NCBI GenBank assembly: GCA_904063045.1
Contig: CAJFCJ010000004.1
Coordinates: 1 to 64,000 of the forward strand
Direction: 5' to 3'
From: Dimorphilus gyrociliatus
Taxonomy: Eukaryota; Animalia; Annelida
Length of the DNA stretch: 64,000 nucleotides
Part shown: piece after piece, positions 1 through 64,000 of the stretch
How the letters are laid out: each line of letters opens with the position of its first letter
Position numbering within the stretch: the stretch's first letter is position 1
Translations under genes and position numbers: made by a program
The notes under the pieces: generated by a model
What the model was told of the DNA's origin: nothing
The model's input: the letters and a program-made list of their open reading frames with translations, nothing else
The model's database searches: none

Positions 1-705
1 AAAATGTTAGGTAGAATGACATTCAACTTTCATTTATTTTTGGAAATTTGATAACTTTTCTCGATTAAGCCTATAACAGGTATAGAGGTAGTACAATACT
101 ATAGTTTGTTATGGTGTTTACTTGAATTTTTATCAGTTGATTTAATCGATAAAACTCTCTCTCTTTGTCTGTCTCTCTCCTTTCCAATCTCTCACTTCAT
201 CTCTCTTTGAAGGTTTAATAGTAACCTTTAAAAATAGACTTCCAATACGTTCACTTTACCGCGTAGAAAATAATAAAAATAACTAATAAAAGTTAATTTT
301 CTCGCTACCACGCACGAGTTTTTTAACGAAAATAAATTATTCTGTCATTATAATCTTATTTTTTTGTAGTCCAATTTTTCTGAAGTTATTTAATTGAGAA
401 AGAATAAAAATTCAATATGACTTAACCTTCACCCTATAATGCGGAAGATATTTTCGTAAACGATACAAAAGTTCTTAATTTTACTCCATATAAAGCAATA
501 TCTAATATTTAAGAATCGCTCTATCGTTAAATTGTATCATAACAATAATTAATATCATAATTAGCTACTTTTGACATTAACTAAATTTTGCAAGTAACCT
601 TTTATAGGAGTAAAAAATAATTTCCCCAACCTAAATGTTCCACATTTGAGCGTCCTCTTCGTATTTTTTCTACCAGCAAATCAGGCTTTCGCGATATGAC
701 AAGAA

Positions 706-2219
706 ATGAAAACTCCTTTTGGGGTTTATATAATAAGGATTGCATTTGTTTTAATATTTGTTTCTTATATCGCATTTTCAATTTGGATATATGTGAACGA
801 TCTATCTGATCATCATTCATTTATTGAAAATGACAGAAATACGACTTCAAAGGCTACAACAGTAGCGTTAGGTAAGAGATTTATTTTTTTCTAAACATTA
901 GTCTAAATGCGTCCATGCGAGAAGGCAAGTATTCTATAACTACAAATTTTATTAGTAATTTTCGTGTTTTTTTTTTAAAAAAAAAAACAGCAATACATTT
1001 CTTTTTTGGCCTAAACTGTTCATTTATATTGATCTTCTTCATCCTTCTGATATTCTCGTTAAACTACGGACAAGTGTTCTCAAGATGTTTTTGGCTGTGT
1101 ATATTAATTGAAAATGCTATGTTCATCACTTCTTTTATGGTATATTTTACATCTAAAAAAGCTAGTTCTTGTAAAAGAAATAATAATGGAAGGAAATGTG
1201 CTCTCTCGCTAATTTTGGTGTTTTATCACGAACTTATATATATCTTCTTAGGGATAACTCATCATTTTAAGAAAAAATGGGAAGCTAAAATGAAAATTCG
1301 AGAAATTAATAGTGTTACAGAATTTTCAAAAGATTATCCTAATCAAGGAATTCTCAATTATGAAAGATTTTTAAATATCTCAATATACGCCTACATCAAA
1401 AGAACTGTATGGAAAAAGAATATTACTTTTTCAAGACTTTTTAAATATCTTGAAGGAAAATCTTATGATCTAAAATATCATGGTTTCAATAACCATAATA
1501 CGAAAAATCACAAAAAAACATTGAAAGTTTATCATAGCAATCAATGCAATTGTTATAAGAAATTAAAATATCCAATGACCTTAGATTTACCATGTAAATG
1601 GATTCATATGGATATTTTATTAAATACTTCAAAATTAAAAGACTTTAATCTTGTAAGCAATGATAATCTACTTGAATTGGCTATATTAAATAAAATAGAC
1701 TTTCATTGTCTGACTAAATTTGATGGAGAGAATAACTGTAAACAGAATTGTCTTATTGACATTTTATCATCTGTGAAAGATTGCGGTGATAAATTAACAG
1801 AATTATATAATTTTGTATTTGAAGGTCTCGTGATAAAGGAAGAAAGCATTAGCCTTTTGAAGCAATATTTCGAAGATGCTAGCAATAGTAGTACAAAATC
1901 TCTAATCAAACTATTAACAACAAAGATTTTTAAGATATGGCCCCCTCCCCTATGGTTTTATTCTCTATTGAAGATACGTCAATTAGTAAGGGCTGATAGA
2001 CAGTATGATGTTTTGAAAAATTATCAATCGACTATAGCCCTATTTATTCTAAATCCAACTGAGAATACCACGCCTTTTGATATATTTTCGGTTTTATCAT
2101 TGGAATATTTAAAAATATGGTCAGATAACGAAATAAAATATGGTATTTTTCAATCACTCATCCCCAATAAGGATGATTCAATAACACAATATATTTTTAC
2201 CAGAGGTCTTCCTATATAA
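706..2219 (+). CDS. A1: claudin-like 4TM + Cys/His + BC-box-like domain protein, ~464 aa; exons 706-871, 991-2219 (acceptor choice uncertain)
   Basis: ATG 706; donor GTAAGA 872; in-frame acceptor CAG 990. Motifs YHSNQCNCY, PCKW, LNKIDFHCLTKF, EGLVIKEES, WPPPLWFYSLLKIR, YGIFQSL. Confidence 0.8.
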
Positions 2220-2303
2220 TTGATGCTATTATCAGTGACGTAATCCATTAATATTTGAAAAGATTCGATGCAAACAAGCTTGAATTTATAATAGCTAATA
2301 ATT

Positions 2304-3740
2304 ATGAATGGAACCCTTCCAGTATGGATATATCTCATGAGATTATCTTTTCCTGGAATATTTGTAATGAATATCATTTTAACATTGAACTTTTTTTATG
2401 GTGACAAATGTATTACTTTGCCCAATAAAATAAACAATATTGTAAACAAACATGAAAGTGAAAGTAAGATTAACAATGAATATATTATATATAAATTTAT
2501 ATATATATATATATATATATAAATTTAATAATTATATTCTTTAGATCTCAGATTGCATATTTATAGGTTAAACATATCTTTTATTCTGTTTTTCTATCTA
2601 ATTCTGATATTATTGATAAATGATACAAAACTATTTATAACACTATGGTTTGCTGTTGTATGTATAGAAATAAGATCATCATTGGGAATACAAACATCTA
2701 CAAATGAATATTTAAAATGGAAACTATTGCAAAGCTACTTCTGCAATCATGATTTAATCAAGGCTAAATTTTTATTAATTTGCCCAAAACTTATTCTTTT
2801 ATATATCTTTTTATGCTTTATTGCAAAGTTAGTTTTGGAAGAGAAATTACTCATCCAACATCATAAAAGAATGGAATATATGCTGGAGTTGGAAGATAGC
2901 TTTTTCTATAAATGGGATAAGTTTGTAATATTCTCAAGGTATTATTGGGATGGGAAGATATTCCATAATTTAGTCACTCCTCTCCACGTTCTAACACTCT
3001 TAAATAATAATAATTATCCCAATGATGCTCTATATACTATAATCCAATCATCGGATGATCCTGATTTTGAAGATCATGAAAAGTATTGTAATTGCGAAAG
3101 GAAGAGATACATACCATTACATATTAAGAGACCTTGTTCCTGGGAGAAAATCGTTATAAGAGTATTTACTGATATTTTTCTCGATTTTGATAATCCGGCA
3201 GTAATCCACGAATTATCTGTTTTAAATAAATTGAATATCCATTGTTTAAAACAATTTAATTTTCCTATTGAATTAACAAATATGTGTTTAATTGACGTTT
3301 TAAAACGTGACGGTAACTTTAATGCTATATTCATTGAATCCTATAGATATTTCTCGGAGAGTTTAATAATAAGAGAAGATGGATTTTATCTTATAAATCA
3401 ATTTCTAAAAAAATTTAATAGGACATCGTATAAATTAATTATTAAAAATTACATAACTAAAGAAGTATTTAAAGTGTGGCCACCATCTTTATGGTATTTT
3501 TCAATAATGAAAATTCGTTATATTCTTAGAAAAAATATTAAATTAAATGCTTTCAAGTACCTTGAAACTGATATAAAGAATCTCGTTCTTTATCCTTTGA
3601 AAAATACAATCATTTTTAATATATCATCCCTTCTAAATCTATTATATTATGAAACGTGGAAAAATGAAATATTAGCTTTTGGAATTATGGAAGATTTACG
3701 CTCTTTAAAAGGAATATCGGATATGAAAAGAAGTATTTGA
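2304..3740 (+). CDS. A2 paralog, ~451 aa; exons 2304-2463, 2545-3740
   Basis: Donor GTAAGA 2464; acceptor TTTAG 2544; phase 1; intron contains (AT)n. Motifs HEKYCNC, PCSW, LNKLNIHCL, ESLIIREDG, WPPSLWYFSIMKIR. Confidence 0.85.
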
Positions 3741-3752
3741 AGAAAAATTATT

Positions 3753-3844
3753 GGGGACAGCCGGGATTCGAACCCGGGACCTCTCGCATGCTTAGTATAT
3801 TACAACTTCCCAAAGCGAGAATCATACCCCTAGACCACTGTCCC
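3753..3844 (-). tRNA. tRNA-Pro-TGG: tRNA-Pro(TGG), 20-nt intron
   Basis: GGGACAGTGGTCTAGGGGTATGATTCTCGCTT-TGG-G[AAGTTGTAATATACTAAGCA]TGCGAGAGGTCCCGGGTTCGAATCCCGGCTGTCCCC. Full cloverleaf, A and B boxes, T5 terminator. Confidence 0.95.
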
Positions 3845-4129
3845 TTCTCTGTTCAATTTTGGTTTTTTTTAAAAATCATCAATTAAACACATAACTTCAA
3901 ATAAAAATCTTGTAATTTTTCGCTCACTGTAGGCCTAAGTATAAAGAATAAATATTACTGTATATTTTAAAATAAAGCTCTCTCTAAAATGAAAAAATAT
4001 CTTAGTTTTTATGAAGTATGCAAATATTTAATTAATTAAAGTTAATTAGGTCAATAATTTTCTTTAAACAATTGGTAATTTAATTATTATGCCAAGATGT
4101 CCTTGCGTATGGAATTGTCTTTTGTATAT

Positions 4130-4218
4130 GGGACAGTGGTCTAGGGGTATGATTCTCGTTTAGGGTGTTCAATACGCTAATTTACGAGAGGTCCCGGGTT
4201 CGAATCCCGGCTGTCCCC
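4130..4218 (+). tRNA. tRNA-Pro-AGG: tRNA-Pro(AGG), 17-nt intron
   Basis: Same exons with a T31-A39 pair; intron TGTTCAATACGCTAATT; downstream T-run. Confidence 0.95.
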
Positions 4219-4576
4219 GTTGTTGTATTTTTTTTTCTACTAATAATGCAGTATATGATCCATTAGAATGTACTTTTCCTATTGGAAAGTAATTCTATTC
4301 CAGAGTCAGATTTTCGGGGAAAACGCTATCTAATATAGATTAATCTTGAAGAATAAAAGCAAACAGCTTAGCAAAGAGAATAGCTTTAATCTTAAATACT
4401 AAAATAGCTGCTATCAATGAACAAGCAATTATAATTTCTACTTTAAACTAATCTAGGTCATTTCAATTTGATTAATTTTATTAAAATGTCTTTTGTTGGC
4501 TTTCTGAGAAATAATAAATTTACTGGCCATTATATGTCACGTAGACGTAGTCAAGTTTTATTGATTCTTTCATGTT

Positions 4577-4664
4577 GGGACAGTGGTCTAGGGGTATGAT
4601 TCTCGTTTAGGGAATTCATTCGCTAATCTACGAGAGGTCCCGGGTTCGAATCCCGGCTGTCCCC
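4577..4664 (+). tRNA. tRNA-Pro-AGG: tRNA-Pro(AGG), 16-nt intron
   Basis: Intron AATTCATTCGCTAATC; downstream T-run. Confidence 0.95.
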
Positions 4665-5625
4665 GTTGGTTAATTTTTTTAATTGTCTATCTTTTCTTTC
4701 GTCCTAAATCCTCAATCCGCTCAACTTGAACAATAGTAAATCATTCAAGTTCGATAGAAATTAAGATTACGTAGCGACTTTTAAGATATACAAATCATAT
4801 TTTGTAATAATTAATAAGTAGGTCAATAATTCTTGAACATTACAAGAATTGACTGTAAAATATTCAAAATAGATAATCTTATCGCCCACATAATAAACAA
4901 TAAAAGCGAGTCGCCATTTTTCAATTTGCTTGAATAATAAAACAATAATCCTCTTTACTTAGAGAATTTAATAGTTTTTATCAAAATGTACCAATTTTAT
5001 GATATCATCTTTAGTATTGGAACAATTATCATATTGATAGTAAATCGTAGAATGATAAGAAAGAAAACACATCTCCTATTTTTCGCCAATGCGTACCGTT
5101 TTAATTTACATTATATAAAATTATTTCATAACTAGTCTGTTTATTGTTATTATAGTTTGTAAATAATCAACAAGTTATCTAAGATATTATCGATTGTGCA
5201 GAGTATTTTTTAAAGAATTCATTCAAAAATTAGTTCACTCTATATACAACTAGAATGAATATATAAGCGTGTTCAAGCAAGATATAGTAGTGAATAATAA
5301 ATGCTTAAACAAAAATAGAATGATTGATAGTGGAATTATTGCGTTTAATATTCGTATTGAACGCCAAAAAATAAACGATATTTAATAACAATATCACAAA
5401 GCTTGATGAACGAATTTGCATATTGATTTATTCATAAGAGAAATTAAAATTTTCATTGGTTAATTTAACTAGATGACTGTTATTTTTTTTAGAAAAGCAT
5501 GATCATATTTAAAAAATAATGGTTAATTGCTTACGATGGTTATTTCGCAATTTAACCAGGCATGAGATAAGTTTCAGTGCGATTCTTAGTTTTCGTTTTT
5601 AATTTTGAAAATACACTTGTAATTA

Positions 5626-7025
5626 ATGCCAGAAAAGTTCGTTATCATTTGTTCTAAATTAACAGCATATGTCATTTTTATACTAATGACATTTAGTATA
5701 ATCTTGGAATGCAATATAATTTATAATGGATTTGCAAATGAAAATTATATAAATAATGATACAGGATTGTTCAAAATGAGAGAATTTCAACATGAGAGTA
5801 AGTATTGAAAGTATTAAATTTCTAAACAGAATATTAAAAACAAATTATTCCATGTATAGGAAACTCACGAATTATTATTGGATCAGTATCAATAACTTTA
5901 AAAATCTGTATAGTCCTCTTATCATGTTCTCCTTACGGAATAAAGAAACGAATTATATTTATTTTGTTTGCCATCTTTGAAGTCCTTCATTGGTTAGTGA
6001 TTGTAATTACTTACAATTCAATCTTCAATTTCAAAGATGACAAAGATATTATTATTACTCATCGTAACAAAATTTACAAATTGTCTGGATCTAGACTCAT
6101 CGATTTAGCAAGTATCGCACTGATAATGATGGTTAACTATATTGATAAGAAATTTAATACTTATACCTTCCAAAATTGTCATTCGGAGAAGTTATTTTCA
6201 AGTTTTAGCTACTCTCATGATGGATTAACGAGTAAATTGAAATTCTGTGAAATACAAACTATTGAAGATAGTTTAAGAGAAGATGTCTTTTATACCAGAT
6301 ATTCGAACAAAAAAGCTCTTTTGAGCATATTATCATCTCATTATAACATTGCTTTTAGGTGGAAATCTTTAAAACGGCTTTCTAAAGATAGAAAATTTAT
6401 AATTACAATAAATTTGAAGTTTATAGAAAATTTATATGCGAATAGAAGTCAGTTAAATCATATTTTCATTAGAGATATTGCTGAATTAAATAGTCTTTAT
6501 AATATCCACTGTTTGAGCTTGTTCAACGATAATATCGACAAAGAGAAAACATGTTTACTTGATATTTTAAGAGAAAACAAAAATTTTAATGGCCTTTTCT
6601 TGGATACTTATGAATTTTTAATAGAAAGTTTAATAGTCAGTGAGGATGGTTTGTCGTTAGTTAGAAAATTTGTCAACAGACTTGAAGACCGGAAACAGAA
6701 AGATATGGCTTTAGACTTAATAGTCAAGCGAATTTTCAGGAGTTGGCCTCCACCTCTGCTTTATCTTTCTTTGTTGAAACTTCGTAAAACAGTGAAGAGT
6801 GGACATTTAAGACTTTTGGAAAGTATGCCTCTACAAACTGCAAAATTTGTTATGAATCCTATAGAGAATACGCAATTCAAAGATATTGGTGCTGTTTTAA
6901 GACTAAAGAACGATAATTTATGGAGAACTAAACCTACCGGTATTTATGAAGAGATTAAACGTTTTCAGTGCAATTTTCAAACAGAAGTAGAAAACTGTGA
7001 GAAGATACAATTACTTAAGGTTTAA
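5626..7025 (+). CDS. A3 paralog, ~445 aa; exons 5626-5797, 5860-7025
   Basis: Donor GTAAGT 5798; acceptor TATAG 5859; frame hand-checked open into ORF 5964. Motifs LNSLYNIHCL, ESLIVSEDG, WPPPLLYLSLLKLR. Cys/His motif is lost. Confidence 0.88.
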
Positions 7026-8477
7026 TTAGAATGTACAAAAAATATCATATACTTGTATACTAGAATTAGACAAAGACATCATTAAACAATGTAATATTTA
7101 GTTGTTATTCGTTTTATAGATTTTAATTGGAAAACAATGTATAAGCGTTTTAAAATATGCTAGTCTTATAAATGATTCATTCAAGTATATTTTCCATTAC
7201 TGACTAGATACTGTATTAATAGTTTTACAATAGTTCCTTTTGAAATATATGATAACAAAATATAAACAAACCTTATTGTAGAGTTCAATATTGTTATTAT
7301 TCCTAATGAAATTAGGGGAAAATAAATGTAAAAACCAAAGATTATGAAGACTAAATAGACAAAAACAAAAGAAAAAACAAAAAAGAAAATACTGTGTATT
7401 CGTAGCTGTGTTTTCTAATAATTCATCTTCTAATTAATTCAAAAATTAATTGATTAACGAAAAATGTAACAATCTAGTACAATAAAACGTGTTTGTATTA
7501 AATGTAAAATTAATTTTCAATTCATAAATCTATTTTTACAAGTTTTATCCATTTTAATCAATAATCCAGGTATTATATATAATATTTTGAAAGTTTAGCT
7601 ATGTAAATCAAAACATCTCTATTTGACTTCAAGTGACTATTAATAGTATTAATAAATCTTTTTATAAGCGTATTCAATTCATTGATAAAACTATCCTATC
7701 TAAGTTTTTATACTACGTTTTACCTTTTACTATATTTAAATTTATTTAAAACAGTAGTATACTTGATAAATCATGAAAAATATAGAGTATAAACAATTGA
7801 TATACATCTAATATAATACTTAAAAGGTAAACGACCTTTTGGACGATGAAATACTGAAAAATCTATGAGTGAGTTTTTGACTATGAAAACCAGTTTAACT
7901 AGGTTAAATATTCGATTAAATTCTTACTGGAATCGATAAGAATACTAGTATTAGAAGATTTAATAAAGTCTTATAAACTAATAGGATTATAAACCAAACA
8001 TCAGTTAGTTGATAGAGTAAGAAAATTCCAGTAAAGAAGATATAGAGGGTATATTTTTTTCCTTAGGACTTTTTTACATACCACCATATACTGTAAATAT
8101 ATACAAGTAGATTTTCCAGTTTGTCTTCATTCTTAATCTCTCTCCTAACAAGGAAAGAAAATAAATTACACTTAATGAGACTAATGGCATTCATTTCTTT
8201 ATTAATTCTATAACAGAGTTATTACCTCTCATGTAAAAAAAATATGTCAACGTTTTAGCTTGTTATTGTTTAACAAACTGGAAAAGTATTTCCTCTTATC
8301 TGTATAACGATTATAAAGGATAGATACTTTCTCCCGAGAACCACTCTTTTCCCAAAAGACCTTGACCTTTAAAATTGCAAACTGATTTGTTGAGTTTCTT
8401 CTCTTTATTTATAAATGAAAAAAAATAAGCTAATTCATTGGCTTTGCTTATTAAATTTACTGGTGAAAATATAGACT

Positions 8478-9988
8478 ATGGAATACGCTAGGGAACTAGT
8501 CAGCTTCCTTAAAGAAAGGAGAAGCATAACGTTTGTTGTTACTACAATGGTTATAATAGTAACAGCGTTGATGCCTATTCCTGAATTATTTTGCCTATCA
8601 AGAGGATTTATAATTGTGAAACTACCGCACAGTTCCAGTTACGGTGCTCTATTGAATTTACCTCAAAACGGTATGAAGATTTAAATGTTTTAAATAATCG
8701 TTACTATCCTAATTGATAATAAAATTTCTTTCTTCTTTTTATAGCCTTGAAGACAACTATAATGACTCTAATAACATTTATTCCTGTATTTATTCTACTA
8801 ATAGCAGTTAGAGTTGGATTTGGTGACTATAAATATGTAACCATATCCGGAAGTATTCTAGCCATATTAGGCATTGCTGTCACTGTTTCCTATACAACAT
8901 TGGGTGTTCTAACGTATACGGATTGTTTAAATACTGTAGACGTTTTAAATTCTGCTTACAACGGCACAATCGAATGGAGCTGGGATGCTAAATATTATCT
9001 GTTTATTGCGAATTGCCTCCTGCAATATGCTTCGATTTTAATGCTATTTTCTTTAGGATTATTCTTCCTACATTGTCTGCTATCTGTGGAATGGAGGCAC
9101 AAACATGGACTCAACGGAGAACCTTATCGATATGCTGGTATTATAGAAATATGTCGGCTGTCATACAATGAAAATTCAAAATCAGTTCGTGTAGTTCTAA
9201 GTGAAAATATTGAAGCCTATCTGGAGAGTAAATGTCCACCAGTTATCTACAACTCTTGTGAACAAGATAACGAAACTGAAGACTATCTTAGGAACACACA
9301 TCGACAGCGTTGTCGATATCATTTTCCATTCTATCCTCTTCTGCTTCCCTGTTGCCGTAATCGTAATTGTTCATGGTCTGAGTTAAGAATAAGGATAAAA
9401 ACATTTGGATGGGAAACGAGAGAAACTTTCAAAAATATGATTCTACAGTTTGGATTATTAAATAAAGTGGATATTCATTTCTTTACAACATTCCATTTTA
9501 AACCATCTCAATGTTTTCTTGATTATATTAACTTTTCAAGGTCTTTCTTGTGCTATTACGAGCCAATTACTGAGGTATTGATGCTAAGAGAAGATGGATT
9601 TTCTTTTATCAGATGTTTGCGAATGTATGCGAATGATAGTCCTGAGAGGCATGCCTTACATATGTTTATAAACAAAACACTATTGTCGAATTCTCCACCA
9701 CCTTTGTGGTTTTTCTGCCTTCAAAAGGTGAGATTAATGATCCGTAATAGATATAGTAATTTCCTATGGAATGTATCAGAAAATGCGTTAATGTATAAAG
9801 ATTTCGTATTAAATCCTGCTGAGAATACTCATATTCAAGATATATATAAAGTATTAAACTTATCTTATAAGGATTATTGGCTATCTCAACAATCTAAATT
9901 TGGGCTATTAGAAGACTTAAATGAACTTGAATCCGAAAAACAAACACTTTTCGTTCAGTTACCCTTAAATTCTAGCTCTAGTTGTTAA
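8478..9988 (+). CDS. A4 paralog, ~478 aa; exons 8478-8670, 8745-9988
   Basis: Donor GTATGA 8671; polypyrimidine + TAG 8744. Motifs YTDCL, EWSWD, HRQRCRYH, CSW, LREDG, SPPPLWFFCLQKVR. Confidence 0.9.
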
Positions 9989-10518
9989 TACTTAAACAAA
10001 AAAGAAACAAAAAACTTCTGCTCAACTTATCTTGAACTCTTTTTTCATATTTTATTGAAAAAGAAGGAAAGTCTAACCATTGCATTTATTTTTCTATTAA
10101 ACAGTATCCTTTATTGTTTGTATTTACGTTTGTTTGGCAGGAAAATATCATTGATTTATAGTATTATTATTAATAATCTAACTAATTTTTAGATAGATAA
10201 AGTGAGAAAGAATGTTTATATTTTACAATTAATATTAATAAATTTGTATTATGTATAGTTTATTTATTATACATATATTTCATATATTAGTTATCTATCG
10301 TTCATCAGATTTTCGGCGTATCCTTTTGTCAAAGTAATTATTTATTAAATAAATTAGAGGGAATAGTGTATTGACAACGGCTACATCCGTTAATAGTCTT
10401 AATGTTCTATAAAATAAAGAAAGTAATTAGATTTTATTGTCTATTCTAAATTAAAATTAGAAATTATCTTCCATTGAAGGAAAAAGTAAAGTTCTTTTTA
10501 AATCTTTATGCGACGACG

Positions 10519-11109
10519 ATGGACATATCTAAATATAATATTAGAGGAGATCTAAAGGATCAGAAATGTTTGATTCGATTAATTATTGTTATTACTGTTC
10601 TAATAACAAGTATAATGCCATTTTTAGAAATGTTCTTTATAGATAAAAGTTATATTTTAGTTCGATTAGCATCGAATAATACACTAAAAGTTCAACATTT
10701 AAAATTGCCAAATAATGGTAAGGAACTTCATATTTCGGTTGTTTTCTTTAAATTTACTTCTTTTTTCTTTCTTTTACAAGATGATAAAACGTCATTGATG
10801 ATGATTGTTACTTACATGCCTGTATTTGGTATAGTTATGGGATTGAAAGTCTTATTTAAAGATAAAGGTTATATTTGTATTTCTTCCGCTATTCTTGTAC
10901 TTTTAGCATTGACTACACCGATAGCATATGTTAGTTTAGGAATATTAAACTATAGAGATTGCTTTCGAACATTGAAGATTCTCGAGAATGAGATTCTAGG
11001 TTGGGATTGGGGTGCTCGACACATGCTTTTTATATTTAATTGTATTGTTCAAATAGGTGTGGCCTATCTTCAAAGTATTATTTTCGTTCCGATGTGTTTA
11101 AGCCTATAA
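10519..11109 (+). CDS. A5: 4TM-only paralog lacking the cytoplasmic domain, ~175 aa; exons 10519-10717, 10781-11109
   Basis: Closest to A4 (LPNNG/LPQNG, YRDCF/YTDCL, GWDWG/EWSWD). 63-nt intron GTAAGG..AAG. Stop follows TM4; AATAAA at 11180. Confidence 0.7.
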   Translation: MDISKYNIRGDLKDQKCLIRLIIVITVLITSIMPFLEMFFIDKSYILVRLASNNTLKVQHLKLPNNGKELHISVVFFKFTSFFFLLQDDKTSLMMIVTYMPVFGIVMGLKVLFKDKGYICISSAILVLLALTTPIAYVSLGILNYRDCFRTLKILENEILGWDWGARHMLFIFNCIVQIGVAYLQSIIFVPMCLSL

Positions 11110-11331
11110 ATCACATTATAAAATGTAGGCTAAAGAAATATATAATGCATGCTTCTTAGATAATACGAAAACGATACTGAATAAACTTGTTACATATGCA
11201 TTCAGTTTCTCTGTCTCTGTGTCTCTCTCTCTCTTTCTTTATCTTTTTTCTTGACCATTCTAAAGTCACTTATTGATAAGATTGATTTATTGTTTTCCTT
11301 TTCAATATTATTTCAACATTAGGAATGAAAT

Positions 11332-12745
11332 TTATTTGTAATCAACTAGACAGTTAAGATTTTCAAATATTCCGATTCGATGATTCTTTATTATGCAAAT
11401 GCTTCTTTCTGATAGATTAAGTAATGAGAAAATATCTAAAGGAGAGTCTGAACGAAGAGGGTCACAGATAATTGATAAATAATAGTCGCTACAAGGTTCT
11501 CCTAAGGATTTTGGAAATCCTTGTCTTATCATTTGCCTATTTTTAATTAAGCAATAAAACCAAAGAGGAGGAGGCCATTGTTTGAAAAGTCGGCTAGTTA
11601 CCACTTCAACTAGGTTTATGTCATAACAATTTTCATTTAATAGATTGATAAGTGAAAGTCCATCTTCTCTAAGAATTAAGCTTCCTGCAATTTCAACCTT
11701 GATCTTTTCATAATCCACTGTGGATCTTCCAATTGATTTTCGTATAACATGATGCAAATTCAAGTAATTTGAAGGAAAGTGAAAGATTGTAAAAATATGA
11801 ATATTGAATTTGCATAAAATGATCATATTGAATAATATTCTTCTGGAGAAATCGAGTTTTAAAGCATTTACTCTAATTCTTAACTTTTTCCAATTACAAT
11901 CCATCTTTTTATTCTTTGGTATTAAAATTGGATAATATGGATAATGGTACCTGCACTCCTTAGCATGCATCTTAGGAATATGAAGTAACGTTTCGCTATC
12001 TTCATAATTAGTATTGAATATATAATTACCATTTTCTTTAAAAGAAAAATGCAAAAGATCGCATATATCTATAGTTGTTGTTGTGATTGTCTTTCGGTCA
12101 ATAGAGTAATTTAGGATTATGATACTATCGGCTATCGTGCTAGGTCTGCGAAGATTAGAAATGGGAATTCCTTCCATTTCATAAGTTCTATTAGTTTCTT
12201 TAAACAAATGATAGTTTATCTTAAAATAGACAATACCCATCAAAAATAGGAAAAACGATTCTACTAAGAGAATATAATAACTGCAATTCCAGTTCCATTC
12301 AAATTGTTCTAAATTAATATAACGTTTTAAAGTCAGAGAACGTCTATGACAGATAAATACACAATTTAAACAATGAAGTATGCCAGCTAGCATAAAACTA
12401 ATTAGATTAGTTAATTTATATGAAAATAGTGAAAAAATGCATATTAATATAATTCCAATTGAGAAGCTTATATTATAATAAAGTAAAATCCTCTTATCAC
12501 CTGATAAAAACAAGAAAGAATATTATTAATTGTTTCATTTATAGTAATACAATCTTTATGAAAATTAATTTACGGTTTGAATGAGATATTTCCTTTTCAA
12601 TAGACGTTTCGCTATTATTCTTATAATTTATGATTAAAACATTAGTAAATATTGATGTAAATGATAGAATAAGGAATATCGCCCAACCAATGTTTATACT
12701 TGCTATTAAGGTTATATAAAGATTCTTGTTATTTACTTTCATCAT
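11332..12745 (-). CDS. A6 paralog, ~446 aa; exons 12745-12574, 12500-11332
   Basis: Donor GTAAAT 12573; acceptor TCAG 12501. Motifs HAKECRYH, CNW, SLILREDG, WPPPLWFYCLIKNR. Confidence 0.88.
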
Positions 12746-13781
12746 CTAAAAAAGAAATCAATAGAAATTAAATATAAAGAAAAGGAAGGATGGTTAACTT
12801 GGTAGTTGTTATATATCTTACCTTAAAGAGTAACTCTAGTCTCCAATACTTTATCACAAGTTTTATACTGTAAATTGTTAAATTACGTTTTATTCTTACA
12901 CTTTGACCTTCTACTTAGTTTGTATAAATCTTATGTAATTCGATATTTTAACTGATTCCTAACGGAGAAAAATAAATAATTAACCGTTCTATATCTTTAA
13001 ATTTTCCCTTTTATCTTTTATTTAAAAGCTATATTCTACAAAGATTAACTTAATAACCAATAAATATTTACGTAAATAAACATGTAGATTAATATTCATG
13101 TAACACTTAATTTTTTCAACCTGTCTATTTGTACATTTTATAAAAGCAAAGGTTGTTTTGTGGGTGTATGTGTTTCTTTTTGTTATTGTTATTTTTAGAA
13201 TTAGATGCGAAGCAATGAAGATGATAATAGAGATTATTCAGTTAAAGAGTATTCATAGTGTGTTTTTATTCTGTTATTTTATTTTAAGTTTCACTTTACT
13301 CTCCCTCTCTCTCTCTCTCTCTCTCAATTTCAATGTAGTCCAATAAACACTTTCTATTAATAAAAACAGCGCCATATTTATAAAAAAAATAACTTTTTTT
13401 GATCATTAAAAAAATAGTAGAATGGAATTTTTTGTCCATTCTGGGTTTACAATACAAAAACAAAAAAAGAAAGAAATAACTAGGTAACCAGTTTATTATT
13501 AAATTGCTGCTGTAAAAAATAGAATTTATTCTTTCTTTGCCAGATGTTACTAATTTTTTTTTTATGGTATTGCTTTATCAATTCTTATTGATAAGTTAAA
13601 AAGAGTGAAAGAGTGGAATGAAACGTTTGACAGCTTTTTGAATATTTATTATTATATTGAAGTAATTGCTTTTTTTCCTCCTCCTTCTCCTTCTCTTTCC
13701 CTTCTTCTTCATCTCACTCTCTTTCTATTCTTATGAAGAATGGTAATATCGATTAAAATATAGACTAATTAGATAACGAAA

Positions 13782-13879
13782 GGGACAGTGGTCTAGGGGT
13801 ATGATTCTCGTTTCGGGTTTAGTCATATAAGCAAATTCGAAATTACGAGAGGTCCCGGGTTCGAATCCCGGCTGTCCCC
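13782..13879 (+). tRNA. tRNA-Pro-CGG: tRNA-Pro(CGG), 26-nt intron
   Basis: Anticodon CGG with T31-A39; intron TTTAGTCATATAAGCAAATTCGAAAT; downstream T-run. Confidence 0.95.
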
Positions 13880-14257
13880 GTTGATGTTGAAATATTTTTT
13901 GCTCTCTAAACTTGGTATTCAAAACTAAATAATACATTAATCATTTAATTCTTACTATATATGGAATATTTTCAATTTGAAATACAAAGCAAATAATTTC
14001 AACAAAAGTTCCACTGTGTCGCAATTTGCATTGAATAGGACGCATTCATTTTTATAGGAAAACGAATAAAATATCTGCATGTTGCTATAGAATCAAAACA
14101 ACTCAATAAACATTTGGCTTAGGAGATTCATTATTTTCTAGGGAAATTTACAAGATATTTACTCAACATTTACCGTATTTTTTGGGGAAAAAAGAGGAAT
14201 TTAATAATTGACTTATAATTAATTGAATAAGAAAAGGAATATATAAATTGAATACTA

Positions 14258-15700
14258 ATGAGGAAATGCTTCAAAGAACCGTTAGGTATTGGATTTTTAA
14301 TGATTATGGCTACTGCCCATACAAGTATACTTTTCATTTCATTTGTATATATTTCTAATGGATTAATTATTTTAAAAATTGAAAATAACTCTTCATTTTC
14401 CCTAAATCAAACAAATAATTATACAAATGATTCGAGTAAATCATTAGAATACTTAATACCAGAGAAAAAAGGTATGTTTCTTTTGTTTCTTTATCTCCTT
14501 ATATCATGTCTTCTCTATCAACGTTTGAAAGCAGATCACATGGACAAGCTATTTATAGTTTTCGCTTCAACGTTCCTTATATCAGGCCTCTTTCCTCTAC
14601 CGGCGAATGCTAAAACTCAAGATTTAATATTAGGATTATCTCTAGCAATATCACCAATAGGTCATACGATAATTGGCTATTTTTATTTTAAACGTTCATA
14701 TATTGAAATAGATATCTATTCGGATAATAATAGTGATAATACGATTATCAAGGAAAATGGTAAAGCATTTTATGGTTTTCAAATTAATTCCATTATTCAT
14801 GGATTGAATTTTTGTATCCTAATTATATTCGTTTCTTTGGCGAATATGGACTTTTTATTAAATATAAAAGTAAGCCATTCAGAACGTAGACGTCCAAACG
14901 ACTATATTCTTGTAGAATCTTTTTCGTTTAACAATGGAATTCTAAGTGATTTGTTCAATTTAAAAGAATCATTAAAAAGACCTGTGATTTTTAAAGATTG
15001 TTTATTTACTGCTTCCACTGATGATGTTGATCGATACATAAAAAAAGTTCATGCTAAAGAATGTAGATATCATTATCCTTGTTATCCTTGTAAACTTTCA
15101 AGTTTATTTTGTAAATCGAAAAGTTGTTCTTGGAAGAGAATCAATGTTTATTCCTCTGTTGTTAATGAACTTTATTTTGACTTTAGTTTAACAACAACTA
15201 TAAAAAATATAGCTTATTTAAATAAATTAGGTATTCATTTTTTAACACCATTCTCAATTCGTCCGAACTGTTCAATTTTACATGATGCAACTTCAGCTTT
15301 AAGCTTCCATGAAACTTTTAAACAAATATTAGAGATATTTATCCTAAGGGAAGAAGGATTATCGTTAATTAATAAATATATCCAACTCATTCCTGAAACT
15401 TATAAGAGGACGATGATAATAGAACATTTAGTGAAACACACATTTAAAATTTGGCCTCCTCCTCTTTGGTACTTTTGTCTCAAAGATATAAGATTATATA
15501 TAAGAAGGGATTTTACTACACACTATCTCAACTCTATGCCAGAATATTACAAGGAATTCATCCTTAATCCTGCAGATAATAGATTATCGATGGATATACT
15601 GTCAATTTTTTATTTGAAATACGAAAATATTTGGACAATGGAAGAGTGTAGCTTTGGATTAATTCAGGATTTAAGAGTCTTAGGAGAATCCTCCGTTTGA
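14258..15700 (+). CDS. A7 paralog, ~459 aa; exons 14258-14471, 14535-15700 (in-frame stop-free intron)
   Basis: Donor GTATGT 14472; CAG 14534 (AAG 14531 is an in-frame alternative). Motifs HAKECRYH, CSW, WPPPLWYFCLKDIR, MPEYYKEFI. Confidence 0.88.
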   Translation: MRKCFKEPLGIGFLMIMATAHTSILFISFVYISNGLIILKIENNSSFSLNQTNNYTNDSSKSLEYLIPEKKGMFLLFLYLLISCLLYQRLKADHMDKLFIVFASTFLISGLFPLPANAKTQDLILGLSLAISPIGHTIIGYFYFKRSYIEIDIYSDNNSDNTIIKENGKAFYGFQINSIIHGLNFCILIIFVSLANMDFLLNIKVSHSERRRPNDYILVESFSFNNGILSDLFNLKESLKRPVIFKDCLFTASTDDVDRYIKKVHAKECRYHYPCYPCKLSSLFCKSKSCSWKRINVYSSVVNELYFDFSLTTTIKNIAYLNKLGIHFLTPFSIRPNCSILHDATSALSFHETFKQILEIFILREEGLSLINKYIQLIPETYKRTMIIEHLVKHTFKIWPPPLWYFCLKDIRLYIRRDFTTHYLNSMPEYYKEFILNPADNRLSMDILSIFYLKYENIWTMEECSFGLIQDLRVLGESSV

Positions 15701-16051
15701 GAAAGTGTACTTTTGTTTGTTACAGATTAATTATAATAATAAACATAGTTTCGTCTAACCTACTTTTCAGATAATAAATCAGTATAGAGAGACAATACCT
15801 TTACAAAAAGCATATTATGTAGAATGAAATCACGTACTTAACTGATATTTATACCTTGTTAACGACAAACTGTTGCACCAGATAAAATACTCTTTGTCTG
15901 TATTTGAAAATAAAAAGTTAATTAAGTATACTTTTATTCATGATTTATAACCAATTTAACTTTAAAGAATTGAAAACAACCCAATGTTTGCGTAATGTGT
16001 GTGTATGTGTGTATTTTTTTTCTTTCTATTCTATCTTAATCATTAAGCAAA

Positions 16052-17457
16052 ATGCCATTTGACTGTCCAGATCGAACTACTTTTATCAAATGTTTTACTG
16101 TTTTACCGTGGTTATTTTATAGTTGCCTTGCTTATAGATTAATATCAGAAGATATGCTTATAATAATCAAACATTATGGTAAATCTAATCAGACGATTAC
16201 CTTTAATCTCAATGAAAAAGAAGGTAAAAAATAATTAAATTTATGTTATGATTCATATTCTCTCTCTGTAATCTTTTAGATTATAAGAGGATATTGTTAA
16301 TCTGCAATTGTGCTATATCAGTTGGTTGTCTTACCGTCTATTGCTCGTTAGGTCGTGTTTGGAAAATAATAGGGATAACAAGCACTATATTGACATTAGG
16401 ACTACATTGTTTAAATGGATATTTTGTGTATTCTGATTGTTTCAAAATTTTAGAAAGCTTTAAAAATGACCCAAAAATAAAATGGAGATGGAAGACGGGT
16501 CATTATATATTTATGACTGAAACTTTGTGTTTCTTCATCTTTCTACAGTTGATGGTTACAAACTTCCTTCTTGAATCGAAGATAAGAACAAAAAGCGACA
16601 ATCCAGAAGCATTTCGAAAGGATTCTAAATACTGCTTAACGTCAGATATACAAATTTTAGGCTATTATATTGATGAAAACAACGAATTATGTACAAGGAA
16701 CGTTTATCAAGAAATACTTAATGGATCTTTTAAAAATTACAATCTAAACTTTATCTATAATACAAATAAAGAGGATTCAGTAACCGAAGCGTATTTTATT
16801 AAGAAATATAAAGGACAGTGTACAGCTTGTCATCTTCCAGATTTACTTCCAATCCCTTCACATCCAGTTTGTCAAAAAACGCACTGCGAATTGAATATGA
16901 TAAGGATAAGAATTAATTTAACTAATGAAAATATTTCTAGTTGGCTTCTTAATATTTTAAATCATTTAAGAATTTTGAACAAGTTAAATTATCACATTTT
17001 AAGTCCAATTGAACTCTCTCAAAGAAATTATACTTATTGCTTATATGACTATTTACAAAATTGTAACCTTCTCTGCGCCTTTCCGACAACGTCTATCTAT
17101 ATAATCTCTAGCTTAGTTATCAGGGAAGACGGATTCTCTCTTTTAAATAAACTTATGAAAAAACTTGATAATGTATACGCTAGTAGAGAAATAATAGATC
17201 TTGTTGCACTTCGGACTTTTGCAATTTGGCCTCCTCCTTTGTGGTTCTTTTGTTTGTTAAAATTAAGATTAATGATTAGAGAAGGAATGAAAGAAATACA
17301 GATGAATTCTCAATGGAAATCCATAAAATCCTTTGTATTGAATCCAGTAGAGAATAGAACAGAAAAAGATATTTTGTCTCTATTACATTTGCCATGTGAA
17401 AGTCTTTGGCTTACCGAAAAGTTAAGATTCGGTTTATTAGAGAAAATTGATATTTAA
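16052..17457 (+). CDS. A8 paralog, ~449 aa; exons 16052-16223, 16280-17457
   Basis: Donor GTAAAA 16224; acceptor TTTTAG 16279. Motifs YSDCF, KWRWKTG, SSLVIREDG, WPPPLWFFCLLKLR. Confidence 0.88.
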
Positions 17458-18544
17458 TGTTAATTTAAAGGCTTTTTCTTCTTTTAGCTTCGTTAAAATA
17501 TGCTTTATATTATGAAATAATACATTAAACTGTATTTTAAGGAGATATTTACAAGTCGGCAATTTTTCAGCTGATTTAACATCTTCATTTCTTTGACATT
17601 ATTACATAATCTTATTCAATTTAATTAATTAATATCTAATTATTCTATTTATGGCTGATGAGGTTACTTAATCATCTATTTAACAAATAAATTTAAATAG
17701 TTTCTCTATGGCTCATTTTCAAAGATACTCTTAAATAGACTAAAAAATGAGTATTTAATCATATATAGGATAATTACTCTTTTCAATTATGTTGATTGTT
17801 GAAAATAACACTAAGAAATTATTAAATGTGTCTTTGTATGTATTTTATAAGAATATATGAAAAATTATGGATCTATATTATATTACTATATAGCTTTCTT
17901 TTTATTCATTACTGTTGATATTTCTCCTAATAAAGACAAATACGAAACAAAGATACTCTACAAACATACGTCAATAATTGTCAATGAAATTTAATGCTAT
18001 ACAAAAAAAACAGGCACTAGATAAGCTTCGAGAAAGAGAGAGAGAGAGAGAGAAAGAAATGAGTTTTATTTCTTTCACTTTTTATAACTTATTAATTCAT
18101 ATTTCTAATTCCAAAAAGAGAGTAGAGAACACTTTTATTTAGGTCAAATTACAATAAAACTAATATTAAACTTCATATTATAATAGACATTTCTTATGCT
18201 TGACAAACTAGATTTGACATAATTTAGTCAATTATTAGAAAAAACGTGTTCTTACAGCGCTTATTAAATATTTAATCTTTATCCAATTTCCCCGGAATTA
18301 GATATGTAAAAAACAACAAAAAAAGAAAAGCCTTTTGAACCAAAAAAAAGATGGACAAGGTTTTATGTATAAAGTAAAAGATAATGTTGTTTGTCTTAAT
18401 TTGATGCGTATATTTCCCCCTCCCCGCCAAGTGTACTGTTTGCTTGAAGTTTGTCGAATGCTGAAGTAAGGAAAGGTACATATATCTTTATTATCATAAA
18501 TTCGATTAATACAAGACAAGAAAATACTTTTAATATTCCAGACA

Positions 18545-18647
18545 GGGACAGTGGTCTAGGGGTATGATTCTCGCTTTGGGATTTAATTTGAACAGTTAAA
18601 ATCTGCAAAATTGCGAGAGGTCCCGGGTTCGAATCCCGGCTGTCCCC
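18545..18647 (+). tRNA. tRNA-Pro-TGG: tRNA-Pro(TGG), 31-nt intron
   Basis: Intron ATTTAATTTGAACAGTTAAAATCTGCAAAAT; T5 terminator. Confidence 0.95.
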
Positions 18648-18797
18648 AAAGTAATTTTTAATTCTTAAATGATAAAAAAAGAGGAAAGAGAAATCTTGAG
18701 AGAGATCTAGTTCCTATTTATCTTGAATCTATTGATAGAATAGAAGAGTAGAATATAAATATTTATTAGAAAGCATAAAAGTGATAAAGAAAACAAG

Positions 18798-20229
18798 CTA
18801 GATATTCAATTTTTCAAATATTCCATATCGAATTGAATTTCGTCTCCATAAATTATCATATTTTAAATTTAGTATATTCTTGACGAAGAATAGATAATTT
18901 TCTTGATCGAAATCAAAAACTTTGAACGGATAGTTGATTCTTCTATAGAAAAGTCTCAGTTTACAAAGAGTGAGATACCAAAGAGGTGGAGGCCATCTTT
19001 CAAAAACTACATTTATTGTATAATTATTAATCATTAATTGATATTCTTTAGTATTGAATTTCTTTAATAATTTTTTTATTAGATGTATTCCATCTTCTCT
19101 TATTAGTAAACTTTCAATAATAAATTTATACAGTTTGTCAAAGATAAGGGTAAAGTTATCGTGCTTTCTGATATAATCAATTAATGATATTGAATCTTCC
19201 TTCTTGTCAAGTTTAGTGAATGGAGAAAAACAATCTAAACCCAATTTATTGATACAGGCCAAACTTTCTAAACACTCTAGGTCATTTCTATCAATATTAA
19301 TAGATTTCTTTGCGTCGAATAGAATAGCTATTCTAAACGTAGACAAACTATCAAGTCTTTTCCTTTCGAATGAACATTGAAGGAGATATGTACAGTATGT
19401 TCCTATACGATTAGAAATTGCCCAACACCTTATTTTGTATTCGTTATCAGTACAATTGTAGATAGTATCATTTGAATTCGATGATAAATAATTCACGGGT
19501 AATTTTGAAACATTTCCCGCATTAATTGCATTTATAGTTAATCCTCTTCTACAAGGTATCAATAGGAATTGAATAGGTGATTTATTGTCTGTAATGAAAT
19601 TATATGTTTCTTCAACATCCTCTCCTTCGAAACAGTCTTTACATTGGGGAAACCATCTATCTATCCAATTAATCTTTTTCAGTAAAATATGATAAGAAAA
19701 TATAAACAATAGTCCAAAGATATGATTAACAATGATACTTAACGAAAGAAACATACCAAAATTAAATTTCAGCCTTATATAACTATTACTATTATTAATG
19801 AAAGGTTTGAAAAGTAATTTCCATTCATTATAGATTTCATATAAACAATAACACAACGAAAATAGACATATTGAATTTAATGAGAATAAAACAACGAATA
19901 TAGTTGATTTTTTTAATAAAAAACTTAATATAATAAATAGAACAAGATATATAAAATTCAAACTTATAAACGTCTTTCCTTCTCTATCTACAAAGTAGTT
20001 CTTTTAGCTTTCTATTAAGTTTAACGTCTAGTTTTTAAGTAAAATACTTACTTTGATTTAAAGGAATAGATATGCTATTTAATTCCAATTTGTCTTTCTT
20101 ATCAATTAATGACGCCGTTATCCAATCATTATCGAAACATAGCACTAACGATAAACTCACCAGTATAATATAATAGAAAGTAACTAAACAGTACCATATT
20201 CTTTGTAAATTTCCCCTGGTTGTCGCCAT
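18798..20229 (-). CDS. A9 paralog, ~455 aa; exons 20229-20052, 19987-18798
   Basis: Donor GTAAGT 20051; acceptor TTTGTAG 19988. Motifs INKLGLDC, ESLLIREDG, WPPPLWYLTLCKLR, YGIFEKL. Confidence 0.88.
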
Positions 20230-20669
20230 TTTTTTACTGTGACTATCGAATAATTGTATATGATAATTATCTCTAATGAACAATAGAGAATTATGAATTT
20301 TCCTGTGCGGCTTGCTATTTCATTATTGAAAGAGAACGAATGGGAGAAGGAGACACGCTTTTAAAAGAAACTGGTAACTTTTCAATGAATGAATAATGCT
20401 GGAAAATTACAAATGTTTCTTTCGAAATTCCCTAATCAAATTAGAGATAATACCAGGAATGTTGAAAATTAGCTTTGTTTATCAATCAGAACTGTCAGGT
20501 AAAAAGAACAAATTGGTGATGGCGTTAACCAAAGATATGAACTAAAAGATTATTGTTACTGTCGCTTTAGTAGTATTGTAAATTAAATAATTAACTCACA
20601 GACTCTCTTATCAGATTATATACTCTTCTTTATATTGTTTTCTAGAGAAGAAATATCAAAAATATTATT

Positions 20670-20764
20670 GGGGACAGCCGGGATTCGAACCCGGGACCTC
20701 TCGCATTTCTATACAGTTTATTCAACATCCCAAAGCGAGAATCATACCCCTAGACCACTGTCCC
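20670..20764 (-). tRNA. tRNA-Pro-TGG: tRNA-Pro(TGG), 23-nt intron (tandem copy 1)
   Basis: Intron ATGTTGAATAAACTGTATAGAAA. Confidence 0.95.
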
Positions 20765-20846
20765 TTTATGATTTATTCATAATTTATCATAATTTTTTCT
20801 ATAATTTCAAATATGAATCGTTCAAGAAAATAAAACAAAAACTATT

Positions 20847-20941
20847 GGGGACAGCCGGGATTCGAACCCGGGACCTCTCGCATTTCTATGCAGTTTATTC
20901 AATATCCCAAAGCGAGAATCATACCCCTAGACCACTGTCCC
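20847..20941 (-). tRNA. tRNA-Pro-TGG: tRNA-Pro(TGG), 23-nt intron (tandem copy 2)
   Basis: Intron ATATTGAATAAACTGCATAGAAA. Confidence 0.95.
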
Positions 20942-21023
20942 TTTATGATTTATTCATAATTTATTATAATTTTTTTCTATAACTATACCATTAATGTTTG
21001 AAAAATGTAAAATAAAAAACAGT

Positions 21024-21118
21024 GGGGACAGCCGGGATTCGAACCCGGGACCTCTCGCATTTCTATACAGTATATTCAATATCCCAAAGCGAGAATCATA
21101 CCCCTAGACCACTGTCCC
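21024..21118 (-). tRNA. tRNA-Pro-TGG: tRNA-Pro(TGG), 23-nt intron (tandem copy 3)
   Basis: Intron ATATTGAATATACTGTATAGAAA. Confidence 0.95.
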
Positions 21119-21200
21119 TTCATGATTTATTCATAATTTATCATAATTTTTTCCATAATAGCAAATATGAATCGTTCAAGAAAATAAAGCAAAAACTATT

Positions 21201-21291
21201 GGGGACAGCCGGGATTCGAACCCGGGACCTCTCGCATTTTTTACATTATAAACATCCCAAAGCGAGAATCATACCCCTAGACCACTGTCCC
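21201..21291 (-). tRNA. tRNA-Pro-TGG: tRNA-Pro(TGG), 19-nt intron (tandem copy 4)
   Basis: Intron ATGTTTATAATGTAAAAAA. Confidence 0.95.
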
Positions 21292-22284
21292 ATCTTGAAG
21301 TGAGACTAAGAAATGTTGCAATTTCGTTTATCTGTTCATTAAAAATTCACCTTTCTCTAGGCAAAAATCAATATATACCGTATTGTTAATGAATCTAAAT
21401 CTAATAATTTATATTGAAAATCTATCTAATATTTTTCCTCTTTATTGTATGCTTTGAACAGTTTTTGTCCGAATTATGAGACATTTATAGATTCATTATA
21501 TTTTACATTTTAAAGAATGTTTTTATATAAGAAATTATTAAAGTAACCTTAGTAACATTGTAAATGTTTAACAATTTTTGTCTTAATGATCTTATGTATA
21601 GTAAATAAAAGTAATTTCGTTAATTTCTTTTCATCTTTTCTATTTTAGTGTTTTCAGTTTCATTTTTCGTTTATTAAACTAAAATAATCCCTATATTTCA
21701 AAGAATCATTTATCTTCTTAGCTTTTTTAATCTTGTATTCAATGAAAAGAGCAAGAAAAGAAAAAAAGACAAAGATCTTAATATAGTTTTTGCCTATTTC
21801 TCATCTCTTTCAAAATGGATGATGATGAAGCTGTTTCCTTTTTACTTTTCAATAGCCTACAGCTTTAACAATAGTCACGAATTACAATGTATTATATAGT
21901 CTGATTTAAGACAAATTCAATTAGCATTATTACAAAAACTGATTAATTTTCAAGAAGATCAATCATGACACCTAAAATTAAGAATTTATAGTTGTATACC
22001 TATTATTCTATTAATCTTATGTTTAATTTATTTACAAAGTGTGTATTACATAAAATTTAACAATTTATTAGTTAAAAAACACATGGTTTATGCACAAAAT
22101 TTTCTAACAATAAATGTTAAAGCAATAGGTTATAATAAATATTTTACAAAAAGCTTTAAATGCTTTATTATAATTAATTTTTTTTATAAAAAAAAAATTT
22201 CCATTTATTATAAATAAATTAATTTAAAGTAAAAAGAAATATGATTTGTAAAAAACATCTTTTTATAGAAATATTCTTCAGACA

Positions 22285-22376
22285 GGGACAGTGGTCTAGG
22301 GGTATGATTCTCGCTTTGGGAAGTTGTAATATACTAAGCATGCGAGAGGTCCCGGGTTCGAATCCCGGCTGTCCCC
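22285..22376 (+). tRNA. tRNA-Pro-TGG: tRNA-Pro(TGG), 20-nt intron
   Basis: Identical, intron included, to the copies at 3753 and 33223. Confidence 0.95.
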
Positions 22377-22602
22377 AATAATTTTTTTTCTTTTTTTTTT
22401 CAACAATTTACATTTATTAGAAATTACCTGGGGAATAATCAGCGAAATTTTTCTATAATAATATAATACTCTTTGTTAAATGCGTTCTTTTATATATATT
22501 TTCAAAGCTTTATACTGGTTTTAGGTTTTATGTTTATGCTTTTTTATATAAAATCAATTTTTCAATATTTATTATTGCGCAAAAAAAAAATATTTAGCCA
22601 AC

Positions 22603-22690
22603 GGGGACAGCCGGGATTCGAACCCGGGACCTCTCGTAGATTAGCGAATGAATTCCCTAAACGAGAATCATACCCCTAGACCACTGTCCC
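22603..22690 (-). tRNA. tRNA-Pro-AGG: tRNA-Pro(AGG), 16-nt intron
   Basis: Identical, intron included, to the copy at 4577. Confidence 0.95.
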
Positions 22691-23070
22691 AGCGTGTTAA
22701 ATTTGACTTTATTTTCAAGTTTGATGACAAATTAATATAATCATAATAATAATGATAATCAATGCAGAGATAATAATTAATAGTAATATTAAATAGGACG
22801 AATGTTATTATTTCTTTTAAAGTTCAAAATCATTTTTCTTTACAAAGAGCAATTCCTTGTTGATAGTTTTTAGCAAAATGCATACTCTTATAAAAAAAAC
22901 AAATATCTCTTATCTGCAAAGCAAACAGGATATTCAATAAAAGAATTGTTAGAGAAAGATTCAGAGATTGACATTACATAACATAACAAAAAATGTCAAT
23001 ATAACCTTATATTGCTTTCGAGTAAGCCAAGAATATTAAATTGCTGTACTTGAAATTCAAAAAATTTAAT

Positions 23071-23172
23071 GGGGACAGCCGGGATTCGAACCCGGGACCT
23101 CTCGCAATTTTGCAGTTTTTAACTGTTTAATTCAATCCCAAAGCGAGAATCATACCCCTAGACCACTGTCCC
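23071..23172 (-). tRNA. tRNA-Pro-TGG: tRNA-Pro(TGG), 30-nt intron
   Basis: Intron ATTGAATTAAACAGTTAAAAACTGCAAAAT, related to the intron at 18545. Confidence 0.95.
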
Positions 23173-23773
23173 TCTGCAAGTTAACAAAGCGTTACGAAAC
23201 TTGTTGTCTACCGTTTGCTCAAGCATGTCATTCATTGAGCAACAATTCTTAGAATAGATTATTTTTAGTTTGTTGATTACACTCCTCAAAGCTTACCAGC
23301 TAGCTACTAAGCGTTAGAGCTATTCAACAAACGAATTATTTGTTATACCAATTATCTAGTCTAACACGTGAAAAGCAATTGTTATCGTCTTATTTTGATA
23401 CTATAATAATGAGATTACGATAAAGTTAAACATTATTAATTTAAACATAAAAAAGTACAATAACTTAACAGCTTTTAGTCATATGAAAGGAGCGAAAAAG
23501 CAAATACGAAAGTAAAAATACAAAATAACGACTCAAATTTAAATTTTATCTAACTTTATTTGACTCTATTTATATCGGTTTTAGAATATATAATGTAAGT
23601 TGTACTTTCGTTACTTCTATCGCTTCACATTCATATGGTTTTTACTTTATTAAGGAAGAAATAAGTTTTATAATACTCCCTCTTCTACAAAAAAGAAATA
23701 AATTATAAATCTATTCAAGTTTTATCAATAGCATCTTTAAAAATACAAAAAGAAACAGTCTCAGTTTAATATG

Positions 23774-25257
23774 TTATTCAATATTTTCAAAAATCCCGTA
23801 ATGCAACGCTGACATTTCCCATATCCTGGAATAAGAAAGCCGAAGGGGTGATGATTGCAATAGTGACTTTTCGTGATAGTTTTTTAGAAGGGTTTCTAAT
23901 ACAGTGTTGTTTAAATCTAAAATTTGAATTTCTCCATTAAATGCTTTAATATATTCTCTTGTCTTTGTCCAACACAAATAGCTTAGGGGAGGAGGCCAAT
24001 CGCTAAATATTTTTTTCGTAACTAGTTGCAATATTTCGTGCTTATGTTCAGCTTGTAATTCTTGTGCAAGTTCATTAGCTAAGAGTAATCCATTCTCATG
24101 AATAATCAAACTTTCCACAAAAAATCGACAATATTTAGAAAATATATCATCAAAATTATCCCTTTCTTTGAGACAATCAATTATTGATTTATTGTTTTTA
24201 TAGCCCTTTAATTTTAAAGGAACTAATAAATGTATACCCAATTTATTTAACATTGCCAACTGACGTAATATCCAATCGTTATCATTTTCCACTTTTGTAG
24301 ATGTAAGATTCTGCAATAGCTTTTTTGACAAATTAACCTTAATTTTTGCACTGTTTGAATGTAATCCTTTAAACGAAGATAGTTTTAAATGTTTCGCCTG
24401 TTGATTATTTTCTTTTAATAAGAGATTTAGATTTCTCTTGTTAAGATTTATCTTAATTGAAGCAAAATGATCAATTTTCTTTCTTTTTGACTTATATATT
24501 TGATATAGTATTGGTCTTCTTTCGAAGTTGTTGTTTACACTAGAAAAATCAGCTTCGAAACCAAAAACTTTTAGATATAATAGAGGTTGTTCACAATTAT
24601 CTTGGTCAACAGTATCAATTAGCGACTCTTCATCATTAGGTCTTCTTTCAAAACAAGTCGTAAAGGCAAACTGATGCATATTGTTGGTACTTAATAAAAA
24701 TCTATATGTAGGAAGAAATACCATAAATACGACATCAAACAAAAAGAGAAATATAGCAACGTAGAATCCAAAACCCCAGAACCATACGATTCTGTAAGAT
24801 TTATTATAATATCTTAATCTATTAATGCAATCAATATAAATTTCGACAGCAAATACCCAAACGAAAAATGTTATTAACATAGTTAAAATTGATAATGCGA
24901 TATAAACAATATTTCTTTTAAAAAAGAATAATAAACTCGGATAAAGTATTGTAATTAAGGTCAAATTTCCAAAATGAAAGGCTAAATCGTCGAATGCTAG
25001 TTAAAAAAAAAAGAAAATAAACAATCAGAAATTTTTCAATACTATTCCGTTGAAAATATATATTTTGTATAAATGTCTAAAATACCTCTTTCTTCTGGAA
25101 TAGAAATATTTCTGCTCATACTACCATTCTGTGTATATATCGTCAGGTTTATCCATTCCGTAAAAACTATTGCAATTGAGAATGTAAAATAGATAAGAAG
25201 AGAGCAGATAACTGCATATTTTATTTGCACTATCCGACTGGAGATTGTTCGCAGCAT
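23774..25257 (-). CDS. A10 paralog, ~464 aa; exons 25257-25086, 24996-23774
   Basis: Donor GTATTT 25085; acceptor CTAG 24997. Motifs YIDCI, VWFWGFG, LNKLGIHLL, ESLIIHENG, WPPPLSYLCW. Cys/His motif is lost. Confidence 0.87.
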
Positions 25258-25435
25258 TTTATGTTTTCAGCTCAAATATTATAGATTCGCTTTAAATGGT
25301 TGAATTAGAGTGGTTCTAATATTTGTATATGTCACGTGAGCATGTTATTATTTTTTATAGAAATCTATTGCTTCTAGTATTAAAACAGTATTTGTGAATT
25401 TTTTAGTAGCAGGATCAAAATTTTATTATATTCTA

Positions 25436-26881
25436 CTAATCTTGAATATTTAAAACTTGAAATAATCCATAGTTTTCTAGAATCCATAAATCTTTAAATG
25501 TAAGATTTAACAAACAAAATATATCAAATATAACAGTTTCACTAGGACGAGAAATAAACAATAAAATATCTTCTGTGCAGTATCTTAGATTGATAACTTT
25601 CAAGTTATTTTTTATCATATATCTCAATTTCATAAGGGAATGGAACCATAGTGGAGGAGGCCAGCTAGAGAATGTTATTTTTGTTAGTTGATTTTGAACC
25701 ATGACCCTTAGATATGAACTTTGTAACTTTTCCAACAACAGGTTAATAAGAGTAAATCCATCCTCTCTTATAATGAGACTTTCTATAACGTATACATATA
25801 TTTTGATAAATATATTTTCAAATCTATGGAATTTTTGCAAACAATTTATGAGACAATCATTCTGGTTTGTCTCCATATATGAGAATGGGGTAAGAAAATG
25901 AATGTTCATCTTATGAAGAAGAGCTAAATCATCTATGTGAATTGTATTTTCAAAATCTATTGAAGAAAATTTCCATGGATCCAATCTAATTCTTAGCATT
26001 CTCCAAGAACAAGGCTTCCTTTTCGCTGTTGTTGACTTGGAGGTTGTTTTGTGAATGTTACAATACTTTCTGTGATTGGAGAGAGCGTGATTATACGTAT
26101 TCGAGTCATTCTCTGTTGTATTAAATACAATTTCATTGAATTCCGTTAGATTTAATAATACATTATCTCTATCGAGATAATTAACCATCAAAAATGTCGA
26201 CCAAGCATATTCAATTAAATCGATAAAATATCCTTTTCTGGCCCTAAGTTCATTTTCTATTCGAAAACTATCTAATTGTCTACTTCTCAATTGAAACTTA
26301 ATTAATCCTTTCCATGTAAAAACAATATAACCACCAGATTGATACTTTTCCAGAATAAATCGCCAGAAGCATATACAAATCAATAAGAATGAATGGCAGA
26401 ATGCCCAAAGAATAAATATATAGTAATCAACTGGCCAGGTTCTTTTGCATTTATAAACTTGCTGATATTCTTTCAATTCTTTGTTTACTCTTTCGAATAA
26501 TAGAGAACCGAAAAGAATTTGCAGTAGTAAAATTACAGGCACAAATACAAAAATAAACTTGAAACAATTAAACTTTTTCATAAAACTCAGCAGTAATAAG
26601 GGATATAATACAATATATGTAAAGTTTGCACTATGAAAGAAATCTTGCAGTTTATCTAAAAAAGAATAAAGAACATAGTTTAGACTTTTTTTTAGATAGT
26701 ATAATAAGAAAGAAGACTTACCTTTGTTCACATATATTGTAATGTTAACAGTCCTATTTTTATAACTGACCACAGATAGTTCACTATAATAAAGTTTAAC
26801 CGTAAATGTTATGTAGCTAAAATACGAAAGTATAAATGTATAACCAAAGGTTTTAACAAGAATAGAAGTAGTTTTTGACAT
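25436..26881 (-). CDS. A11 paralog, ~459 aa; exons 26881-26722, 26655-25436 (66-nt in-frame stop-free intron)
   Basis: Donor GTAAGT 26721; acceptor TTTTTAG 26656. Motifs HRKYCNIH, PCSW, ESLIIREDG, WPPPLWFHSLMKLR. Confidence 0.88.
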   Translation of the reverse strand: MSKTTSILVKTFGYTFILSYFSYITFTVKLYYSELSVVSYKNRTVNITIYVNKGKSSFLLYYLKKSLNYVLYSFLDKLQDFFHSANFTYIVLYPLLLLSFMKKFNCFKFIFVFVPVILLLQILFGSLLFERVNKELKEYQQVYKCKRTWPVDYYIFILWAFCHSFLLICICFWRFILEKYQSGGYIVFTWKGLIKFQLRSRQLDSFRIENELRARKGYFIDLIEYAWSTFLMVNYLDRDNVLLNLTEFNEIVFNTTENDSNTYNHALSNHRKYCNIHKTTSKSTTAKRKPCSWRMLRIRLDPWKFSSIDFENTIHIDDLALLHKMNIHFLTPFSYMETNQNDCLINCLQKFHRFENIFIKIYVYVIESLIIREDGFTLINLLLEKLQSSYLRVMVQNQLTKITFSSWPPPLWFHSLMKLRYMIKNNLKVINLRYCTEDILLFISRPSETVIFDIFCLLNLTFKDLWILENYGLFQVLNIQD

Positions 26882-27671
26882 TTTTCAGTTGTAAATAAAG
26901 GGTAGCAGTTTTAGAGTAACCAGTTTATCTTAGAATTTAGAAGCTACAACCAGACCCTTAGAGTGGTTCACCTTGCTCCTTCCAATTATTTAATATCAAC
27001 CTATTTCCTGAGGTATTAATTGATTATTACTATTATAGTATTAGTTAATTGACCGTATAAAAAAATTACAAGTCCATTATGATTCGGTGAAAAACAATAT
27101 ACAAGCTACTTTTAAAAGTTTTATTTCAACATACCAACAAAATGAAAGTTATATTCTAATTTCTTCTTAGGGCAACAATTATATTAAGTGAAATTTAGCA
27201 TCCAATCTTGGAAATCAATTAATATCCTTCAGTTTTTCCCACTATAGAAATATTGTTACCTAATGTTCTTTTGAGAGATTTGTAATATAAAAATGCAAAA
27301 GTCCCTAGGTTCTTTCGGGAAATAATACATTTCAATATTAGAAAATAAAATCCCTAGAGTCTTTAGAATACTATATCAATTGTGATTATTAACAAAAGGA
27401 CAAGATATAAATATAATAGTATATACTGTATATATAGCTATTAAGATGTACACGGTAAATTAAATATTTGATAGTTGAAAGAAGAAGCAAAATCGTCAAA
27501 ACAGAATAGGAAGCTTTAATAAGATAAAGTTTATCATATAAGTGCCACTTAGTCAAGAGGAAAATTTATTATAAATAATATACTAGAGTGTCTTTAATGA
27601 ATGTGAAAGGAAGAGAGGAGCATGTGAGAGGGAAAAAAAGAAAGAATGGGATAGAAAGAGTAAGAAATAAA

Positions 27672-27674
<3 letters not shown>

Positions 27675-27721
<47 letters not shown>

Positions 27722-27722
27722 C
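27675..27722. repeat. (GA)n microsatellite
   Basis: About 18 perfect GA units followed by a GGA-degenerate end. Confidence 0.95.
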
Positions 27723-28236
27723 ATAAGATTGATTAGGTTCTTTAAATAGAATACTTGTTGAATTAAATAAAAACAATCTTTAGTAATTAAATACTGACAT
27801 AAATGATAGAATTTGGTTTATGAAATTTCATCAAATTCCATATATTATAGCTCGACTTCCTTATTTAAGCTATTTTTAGATTTAATTAGACGTTTTTTTT
27901 CTCATCTTAATATACCTAATTTCTTTTTCCACCTACTCCATCTATCTTTATCCGTTTTGAATAATGCAGTAGACGACTATACATTGTTCTCCTATAAAGC
28001 TTTTCTTGCCTTTTTGTAAATAGAACTCTTACAACCAGCGTGTAAGCTAAAACCACAATTACTGTGGTTAAGACTTTCTCCTAGAGGTTAAGTATCACGC
28101 TTGCTACTTCTGTTATAAAAATTTATATTTATATATATATAGTACTTGTCCTATTTTACTTTAAGAAAAAAACATATCATTAATTAGACCTAAGTAGCAT
28201 AAATTAAAAGAAAAAAAAATAAAAAACTTAAACAAC

Positions 28237-28324
28237 GGGGACAGCCGGGATTCGAACCCGGGACCTCTCGTAGATTAGTGAGTCGGTTCCCTAAACGAGA
28301 ATCATACCCCTAGACCACTGTCCC
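28237..28324 (-). tRNA. tRNA-Pro-AGG: tRNA-Pro(AGG), 16-nt intron
   Basis: Intron AACCGACTCACTAATC; downstream T-rich run. Confidence 0.95.
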
Positions 28325-29030
28325 AATCTGCTAGAACTACTCTTATAATCACAATATTTTCCGCAACTTTCCAAAAATAGCATGGATTTTACATATTTCA
28401 CCGATTTTTTTTTACTTATTATTGATTGCAAATAGTAATAATAATAAATGAACGGTCTTAAAATACGAACTGTTAATAGGCCAAAAGAATAAAAAGAAAG
28501 AAAATAAGAAACACAAATAAACTAATGAAGATAATAAATTTGCAAACTCTCTCTTTTAACAATGACAAACTACAGAGCATTGCTGCACAATCCATTAATG
28601 AAGATAATTTAACTTCATAATTCTTTTATAAGAGAATACAAAAAAGAAGAGAGCTTTTACTAGTAAATAATATAGAAGGCACTACAATTATATAATAGCC
28701 AACCTTTTGAACCTTTAAAAAACAAGAGAATACATTAAAAGCTAAATAAATATTTTGACGATAAGATGTAAATTAAGGGAATATAAAAATATTTCAATAT
28801 TAAAATACATAAGGAAAATATTCCTAATTAAAAATAAAACTAAAAATTCTAATTAAATGTAATCTGATTATTTATCTTGTTATGAAGCAGTTTCAAACTG
28901 AGAAAATCGATATAAACAACGTAAAGCTATTTTAAAGAGGAAGAGAGGCTAAATTAAAAAATGAATAAACAATAGAAATAATTTAAGAACTTGGAACGAA
29001 AATATTTATTCAATTTAATAAATTTTTATA

Positions 29031-30491
29031 TTAAATATGTATACATTCAAATATTCCACATAAGAATTGTTCATTAGTCCATAAAGATTCAAAAGATAAT
29101 TTCAAAACAGTAAATATATCCCAGTTAAAACGATTTTTCAACGGATTGCAAATAGATGATTCAATTATTGTATCTTTTAATTTAGTTTTGAACATTCTAT
29201 TCAAAATTCTCTGTCTATAATACTTTTTTATAAGGGAACGGACTTTCATTAAAGCCTGATACCATAGTGGTGGTGGCCATATTAGAAAAGTATCTAAAAG
29301 AACATGGCATTTTATTATTAATTTATGATCTGGACTTTTTAATTTTGTAATAAGCTTATTTATAAGATAAATCCCATCTTCTCTAATTGCTAAACTTTCA
29401 ATTAAATATATATAAATTTTAGGAAAAATGCTATCAAAATGATCTAACTCTTGTAAATTATCTAAAAGACATTCTGATTGAGGATTATTAATAAAATTTG
29501 AAAAATTAAAGGGCGTTAATACATGAAAATTCATTGTATTAAGTACATTTAATAATTTAAGATTATTATGATTTTTAAAATAGTTACAATTGTATAAAGT
29601 AGTATCAATTCTTATTCTTAATCTTTTCCACGAACATGGAATCGGTATATGTTTACTCTTTGCTTGAAAACTATGATAAATACTTTGCCTTTTATGACAA
29701 ACTGAAGCTGTATAGTAAGATACAGAATCAAACATTGTATTATTATACATAATATCGTTTGATTGCGCAATTTTATACGTTAAAAGTCTCTTTAAATCAA
29801 CCTCGTAGATGGACAAACGTTTCTCTAAGAAATTCCATTTATATTCTAGCAGTTGAAGAAATTTTGTGGATCTCGTAAAAGATGCTTCAATCTCTGTATC
29901 TATACTTTTGATTTCTTCGTAATACGATTTTAACATAATAACTCTATATGTAAAAACAAAAATAATTATAAAAATATTATAAATCATCAATACTAAAAAC
30001 ATATAAAATCCGGGTAGTAAGTTCCAATCAATGGGTCCATTTTGTGTGTAAATATCCAATTGCGTTTTACATTGTCTATATAATTTAAAAGCAAACCGAT
30101 AATGAACAACGGCTATTAGACATATTCCAAAGAAGCCCAAAAGTAAATGGGAACATCTTTTAATCGACGTTAGGAATAGATAGGAAAATGATGATGATAT
30201 AAAAACTAAATTTATCACCAGAATTCCATAAAGTGAACTATCTATTAAATAGATATTTGTTAATGCAATAAATTTTATGAATAAATGTATTTAAATGTCT
30301 TTATATATAAATATAAATAACTTACCTTTAGAATCGGGTAATTGAATTATGATAGTTTTATTTAAAGTATCGTTAAAATATTTAATTACTATCATTTCGC
30401 TGACGTAAACAGTTACTGAAAGAACGCAATAAGATCCAAAAATTGGGAAGAAAGCTATTCCGAATAGTTTTTTCGTTATTAAAGAATTCAT
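29031..30491 (-). CDS. A12 paralog, ~458 aa; exons 30491-30326, 30241-29031
   Basis: Donor GTAAGT 30325; acceptor AATAG 30242. Motifs PCSW, ESLAIREDG, WPPPLWYQALMKVR. Confidence 0.88.
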
Positions 30492-30929
30492 TGCTCTATT
30501 TTAACAATGTTTAAGACAGAAGAGGAGGACTATGTCTGATAGAACGTCAGGAATCTGCGAGACTAATATTTAAAAAATGTACAATTCTCTATTATCGCTC
30601 TTTACTTTTGCAAAGTTTTTTATTTTATACTTGATAATTTTAAATAAACAATTTTATTTCTTAATAAAGTAAAAATTATAACAATTATGTATATGAATTA
30701 TTCATAAAAATTAAAAAAATTGAAAATATTTTAACAACTAACAACTATTCCTATTATAATTTTTCATTAATTATTAATGAAAAATTTCACGGTTTTTTGC
30801 AATCTGGAATTCCATTAGGTGTAACAAAAGCTTATATTCTATTGTATCTTCATAACTAAAAAATCTCATTATTTCTCTTTTTCATATTTATCCAAATTGA
30901 AGTGAGTTTGTCACGTTTTCCAGTTTTTT

Positions 30930-32436
30930 TTAACAATGTAGGATTTCAAAAATGCCATATTTGAAATTTTTATCTTTCCAAATACATTCGTAAGAGAGAT
31001 TTACAACTGAAAACAAATCTAAATTATTCGATTGAGGCTTAAGCACATTAGATATTGAATCTTTTATATCCTTGTACGTCCATTTTTCAGTTTCTTTTGA
31101 GCATGTTCTGATCTCGTAACGTACTTTCTGTAGACAGTAGAACCATAATGGTGGAGGCCATCGCTTAAAAATTTTATTTATAACGCAATTTTTAACTAAT
31201 TCTCTATGTTTAGGATTTAGGAGCTTTCCTATTAACTCATTAATCAGAGAAAATCCATTCTCTCTTATTAGTAAACTTTCAATTATAAACTCCATCATTT
31301 TCGGAAATTTCTCATCAAAATTCTCATGTTTTTGTAAATAATCAATTAACGAGTCATTTCGTACATTCTTTATATTAGAAAAAGGTGTAATAAAGTTGAA
31401 ATTCAGTTTATTAAGAAATAATAAATCTTTTAAATGTCTAACATTAGTAAAATCAATTGTCATCAACTTGGAAATATTTATTCTTAGGCCTAATCTTTGC
31501 CACTGACAATAATCTTGAAGCGTATTTGATAATACTGGACAGCTATGTAAGGCGCATCTGCTTTCGTGATATGAATATATATAATTTGAAAATTTCTTCG
31601 AATAGAAACTGTTTTCTATTTCGTATGTAATACAGTTATCCTTACGAAATTTCGACTTTTTCAATAAGGTATTAAATATCTCTTGTTCTAAATAATTAAA
31701 CGTCAATCCGCCGTTACATGAGTATTTTATATACTTCACTAAAGGATTTCCAGTTTTTAATAAAATTTCGTTCTCTACTGAGCATCCGTCTCTCTCTTCT
31801 TGATTTTCCAACCAATTCCCACAGGGCAAAACACCCTGATATTTGATTGAGCTTGTTATAAAATGTAATAATAAAATTATATTCATAACAAGTAGATAAG
31901 ATATGAATAATACTATAGTGATGTAATATCCATAGTCCCATTGCCAAACAACAGTATTATAAACTTTTAACAATTCAATAGTATTTTTTAAATTTCTATG
32001 AATAAGAAAGACGACAAACCATTGAACGAGTAAAGTTATTGGATAACCAATTGCATAGTGAACAAAGAATCGGATTTTATGTCGAAAATTATATATAATA
32101 CTTGGATAGAATAGAAGTATAAAAGTAAAATTACTAATATGGAAAATCAGTTCTTTGTCAGCTGTAAAATAAATAATAAAAAAACTATAAATTAAGAATA
32201 TACTGCTGTATATATTATTTTATTTATATATATTCAGTTAAATTGAATAAAACAAAATTATGCATACTTCTCTCTGCTGGTAAATAGATATCCTTCCTAT
32301 TCAAACCAACATTGCTGTGTAATGTAACAACTATCCATTTACTATACCATAATTTTATCGATAGACTGAGATAAATAACCAAAAACAATACAGATGAAAC
32401 ATGTACTATAAACTTTCTTATAAATTTCTTTTTCAT
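30930..32436 (-). CDS. A13 paralog, ~466 aa; exons 32436-32268, 32161-30930
   Basis: Donor GTATGC 32267; acceptor TACAG 32162; frame hand-checked open into ORF 31973. Motifs WQWDYG, HESRCALH, CQW, WPPPLWFYCLQKVR. Confidence 0.88.
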
Positions 32437-32510
32437 TAATTCGATCAATTAAATTATTATCTCTTCATTAAAAGGATTAAAAACATTTAGTATTCCTGTC
32501 TTCCTCTTTC

Positions 32511-32516
32511 TTTCTA

Positions 32517-32548
<32 letters not shown>

Positions 32549-32583
32549 CCTCTCTCCCTCTCTCTCTCTATTTCTCTCTGTGT
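32511..32583. repeat. Compound (TC)n/(TCTG)n microsatellite upstream of A13
   Basis: Read directly from the sequence. Confidence 0.9.
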
Positions 32584-33222
32584 CTGCCTTTGTATTCTCT
32601 TAAGCGCTCTTGAACGTTTAGTAAATACAGTCAATCTGACATTATATTATATCCTATAGCTTTCGTAATCATTACTAATGTTTTTTTATACGATTTAGTC
32701 ACGAAAAATAGAATAGAAGCTATTTTTTGGAAAATCCATTACAGGTACACTTAAGAGAAATTTTTTTTATTAACTTAATCAGTTTTATAAATATTGTCCT
32801 ATTGGCCTAAATTAATAAGGTTAAAAAAAAAAAGAGAGAAATAAAAACAATTTAGATGAATTCTAAATAAGAATGATATAGAATTTTATAGTAGAACTGC
32901 ATAATATAAAACATATATGACTTTTATAATAAATATTATTTGTCATTATTAAAAATATATCAATAAACAACGTTAAATGCTTTATAAATACATTTATTCG
33001 TTATATTTATGATATTTATGAATAATTACAAATTCTTATGTCCAAAAACAAAACTCAACTATTGTATCTTCCTATTAAGTAAAAATAGATTTGTACTTGA
33101 ATAAAACATTGTTATCTTATTAATTAATCTTTTCTCAGATTGTATCGTATCTTGATAATAATAAAAAAAACTTTTGGAAAATAGCAAAACAAAGCAAAAA
33201 AAAAAAAAGAAAAAAAATTATT

Positions 33223-33314
33223 GGGGACAGCCGGGATTCGAACCCGGGACCTCTCGCATGCTTAGTATATTACAACTTCCCAAAGCGAGAATCATACCCC
33301 TAGACCACTGTCCC
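33223..33314 (-). tRNA. tRNA-Pro-TGG: tRNA-Pro(TGG), 20-nt intron
   Basis: Identical to the copies at 3753 and 22285. Confidence 0.95.
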
Positions 33315-33668
33315 TGTCTGAATATAGTAGTCTCTATTTCAGCTTTTCAAATGCTGTTACTTATATATATATCAACAGAACTATATTATACAGTTTTGGT
33401 AATCTATTTAGAAATTAGCTATCTATTAATCTAAATCGAACGATTTATAAAATATAAAACGTGAAAGGCTATTTAAAAAATTGTCTTAAAAGTATATTAC
33501 TAAGTTCTTTCAGTTTCAAAATAAAGGTAAATATAATAACGTAAATACATATAAATACAATTATGAATACATTTTTATATATAGGTACATAGTTATTAAT
33601 GTAATAAAAGACATGTATAATACAAGTTGGGTGAATACTATATATTCGAGTATAAGTTATCTACGAAT

Positions 33669-35229
33669 CTACGAGTCCAGGGATAAAAATATACCATAAC
33701 ATAAATATTTATGCTTCCAATATGTTTTGAATGATAGATTTAAAACTGAGTTTAACTCAAAAAGTTCAAAACTAAATGGATTATAAATAAAACATTCGTA
33801 ATCTTTAATTCCTTTATTGAACGAGTTTAATTGTAGTCGACCTCCCTTCTGTAAAATTCTACATTTCATCAACGATAGATACCAGAGCGGAGGTGGCCAT
33901 ACTCTAAAAACTACCTTCGTCAAATGATCAATTATCATTTGTTTATGCGCTTTTTCGTATAACATATTCATCATTGAATTAATAAGCGCCAAACCATCTT
34001 CTCTTATAATTAAACTCTCAACAACATATCTAAAGATTTCTTCAAATATAGTATTAAAATCGCTTCGTCTTTGTAGATAATCAATTAAGCTTATATTAAT
34101 ATTTTCTGGACATTGAAATTTAGTTAGAAAACTAATATCCATCTTATTCATAATTGATAAATGTAAAAAATTTGTATTAATTAACCATTCTGAATGTAAA
34201 TTTAACTTTTCACCATCAATTAATATTTCGTATTTATACCATTCGCAAATATTTCGATTAGACGCCCAACAATTACATTCTTTTGAATGCATCTTTTGTA
34301 ATTCGTAAAAATGAACGTCGTCCGATTGTTTTATTGTATAAATTAATTTGTTTTTAATCGATTCGTTTATAAAATCTTCGTATATCATTTTAAGATTCTC
34401 TTCATTTATTGAGAAATTCCATTCGGATGAGTTGTAATCGTAAACTATCTCAATAAATTCAATATTTTCTGGATCCCATTCGTATTTAACAAATTTTATT
34501 ATATCTTTGTCATCGCTATCGTCTTCTTCGCAGTTGATGGATACAAAATCCGATGGAAATTGAATTAAAAATGATGAATCTTCGCTCTTTGAATTAAAAT
34601 TATCATTTGATGAAGTTCTATTTCTATATACCAATAGAATGAATGTAGTTGTTAGCATAGACGTTAAACAGGAGCATCCAATCAAAAATATACCATATCC
34701 TAACCCAATCGTACATACTTTATTGTTTACACTATAACTTTTAGCCTCAAAACTAGCTCCTATTAACATTGTGAACATGCTTAAAAATCCAAGTAAGAAA
34801 TGCGATACGAAGCAATAAATAATGTTTCTTTCTCTCTTTTTCCTACGTTCTAACCAACCGATTATATACAGAAATAGTAAAATAATCGCGTATACAAGTA
34901 GGATGATCAGAAATATTAATATAAAGGCAGATATTCTCTGAAAAACTAAAAAAAAGGGAAAAGATGAAGATAAGAGAGGTTAATTTGATTGTTTTCTTTT
35001 TAATTATTTTTTCTTCTTTATTACCTTTTGTCTTTAAGTTATTTCCATGATTCATTATATTTCTATTGAATATCGAATAATAATTTTTACCAAATATCTC
35101 TTCACCATCTTCAATGTCAAGGCGAACCCAATAACCACAAAACATAGACATCAAATGTAACGATAAAGTAATACATCCTAAAGGTAGGATGAGTGTTCTA
35201 GCAGCAAAGGGGAGAAGTAGTTTTATCAT
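33669..35229 (-). CDS. A14 paralog, ~493 aa; exons 35229-35025, 34945-33669
   Basis: Donor GTAATA 35024 (35090 is an alternative); acceptor TTTAG 34946; frame hand-checked. Claudin-like YWV and GLGYG motifs; HSKECNC, CEW, WPPPLWYLSLMKCR. Confidence 0.82.
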
Positions 35230-36891
35230 TTCTTTTGATCTCAATACGCTTTTAAAGGAGAAAAAGAAAAATTTATATTTTAATATGTTAATTCTCGTTA
35301 CTATTAATAATAATAATCGTCATTTGATCATTTGTGTAATTGAATCTTTAGCTTGAGTTTTATTTTTATTTAATATAAAAATGAATAATATTTGATTTAT
35401 TATGAATAAATAAATAAAAAAAAAATAAGAAATTTATAAAGTTATATTTGTAACTAGATATTTTTTCAATTATTCTTTTTTATGATATTCTGATAAGGAA
35501 TCTGATATCTGTAATATTAAACTTATATTATATTATCCTCTTTTTTTTTTGTCTCTTAATTTTCAATTTTGTTGTTAGTGTTTGAGAAATATTACAAAAT
35601 ATAAGTAATTATATACATATCTATATGTTTGCATAATGCAAATTTAAATATCAATGCTTTTTTATGGACTATATATATATATATAGATATATTTTAAATT
35701 ATACTTCTTAGATATACTAATATATATGTCGATTATTACATTCAAAAACATTAATAAATATGTAAATTGTTAGCAAATAAATAAGAAAAATAATAACAAA
35801 AAACACTTACAGGATTTTTATCTTTAAGAAAAAGCTACTTAAGAAAGGATATTGTTTTGTAGTTTTGTCCTATTTTAAGACCAAGCTTGTATCTTTTTCT
35901 TTTATGTTTTCTTCCTTTTGAGGATAAAATTGAATTTTTTTAATAGAGTAGGAAATCTCTTAATTATTTTATCAAATGAATATCTTTGGCAAAGTGTCAT
36001 GAACACAAAAATTCTGATATCTTTATTGTTTTTTTTTTTTCACAACTTTAGGCGGTACGAATAGAGTTCGACTTTTTAAAATTTAATCATAAAGACGAGT
36101 AGGCAAAGACAGAACGAGAAAGATAGATAGAGAGAGAGAGATTGATAGAGATAAAGAAAAAATTACGTAATACTTTTTTCCTTGACGGTTGAAGTTTAAG
36201 TACAATTGACCTTTAGACAAACTTGAATAGTTATTTTAACCAGTATGTAAATCGCTTTGGGTTTTGAAGCACTGTAACTATATCATCTTATCTATATAAG
36301 ACAATACTAGTATTCTTAAAAAACGTTAACCTAATATTTTTTTATACTACTCATTCGATGTTCTGCTTAGGACATGTAGGCTTTTTGGTATTAATTATTG
36401 CTCAAAATAGCTTACACTGCTTAGTAAGTCCATAGAAGTTTAAGTAGAAAGGTACAATATATTAAACAATCGCGTGACTATTATTTTTTTTTGTAAAATG
36501 ACGCCCTCTACAGTTATCCTCAAAGAGAGAGACAAGCCGGAGATTTACATTTAAAGATAGGAGGACAAGCGATAGAGAGAGAGAAAGAGATTTTCATTAA
36601 AGAATATTAATGTATAATGAGAAGACTTAATACATGATTGAACAGGGAGGAATATAAGAAATAATATCAGAGTAGGAAACAATTATTTTGTTAATTTCTA
36701 TGGATTAAAGAAAAGAAGTTGAAGGTCTTATTCTCTTTATTACGATTTCGAATATTTGAGGACATAAATACTCCTATCAAATCGTTTACAAAGTTCTATA
36801 GATAAGACTTTATATTTATACATATACTGTATTGTTCACACTGAAACGGATTGTTTAACTTCATTTTGAGATTTGACAAAACACAATTATC

Positions 36892-38540
36892 ATGAAACTA
36901 CGTATTAAGCATATCATTAATGCTTTAATATTCTTGATAACACTTATTAGTTTCGTTATATACTGTATGGGTTTCTTGAAGGATTGCGTAACAGTTACTT
37001 ATCATATAATAGAAAATGGATCCAGAAGGGAATACGTATTAAAATTTTTCTCAAGCTATCTCAATGTTATGGGTAATAATTGTTTTTTTTTTGAATATTT
37101 AAAATATCTAAAGTATTTTACAATAAAAGAAACAATTTAAAAATGATGTTAAAATTGTAAAATAAGATTTCAACTAGAGATTAAATATCTTACTTTTTTT
37201 CCCTATGCTATCAATCTTTATTATTTATATATCTTTTTATATTTTTTTTTTGTTCTACTATCATTACAGGTTCAATTTATCTAGTACTATGGTTGATAAA
37301 TGGAAATTTACTTTTCCTCTCGCTATTTGGTGTTTATTATCATCGATTAAGGAGTGCCTTGTACAATGGAGTGTTGTTTATTTCTCTTACAATCCAGTGG
37401 ACAGTTATCATTATAAATGCTACTATAGTTGTATGGGAAAATACTGATTCCTCTACAGATCATATACAATTATCATTTGGATGGGGTTTTATTAATTTAA
37501 CAATAGCCTATGGTTTAGTTTTCATTGTTCTACTAGTTAAAATTCAAGAGAGATATGTTTTTAGGAAGAAATGTTTAAAATATCGTGAGGACTTTCGTTT
37601 GCTAGAAGAAGGGACTGTCTCTGTTAGATCACCAAAGTCAACTAGCCAATATTCGAGACTTTTCGTTCATTTTATTAGACATCAACAAGATTTTAAAACA
37701 AATAGTTTCCATCAAATTTCATTTCATCCGTCAGAATATTTTGACCACGACCAATCTTCCCTACATTCACCGTCTCAAGTGGAATTATGCAATCAATTCT
37801 TGAATATGAAAAAATTCATTATATTTGGTTTAAGGTCAAAAGCAACTAATAATAACTCAATACTCGAAAGCCAAACAATAAATTTGTCTCATTATCACGC
37901 TAAAGAGTGTTGCTGCACTCTGCCGGCATTGAAGAAAAATTGCGATTGGATGAAATTGGAGGTGCAATTAGATTTTAGGAGGTTTCATAGTTATTCAAAT
38001 GAATCGGGAGTAATTACTTTCAACAAAATGGATATAGCTTTTCTAAATAAATTGGGTTTCACTTTTGTTACACCAACAAATCATCCAATGTATCCGGCAA
38101 CAACGCTTATAGAAATTTTCCGAAAGTTTGAGGACTTTTCAGTAAGATTCTGTGAATTGTGTACATTTATTGTGGAAAGTTTAATCATTAGGGATAATGG
38201 ACTTTACTTATTACAAAATCTCTTGAATGAATTTGATACCTCAAAGAAACAATTTATCATTAAAACGCTAAAAGAAGGAATTTTTACTTCTTGGCCTCCT
38301 CCATTAAAACTGTTATCATTACAAAAGTCAAGATATCTCATTAGACTGGGTTATTCTCTGTGGAATTGTGAGGGCATTACACATGATCTTAGGTCATTGG
38401 TTCATGATCCATCAAAAAATACTGAAAGACTTAATATTTTTAATATTTTTAATCTAACATATGAATCCTATTGGAATCATTCAGGACTAGAAGTTGGTAT
38501 ATTCGAAAATTTGAATTGTCAATTTACAACAAAACTATAA
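36892..38540 (+). CDS. A15 paralog, ~483 aa; exons 36892-37072, 37270-38540
   Basis: Donor GTAATA 37073; acceptor TACAG 37269. Motifs LSFGWGF before TM4, HAKECCC, CDW, WPPPLKLLSLQKSR. Confidence 0.85.
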
Positions 38541-39420
38541 AACTGAAAACAAGAAAAAAACTGTTTGTTTTATTGTTTAGAAAATTGGAAAAAAAAACTT
38601 GTTTCTATTTATGTTACTTTTTAAAGTGGATAGCGTTTTGTTTACCTAGTTAATTTATAAAGAAAAAGGAACAATTATATATAAAAACACAATCAGTTCA
38701 AATTTTTCTCTCTCTTTTTTTTTCAATGTTCAAAAAGTGTTGAAATTATTTTTTTTAAAAAAAAAACAAATAACGAAATAAAAAAAATTGTTTACACAAG
38801 AAATTCTTTTATACATTTATAAAATCTTTATGTAAATTAGTTGACTTGTTTTATAATTGACAGTTTCTGCATAAAATGTATTATTATTCTATCGTATTGT
38901 ACTAGTAGAGATTTTTTTTGAAATTTAAATACCTTTATATATTTTAACAAAAGTATATATTAAAGAGATCGGTTCTATTGTATATATTTAAAAGCTTGAA
39001 TCTATTCATAGTTTATATTATATTTATTTCTGGCGCAACAGAATAACAAAAACATCGTTCTGTCTGTTTGATTTTACTATTTGAATGATACGTTTGCAGC
39101 TTTTGAAAGCTACTACATTAAATATATCTATACCTATACCTTATACTGTATACTAGTCTAAATACAGTATGGAGATTTTTTTTACCAATGGTATAGAATT
39201 ACTCTGCGTATCTCTTTCAATACAAAAAAAAAGTGTTAAATATAGTTTATATGGTGTAGTGAACATCATATAATAAATATACGTTTAGGTTAAAATTTCT
39301 GTTGTAGTTGTTTTTTTAGTACTCAAATATTTTCCTCTTTTTGTTAAATTGGTTTATATAAAAATTACATAAGATTTTTTGTTAATTAACACACCAAAGG
39401 ATAAGATATTCTTCAAGTAA

Positions 39421-41069
39421 ATGGCTCAGATTTGCAGGCATATTATCAGGAAATGTGTTATCATTACATTGGTTTTATTTAGTGTTTTTCTTTACGTTAT
39501 CGCTACTCATCATAGTTATTTAAAAGTATCTATCTTAGAAGAAACCGGAAATACTACTGAATATTCACTTCCTAAAGATTTTAACTCTTTAACGCGTAAG
39601 TAATTTATCCTGTTAATATTGTAATTGTGTACTAAATATTGAAATTTTTAGGTAAACTACTATGGGGGGCATTGTATTTTCTTAATGCCGTTATGTACTC
39701 CTTACATATTACCTTTGCCTTCTTTTATATTGTTATTTCATGTAATTCAGCCTATAAGAAAAGGGGTGAAAAATACTTTCATAGGTTTATTATAGCTACT
39801 TTTGTTACTACGACGCTACAATGGTTGGTATTTGTGTTAGAGTATTATCAATTCTATCATAAGCATATTACGAAAAAAACAAAATATCTGGTTAAATTTC
39901 AAAGTGGCTTCTTTCTCACTCTAACTTCCTACGGATTAACTCTAATGCTGGTAATTGTTGGTATAGAATCTAATATTCGTTGGAAGAATATAATTGGACG
40001 TTTTAAAGTAATGTCATTAAAGTTTCCTCCTTCACCTCATATACCTCCCGAAGCTGTTTCTGGTTCACCTCCGAGAAACGTACCTAAAAATCTCGTATTG
40101 AACTTTTATAAATGGAGTTGGAAAGTTGAGAAGGGAAAAATAAATAGGGTAAACTTTAAACCGTATTATAAAAATTACCTGAGAATGTCAAAGAAGACAC
40201 CTACATTCTATAGTCTTACTCCCAATATATCATACGATAGAATGTTTCTATATAGTCAATCAAAGCAAATGAACTATTATCATTTTAATGAATGCACATG
40301 TACAAAACAGTATTATTCCTGCTGTTCATACAAAAAATGCAATTGGAAAAAACTCGAAATTCAAATAGGCATTGAGCGATTACATGGAAATAATAATAAC
40401 AACTTTCATGAGGATAACTCTTATATTAAGGTTACAGATATTGCCTTTCTGAACAAACTAGAATTTACAATACTCACTTCATTTAGTTTGCCTGAAAATT
40501 CGGATTGGAATCTCATTAACTTCCTTCAACAACAGCACGAATTTAATGGGAAATTTTCAGAAATCTATATCCCGCTGGTTGAAAGTCTAATCATAAAAAA
40601 CAATGGTATAAGCCTTGTTAATTCTTTGTTGAAACAACTGATTAATCCTCAGCATAGACAAATGATAGTATCTCTTGTTGTTGATGAAATTTTCAAGATA
40701 TGGCCTCCTCCTTTAAAATTTCTTAGTTTATTACAATCGAGATATTATATAAAGGAACAGAAAAAATTATCGAATTTTAGAAATATACCTCCAGCTATTG
40801 AGAAACTTGTCTCGAATCCTTATGATAATACTGATGTATTTAATATATTTGATTTTTTGAATCTTACATACATGAATTATTGGACAGAAAAAGAGTTAAG
40901 ATTTGGAATATTTGAAGAATTACCGATAAAAAGCTATAAATTAAATATCTTAGAATTAAATAATGATTCACAAACTGTACAAACTATTGAATTTTCAACA
41001 AGTAGTTCGGATAACAAAGTAACTTATACCACTCACCAAGAAACGCTTGAAAAAGACTCGCACGTATAA
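39421..41069 (+). CDS. A16 paralog, ~530 aa; exons 39421-39595, 39652-41069
   Basis: Donor GTAAGT 39596; acceptor TTTTTAG 39651. Motifs HFNECTC, CNW, WPPPLKFLSLLQSR, IPPAIEKLV; extended tail ending DSHV. Confidence 0.9.
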
Positions 41070-41605
41070 ATTTTTACATCGTTGTTGATTATCTAATGAA
41101 TATTTAAAATTTGTAAAAATTACCTCAATTTGTGTTTGTCATTTGTTAAATTTATGATTAATATATAAACTTTAAAGGTTGTTTTTTTTTTAAATTCAAC
41201 TATTGTATAAAAACTTATTAAAACAATAAGTTACATTATTATTTCAACGGTATACATCTATAATTGAGTTGATAGACTCTTTTTCACAAAAGTTTGTAAT
41301 TGATTACTCAGCATTTTTCTCTTTTCTTTCTGTTATATTTTTATTGCTTTTGTATATATTAAAAAAAAAATACGAAAACATAATGCTCCTAAATAAATAA
41401 TAGGTTTAATTGGGTAACATACATGACTCCTTTGTACTCAAATATACATTCACTTCTATTCGATACTTTGATAGCTACCTGAACATGACCTTGAATGAAT
41501 GGGATAAATCGTTAAAGAAACAGATAAGAGCGTAGTTTTTGGAATATTACCTTGGACAGTTGCTTTCGAAACATTCATAAATATTCTGACTGTGTAGTGT
41601 TCAAT

Positions 41606-43156
41606 ATGTTGCGTAAAATCTTACTCTTCCTGAAAAAAAATGATCATTTTGTATGGATGTCAATTTTAATTCTGTTAGCAGTCATTCTAAATTTGAAAAC
41701 AGCACAATTTCAATTCTTTCATACTTCATTTAAAGAAAATCAAACAGGTAAATATCTTTTTCTCTATAATTATATAAGAATTGTATCATTCTTTTTACTA
41801 AAACATAAGATACACCAATCAATCCTTTTCTATGTTTGTTTTTCTTGTTTCTTAACAGAAATAATTCATCTGTTACTATCGTCGTTAAGATGTTGCGGAA
41901 CAGTAGTAATGCTACTTTCATATCCATTGGGAGATCGAATCAGGATGACTCAAAAGTTTACTCTCATCTGTTTCATTATTATACTCTGTTTATCGATTAT
42001 AGAAATTCCGTTTCTTGTTAAGATGAATAACAACAAGCATTCAAATTTTAACTCGGAATATCTCACTGATATTATATGCCACATTCTAAATGTTGCTATT
42101 ATCCTTCTCTCAATTTTTATATTGGTTTTAAAGATGTTTAATATAAAATTAACGGATTTTTTCTGCATCTATAAACTTTATCATTGGAAATCGGAAAACA
42201 ATTTTATCTTACAGCCTGAAGCCTTTGTTCGTCATTATCCGTCAAATATTTGCTTGGGGATGAAGGTTAATTACAGAGTTTACAGGTTAAAAGGAAGTCA
42301 TGGGAAAATGCGGTATCATCATTCTCATCCATCGCTATATTCTGATGAAGAATCATCTTGGAAAGAATTTATGTCAGACCCGGTTTTTCAAACAGATTCA
42401 AAGATAAGATGCCAACCAAATAGTAGATATCACGGGGCAAATAAAAAATTTATAAGATCATACATGAATACTTGTCATAATCAAGAGTGCAGAAACAATA
42501 AAATTATTCATACTCAGAAAGAGTGTAACTGGAAGAAAATGGATATTGAAATTGATTTTGAAATACTCAGAAATAACAATAATGACGACAGAAAGAAATA
42601 TATCGATTATTTTAATTTAGTATTCCTACATAAACTTGGATATTCATTCTTATCCACATCGAACTATGAGAATTATCCAACTTTTACAATACTTGACTAT
42701 CTGAAAATGCAAACTAACTTTAATTTTATCTTTGAAAATTTATACGTTTTTATTATCGAAAGTTTAATTATAAGAGAGCCCAGTCAACGTATGATTCAAC
42801 TACTTTTAGATAAATTAGATAACCCTTGGCATATAGAAGCAGTTGTAGTTTACCTGTACGGGAAACTATTTAAACAATGGCCGTTTCCTTTATGGTTCTC
42901 AAGTTTACTTGTAATAAGGTCTTATCTACGCAAGGGAATGAAAATGGACACATTGTCGTTAGCTCCACTTTCAATTCAAAAGTTTATCTCGGATCCAACA
43001 TCAAGAATAAGTAATATTATGAACTTTAGATATATAGAATATTTTACTAATGATCATCTAAAATATGGTTTATTCGAAAGTCTCAATATCATTGATGGAA
43101 AACTAGAAAAAGTTTGTACAACAAAAACGGCTACCACTTTAGATTCAGCTGTATAA
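41606..43156 (+). CDS. A17 paralog, ~479 aa; exons 41606-41747, 41859-43156 (111-nt in-frame stop-free intron)
   Basis: Donor GTAAAT 41748; polypyrimidine + CAG 41858. Motifs HNQECR, CNW, ESLIIRE, WPFPLWFSSLLVIR, APLSIQKFI; ends DSAV. Confidence 0.85.
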   Translation: MLRKILLFLKKNDHFVWMSILILLAVILNLKTAQFQFFHTSFKENQTGKYLFLYNYIRIVSFFLLKHKIHQSILFYVCFSCFLTEIIHLLLSSLRCCGTVVMLLSYPLGDRIRMTQKFTLICFIIILCLSIIEIPFLVKMNNNKHSNFNSEYLTDIICHILNVAIILLSIFILVLKMFNIKLTDFFCIYKLYHWKSENNFILQPEAFVRHYPSNICLGMKVNYRVYRLKGSHGKMRYHHSHPSLYSDEESSWKEFMSDPVFQTDSKIRCQPNSRYHGANKKFIRSYMNTCHNQECRNNKIIHTQKECNWKKMDIEIDFEILRNNNNDDRKKYIDYFNLVFLHKLGYSFLSTSNYENYPTFTILDYLKMQTNFNFIFENLYVFIIESLIIREPSQRMIQLLLDKLDNPWHIEAVVVYLYGKLFKQWPFPLWFSSLLVIRSYLRKGMKMDTLSLAPLSIQKFISDPTSRISNIMNFRYIEYFTNDHLKYGLFESLNIIDGKLEKVCTTKTATTLDSAV

Positions 43157-44900
43157 TCTTTCTTAGTAGATATAAATTATATATATATATATATACGAAT
43201 ATGTGAAAAATAAACAACATTGTAATAATATATTATTTACTATTTAAGTGAATTAAAAAAACAAATCATCCTATTTTCTTTATAGTATTAACTGCAGATT
43301 ATCTTTACTATGGTAAATGAATAATCATTTCTTTCAGAATGATTTAATAGACTTTTCTTATCTATCTTCATTTAAATCTAGAAAAGTAAGATTGATTATC
43401 TTATTATTGCTTTTATTATTCATTTTTCCTTTCCTCTTAAACGCCTTCTTGATCGATAATCCATCAAGAATATTTATTTGATTGTCTTATCAAAATAAAA
43501 TCAAAGTCACTTTAATTAATTAAACTTTACGTTTTCATCTTTTAATTAAATATACATTACTTATTTATTATTTCTAATAAGTAAGCAATTAGACTTTTTC
43601 TCTTTTATTTAATATAGTAAAGCATATATTTTGATGAATACGCCATCTATTGATTAAAATTGGAAATATTTTATAGAAGAACAAAAAAATATCTTTTCAG
43701 ATATTACAATTCAAAAAAGAAATCAGAGAGAAAATTAGTTTCTTTTTAAAAAAAAAAGATGTTTTTTTATCTAATTGAAGCTCAATTTAGTATGGATAAA
43801 TTTAGCACTATAATTGCGGGATATAAATGGAAGACACTATATATAATAAACACATAAGGAAGATAGAGCATGGAATCACACATCTTATATATTTATATAT
43901 TTTTGGTATACATTTACAATACGTAACATATTAATTCTGATAACCTAAAATAACAATTATCCCTTTTCGAATTAAGCTTAAAGCATAATAAGTTTTAATT
44001 CTATCTCTCTTTTTTCTCTTTCTCTCTCTCTCTCTGTCTCTCTCTCTTTTTATCTTTATAACTTACAGATGAAATGCTGCTTCACATGGTATAGAATTTT
44101 TTTTACCCAAGAGCATTAAATGTTTTATTATAGTTTATTTTAAAGAGACAAAATATAAAGGTAATAATAAAGTATACTGTTTATCAATTCTCTAGAAACT
44201 CTTTTCATGCATCATTTTCAACGAATTGTAACAAGAAAAACCTCTATTTAGCATCTCATATATCATTCGAGAATATTTTTGAGAAACAATAAAGCTATTA
44301 TATAAAAATGTTAGAAAGAGGGAAACAAGAAGAAGAAGAAGAAGATGGGAAAGTAAGAGAAAGAGAGAGAGAAAGAGAATGGAAAGGGAGAAAATGAGAA
44401 GAGGTTGAGAAGGTTATTAATAAAATTCTTTTTTTAGCTGTTTCTGCCATGTATTATTGTAAATAATATTCCAAATATTTACATATAACACATAATACAA
44501 TATATTTCTTTAATATAGATTTTGTCTGAATTCTTTTTCCATTTGATTTTACATGAAATGTAAGGAAATTTTCAACAGAATTCGTGTTATTTATATTCCA
44601 TCATCTCCTTTATTGTATCTTCCTTAGCTTTATAATTAGTATATTTGTTACTATAAAAAGTAATTGTTTGTGTTAACATACACAATATATAAAATATATA
44701 TTATTATATATTTTGTACATATTCTAAATGTATAGGTGTCAATACAAGTATCTATATTAAACTATGACCTGTATGCAGTATATTTTTAATTTGTATGCAT
44801 ATTTTTTAGTATTAAAAGGAGGGCAGTAATTTAAATTATTATATATTATTGCTATTTAATTGATAATACTCGCTTGGATGCACAGAATTATATTTATGTA

Positions 44901-46489
44901 TTATAATTCTATACATTCGAATATTCCGAATCTTAACGGCTTATAAGTCCATTCATAGACGTGCCATAAGCTCAGTGTTGAGAAGATGTCGAAAATTTCA
45001 GAATTATTATACGGATCGGCGACGAACAATTGAATCATTTCCGGTATATGTCCATTAGTAGAAATGCTCTCTAAAGAGCCACCGTATCTTAAAAACCGCC
45101 TACACCGTTGTAGGCTTAAATACCATAGAGGGGGTGGCCACTCTTTAAATATTAGACAAGTAACGCACTCCCTAACCATTTTTCTATGCTGTTTGTCCTC
45201 CAATTTAGCGAGTAGTACATTTACCAGGAATAGACCATTATCCCTGATAATTAAACTTTCTACGATGTAGACGTACATTGCTTTAAATCTTGATCGAAAG
45301 TCTTTCTGCTTTTGCAAATAGTCAATAAGTGTCATATTTATATTTTTTGGATAGTTAAAGGGTGTAAGAAAGGTAAAACCAAATTTATTCATAAACGTTA
45401 ATTCCAAGGCACTCCAGCGGCTTGTATGAGTAGCTCGAGAGTTTGACGTACAGAAATCTACTTGAATCTCCAATTTCTTCCAAGAGCAATTTCTTCTATC
45501 GGAACTAGAGAAAAATTGCCAAGAACAGTTACACTCTCTAGAATGTATGTCGCACAGAAGAGACAATTGTCTATGTCGGCAAATCTCTCTATACTCTCCG
45601 CAAAGACAGACACTAAATATAGTTGTGTCAACTGAGGTTTTTAATTCTGCAAAACTATCGTACAGTTGATAAGGGAGATCTTCGTTGGAACTACTTAAGG
45701 CGTCTAAAAAACGATTTGTATCGAAGAAAGTCCAACCCAATCTGCTAGACTTTTTGTCCCATTTATAACGTATAAATTTCACTTTTAAATCTGTTGATAC
45801 AATTTCAGGTACGAATTGATGGACAATAGCCTTTCTAGGATAATTAAAAACGGAAAAAGCAGCTAAAGCTGTTGCTCTTTTCGAGTCTCTGAGTAATGCT
45901 ATTAAAAGTGACTTCTTTTTGGAATGTAGTACCGCCAAAAGAAAGGACAATGCAGATGACATGAGGGCTAATGAAAAGCCAAATTGTAAAACAACGTTTG
46001 ATCGGCCACGCTTTACAGCCATTCTATCCCAAAAATATACTGCGGCTTCGATTAAACTCGATAGCCATATCATTGCTGTCGATAAACAGCAAACTCCATA
46101 TATTATTACGCAACATCTCTTTATTCTTTTGCAGTTTGAGGAAGAGCATTGTTCTAAGATAAAAGTTAGAGTTGTCATTAAACCGCCAACAATTATTAAA
46201 CCGAAATTTCCAACTAATAAATCACGTGACAATCTTCTCCACACTACGTAAATAGCAAGAATTTATTATAGAATAAGAGGAAATAAAAAAAACTCTTACG
46301 GGTAAGATTCGTCCAATTACCGTTTGAAAATCCAATGTATATTGTTTTCTCTTTGATATTGGAAGTTGGATCAGGGTTAACAGTTATCCAATAAGGATGG
46401 GATAATGATTTCAAATGAATCAAGGGATTTAGAAAAGCAATGATGAATATAACAAAATTTACCAAGAATGAATAACAGCAAGGTGACAT
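44901..46489 (-). CDS. A18 paralog, ~510 aa, the most claudin-like N-terminus; exons 46489-46300, 46243-44901
   Basis: Donor GTAAGA 46299; acceptor GTAG 46244. Motifs YWI, FGFSLALMSSALSFLL, HSRECNC, CSW, WPPPLWYLSLQRCR, IPEMIQLFV. Confidence 0.9.
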
Positions 46490-46490
46490 T

Positions 46491-46493
<3 letters not shown>

Positions 46494-46544
<51 letters not shown>

Positions 46545-46545
46545 T
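46494..46545. repeat. (AT)n microsatellite immediately upstream of the A18 start
   Basis: Read directly from the sequence. Confidence 0.95.
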
Positions 46546-46729
46546 TATATACTATATATTTATATATACATATATATAATACTCTATATAGAGTGCTTTG
46601 AAAAAAATTAATCAATATCTAGAGTAATTATATAGAAGATAATTCCCAGGCTCAGTTTAGGGTCAGATAAAAAGGAAGAACAAATTTTGGAGATAAAAAA
46701 CATCGAGTTCTTTCTTATTTATAAAACAA

Positions 46730-47930
46730 ATACTATACGGAAGAAGTAGAGGAGAAAATCTCAATAAATCGATGTAGATACAGCAGTGAACGATTTTGTT
46801 CGCAGAGTGAAGAATACGATGTGCCACTGACGAACCATATTAGAACGTTAAAAAATTTTCTATGCGCAAGAGGAAACCAGTCGACTTTTACAACAAGACG
46901 GTTATTGGACAGTTCTTAAACTTATAATAATTTTTTTAAAAAGCATCTCTCCTACTGGTTACCATATATTGAGGGATCACGGCTCCTCTTTTCCAATCGA
47001 TTATAATTTCACGTCGAAACAAACCAAGTGCCAGTCCAATATTTTGGGGAATTCACATCATCAACTCTACATTTATCTTCTTACAGTTGTTTAAGGGGAT
47101 CGTTATCGTATATCATATAACTGAAACTATGATCTATAATAATAGATTCTTGTATCATCTAAGTAGTCAATTTTTTATGTTCCTTCTTTAAATTCTTTGA
47201 TGTTTTATTCTAAAGATTGATAGTTAACAGTAAAGACATGCGCCTATTTGATCCACTGTATGATATATACAAAGTGTACTATGTGCATTATTACAACAAA
47301 GATTAAAGATATCAATTTTTAAATGGTTGTGACAATTTATTGATTTATTAAAAGAATTATTTTAAGCTAATGAAAAACAGCAAAATTCCCCTATCCCTCA
47401 AGGTCTATTGAAAAAGCTCTTGGGGCATATTCTACGGAACATCCATTTCCAGTCGCCAGCTTTGCAAATCTCTTAAAACATTTCAACAAAGACATAAAAT
47501 ATCTTTAGTTAAGAAAAATAGTCTATTGGATTTATCTAGTCCACGTAATCTTCCTTACAATCTCTTCATGACCTGTTTTTCAAATAAGATGCACATAACT
47601 TCCACAGGAGGAGAGCAAATGAAAAATCTACTATCCTTCTATCATTAAATTAAAACAAGCCATCATCAAATTGTAACTATATACATCATTCTTAAAAACT
47701 AGTTTTGATCTGAATTTTGGCTAATTAGACTAAATGGAATGTAGATTTATATATCTTAATAATAATAATAAACTGGCACTGGTACCATTGTAATACTGGA
47801 ATAATAGAAAGTAAGACAAACGAGAGAATAATATTTCGTTGATAAAAAGGAAACGTTTGGCTTTGTCTTGCTTTTTTGATATTTTATATATAAAAACTAG
47901 TTTATTTCTAAAGTGCTATATGTCATTTGA
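46730..47930. pseudogene. Coding-like but stop-interrupted segment; possible decayed membrane-protein gene
   Basis: Higher complexity than its flanks; hydrophobic fragments on both strands; no intact ORF and no unambiguous family motif. Confidence 0.2.
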
Positions 47931-50017
47931 ATGAATCAAATTTGTATACAGATTCCACGAATTCTGTATAATAGCTGTATTATTTATTCAACTCAGCTAA
48001 CAATCAAGTTTAAATTTCCAATAGAGAAAGAATTACAAAGTTTTTATTGTAAATAATAGAAAATTGTCTTGTAAAAATAAAGATATAATATCTTTAAATG
48101 TTAAATTTAACTATAATATATTTAATACAAAAATTCAATACTAAATATTCTTTTTTATTATCAACCATTTTTTTAAATTCTTCCTCAAATAAAACGTTCA
48201 AATAACGTTATAAGGTTGTAATTGCTTCCAATTGTGATTGCATATACTTTGTATTAGAGACGAAAAACCTATTTAAAAAGCCTAAAAAATTCTAAAACAA
48301 AATTGCTAAATCTGCATAATTCATTTTGTGAGATAGATGAGCATACAAATAAGCCAAGGGAATTAATCTTCAACTGATAAAAACCATATATATAGTATAT
48401 ATGTATATATTTTTTAATAAAATAAACTTGTTATCCTACACACTTTGATGATATTTTTCAAATTTTGCAGCATATTTTGCAGTAGAACAGAAAATCTTTT
48501 TATATAATGCATAGAAAATTTCTGCAAATCTCTATTAGTTTTTAATATTCTTATATAGTCTAACGAGAGTGTATTTACATATGACTAATTAACTTAAGCC
48601 CTTGTTTAGAGATTCTTTCTTCCAATCCCTAGTTAATATCTATACTCCTCTCTCCCTCTGTTTTTCTCTCTCCCTCTCTTTCTAACTCTCTCTCTCTTTT
48701 TTTTACTCAATATTTAAAAATTAGCTTTTATTATGGTATTTATTCCATAATAAAATCTTTACATTAAAGAAGTTAACTGGAGGAGAAATGCAATCGATTA
48801 ATTTCTCTTTTTAATTAGCGTCAAATGATATAAAAAGGGTTCTTCATTTTAAATAATTTGCTATAAACAAGTGTCCATTTTTTAGTCCCAATAGAACTCC
48901 CTTTTCATTTCAATTTAATAACAAAGCTTTTTAATTCGATAGCCATAGTCTATTCACCATCAGAGGGATTTTTGTTCCTCATATAACCTCGATAAAATTT
49001 TATAATTTATTAGATTTCTCTATCTTTTAATTGAGTTTTTAGCCAATTAAATACTTTTTTTAAGACTTCTTTATATATTTTATTTAATTATAAATAAATG
49101 ATGAAGAAAGTGGAGTTCAATGATAAATCTATGAGAATTTATTGAAAAGTCAAAACATCTTTGAAAGAGTATTTAAACATTAATTGAAATAAAACAAATC
49201 TTTATCAATCTAATATTCACCAGAACGAAAGAATAAGGTATGTTATCCTTTTAGCAGTTATTGAAAACTTCTCTTCCGACAAGATTATGAGATTCTTGCA
49301 TGTCATAGTCAATATTGCATTCTACGAAATAGAGAGTAAGGTTTATTTTCGAATTTATAGCTTTTTCGATTAAACAGCAACAAGATACATATTGCAATTT
49401 TTATCAACTATTATAAACTACATAAAGTGTGTTATTGACGCTTTATCTACTGCTTTAGCAGGTGATTTAATAATGACAATTACTATGTTGTTATTTTGAT
49501 ACTGGTTAAAACATCCCAATAGAAATAATGATGGAATAATTGATAGATTATCAATAATATAATCTTCAACATATAAATATTCATATATTCAAATTTTCAA
49601 CAACTCTTAGAATATTTTATATTTATGGAAAACGTTTAAAATATTGAAATTTAATGAATGATACTATGAGAAAATAATATAAAAAATACAATTAATATGT
49701 TAATTATTATATAATTTATAGTTTACAAATATAAGTATACAAAATACTGTTGAGAAGTTTGTTTATGTCCAAAAACTATGTTATACTTAAATATTATAAT
49801 TGTTATATTTCATATTTTTATACAATCAATCAACAAAAAATCTATTAAAGTTATGATGATTTTATAATTAAATTAGCATGTATATATATATATATATATA
49901 TAAATTTATACTGTATATATAAAAGAGAGAAAGAGAAAGCAAGAAAGAGAGAAAGAACATGGAAACATGTGGATTTTGTTCTCTTAAAAAAACGAAACCA
50001 TTTTTCGCTATTAAACT

Positions 50018-52937
50018 TTACTGTATATTTTCTACTTTTAGTTTATTCTTATTTTTCTTTATACATACGCCAATAGTCACTCCTGCAGTTACTAATAAGA
50101 CACCTCCTGTTGACCCAATTACAATCTTTATTATAGTATCTCTACTTAAACCGCTGGACTGAGAAATAGTTGTTTCTTCGTGGTAGAGTCTAGTTGATGT
50201 GTCTCTATTTGCTTCAGTTGATGTGTCTCTTTTGTCTTCAGTAGTTGTATCCCTTTTGTCTTCAGTTGTTGTAGTAGCTTTTGCTGTTGTTACAGTAGTA
50301 ATTTTCTGAGGAGACACACTGCTGCGTACACTGTTGGTTGTTGTTTGCCATGAATCTTGTGTTGTAGAAAGTGCGCTAGACGACGGACCTCGTGAAGTTG
50401 GATTCATCGGACCCCAATAAAAATAATTAAGGCTAAAATTACAATAAACATTATTATCATAGTAAACAACGCAACTTTCACATTTAAAAGTCGATCCTCT
50501 TTCTTCTTCTGTCAAGTTAATACTGGATGAAGAATAGTTTAGTTTCAATGTGTCGTTAACCTTTTTACAGAAACAGTAATCAATTAAATATCTGATGAAT
50601 TATTTTATTAGTTAAACTTTCTACTGACCATCCAATTTGTATAAAGGATCTTATCAAAATTTCCAGATGCTTCACAATTTAAAACGGTCTTTTGAACTTG
50701 TCTTACATGAACCTTTTCTGGACCATCTGATTACAATAAGATTTTGTATATAAAGTATACATTTAATCTATTTTAAAAAACTTGTATACATTGAACATCT
50801 AATGGAATTGTATGGGATGTTTTATATGCATCTTCATAGAAAAAAAAATTGGGACTTTCTGTATCTACATCTCTTGCGAACGGTGGCAAATTTTGTAGAT
50901 GAAAGTATTCTGATACAGATATTAGCTTCTCTGAGTAGCGAAATTCACAACGCAAAGAATTTGTGAATCGATGTGCGAAAAATGTTACAGTTGCCTTTAT
51001 CTTCCTCTTTAAAGGTTTAGTGTTATTGATAACAATATTTTCATATTCAATAGAATAGTCAAAACCATGATTACCAGAAGAAAAACATGAGAATTGTGGT
51101 GAAAAGTGAGTATATGTTAGGTTGTAGCTAACAGATATAGGTTCGAGCTCAGTCGCCTGGATAGTTGTTCTTGGATGCTCAAAATCAGCTATAAAGCATA
51201 TTAATTAAACTTTTAACTATAATTTATGAAATGTAATGAATTTGAACAAGTTCTTACACAAAACTGCAAAGGCTGCACGAAATTCCTTATCACCAGCTAT
51301 ACAACTATGATATATATTATCAGTATAATTATTAACATTCATAAAGTTATAGGAAATGATTCTGGTATAGTTTTCATCAATTATCATGTCATATCTATAA
51401 GTTTGCTGGGGTATTATATCAACTGAATCTGCAATTAGAAGTAACTCTCCTTGTTCATTTTTACCATAAGTAGTAGCATCAATAACGTGTGGAATATCCG
51501 GCCATGCGTGACAGGAAAAGTTAAATGCCTGAGTTTGGTCTTCGTAGATGACAATATTTCTGGGGCGACGTACATGGTCAGGCGGTATTACAGTTGGATA
51601 TTCAGTGTCTAAAGAGAAAATAATGATACGTTGGACATGTTTCTGCTTTCGAAACCTTATACACATGCAATATATACTGTATATAAATTGTTTAACAAAC
51701 CATTATGATAGAAAAATACCGGACTTTGGGAACAATTAGTATTATTATTAACAAATTCCATGCATATTCTGCAAGTAATGTTTCCCGTAATACCAGCTAC
51801 ATATAACTCCTCGTCATTTTCTGGTTGTACTTCTCCATTTACCTGGAAAAAAGAGACGTTGAAAAGAAAACCCATAGTTTTGTATTTTATTTACAGTCCA
51901 TTCAGTATTTATTCTTTTATTGTATCTTCCATCATCAGAGCATCGTAAAACACTATCCTTAGCTGGATGCAATGATATTATTACATTATCTGGGGGATCT
52001 AGTAAATAAAGACAAAAGTGTTCTGAGCTGTTTGTTTGTTTATAGAATATTAAATGCTAAAAATATTTTCCCTACATTGAACTCGAAGAACGAATGAACA
52101 TAATACTTTGTCTCCATCTCTGTCATGGAATATTGGCTTATCATGAGCAACTGCAACGACAAGTGCTGATAAATTGCTTATTGGTGGTATGCTTTCTATA
52201 TGCTCATATTCATCGCCGTCAACCTCATTGTCATATGTAAATCGACAATTTATATTTTTATCAAACCTATCAGAAACTGTAAATTCTATTTCGAAAGATA
52301 TAAAACCAGTTAAAGGTTGATTACTTGTTTTGTTCACAATTTTACTAATAATTGTATAATTTATTAATGTTCCAGGAGTGTCGCAATTAATTGACGGTGC
52401 AATATGAGTGTAGTTAACAGATTTTGTTATTTTTATTGATTCTCCTTCAAAAACGTTCAATTCCGATTGACTTTCAGTACTACATTCATAATTTGCTGGA
52501 AAATAATTAATAGTTACAATAAGAAAAAGTGAATAGAGAAACAAACAAAACTCACACAAAACCACAATTACACCTCGAAATGAAAGTAAATAATTCTGTC
52601 CCAAATAGTCAAAGTCTACCATACAATCGTGATAGTAATTGTCTTCGTATTCCGATGTTGGTTTAGTATAGGTAATTGTTCTTTTACCAGATTGTGAATC
52701 ATCTACTATGTAACGATGACTCTGACTTGGTAAAACTCCATTTTCATTAGCGATGTATGATAAATTCCCGGTAGAGTCATCCTGTCCATAATAGTTTCCT
52801 AATATTGGAAAAGTATCCGCACATTCTTGACCAAAATGTGATGATCCTTCATAAACAACAAGATTATTTGGTAAACCCTCATTTATTTTAATTAGATACA
52901 CATTCACTACAAATATTAAAAATGGCTGAAGAATCAT
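50018..52937 (-). CDS. Type I membrane immunoglobulin-superfamily protein, ~812 aa: six Ig-like domains, Ser/Thr stalk, TM, short tail; exons 52937-52556, 52495-52076, 51998-51895, 51842-51701, 51608-51258, 51188-50790, 50726-50629, 50560-50018
   Basis: All seven introns are GT-AG and phase-consistent; joined length 2439 nt. Signal peptide; VQYPP..LRC..DG..W..NG..TC and VQYGP..LNC..SG..W..ND..KC Ig patterns; TM IVIGSTGGVLLVTAGVTIGVCI; T(T/S)TE(D/A)(K/N)RD stalk repeats. Confidence 0.85.
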
Positions 52938-54390
52938 ATTTCTATTTTAAGAATAATCCTTAGTTTTTCTCACCAGCTAACGTTTTGGATAAATCTTTCT
53001 AGAACCTTATATATATATAACTCTGTTAATATAGATAACGTGATCTTTTTATTACGCTTCTAGTGGGTATAGAAAAAAGGATACTGGCTCTCCCTCCTAA
53101 TCCCAATTGCTATATTAAAGTACAAAAGGAACAAAGCGTTTTCTTTTCATATGTACAAACTTTATTAAATTCATTTTTTAAAAATATTGAATAATATTTA
53201 GTTGATTAATAATTTTTAATCTTCTTTTAAATTACAACCAAAAGAATTAATTGATAAATTAGGTTATAAATAATTTTAGTTATCAATAAACTGATTAGAC
53301 TGAAATTTTTGACTGAAAAACCTTGTAACTTTGTGATTAAGTATTGCTCTGGTAAAAGTTGTAAAGATATCAAAAGGTACAAAAATTTAATCCCCTAGAA
53401 TAAAATTTTATGATAATACTTCATATTTTATTCTATATATTGTTCATTCTTTGAAAAGATCGATAACTAAACATAAAATTAATTTGTTTAGCCTACTTTT
53501 ACATTATTTATCATCTTCTTTAGATTTTCTGTAATATTCTCTTCCTACTGAAAAAAGACACTCTACAAATCTATCATTTACTTTACTTTTTTATTTCTAT
53601 TTTCTACTTAAAAGAAAAAAGACAAAAGAATAAAATAAAGAAAAGCTAACTTTGATAAATGGTACTTACTCTTGAAAAAAAGTCATCATCTAACGCTATC
53701 TACAGTTAATGTATTATCTACTTCGCATTTTTATCAATTGTATACTCTTCTAACAAAGTTCCATTTTTATACTTTGCTTTGTTTTTTTGTTCCTGTCTTT
53801 CTTTTTTGTTTTGTTTTTTTTTTATAAAAAAAAAGAATTTAAACTCCGCTTCTTCTTTTTTTAATTATAATTATTAAGAGACTATATAATGGAAAATTAA
53901 TAAAATACCTTTAAGACGTTTTCTTTCAAGATTTCTAGAGTTTTTATAATAATAGTAAAAGTTTTTTTATTCGTTTTAATCTAACACTAGATGTCACTTC
54001 ATTACAATGTTAGTGAATCTAATATCAAATTTATTAATTTATTAAAGTATTTATTAATTTATAATTGTATGGGAATATATAAAGCAATGAATTGTATATT
54101 GTTTTAATATACATACATGTGGATTTTCATTGAACTGGACACAACTAACAAACTGGAAATTTAAGGTGAACAGCGATTTTTCATTCATTCGTAATTCTAC
54201 ATGACAAAATTGGCTCTGCCATCTTTTCAGTTATTCATAAATGCAGTATCATAGAAAAAATTGTATATATGCAGCATTTACTTATTAATATATGAAACAA
54301 TTGGTTAGTTTTGGCAAACAGGTTTATTCAAAGATCAACCATCTATCTTTCTTTCTTGCTCCTAGGAATTGTTAGCTTATCTTGCGAGTA

Positions 54391-55329
54391 TTATTGATAG
54401 GGTGGAGGTGGCTCGTATACTTCATACGGTGGAGGCCGACTTTCGTATGGAGGTGGAGCTCTGATGATTACTTCGCCGTTTGTATCGTCTATCGAACTGT
54501 CAGAGGTTGCTTGATGATGAGTTCTTCTACTATTACGATTAGATGAAACAATATTATTGTTGGAATCTTGCATTGGAATGTTTTGTATTTCAATCTCCTG
54601 ATGAACAGTTGCACGACGCCTATAATAATTTCTTCTTCCACGTCTAACAACAGTTCTATTAATAGTTGGCAAGCTAACAGTTGAATTAGATGTAGATTCA
54701 GAGTTTGCAGGTGAAATTTTCTTCTTTTGATACTTAATACCAATAGAAATAAGAATTGTATTTAACATTGATAAAATGGAAGAAGTAATTGCCAATCTAT
54801 GACAATTGCCCATATAAATCTGAGCATTTTCTTCATATGCCTCCACAGTACATAAGTAAACAATCCAAGCAGTTAGCGTAAGAGGTGATGCTATACCAAA
54901 CATCACAACCACAATGTTTAGAATCTTATGAGAAGGATATAAACGTAGAAAAAAGTTTATAAAACAAATAAATAGGCCGAGAAATAGCAAAACGATGCTA
55001 AAAATCATCAGAATTTGAACAAATCTTATCGAACCTGTTTTTGTTTAAAATTATTATTAATTTATCTAATAAGTAGTTAATTAGTTTTTATTCTCACCTG
55101 GAACTATTAAAATACTTTCACATTTTGAACTTTGACACTTTCTAAAGAGTCCATAAGAAATTACACGAGTTGTTCCTCCTGTAGTGCCTACACTCGATTT
55201 TTCAACAGACTTTTCTATATGCCATTCGGCTGCATATAAGGCCGAAAAATGGAAAATGATCGTAAAAGGGATTACGAATACCAATATGAATTTTAAGTAT
55301 CCTTTTGATTCAAAGCATTTTGTAACCAT
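54391..55329 (-). CDS. B1: claudin/PMP22-family tetraspan, ~291 aa, three PPxY motifs; exons 55329-55098, 55034-54391
   Basis: ECL1 signature W...YGLFRKC-x4-C; donor GTGAGA, acceptor CAG; tail PPPYESRPPPYEVYEPPPPY. Confidence 0.88.
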
Positions 55330-56476
55330 TGTTTATAGCTATATATACAATTAAGTAATATCTTTAAGATTAAGCAAGAAAGAGAGAAGGTGGAATTCTC
55401 GTCTAGAGCATTTTTTTTCAATAAACCAATTCAAATGTGATCTATCGATTATCCTAAAATAAAATATACAAAATCAGTAAAAACAACTTATATCCTTAAA
55501 GAGACTAAACATTTGAATCTTTTCTACTAGAAAATCCTTAGCAAGTAAATATTTTGCTTAGTTTCTTTATTACAACTACTGTCTCTCAGTAATAATTAAG
55601 TTTTAATAATTAATTCAATCATAATTTATCTATGATATCATTCAAAATAACGAATTTTACACCATCTTATTATATCTAAGAGATAAAAAATAATATTTAC
55701 ACTATTCTAACCATATTTTGTTAATAAATTCTTTACTATTCATTGAATAAAACGAATAAACAGTGTTTGTTTTATTAAGAAAATATAAGAATAGTAGTTT
55801 GAAAAAAGAAAATAAAATCAGGTTATACAATAAAAAATAGAGAAGAATGGTTAGAGATTCAATTTTAAACTTGTTACGTTTTAGAATGTAATAAACATTT
55901 TTTTATAAAAAAAAACCATAAATCTTAAGTGAAAAGAGGATTTCGTTCTAGTTTATTAACCGGTTCAACAGCTAAATGATTTAAATAATCAAAGATTAAA
56001 CGTTTTACCAATATCATATATAATATAATCTTGTATTTATTCAGGTAATACTTAAAGAATATGAATATACAGTATATATAGGTCATAAAACAAACAAGAA
56101 AATTTAAGGAAACAGTCAAAGCAAACAAAATGAAAAAGTTTTTTTTTGTTTTTCAACACTACTTTCGTCAAGTTTCTAAGAATGTTATTTTTTCAACAAG
56201 ATTATCTCTCAAACGTATTATTATAATAAAGTGCAACCTTTTTTGCTAAAAGAGAGAGAGAGAGAGAGAGAGAGATTTCAATTGATCTAGATTTACAAAG
56301 TATATGGGCTGACCAAAATCGATATCAATCCTATATTATACGAACATAGTCGCTGATAATAATCACGAAAACATTGAAAATAGTAAAGGAAGGAAGATTG
56401 CTTTAAGCTAGACTATATTCTGTGTTGAACGTCTTATATATGATTCGCTATTTTGAGATATTTGTATTGTTCAATT

Positions 56477-57400
56477 ATGCTAGTATACTTAGAACACACT
56501 TGTAAAACTTTAAAGTTGATTATGTTTGGCCTATTGCCTTTAACTATAATTTTTCATTGTTTATCTGTCTTCTATAATGAGTGGCATGTGGAAAAAACTT
56601 TTGAAGAGGAGACGATATTCCGTCAAAGTGATCAGACGATTCAAACAAAAACAATAATTTATGAATATTACTATGGACTATTTAAGAAATGCTTCAAATC
56701 AAAATGTTCCGATATTGAACCATTTCCACGTAAGGCAATTTTAAATAAATATTTAAAGCTGTCTTCTTCCTCTTCTTCTATAACTTTTTCTCTATTCTTT
56801 ATTCATGTATATTCTTCTATTTGCCTCTTTATATTTTCAAGTATTATAGTATTCATTCAAATATTTATTATAGATTGGTTAAGATTTATTCAAGTCCTTA
56901 TGGTTTCAAGTTTAGCTTTTATCCTGTTTGGAGAATTGATTGCCATTTTATCTGGTTTGTCCGGTCAACATTATTATCCTAAAGATAAAAAGCTTTTGGG
57001 ATCATTTTGTATTATAGCCTGCATTTTTACGTTCTTATCATGGATCTTGTACATTCCGCTAATAAAGAGTAAAATACCCGAATCGAATCTGAAAATGGGA
57101 AGAAGTCATGGTCTAGCTGTCATTTCATCTATACTGTCATCAATAGCAACAATTATAGTATTTTCAAGCAATTCCGGAACAAAGAATTTATCGAGAACTA
57201 CAGTTTCGCCTACAATTAGAACTGTTGAATCAACCGTTTCACGTCCATCAGTATCGGAGAGTTCAACAGGGAGGAATAGTATAAGTTCTTTATCAATGGA
57301 AAGACATGTAATCAGAGAATCATTCATAATTCTTCCACCCCCTTACAAAAATAAGCCACCTCCCTACGACCTTCCAGAGCTACCTCCTTCTTACTATTAG
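56477..57400 (+). CDS. B2: claudin/PMP22-family tetraspan, ~259 aa, three PPxY motifs; exons 56477-56729, 56874-57400
   Basis: EWH...YGLFKKC-x4-C; donor GTAAGG 56730, acceptor TAG 56873 (144-nt in-frame intron); tail PPPY, PPPY, PPSY. Confidence 0.87.
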   Translation: MLVYLEHTCKTLKLIMFGLLPLTIIFHCLSVFYNEWHVEKTFEEETIFRQSDQTIQTKTIIYEYYYGLFKKCFKSKCSDIEPFPRKAILNKYLKLSSSSSSITFSLFFIHVYSSICLFIFSSIIVFIQIFIIDWLRFIQVLMVSSLAFILFGELIAILSGLSGQHYYPKDKKLLGSFCIIACIFTFLSWILYIPLIKSKIPESNLKMGRSHGLAVISSILSSIATIIVFSSNSGTKNLSRTTVSPTIRTVESTVSRPSVSESSTGRNSISSLSMERHVIRESFIILPPPYKNKPPPYDLPELPPSYY

Positions 57401-58008
57401 AATAAAGTATAATTATAATTAGTTAATAAATTACCTACTATTCTTATTTATAGAAAATACATATTTGTATAGAACAGTCTTAATGCATGCAAATAGTTTG
57501 AATACTTAGAGGAGAATACATAATATTACGTAGACCAAAATCACCGATTCATAAAAATATACTATAGAAAAGTAAGAGTATAAATAAAATAGTTTTTACA
57601 ACAAAGGATTATTATTCTAGACGACTTTGTTGAGCGATAAATAAACCTCGACTTTTTTTTTAAATAAATATCACAATTCGTCCTATTTGCCCTCTTGCGT
57701 TCATAGAATATTTTATTCTTTAATATTAATACCCTTTCTTTAGCTATTGATAAAATATTTCTATATTAATAGAGGTCGAATAACTTCGTGAGCGGGAACG
57801 TGTGACTAATAGTTTTAAGACGTTCGCTTCTTTTTTTGTTTTCTCCTTTGATAAGAGACAAATATATTAGATACTTTATTGTTAAAAGGAAAATGATAAT
57901 CATTTAGTTTTTTATATACTTTCAAGAGTTAAATAGATATTTTGTTGCCTTTTTGCTTGTTTTTTCAAATCCATTAAATATTAAACTACTTCGTATTTTG
58001 TTTAATTG

Positions 58009-58873
58009 TTAAGGCATTTCTAAATAGCCAGGATTAGCGACTATTTCATCATAGCGTCCTTCATTACCATCTCTACGACTCATACGAGGCTGTGCTGGAT
58101 TTCCCCTGTTTCCTTCTTCATTATTGTAGTAAGGAGTGTATGGAGGAGCTTGACCTTTCACTGGGGAACGACTTCTTCCTCGATCACCTCCAAGTTTAGG
58201 ATATAAACCGGGTGGTACTTGATTTGATCCTTGTAGGAAATTTGGAGTATTAAATTGCATTCCGCGTCTTTGTTGTGGGCGTTCCTCTCCACTGTTCATT
58301 TTAAATATTATTATACTTGTGACGAAAGAAAATATCGTAGAAATAATAGCCAGGCCAAAAGAATAACCAAATCGTTCCAAAACTGGATTGTTAAACATAT
58401 CTTCGTCTGAAACTTTAGCTACAAACACTATCCAAGTTGTACCGGTAAGAAGGCAAGCCAAAATTACAAAGCTTAAAAGGAATTTCTTACATTTACAACT
58501 TTCTACACACTTACAAACCATAGCTAGAGCTAATAATTGTGAAAGTAGCAGAAAAACTAATGACAAAGAAATTCCAACCTGACAAAATCTGTAGAATGCT
58601 ATAGGAAAGAGATTAAAGTATTTTAGATAAATATACTCTAAGTATTACATAAAATAGTTACTAACGATATGTGTCTAAAAAAACTCCGTCAATGCTTCTG
58701 ACATCAGTTCCTTTCTCAGATTTAAATAGACCATACATTGTGTCCCCCTGATGGTACCAATTTCTTGTTGCAGCAGAGACAATATGAATAATCGTCGTTG
58801 AAGGCAGCAAAATGAAGCAAACCCACTTTAAAATCTTAGACGAAGAAGACACATTAGAGATAACTTTTTCCAT
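58009..58873 (-). CDS. B3: claudin/PMP22-family tetraspan, ~265 aa; exons 58873-58666, 58598-58009
   Basis: NWY..YGLF; FGYSFGLA before TM4; donor GTTAGT 58665; acceptor CTATAG 58599. Confidence 0.8.
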
Positions 58874-59152
58874 TTTCTCCCAGATTAGAGCAAATATGTG
58901 TATTGACTTGAAAATGAAACTGTTGCCTCTCCCAACTTCTAACACTCACAACCTATGCTACACCCTTTTCAAGAATAGTATTTCACCTTAGGCCAAGATA
59001 AATAACTACAAATATATATATATTTATATATTAGTATATGCCTTGTATTGAGAGGCCACTGTCAAATTTAACTATTCAAAATAGTTCAAGTGACAATTTT
59101 TTGTTGCTAGTTTTTAATACTACTATTATATTTGTATATTAATTAAATTATC

Positions 59153-59156
<4 letters not shown>

Positions 59157-59184
<28 letters not shown>
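59157..59184. repeat. (AT)n microsatellite
   Basis: Read directly from the sequence. Confidence 0.9.
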
Positions 59185-59191
<7 letters not shown>

Positions 59192-59477
59192 TTTTAAATA
59201 TGTATTGATTATAGATATTACTTAAATATACATATACTGTATATATAGATATATATCATATTAGTATAAATAAATTTATATATATATATATAAGTATACA
59301 AACGTTCAGTGTACTTGCTAAAATCAGTATTTCTCTAGATATTAAAATACAAGTACAAAATTAATAATAATTATTATTATGTTACAAATACTACTTTTGC
59401 TTTCAAATGATAAAGTAACAATAGTATGAATATAAAAGTTTATACAACAAATAGCATGATATTTCTTGTTCCTTTTT

Positions 59478-60202
59478 CTATGACTGACCAATTAAGTAAT
59501 CACCCTTTAAGTGTAGATAAGGTGGAAGAACTTGAAAAGAACACGACTTTTCCTTTTCGGACTGTGAAATATGCTTTAAGAGTTCTTGTCTCACTTCGTT
59601 TCTTTTTATCTTATAAGACGTTTTGAGGAATGCAAAACTAAGACCGAATAGACACAATGATAAAACGGATGATAATACAGCAAGAAAGAACGAATACGAA
59701 AGCTTTCCTTGATAAAACTCATTAGAATTATCATAATCTGCTTTCTTTACTAAATATATTATCCATGCAGAAAAATTGAATAGTACAGAGATTCCTCTTC
59801 CTATAATAATAATATAGTTTATCAATTGACCAGAAAGTTTCTTAACAAAGAGAGCTGCTATCTCAATTGCCAATGAAAGAGTAAGCAAAGAGATGGTAAT
59901 ACACATGAAGACTTGAACAAGCGTCAACCAAGCTAAAACAAATATAAAGGTTTATTAAGACTATATCATAAGAAATCATTACTCTCAGTATTAAATGTGC
60001 CAATATCTTCATTTCCATGGCATGTCCCAAATAATCCTATACGCTTTTTTATCGGTTCTTCTGTTAAATCTCTCGTATCTATACCAATTTGAACAAACCA
60101 TTCACAGGTCAATAACGCAACTAAGATGGCCACTATGCATACCATTAACAAACATAATAACAAACATTTAGATTGAACAATAATCCTTATGCATTCTCCC
60201 AT
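59478..60202 (-). CDS. B4: claudin/PMP22-family tetraspan, ~224 aa; exons 60202-59983, 59932-59478
   Basis: EWF...IGLFGTC; LSYSFFLA; donor GTAATG 59982; acceptor TTTTAG 59933; LPPY in the tail. Confidence 0.82.
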
Positions 60203-61364
60203 AATCAAAGTTTTTATCTGAAATTTTGTAGAAGAATTAATATTAAAGAACTAGACGAAATATTTTAATACATATGGAAATTTCCTGTTCGATTAATTTA
60301 ATATTAAATTAGTCAATAGAAATCTATTCTATTTTAGCCAAATAAAATGAAAACGGATGCATTGAAGCGGAATATCAGCTATAATATTTCACGTATTTAG
60401 AAATACTTAATTAAATCTTCATATATTACCTTAGATTACTCTGCTTTCGCCATAGAGTGATAGACAAATGAAAATAGATAACTTTCTTTCGTTTCTGTTA
60501 ATACCGTATATTCGTGGTTAACCTTGTACTTCCAATAACATCCGGTTATTGGTAAATCAATAGAACAATTCTACTATAAATCGTTTTCAAAATATTTTAC
60601 CTTAACTTTCGCTTAGCTTGGTATATTTAAATCCTGGATTATTCATTATAGATTTCTCTTTGTAAGAAGAGATAGATAGATAGAGAGAGAGAGAAATACA
60701 GGAAACGAATTTCTCAGAAATTAAAGAAGTGACTCAGAAAAGATTTTTTTCTATATCTACACAACTGATAAGATAGAAATATTGTATAATGATAACAATA
60801 GAAAAAATCCTATTTAATTGGCAAATTAATCAATATTTTTAAGAAATTAATAAAAATAAATTTCCTCCAGGCATGGAATAAATATATTCAAAGAAATAGG
60901 TTGAACACTACTGTATTATAGATTTTATATTACAGATCTATTAATAGTGATATATTTACTTTTATTATAGAAAGAGACGAAATTGTTATTAATTATAAAT
61001 AAATCACAATATATAGAGAGTATAGGCTTTTGTTAAAATTGATATTATAACTAATATATCTATCTACAGCATGTACTTGAAAATATATTGTCCATTAAGT
61101 ATACACTTAATTGAACATAATATTTATTTAACTTTATAAAAACATAATCTACTTAACTTCGTTACGTTTCTCTTAGGTGTGTAATTACATTTAGTTTATA
61201 TTACTATAAACGTCAAGTCTGATTTCAGTTAATGACTATTAAAAACTTATAAAGCACAGTATGAACATTGTTCGGAAGAGCATAAAATATAGATTAACTA
61301 TTCTCTACTATAGAAATTAAAGTTAACGGTTAGTTTGTTAGTTTAATGGTTTAATATTTCATTA

Positions 61365-61954
61365 TTAATTTTTTATTATGTTAACAATAGACTTTAATTC
61401 AAGTAAATTTGTTAAATAATGAGAATTGTTTGATTCGCTATCAGTGTTTTCTGGTGTTTTTTGAAGAAGTTGCTGATTTGATCTATTGTCGCTGGTTGTT
61501 GAATTCCGATTTGACCGATTATTTTGAAATGGATGATTTGGATGGCTTAGAGAACATCTGTGATGATGTTTTGTATTTTGCTGATTTGACATCTTTGATG
61601 GTGGTGTCAAGAATAACGGCTGAATAAGAAGGACGAATGATAAGGCGGACGATATCGTTGCCATTATAAAGGATAAAGATAGTCTTCCTTTATGCGTAAT
61701 ATGAAATACATTTTTCACTTTTAAAATAAATACAATCCAACTGATAGTAGTAAGTAAACCAGATAGTAAGATAAGGACTGTTATGGCAATTTTTTTAGTA
61801 GGATTCTTCCTTAGCCTCGTTACGACAGACAGGATGGACAGTATCTCCGTTGCTACAAGAATGAATAAGCTAATTATCATTCCCACTCGAACGAATATTA
61901 GCCAATCTGTAGGGAAAATAGGAATAAGGCACAAATTTGCTAAAAATATATAGT

Positions 61955-62001
<47 letters not shown>

Positions 62002-62857
62002 CCCACTGTCTGGCTAGTAATCTATTTTAAACACAAACCTTCCTTAAATAAATCTGTTCCTGGAAAATCTACTGATTTATCTCCGTATACGGCGAACAAT
62101 CCTGAATGAGAATCATTAACTTCAAACCAATAGCTGGTTGCCATAGAAATAACATGAATGAATATCGTAAATGGTAATAGAGGATAAATTAGTATCTTCA
62201 TATCCCAGGTTAAATTCTCAAATTTTATTACAACTGATTTCAAAACGCTATTAGACAATAAGAAAAAGTTTGTTCTAGTATTTTCTCCTTCCGGTTTTGT
62301 TAAGATAATTAAAGACATTATAAAAGAAAAAACCGACGAGATTATGGCTGATATGAGCGAATATGAAACCTTAATTGTTTCTTTGCGTGGTTTAGCTAGC
62401 ATAATTATGATAGTCAACCAACTTAGACTAGTTAATAACCATATTAGGAGCAGAGTAGACCCTATCAAATACTTTTCAATTATATAACTTTTCCGCCCGG
62501 TAGACATTGCAAAAACGATAAAAACACCTAATATACTAAGTAGAGCAGGACTAATGATCATTGTGACTCTGACTAATTTAAGCCATTCTGTAAGTTAATA
62601 TAAAAGAATCTTGTTAATATATGCTTGCGTTAATATCCATCAAAGTAACAGTAAAACTTACCGTATTCATCAATTAATTTTCCATTACAATTTTTTAAGT
62701 AACATATTTCAAATAATCCAAAGGATATTTTATAATCAATTACAAACCAGTAGTTTGTAGATAAAGCGACAAAATTACACAATAAAGTTAGAATTAATAG
62801 TATAAAAGTCAGTTTTAGTCTTAATGATGATTTTAGGAAATTTCTGATACATATCAT
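61365..62857 (-). CDS. B5/6: tandem double claudin-like domain (predicted eight TM), ~428 aa; exons 62857-62662, 62587-62039, 61906-61365
   Basis: Two complete W..GLF / WL..VR / SWI / SYS or LSF units in one open frame. Donors GTAAGT 62661 and GTTTGT 62038; acceptors TTACAG 62588 and TACAG 61907. Confidence 0.75.
61958..61997. repeat. (TC)n microsatellite inside the second intron of B5/6
   Basis: About 20 units; explains the spurious ERERER ORF start. Confidence 0.95.
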
Positions 62858-63859
62858 AACTATCCTATTCGGTATATAATCAATATTTAAGCAGTAATAA
62901 TCTATTTTGAAGAGTGAAGCATATAAAAAAGTGTATCTTCCTCTATCTTCTCTTTCTCTCTCCCTCTCTCTCTCTCTTTTTTCTCTTCCTTCCTTATTAT
63001 TCTTTTAGTTGGTTATGGTAAATTAATAAGAGGTATATTGAGAAAAGGCAGAATAATAACAGTTGTCAAAGTCTGTTTCTTTTGAAATATAATCCCTCTT
63101 CAATATTTTCACATTGATTTTCTCAAGTTTTTTCTATATAATTCTCATATAAAACTACTTACATAATATTAATAAATTGATACATATAAATTAATATATA
63201 CATATATATATATATATATACTATTTAAATTTAATATCTAATAATTTGATTAATTAGAGCATATTAGAAAATCAATTTTTTCAAATTTTTGTTGTATATA
63301 TACTTGTATAATAATTTATTATTACCAATAAATAACAAAGAAATAGTGTATAACGCACAGTATAATCTTATCATTTAAAGATGATAGGTCAATTTTAGTA
63401 AAGATGGAAAAGTACTCTAGTATTTAACTAAACATACTTTTATTAGAAATTACACATATAAATATTAATATAACCTATTTAGATAAATGATTGAATATTC
63501 ACTTTTCTTTATGATTTTGCACTTGAAATTGAGAATAAAAAGTGAATTTTTTCTACTACAATAAAACAATATTCAAAATTAAAGTTTCGCCTTTATTCAT
63601 ATTTTATTATTTATTCAATAAAAATTATAGATATAAAGTAGTTTTGTTTGAATTATCCTCTTTTTTTGTTTTAATACAACTGTTCATCTTCTCAATTGAT
63701 TTTTCGTTTTACATAAGAAAGATAAAGAGAAAAATTAACGTTCTTCCCTTTTTTTTACACATTTAATTTTAATATTTTTGTTAAACAATTAAAAAGAAAA
63801 AATAAATAAAAGAAATGGAATTTTCTTTCTTGAATAATTTGAGATTTTTTTTCTCTTTT

Positions 63860-63930
63860 CTTCGTTTTTTCTTTTCTTCTTCTTCTTCTCCTTCTCCTCC
63901 TCCTTCTTCTTCTTCATCCTCTTCTTCGTC
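63860..63930. repeat. (CTT)n/(CTC)n low-complexity tract
   Basis: Read directly from the sequence. Confidence 0.85.
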
Positions 63931-64000
63931 TTTTATACTTTTGTTATCACTTATGGCATTTTTTGCGATTGATTTCGCCTAAGAGAGAAAAAGTTTCCAC

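Follow-up and report, generated by a model that had tools for sequence, protein, structure and literature searches.

A gene array of Dimorphilus gyrociliatus (contig CAJFCJ010000004.1, positions 1-64,000; this whole 64,000 nt stretch is called the window, and all coordinates refer to it) encodes tetraspan proteins with a long cytosolic tail. The locus raises the question of whether these tails dock onto Elongin BC, as a preliminary description had proposed, or represent a cytosolic domain of a different kind.

An array of divergent paralogs

When the C-terminal 235 aa of one copy served as a tblastn query, the tail domain was found exactly 17 times in the window, at 915-46244 and on both strands, with E values of about 1e-14 to 1e-49 and identities of 27-42%. 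The large ORFs are intact in all 17 copies. A family of 18 genes had been proposed; 17 of these carry the tail domain, whereas the 18th (10474..11109, plus strand) is an N-terminal, membrane-only fragment, the translation of which, compared by eye, looks similar to the TM region of F04, and 3' of which tblastn found no tail domain. The array thus consists of 17 divergent paralogs and one N-terminal fragment. Its proposed ends (706 and 46489) coincide with start codons in exon 1 of the outermost genes, and the motifs listed previously were recovered in the alignment (LNKL..HFLTPF, LID.L, ESLIIREDG, WPPPLW, and DIFS.LNL.Y...W....YGIFE.L). Each gene is built from a small exon 1, encoding TM1, and a large exon, encoding TM2-4 and a cytosolic domain of about 300 aa. 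tRNA-like elements are scattered within the array.

For the copies on the plus strand, the large ORF, the segment from WPPPL to the cullin-box-like region (motif segment), and the tblastn E value are 915..2219, 1938-2072, and 2e-25 for F01 (the ORF encoding TM2-4 and the cytosolic domain); 2553..3740, 3477-3611, and 6e-31 for F02; 5964..7025, 6744-6878, and 2e-14 for F03; 8747..9988, 9692-9826, and 6e-19 for F04; 14258..15700, 15452-15586, and 6e-20 for F06; 16294..17457, 17227-17361, and 8e-21 for F07; 37293..38540, 38292-38426, and 8e-40 for F14; 39639..41069, 40701-40835, and 1e-49 for F15; and 41552..43156, 42878-43012, and 2e-32 for F16. The minus strand carries F05 (11332..12513, 11443-11577, 2e-20), F08 (18798..19961, 18861-18995, 2e-22), F10 (25436..26881, 25529-25663, 5e-30), F11 (29031..30218, 29145-29279, 1e-26), F12 (30930..31973, 31026-31160, 5e-36), and F13 (33669..34778, 33765-33899, 4e-47), as well as the two copies that are annotated genes, namely F09 (23774..24964, motif segment 23864-23998), which is 100% identical to residues 58-464 of P0011, and F17 (44901..46244, motif segment 45006-45140), the modelled protein, which is 100% identical to P0001.

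Membrane part and topology

The four TM helices described previously are present, with TM1 encoded on a separate upstream exon and TM2-4 in the large ORF. Exon 1 of F01 (706..873, plus strand) encodes Met, TM1, and the beginning of the first outer loop, which has an NTT sequon, and is 41% identical to the small ORF immediately 5' of the F01 ortholog in locus L003. Similarly, exon 1 of F15 (39421..39600, plus strand; TM1, NTT sequon) is 52% identical to a small ORF 5' of P0004 in L001, and exon 1 of F11 (30309..30491, minus strand; TM1, NDT and NKT sequons) is 79% identical to a small ORF 5' of P0008 in L005. The remaining first exons are all on the minus strand. The exon of F17 (46328..46489) encodes Met, TM1, and a YW after the helix, and has a 29% match to a small ORF 5' of P0012 in L003; that of F12 (32257..32382) is a candidate with weak evidence, matching the peptide from exon 1 of P0011 at 31%; and that of F09 (25085..25257), to which the first ~57 residues of P0011 map, encodes TM1 and a first outer loop that contains three N-glycosylation sequons. 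For F09, this mapping implies a spliced model with a short intron. Thus, the TM1 exon is conserved across species and is also present in an annotated model, and N-glycosylation sequons lie just after TM1 in four of the six first exons. Together, these two features place the tail in the cytosol, the compartment of Elongin BC.

The proteins had also been called claudin-like. This likeness holds through homology to neighboring genes only, and those genes themselves match the Claudin_3, Claudin_2, and PMP22_Claudin models of Pfam below threshold (E values of 2e-4 to 1e-2); no family member reached the threshold of a claudin Pfam model. The neighbors in question are plain claudin-like tetraspan genes that adjoin the array (54391..62561), and TM3-4 of the family member P0002 share 38% identity with the gene at 58009-58566 (E value 2e-11). 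These genes are the probable source of the membrane part of the family. Like the Claudin/PMP22/EMP superfamily and these neighbors, the family has four TM helices and cytosolic ends, and some of its first exons encode a Trp soon after TM1, as in claudins. In contrast to the superfamily, its membrane part is only 8% identical among paralogs.

At least two of the neighboring genes encode PPxY-rich tails, with PPPY and PPSY runs visible in the translations, in place of which the family carries the 300-aa domain. PPxY is a motif that recruits Nedd4-type ligases, and NDFIP and LAPTM4/5 are multi-pass membrane adaptors whose PPxY tails recruit such ligases. The neighboring sister genes resemble the NDFIP/LAPTM type, and we count them as supporting context for a ligase-recruiting role of the family. 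The family would share with NDFIP and LAPTM4/5 the principle that a multi-pass protein uses its cytosolic tail to recruit a ubiquitin ligase to the membrane; however, it would recruit a cullin-RING ligase through Elongin BC rather than a HECT ligase, would use a folded domain for this and not a short linear motif, and has no sequence relation to them.

Age and distribution

At least 11 copies have 1:1 orthologs in a second species (bootstrap 100), partly in synteny, and the gene order is kept on the three multi-gene contigs of that species. The orthologs are P0010 for F01 (bootstrap 100), P0006, which adjoins P0010 in L003, for F02, P0014 for F04, P0016 for F07, P0005 for F10, P0008 for F11 (76% identity, dN/dS 0.12), P0007 for F13, P0004 for F15 (dN/dS 0.12), and P0009 for F16. 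The coding match of F12 reaches upstream to ~32204, where a 423-aa ORF of L005 is 75% identical over 32204-30933. F03 and F08 form long branches in the tree. Between ortholog pairs, dN/dS is 0.07-0.25, with saturated dS. The family is genuine and ancient, and its distribution is narrow and lineage-restricted: among 1.84 billion proteins searched with a profile, members came from the two species only.

Such a restriction, the tRNA-like elements among the genes, and the truncation of the copy at 10474-11109 would also fit an array of decaying or selfish DNA, that is, pseudogenes or a transposon-borne gene. We consider this extremely improbable, given the 17 intact ORFs out of 17, the low dN/dS values despite saturated dS, the 1:1 orthology with conserved gene order, and the annotation of two copies, one as a spliced model.

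Predicted fold and conservation of the cytosolic domain

The conserved tail had been described as a domain of about 230 aa, but the predicted folded domain is longer, about 300 aa. The AlphaFold2 model of the cytosolic domain of F17 is confident (pLDDT 88, pTM 0.86), and 298 aa are predicted to form a single compact unit, with the motif helix inside. No fold match was found in the PDB, AlphaFold DB, BFVD, or ESM Atlas, and the structural searches returned no SOCS-box protein. The first motif helix is predicted to begin at the Leu of PPPL (224-237), with pLDDT of 94-98 in blocks over this helix, and is followed by predicted helices at 242-245 and 253-260; this order of a helix, a short helix, and a third helix is the same in SOCS and VHL boxes. 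The motif module is not terminal and is followed by a conserved tail of ~40 aa. Judging from the model, the WPPPL helix may be buried in the compact domain.

These features bear on the main alternative, to which we assign a substantial probability, somewhat below even: the tail would be a novel cytosolic domain whose function has no link to ubiquitin ligases, such as a scaffold for junctions or trafficking on a claudin-like protein. The WPPPL helix would then be the best-packed helix of the core, and the BC-box fit would be fortuitous, arising from a short amphipathic pattern rich in leucine. The compact single-unit prediction, with the highest confidence at the motif, and the conserved extension behind it favor such a domain, whereas the position of the motif, which opens a helix close to the C-terminus on the cytosolic face, argues against it.

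Paralogs share 8% identity over the TM part, 10% over the first half of the tail, and 30% over its helical half. Conservation peaks in the WPPPL helix (51%), and is 16% in the cullin-box-like region. This gradient is the pattern of a variable recognizer and a constant docking part. The variable alpha/beta half contains a probable zinc knuckle (H-x3-C...C-x-W) in two thirds of the members; F03 is without this motif.

BC-box and cullin-box motifs

The BC-box consensus, [TSP]Lxxx[CAS]xxx-hydrophobic (PMC13342108; PMC13061254), fits 10 of the 17 window copies, in line with the earlier count of at least 10, and 21 of 32 sequences when orthologs are included. The fitting copies are F01 (PLWFYSLLKI), F02 (SLWYFSIMKI), F03, F04 (PLWFFCLQKV), F06 (PLWYFCLKDI), F07, F10, F11 (with Ala at +5), F12, and F16. 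Leu at +1 is invariant, as is the Arg at +10 that had been noticed before, and the key position +5, described previously as C, S, A, or T throughout, is occupied by T in a single copy (F08) and by S, C, or A in the other 16. At +9, the hydrophobic residue gives way to N, T, or S in four copies (Asn in F05, Thr in F09, Ser in F14 and F15) and to C in two more (F13 and F17); F05, F08, F09, and F14 do not fit the consensus. Key positions are thus lost in 5-7 copies, and, estimated from residue frequencies, the pattern alone is expected by chance ~0.3 times per 300-aa protein, both of which favor an unrelated domain; a look-elsewhere effect applies to the fit.

The Cul2-box consensus, hydrophobic-P-x2-hydrophobic-x3-hydrophobic (PMC5216831), fits the four copies for which it had been claimed, and no others: MPEYYKEFI in F06, IPPAIEKLV in F15, APLSIQKFI in F16, and IPEMIQLFV in F17. 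Just 4 of the 17 copies have the cullin-box proline, and none has the Cul5-type LPxP; the rarity of the proline again favors an unrelated domain. Alternatively, the tails could bind Elongin BC without forming an active ligase and act as membrane sinks, regulators, or pseudo-receptors, with a cullin recruited only by the minority of copies that have the proline. The stronger conservation of the BC-like helix than of the cullin-box-like region, and the Cul2-box pattern in so few copies, would fit this improbable reading. However, orthopoxvirus ANK/BC proteins recruit Cul2 by the BC box alone (PMC13342108), so that a weak cullin box is compatible with ligase assembly.

Similarity to verified Elongin-BC boxes

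The test set comprised six PDB-verified Elongin-BC boxes (ASB9, VHL, ASB7, SOCS2, SOCS3, and Vif). The family HMM matched the SOCS box of ASB9 with 8.9 bits, end to end and in the register proposed in the preliminary description, a score reached by 1 of 3000 shuffles. The sub-profile of residues 217-262 scored 8.2 bits with ASB9, 6.9 with VHL, and 6.8 with ASB7 (P about 0.001-0.004; 4, 7, and 18 of 5000 shuffles, respectively, reached these scores), whereas the other five of the six sub-profiles tiling the domain scored <=0.6 on all six boxes, and reversed boxes scored <= -1.0 with the 217-262 profile. For scale, SOCS3 and SOCS2, both real boxes, score only 12-13 bits with each other. Thus, by profile comparison, residues 217-262 have a weak but segment-specific similarity to real Elongin-BC boxes. 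The boxes of SOCS2, SOCS3, and Vif gave no score with the family profile, and the proposed check against Pfam SOCS_box gave no match for any of the 32 members or for the consensus, at E values up to 10. With hhalign, nothing was found for a SOCS2-only profile, and a three-sequence seed gave a match (P 0.008) whose register is displaced by four residues. The ASB9 alignment also moves to this shifted register with the sub-profile, an ambiguity of one helical turn.

Language-model feature searches with the C-termini of F06 and F17, which are ~31% identical to each other, returned SOCS_box, Vif, and VHL clusters, none of which appeared in the control with the N-terminal residues 1-215; the scores, 0.65-0.77, are under the reliability level of the tool and are not independent of the motif. 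An unrelated domain is favored by the lack of a Pfam match and by a likeness of just 7-9 bits in an ambiguous register; it is disfavored by the restriction of the similarity to one of six segments, its recurrence on three of six independent boxes, the flat reversed controls, and the convergence of the language-model matches on three unrelated families that share only the BC box.

Comparison with known receptors

Among the Elongin BC-Cul5 receptors of the ASB type (ASB9, PDB 3ZKJ; ASB7, PDB 8Y1U), the family profile spans the whole 38-residue box of ASB9. PPSL of ASB9 aligns with PPPL, its Cys with Ser/Cys at +5, its Ile-Arg with [LIV]-Arg at +9/+10, and its LPEDLKQFLL with the third helix of the family (MPEYYKEFIL in F06). 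The spacing from BC box to proline is 26-29 residues in the family and 25-27 in ASB7 and ASB9, and the helix pattern is the same as that predicted here. Unlike ASB proteins, the family has an integral-membrane anchor, the conserved 40-aa extension, and an ambiguous register; it has no ankyrin repeats, LPxP, or Pfam SOCS_box match, and most copies have no proline.

The VHL helix TLKERCLQVVRSLV aligns in the originally proposed register, which pairs C162 with S/C at +5 and R167 with the invariant Arg at +10. The Cul2-box pattern of the VHL-box class (VHL, ZYG11, LRR1, and FEM1) is shared by four family copies (4 of 17), whereas the family has no beta domain, LRR, or ARM repeats; membership in this class rests on binding, whereas the family is likened to it by sequence. 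InterPro has an annotation for the SOCS box alone and none for the BC-box-Cul2-box type (PMC13061254), so that the lack of a Pfam match is compatible with the VHL-box class. Viral BC-box proteins, such as HIV Vif and ASFV MGF505-1R, are likewise recognized by the short consensus and not by a domain model, and for MGF505-1R both co-immunoprecipitation and mutation bore out the assignment (PMC13342108). In contrast to the family, these viral proteins are soluble; Vif clusters are among the language-model matches, yet the Vif box gave no score with the family profile.

Proposed mechanism

The receptor reading of the preliminary description is borne out by the architecture of a tetraspan part with a cytosolic domain and by the BC-box fit at the motif level, but not by Pfam SOCS_box or by the SOCS2, SOCS3, and Vif boxes. 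Taken together, the results make a role of the family as putative membrane-anchored Elongin BC-cullin receptors a tentative proposal, with a probability just short of even; Elongin BC binding, the choice of cullin, and the targets are what we infer.

Each member is a four-pass claudin-like protein, with both termini in the cytosol and a lineage-restricted C-terminal domain of ~300 aa that comprises a variable alpha/beta half, a helical half, and, near its end, a SOCS/VHL-box-like module. This module is predicted to consist of a BC-box-like helix opening with PPPL-x3-[S/C]-x3-[LIV]-R, a short helix, and a third helix with a cullin-box-like hydrophobic-Pro at its start in some members. The module would dock onto Elongin C/B and thereby connect the protein to a cullin-RING ligase, and the hypervariable membrane part together with the alpha/beta half would select membrane or sub-membrane proteins for ubiquitination. 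If this is true, the family would represent integral-membrane substrate receptors that mark membrane targets for destruction.

An old array of tetraspan genes shared by two species

A tblastn search with the C-terminal 235 residues of a single copy located 17 copies of the tail domain, the cytosolic C-terminal domain of about 300 aa, at 915-46244 of the AT-rich window (G+C about 27%), on both strands, with E-values from 1e-14 to 1e-49 and identities of 27-42%. The preliminary description had counted 18 genes between 706 and 46489. These two end coordinates are indeed the first exons of the outermost genes, and 17 of the genes (F01-F17) carry the tail domain, whereas the eighteenth (10474-11109, forward strand) is a membrane part alone, resembling the N-terminal part of F04. 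No tail domain was found by tblastn downstream of this ORF, which represents a truncated pseudogene or else an independent short gene. The tail motifs quoted for the family were all reproduced in our alignments.

Interspersed among the family genes are about 14 tRNA-like elements with lengths of 88-103 nt (3753-3844, 4130-4218, 4577-4664, 13782-13879, 18545-18647, 22285-22376, 22603-22690, 23071-23172, 28237-28324 and 33223-33314, as well as four in tandem, with a 177-nt period, at 20670-21291). They score 48-50 bits with the Rfam tRNA model, and ARAGORN assigns them Pro(GGG/AGG), Lys(UUU) or an odd two-base anticodon. These elements are tRNA genes with introns or else repeats derived from tRNAs.

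Among 1.84 billion protein cluster representatives searched with a profile of the tail, the domain was found in two species only: 16 proteins matched, all with E < 1e-40, and nothing weaker. Two of the 16 are the window's own annotated proteins, and 14 originate from another organism, of which a few sequencing runs had been assembled, and are 27-76% identical to particular window copies. In a maximum-likelihood tree, 11 window copies are each paired with one foreign sequence at a bootstrap value of 100, and the gene order is preserved on all three multi-gene contigs of the second species that were fetched. The dN/dS ratios between orthologs are 0.07-0.25, values that are only rough upper-range estimates because the synonymous sites are saturated (dS > 1.2). 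Given the one-to-one orthologs, the kept gene order and the low dN/dS, the array is therefore old, orthologous between the two lineages and under purifying selection. A recent burst of duplications or a set of pseudogenes was rejected on the same three grounds.

The loci of the second organism (L001-L007) are Logan contigs of SRR23372216, SRR23372228, SRR23372229 and SRR23372231, and also SRR31984834; this organism has the same array in the same order, at saturated synonymous divergence. At least four of its family members (P0002, P0012, P0015 and P0017) are without a close ortholog in the window. In the second organism, P0012 lies upstream of the F01 ortholog, and therefore the array of the worm may extend past the left edge of the window. 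For sequencing run X2, the word share is 0.96 for one gene vs. 0.70 for a stretch of 7.5 kb, of which about 67% is genic, a difference that would fit RNA, as in a transcriptome. An RNA run also contains 7% of the words.

Topology and origin of the membrane part

The large ORFs encode two or three hydrophobic helices each. Short ORFs directly upstream of the orthologs match 706-873, 30491-30309, 39421-39600 and 46471-46328 at 29-79% identity, and the annotated F09 protein (P0011) begins at 25257-25085 and continues with the large ORF after a short gap. The six first exons that were read have a Met start and one hydrophobic helix, with N-glycosylation sequons just after this helix in four of them, and in the translations basic residues are seen before TM1 and after TM4. 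A TM1 exon, TM2-4 in the large ORF and sequons after TM1 together predict four TM helices with cytosolic N- and C-termini, placing the tail in the cytosol. The four helices of the preliminary description are thereby accounted for, the first on a small upstream exon and the other three in the large ORF.

The proposal of a claudin-like N-terminus held up in part. No family member exceeds the curated cut-off of a claudin/PMP22 Pfam model, the best result being Claudin_2 with an E-value of 0.05 for the family protein P0002. However, TM3-4 of P0002 share 38% identity with a plain tetraspan encoded at 58009-58566 (E 2e-11), and for the neighbours at 54-62 kb the scores with Claudin_3, Claudin_2 and PMP22_Claudin fall just short of the threshold (19.7-21.9 bits vs. 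cut-offs of 26.7-28.7). The whole-family profile reaches only P 0.003 against these neighbours, which are themselves sub-threshold claudin matches. From the first-loop signature W...GLW...C...C, the Trp after TM1 is present in several first exons, which hold the exon-1 part of the loop, the rest being in exon 2; paired cysteines were not found in the six first exons read, the loop continuing into exon 2.

Two of the plain claudin-like tetraspans have tails that end in three PPxY motifs each, namely PPPY..PPPY..PPPY in the gene at 54391-55008 (reverse strand) and PPPY..PPPY..PPSY in the gene at 56453-57400 (forward strand). The PPxY motif recruits Nedd4-type HECT ligases, and from their sequences these tetraspans look like membrane adaptors for such ligases. 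The homology between P0002 and the gene at 58009-58566, the sub-threshold claudin matches and the short PPxY tails make a local origin probable: the PPxY-tailed neighbours are probable ancestors of the membrane part, and the family has its probable roots in local claudin-like genes, with the new domain replacing the short tail.

Another claudin-like ORF, at 61365-62006 (reverse strand), has its 5' end inside a (GA)n microsatellite, read as ERERER in translation, and the gene probably has its true start on another exon or further downstream. A gene at 50018-50548 (reverse strand), located between the family and the plain tetraspans, encodes a small protein that crosses the membrane once and has TTEDKRDT as a Thr-rich repeat; by Pfam, this protein is weakly podoplanin- or mucin-like.

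Predicted structure of the tail domain

Using 32 sequences (the window copies and orthologs), AlphaFold2 modelled residues 150-447 of F17 with a pLDDT of 88 and a pTM of 0.86. The model has a four-stranded alpha/beta part with a long helix, a loop with a zinc-like motif, and a helical part. The motif, H-x3-C-x1-3-[C/H]-x4-22-C-x-W, is present in 11 of the 17 window copies (21 of 32 overall) and lost in the rest. In F17 it occupies model residues of about 86-108 (window positions of about 45470-45540, reverse strand), with the same place in the other copies, and this H..C..C..W arrangement is probably a zinc knuckle that ties the loop to the long helix. A Mab-21/cGAS-like fold, as suggested by the H..C..C part of the motif, was ruled out by the fold searches.

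These searches, run with the tail model and the full-length model, covered the PDB (Foldseek, and VIA-align in a wide search and a second look), the AlphaFold DB clusters, Swiss-Prot, the ESM Atlas and BFVD. The genome's own protein aside, the best values were E 0.2, Z 3.6 and TM 0.36; on the VIA-align scale, even models that lack a clear match usually attain Z 7-8. Three family queries, used for sequence searches of the PDB, gave chance matches only (GH17 hydrolase, YrdC, SAM37), and Pfam searches of the whole ORFs, the 32 C-terminal segments and the consensus retrieved no SOCS_box, VHL, F-box, BTB or Mab-21. On present evidence, the modelled tail is a domain without a known fold. Pfam, the profile search of 1.84 billion proteins and the fold searches all ended without a known family.

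The BC-box-like helix and the cullin-box-like segment

BC boxes have the consensus [TSP]Lxxx[CAS]xxx-hydrophobic, and downstream of them stands either a Cul2 box (hydrophobic-Pxx-hydrophobic-xxx-hydrophobic) or a Cul5 box with LP-hydrophobic-P (PMC13342108, PMC5216831, PMC13061254). The segment of the tail that resembles a BC box, the WPPPL helix, is the most conserved of the family, with 51% identity among paralogs vs. 8% in the membrane part and 10% in the first half of the tail. As had been proposed, the BC-box consensus fits 10 of the 17 window copies (21 of 32 sequences overall). Leu at position +1 and Arg at +10 are invariant in all 32 sequences, and S, C or A occupies +5 in 16 of the 17 window copies; N, T, S or C is found at +9 in six, and a deviation at +5 or +9 affects seven. 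In the model, DSSP assigns a helix to residues 224-237, which opens at Leu +1, and then helices 242-245 and 253-260, the same helix order as in SOCS and VHL boxes. No SOCS- or VHL-box protein was among the fold-search results, a box this short being hard to detect inside a 298-aa model. Reading WPPPLW as an F-box was dropped, since neither Pfam nor the language model supported it and the segment lacks the conserved Glu.

The cullin-box-like segment is less uniform. With the consensus of PMC5216831, the Cul2 box described downstream of the helix was recovered in F06, F15, F16 and F17 (4 of the 17 copies), but not in the others. The LP-hydrophobic-P of a Cul5 box (LPxP; tested as hydrophobic-x2-L-P-hydrophobic-P-x2-hydrophobic-x2-Y/F-L) occurs in none of the copies. 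ASB9 has a single-proline Cul5-box-like segment, LPEDLKQFLL, which aligns with MPEYYKEFIL of the family, and a minority of copies have such a version.

Similarity to real Elongin-BC boxes

The comparison of the tail with the Pfam SOCS_box and VHL models, suggested in the preliminary description, was negative for the 32 C-terminal segments and the family consensus; for SOCS_box (PF07525), there was no match at E up to 10 in these or in the full-length ORFs. The tail module is not a Pfam SOCS box, and its cullin box appears poor. Possibly, the WPPPL helix just forms the core of a new domain that has a different role, a reading to which we give considerable weight, though clearly below even. Beside it stand the direct comparisons with real boxes.

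For the SOCS-box set, the collection of homologs yielded only SOCS2 orthologs and last exons of ASB7. A SOCS2-only profile gave no signal with the family, a negative result that carries little weight because this profile barely detects real ASB boxes (E 0.1-0.8). The test set comprised six Elongin-BC boxes (ASB7, ASB9, SOCS2, SOCS3, VHL and Vif), the sequences of which were confirmed by PDB search. Against the family profile, the ASB9 box scored 8.9 bits, end to end and in the register proposed previously, which was reached by 1 of 3000 shuffles. Against a sub-profile of segment 217-262, which covers the module from the WPPPL helix to the cullin-box-like segment, ASB9, VHL and ASB7 scored 8.2, 6.9 and 6.8 bits (reached by 4, 7 and 18 of 5000 shuffles, respectively). 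Reversed boxes reached at most -1.0 with this sub-profile, and the other five of the six tiling sub-profiles gave no more than 0.6 bits on the boxes. Over the tests, ASB9 scores 8.2-8.9 bits and ASB7 3.9-6.8 bits, in both cases above shuffles and reversed controls. The register is ambiguous: R-x-x-I-R is a repeating pattern, which allows a shift of four residues in the ASB alignments. The SOCS2, SOCS3 and Vif boxes had no score against the family profile. On this scale, SOCS3 vs. SOCS2 amounts to only 12-13 bits.

When the C-terminal parts of two paralogs that share about 31% identity were used in language-model feature searches, the SOCS_box, Vif and VHL clusters came first among the named families, and for the C-terminus of F06, 41 of 100 named-cluster matches were SOCS_box/Vif/VHL-type families. 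The scores overall were 0.65-0.77, which is below the reliability level of the tool, and they partly re-read the same motif. With the first 215 residues as a control, no SOCS_box, Vif or VHL clusters were found in this search.

Taken together, the Elongin-BC-box similarity appears weak but specific to the right segment; its position and its side of the membrane are the right ones, and it concerns the constant element of the family. That the family consists of membrane-anchored Elongin BC-cullin receptors may be given a probability only just short of even. What this reading and the domain-core reading leave falls to proteins that would bind Elongin BC without assembling a ligase, and to other readings.

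A possible link between tetraspans and two ligase classes

If the family members are such receptors, the claudin-like tetraspan would read a target within or at the membrane, and would hand it directly to an Elongin BC-cullin ligase via a docking module inside a domain without a known fold match. The neighbouring sister genes would use their PPxY tails to recruit HECT ligases instead, so that a single tetraspan lineage would have switched between two ligase classes. The usual routes to ubiquitination of membrane proteins are membrane-embedded RING ligases and PPxY adaptors for Nedd4-type ligases, and, to our knowledge, the known Elongin BC-cullin receptors are soluble proteins. A literature search found no paper on a tetraspan or other integral-membrane SOCS/VHL-box receptor family, and the main text of the genome paper does not mention the family, claudins or ubiquitin. 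The full proposal, that these are the first integral-membrane SOCS/VHL-box receptors, passing targets to Elongin BC-cullin while their sisters use HECT ligases via PPxY, and hence one tetraspan lineage with two ligase classes, is tentative, and we hold it less firmly than either the receptor function taken by itself or the domain-core reading.

If it is true, tetraspans with a SOCS/VHL-box-like module of their own would represent a new coupling of in-membrane recognition to a cullin-RING ligase, and a natural counterpart of engineered membrane-protein degraders. The array would then be a clear case of a lineage-specific receptor set in which the recognising part varies and the docking site stays constant. 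Irrespective of its function, a 300-aa tail that is confidently modelled without a match in the libraries searched and is found in two species only among 1.84 billion protein clusters is a good target for structure work, and is well suited to the study of how new domains arise.

Follow-up and report, generated by a model that had tools for sequence, protein, structure and literature searches.

How did an annelid come to carry a set of tRNA-Pro genes that are interrupted by introns, and are these genes working parts of its translation machinery? Animal tRNA introns are thought to be restricted to a few families, and Pro introns are atypical for animals (PMC12168002). We addressed both questions in a stretch of 64,000 nucleotides of the Dimorphilus gyrociliatus assembly (hereafter, the window), and extended the search for Pro genes to the whole genome.

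Fourteen interrupted tRNA-Pro genes in the window

The window holds 14 genuine tRNA-Pro genes, each with a short intron suited to the standard tRNA-splicing enzymes. A regular-expression parse of the exons yielded nine TGG, four AGG and one CGG gene. Infernal, run with the Rfam model RF00005, recovered 12 of them at 48-50 bits; ARAGORN supplied those at 4577-4664 and 22603-22690, and in intron mode it recovered all 14. Three genes of a tandem array were mis-called Leu-taa or Pro-ggg by ARAGORN because it put the intron at another site; the Infernal alignment and the invariant exons identify them as TGG. These approaches reproduce exactly the number of genes and the anticodons listed in an earlier sequence-only reading. 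The features are the following, with scores in bits for RF00005:

3753..3844, minus strand: tRNA-Pro(TGG), 20-nt intron, same intron as 22285 and 33223 (50.1 bits; exon/intron parse; 4/4 anticodon-intron pairs)
4130..4218, plus strand: tRNA-Pro(AGG), 17-nt intron (48.1 bits; exon parse; 4/4 pairs; minimum-energy fold with stem, 3-nt bulge and helix)
4577..4664, plus strand: tRNA-Pro(AGG), 16-nt intron, same intron as 22603 (ARAGORN; exon parse; 4/4 pairs)
13782..13879, plus strand: tRNA-Pro(CGG), 26-nt intron, AGG lineage by its T-A 31:39 pair and GTTG trailer (47.9 bits; exon parse; 4/4 pairs, intron nt -5 is G facing C34)
18545..18647, plus strand: tRNA-Pro(TGG), 31-nt intron (49.1 bits; exon parse; pairing; fold)
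20648..21298, minus strand: tandem array of four TGG genes, period ~177 bp (self-BLAST of 20648-21125 against 20824-21298, 87.7% identity)
20670..20764, minus strand: tRNA-Pro(TGG), 23-nt intron, in the tandem array (49.8 bits; exon parse; pairing)
20847..20941, minus strand: tRNA-Pro(TGG), 23-nt intron, in the tandem array (49.8 bits; exon parse; pairing)
21024..21118, minus strand: tRNA-Pro(TGG), 23-nt intron, in the tandem array (49.8 bits; exon parse; pairing)
21201..21291, minus strand: tRNA-Pro(TGG), 19-nt intron, in the tandem array, the only gene with 3/4 pairs (50.2 bits; exon parse; pairing)
22285..22376, plus strand: tRNA-Pro(TGG), 20-nt intron (50.1 bits; exon parse; pairing)
22603..22690, minus strand: tRNA-Pro(AGG), 16-nt intron (ARAGORN; exon parse; pairing)
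23071..23172, minus strand: tRNA-Pro(TGG), 30-nt intron, homologous to the 18545 intron (49.2 bits; intron similarity z = 6.7)
28237..28324, minus strand: tRNA-Pro(AGG), 16-nt intron (48.2 bits; exon parse; pairing)
33223..33314, minus strand: tRNA-Pro(TGG), 20-nt intron (50.1 bits; exon parse; pairing)

By self-BLAST, the array is the sole duplication of at least 300 bp at the DNA level in the window.

The exons of the 14 genes are invariant at all positions but nt 34 and those of the 31:39 pair; this pair is C-G when the anticodon is TGG and T-A when it is AGG or CGG. All introns are sited after nt 37; they measure 16, 16, 16, 17, 19, 20, 20, 20, 23, 23, 23, 26, 30 and 31 nt and comprise 11 distinct sequences. 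The RF00005 alignments match every model position from 1 to 71 and show the introns as an insertion of 19-31 nt within the anticodon loop. Once the intron is removed, the exons adjoin exactly as in an intronless CGG gene on another contig (C12), which leaves a single 37/38 intron in an otherwise complete cloverleaf. The D-arm and T-arm sequences are likewise invariant and fit the tRNA model, the B-box pattern is found in 14/14 genes, and a run of at least five Ts lies within ~21 nt 3' of every gene. None of the Pro introns contains TTTT, and no terminator-type T run occurs inside any gene. The parse thus bears out the features described previously from the sequence (invariant exons, 37/38 introns of 16-31 nt, A and B boxes, T-run terminators). 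The absence of decayed copies was also upheld, since searches allowing up to three mismatches found no degraded Pro copy in the whole 77.9-Mb assembly.

A helix between anticodon and intron that follows the anticodon

We then examined the geometry of the splice sites in all 16 intron-bearing Pro genes of the genome, which carry 13 distinct introns. Full pairing of nucleotides 32-35 with intron nt -3 to -6, at all four positions, is seen in 15 of the 16 genes, a count that does not represent independent observations because the copies are paralogues; the exception, at 21201-21291, retains three pairs. When introns were shuffled, a mean of 1.07 genes showed full pairing and none of 2000 shuffles reached 15, and sliding the register left 0 or 1 genes fully paired. 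With this helix, the 3' splice site comes to lie in a bulge of 3 nt, in a bulge-helix-bulge-like arrangement whose proximal pair is 32:(-3). Furthermore, the intron base that faces the wobble position covaries with the anticodon: in 16/16 genes intron nt -5 is the complement of nt 34, with T facing A34, G facing C34 and A facing T34, giving the pairs A:T, C:G and T:A.

When the arm is folded in isolation, the minimum-energy structure has the stem, the 3-nt bulge and the helix with seven of the 13 distinct introns; the helices are rich in A-U and G-U pairs, and with the other six introns they are absent from this structure. The proximal anticodon-intron pair, TSEN and RtcB are required for splicing in animals, and this pair is C-G in 16/16 Drosophila intronic tRNAs (PMC6614914), whereas it is U-A or U-G in the Pro genes studied here. 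Outside the six nucleotides tied to helix and bulge, the introns (11-31 nt genome-wide) have little common sequence, which helps to pin down the constrained features, these six nucleotides at the 3' end.

Decoding of proline relies on splicing

Exon-by-exon searches of the assembly, with up to three mismatches, retrieved 17 Pro genes, all but one of which are interrupted. Just three lie outside the window: an AGG gene (contig C3; intron of 11 nt), a TGG gene (intron of 20 nt) and the intronless CGG gene of C12, which was also the sole match of a separate genome search for an intronless anticodon arm. The earlier statement that every Pro gene is interrupted therefore stands for the window and fails for the genome. 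All ten TGG and all five AGG genes carry introns, so that both species need splicing and an intron-free source exists for CCG decoding only. Proline codons in local open reading frames (CCT 91, CCA 75, CCG 27, CCC 21) indicate that ~87% are read by species whose genes are all interrupted. The heavy dependence of proline decoding on splicing proposed by the sequence-only reading is hence well founded, and so is the route that it named: the genome encodes RtcB (PF01139, 480.5 bits, C16:277013-278308) and the splicing-endonuclease domain tRNA_int_endo (PF01974) at two loci, C6:4061107-4061411 and C5:2961744-2961827.

Introns in other tRNA families

In a sample of tRNA genes chosen by their B box alone, we observed canonical introns in at least six families: Ser(GCT), Ser(TGA), Glu(TTC), Leu(AAG), Leu(TAG) and Leu(CAA). 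Those of Glu(TTC), Leu(AAG) and Leu(TAG) form a matching anticodon-intron helix. Some families are mixed, with introns in 1/5 Glu(TTC), 4/5 Ser(TGA) and 1/2 Pro(CGG) genes. The introns in six other families mean that those of Pro are not a Pro-specific event. Of the lineage-specific gain of Pro introns proposed earlier, what holds is that such introns are atypical for animals; a gain confined to Pro does not fit. The tRNA-intron repertoire of D. gyrociliatus is unusually broad, and the Pro introns form one part of it.

Function of the genes and origin of the introns

In our main reading, the Pro genes are functional and nuclear, RNA polymerase III transcribes them, TSEN and RtcB splice their precursors, and the family evolved by duplication, dispersal, homogenisation and anticodon shift (probability about 0.85). 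Function is here judged from sequence conservation. RNA polymerase III would transcribe the genes from their internal A and B boxes into a precursor with a short intron directly after nt 37. In this precursor, the helix that nt 32-35 form with the intron (-3 to -6) would extend the anticodon stem into a bulge-helix-bulge-like motif, with the 3' splice site in the 3-nt bulge. TSEN is predicted to cleave both junctions and RtcB to seal the exons, and probably to circularise the intron too. The anticodon loop would form, and be modified to inosine-34 (in the AGG species) and m1G37, only after splicing. The opposite reading, that these are pseudogenes or element-derived copies, silent or degenerate, and that mature tRNA-Pro comes from other genes, could appeal to their clustering amid a fast-evolving family of open reading frames close to the contig end. 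We find it hardly credible: searches with up to three mismatches found no TGG or AGG gene in the assembly apart from the interrupted ones, introns and flanks diverge around exons that are 100% invariant, compensating changes maintain the anticodon-intron pairing, and each copy has its terminator.

The family itself would have grown by local tandem duplication and by dispersal of the transcribed unit, with homogenisation restricted to that unit; in dispersed copies the introns are 100% identical and the flanks are at background identity. At least one switch of anticodon, from AGG to CGG, also took place, and the intron base facing nt 34 changed with it. The CGG gene at 13782-13879 has the T-A 31:39 pair and the GTTG trailer of AGG genes, which places it in the AGG lineage; it therefore arose from an AGG gene by anticodon shift, and its intron changed in compensation. 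A TGG-type stem is found in the intronless CGG gene.

As to how far back the introns go, a single lineage-specific insertion in an ancestral Pro gene, with all three isoacceptor sets arising by anticodon switching, would make all Pro introns homologous. The exon bodies of the three classes, identical but for nt 34 and the 31:39 pair, and the intron-bearing CGG gene of the AGG lineage are in keeping with this, and yeasts offer a precedent for the spread of an intron through codon switching (PMC4090602). Some AGG and TGG cores are also alike: that of 4130 (AGG) and that of 20670 (TGG) give the best cross-class similarity (z = 2.9, p ~0.003 uncorrected), and the first five bases of the C3 AGG intron are those of the 20670 intron. 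However, 4/44 cross-class pairs exceed z = 2 and none is significant after 78 comparisons, so that the similarity is suggestive and does not sustain the earlier claim of one gain before the isoacceptors split. Identical Pro bodies are usual among animal isoacceptors and therefore do not date the intron, the introns in at least six other families make it plausible that the TGG and AGG lineages gained theirs independently, and the stem of the intronless CGG gene is of the TGG type. We regard a single insertion as a tentative possibility. Equally tentative is a lineage-specific burst in which tRNA introns were gained and spread in this annelid; it may have left about a third of its tRNA genes interrupted, including all Pro(UGG) and Pro(AGG), with transfer between isoacceptors by anticodon shifts and co-evolution of intron and anticodon.

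Two further explanations concern the age and the purpose of the introns. Those of Pro, Ser(GCU), Leu(UAG) and Lys(UUU) might descend from early opisthokonts or animals, having been kept in a conservative genome and lost in model animals. The budding-yeast set, which includes Pro(UGG), overlaps with the intron-bearing families found here; it also comprises Ser(GCU), Leu(UAG), Lys(UUU) and Leu(CAA). The genome of D. gyrociliatus has been described as conservative (PMC7854359). Nevertheless, such retention is quite improbable, as ~7% of animal tRNA genes have introns, mainly Tyr, Ile(UAU), Leu(CAA) and Arg(UCU) (PMC12168002), the AGG, CGG, Glu(UUC) and Leu(AAG) introns lie outside the yeast set, and the mixed families suggest ongoing turnover. 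Environmental, probably fungal, Pro genes also differ, since the partner of their anticodon is a box within the 5' half of the intron, and just 9/120 have the helix at -3 to -6. Retention of the introns for an added role (stable circular RNAs, intron-dependent modification or a regulated supply of Pro tRNA) would be compatible with our main reading, although we deem it unlikely. Stable circles do arise from animal tRNA introns (PMC4536317) and some modifications depend on introns in Tyr, Leu(CAA) and Ile(UAU) (PMC12168002, PMC10275265), but the 13 introns differ widely, and the identity of dispersed introns, which might speak for such a role, is explained equally well by gene conversion across the transcribed unit (PMC4090602).

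Comparison with known systems and significance

The splicing mechanism itself is ordinary. Like the canonical animal introns (Tyr-GUA, Ile-UAU, Leu-CAA and Arg-UCU, processed by TSEN and RtcB), those of the Pro genes are short, sit at position 37/38, and have the same anticodon-intron helix, with 32:(-3) as its proximal pair and the 3' splice site lying in a bulge of 3 nt; the genome likewise encodes RtcB and the endonuclease domain. They differ in that Pro, with all three anticodons, is outside the usual families, and in that an A34 species needing inosine has an intron. RtcB and the bulge-helix-bulge-like motif are the prerequisites shared with metazoan introns that produce tricRNAs; here circles are a prediction, from introns shorter than the characterised Drosophila circles. 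In Saccharomyces cerevisiae tRNA-Pro(UGG) and other fungal Pro genes, isotype and 37/38 site are the same and all genes of the family are interrupted. The acceptor stems of the environmental, probably fungal, Pro genes differ from those found here. Fungal ligation proceeds through Trl1 and yields linear introns, unlike the RtcB route.

The closest parallel for the CGG gene comes from Lachancea thermotolerans, in which an intron passed from Leu-UAG to Leu-CAG through a change at nt 34 (Yoshihisa 2014, PMC4090602). Here the host is an animal and the shift is AGG to CGG, the compensating change of the intron base pairing with nt 34 is visible, and an intronless gene of the same anticodon coexists. 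These paralogues preserve a trace, seldom available, of an intron that followed the anticodon when it shifted, and intron-bearing and intronless copies of the same tRNA constitute a tractable comparison set for the purpose of tRNA introns. Near-total proline decoding would depend on TSEN and RtcB in an animal, and so would the decoding of several other amino acids. If the burst of intron gain is real, the intron-dependent tRNA repertoire of D. gyrociliatus would be broader than any so far described for an animal, and the species would provide a natural system in which to study how introns enter the tRNA genes of eukaryotes.

Structure and setting of the tRNA-Pro genes

In the window, the tRNA model of Rfam (RF00005) gave 12 full-length matches (48-50 bits), all of which have 19-31 nt inserted in the anticodon loop. 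ARAGORN found two further genes and recovered all 14 in its intron mode; this mode is needed, as the labels of a default run (Lys, Pro-ggg, '???') are wrong, and it still misplaces three of the introns. Parsing of the exons yielded nine tRNA-Pro(TGG), four tRNA-Pro(AGG) and one tRNA-Pro(CGG) genes, which differ at nucleotide 34 and at the 31:39 pair alone (tRNA numbering), the latter being C-G in the TGG genes and T-A in the AGG and CGG genes. The introns lie after nucleotide 37 and comprise 11 distinct sequences of 16-31 nt, and a run of at least five Ts is found within about 21 nt 3' of every gene. The sequence-only reading had described 14 genes with these anticodons, intron position, intron lengths, number of intron sequences and terminators, and all of these particulars hold by Rfam, ARAGORN and the exon parse. 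The genes are almost certainly real, intact and functional. TTTT is absent from all 13 distinct Pro introns of the genome, including the window's 11, with P = 0.008 against random window segments and P = 0.21 against composition-matched shuffles; because of the latter value, the lack of T runs is given no weight as a sign of avoidance.

The tRNA-Pro genes occupy spacers between about 17 paralogous long ORFs at 915-46244 (347-534 aa, 21-40% mutual identity). Their N-terminal halves are hydrophobic, and a C-terminal region of about 200 aa, which contains a W-P-P-P-L-W-F motif, is conserved. This family had no match in a Pfam, protein Atlas or PDB profile search, and of 5.8 billion proteins searched only one, P0001, proved to be an outside homologue; it is 59% identical and lies on a Logan contig of 4.2 kb. 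Several short hydrophobic ORFs with weak mutual similarity lie at 54391-62561, and the ORF at 61365-62006 (minus strand) has at its 5' end a (GA)n-type repeat, near 62000, that is read as an E-R run.

Genome-wide census of tRNA-Pro genes

The whole assembly (77.9 Mb, 349 contigs), in which the window forms the initial 64 kb of contig C4, was searched with the two exons separately, allowing at most three mismatches, and for an uninterrupted Pro anticodon arm. Only three Pro genes were recovered outside the window:

tRNA-Pro genes outside the window
Contig C3: tRNA-Pro(AGG), 11-nt intron (exon search, ARAGORN)
Contig C28: tRNA-Pro(TGG), 20-nt intron (exon search)
Contig C12, 1576915-1576986 (316-387 of the fetched stretch L003): tRNA-Pro(CGG), intronless, T8 terminator (exon and anticodon-arm searches)

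The AGG gene on C3 was missed by Rfam at the gathering threshold, though its exons are those of the other AGG genes. An intron is therefore present in 16 of the 17 Pro genes of the assembly (TGG 10/10, AGG 5/5, CGG 1/2). The sole intronless gene, on C12, has the C-G 31:39 pair of the TGG type and bears a single change in each of its D and T loops. Given the Pro codons in the window's long ORFs (CCT 91, CCA 75, CCG 27, CCC 21), it serves the minority codon CCG alone. The proposal that Pro decoding depends on tRNA splicing thus stands for the TGG and AGG genes, for which these searches of the assembly recovered no intronless copy, and gives way for CGG, which has this one.

Pairing of the anticodon with the intron

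Animal and archaeal-type endonucleases require a helix between anticodon and intron, whose first pair, between nucleotide 32 and intron nucleotide -3 (counted back from the intron 3' end), puts the 3' splice site within a bulge of 3 nt (PMC6614914). Of the 16 Pro genes with an intron, which represent 13 distinct introns, 15 pair nucleotides 32-35 with intron nucleotides -3 to -6; the exception, at 21201-21291, forms three of the four pairs. Shuffled introns paired in a mean of 1.07 genes and reached 15 in none of 2000 shuffles, and sliding the register by offsets of -4 to +7 left 0 or 1 genes paired. Furthermore, in 16 of 16 genes the anticodon is tracked by the intron base facing the wobble position (T with A34, G with C34, A with T34). 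The minimum-energy fold of the isolated arm consists of stem, 3-nt bulge and helix for 7 of the 13 introns, and the helices of the remaining six are weak, made of A-U and G-U pairs. Whereas the proximal pair is C-G in 16 of 16 intronic tRNAs of Drosophila (PMC6614914), here it is U-A or U-G, owing to the U32 of Pro tRNAs.

The genome encodes RtcB (480 bits) and, at two loci, the catalytic domain of the tRNA splicing endonuclease (TSEN). Judged by sequence, the Pro introns are canonical and would be removed by the known TSEN and RtcB pathway.

In metagenomes, a scan for Pro genes that combine an intron with the same core exons yielded more than 120 loci, confirming that introns in tRNA-Pro are common beyond the animals. 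These loci are probably fungal, since their acceptor stems all differ from those of the D. gyrociliatus Pro genes, the median GC content is 54% and AGG accounts for 107 of the 120. Though uninformative on annelids, they allow the pairing register to be contrasted: the -3 to -6 register occurs in 9 of 120, and in most the anticodon pairs instead with an ACCCTA-like box located in the intron's 5' half. By this contrast, the predicted geometry of the D. gyrociliatus Pro introns shows itself to be of the animal type.

Evolution of the tRNA-Pro family

Self-BLAST of the window revealed a single DNA-level duplication of at least 300 bp, a tandem array with a period of 177 bp at 20648-21298, which rules out copying of the genes through large segmental duplications. 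The dispersed genes at 3753-3844, 22285-22376 and 33223-33314 are 100% identical in exons and introns, as are those at 4577-4664 and 22603-22690. Identity in the flanks of these genes is 0.57-0.65, against a background of 0.57 ± 0.03, so that homogenisation seems limited to the transcribed unit. The pattern resembles gene conversion or copying of the unit only; gene conversion is known between tRNA genes (PMC4090602, section 18) and fits such a limit.

A derived T-A pair at 31:39 and a GTTG trailer unite all AGG genes with the CGG gene that has an intron; neither occurs in the TGG genes or in the intronless CGG gene. The window's CGG gene is therefore of the AGG lineage, the product of a change of A34 to C accompanied by a T to G change at intron position -5. 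This shift from AGG to CGG parallels the switch from Leu-UAG to Leu-CAG in a yeast (PMC4090602).

It had also been proposed that the introns were gained before the Pro isoacceptors split. Comparison of AGG with TGG intron cores gave a best z of 2.9, with z > 2 in 4 of 44 cross-class pairs, a similarity that loses significance after multiple-testing correction and does not sustain the proposal. The likeness of the cores is suggestive only, and one common origin for all Pro introns is possible.

Introns in other tRNA families

As a sample independent of introns, we took the first 100 places matching a B-box pattern (C1 to part of C5); those outside the window were extracted as 55 stretches and scanned for tRNA genes, three ARAGORN labels being corrected by eye. 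These listed matches gave 55 tRNA genes outside the window, of which 9 are interrupted by a canonical intron, namely 1 of 5 for Glu(TTC), 1 of 1 for Ser(GCT), 4 of 5 for Ser(TGA), and one gene each of Leu(AAG), Leu(TAG) and Leu(CAA).

Intron-bearing genes of other families (positions in fetched D. gyrociliatus stretches)
L016:1315-1403: Glu(TTC)
L023:182-279: Ser(TGA)
L023:1482-1583: Ser(TGA)
L023:1863-1967: Ser(TGA)
L023:2379-2478: Ser(TGA)
L021:129-229: Ser(GCT)
L057:909-1014: Leu(AAG)
L058:125-225: Leu(TAG)
L046:195-319: Leu(CAA)

The 4-bp helix at -3 to -6 is also found in the Glu, Leu(AAG) and Leu(TAG) introns (by script for Glu, by eye for the two Leu). For Glu(TTC) and Ser(TGA), intronless and intron-bearing copies adjoin in the same clusters. 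Over the B-box sample, the AGG gene on C3 and the window's 14 genes, 24 of 70 tRNA genes are interrupted, about one third; the animal average is about 7% (PMC12168002). Since several families are affected, the Pro introns belong to a genome-wide trait and reflect no Pro-specific event. B-box matches in the assembly exceed the control count by about 300, and 320 tRNA genes have been estimated for D. gyrociliatus (PMC12257675).

The main text of the D. gyrociliatus genome paper makes no mention of tRNA (PMC7854359), and we found no earlier description of this pattern of tRNA introns in an animal in the literature searched. What is unusual for an animal is the Pro isotype, the completeness of the trait, which extends to every TGG and AGG gene, and its breadth across tRNA families.
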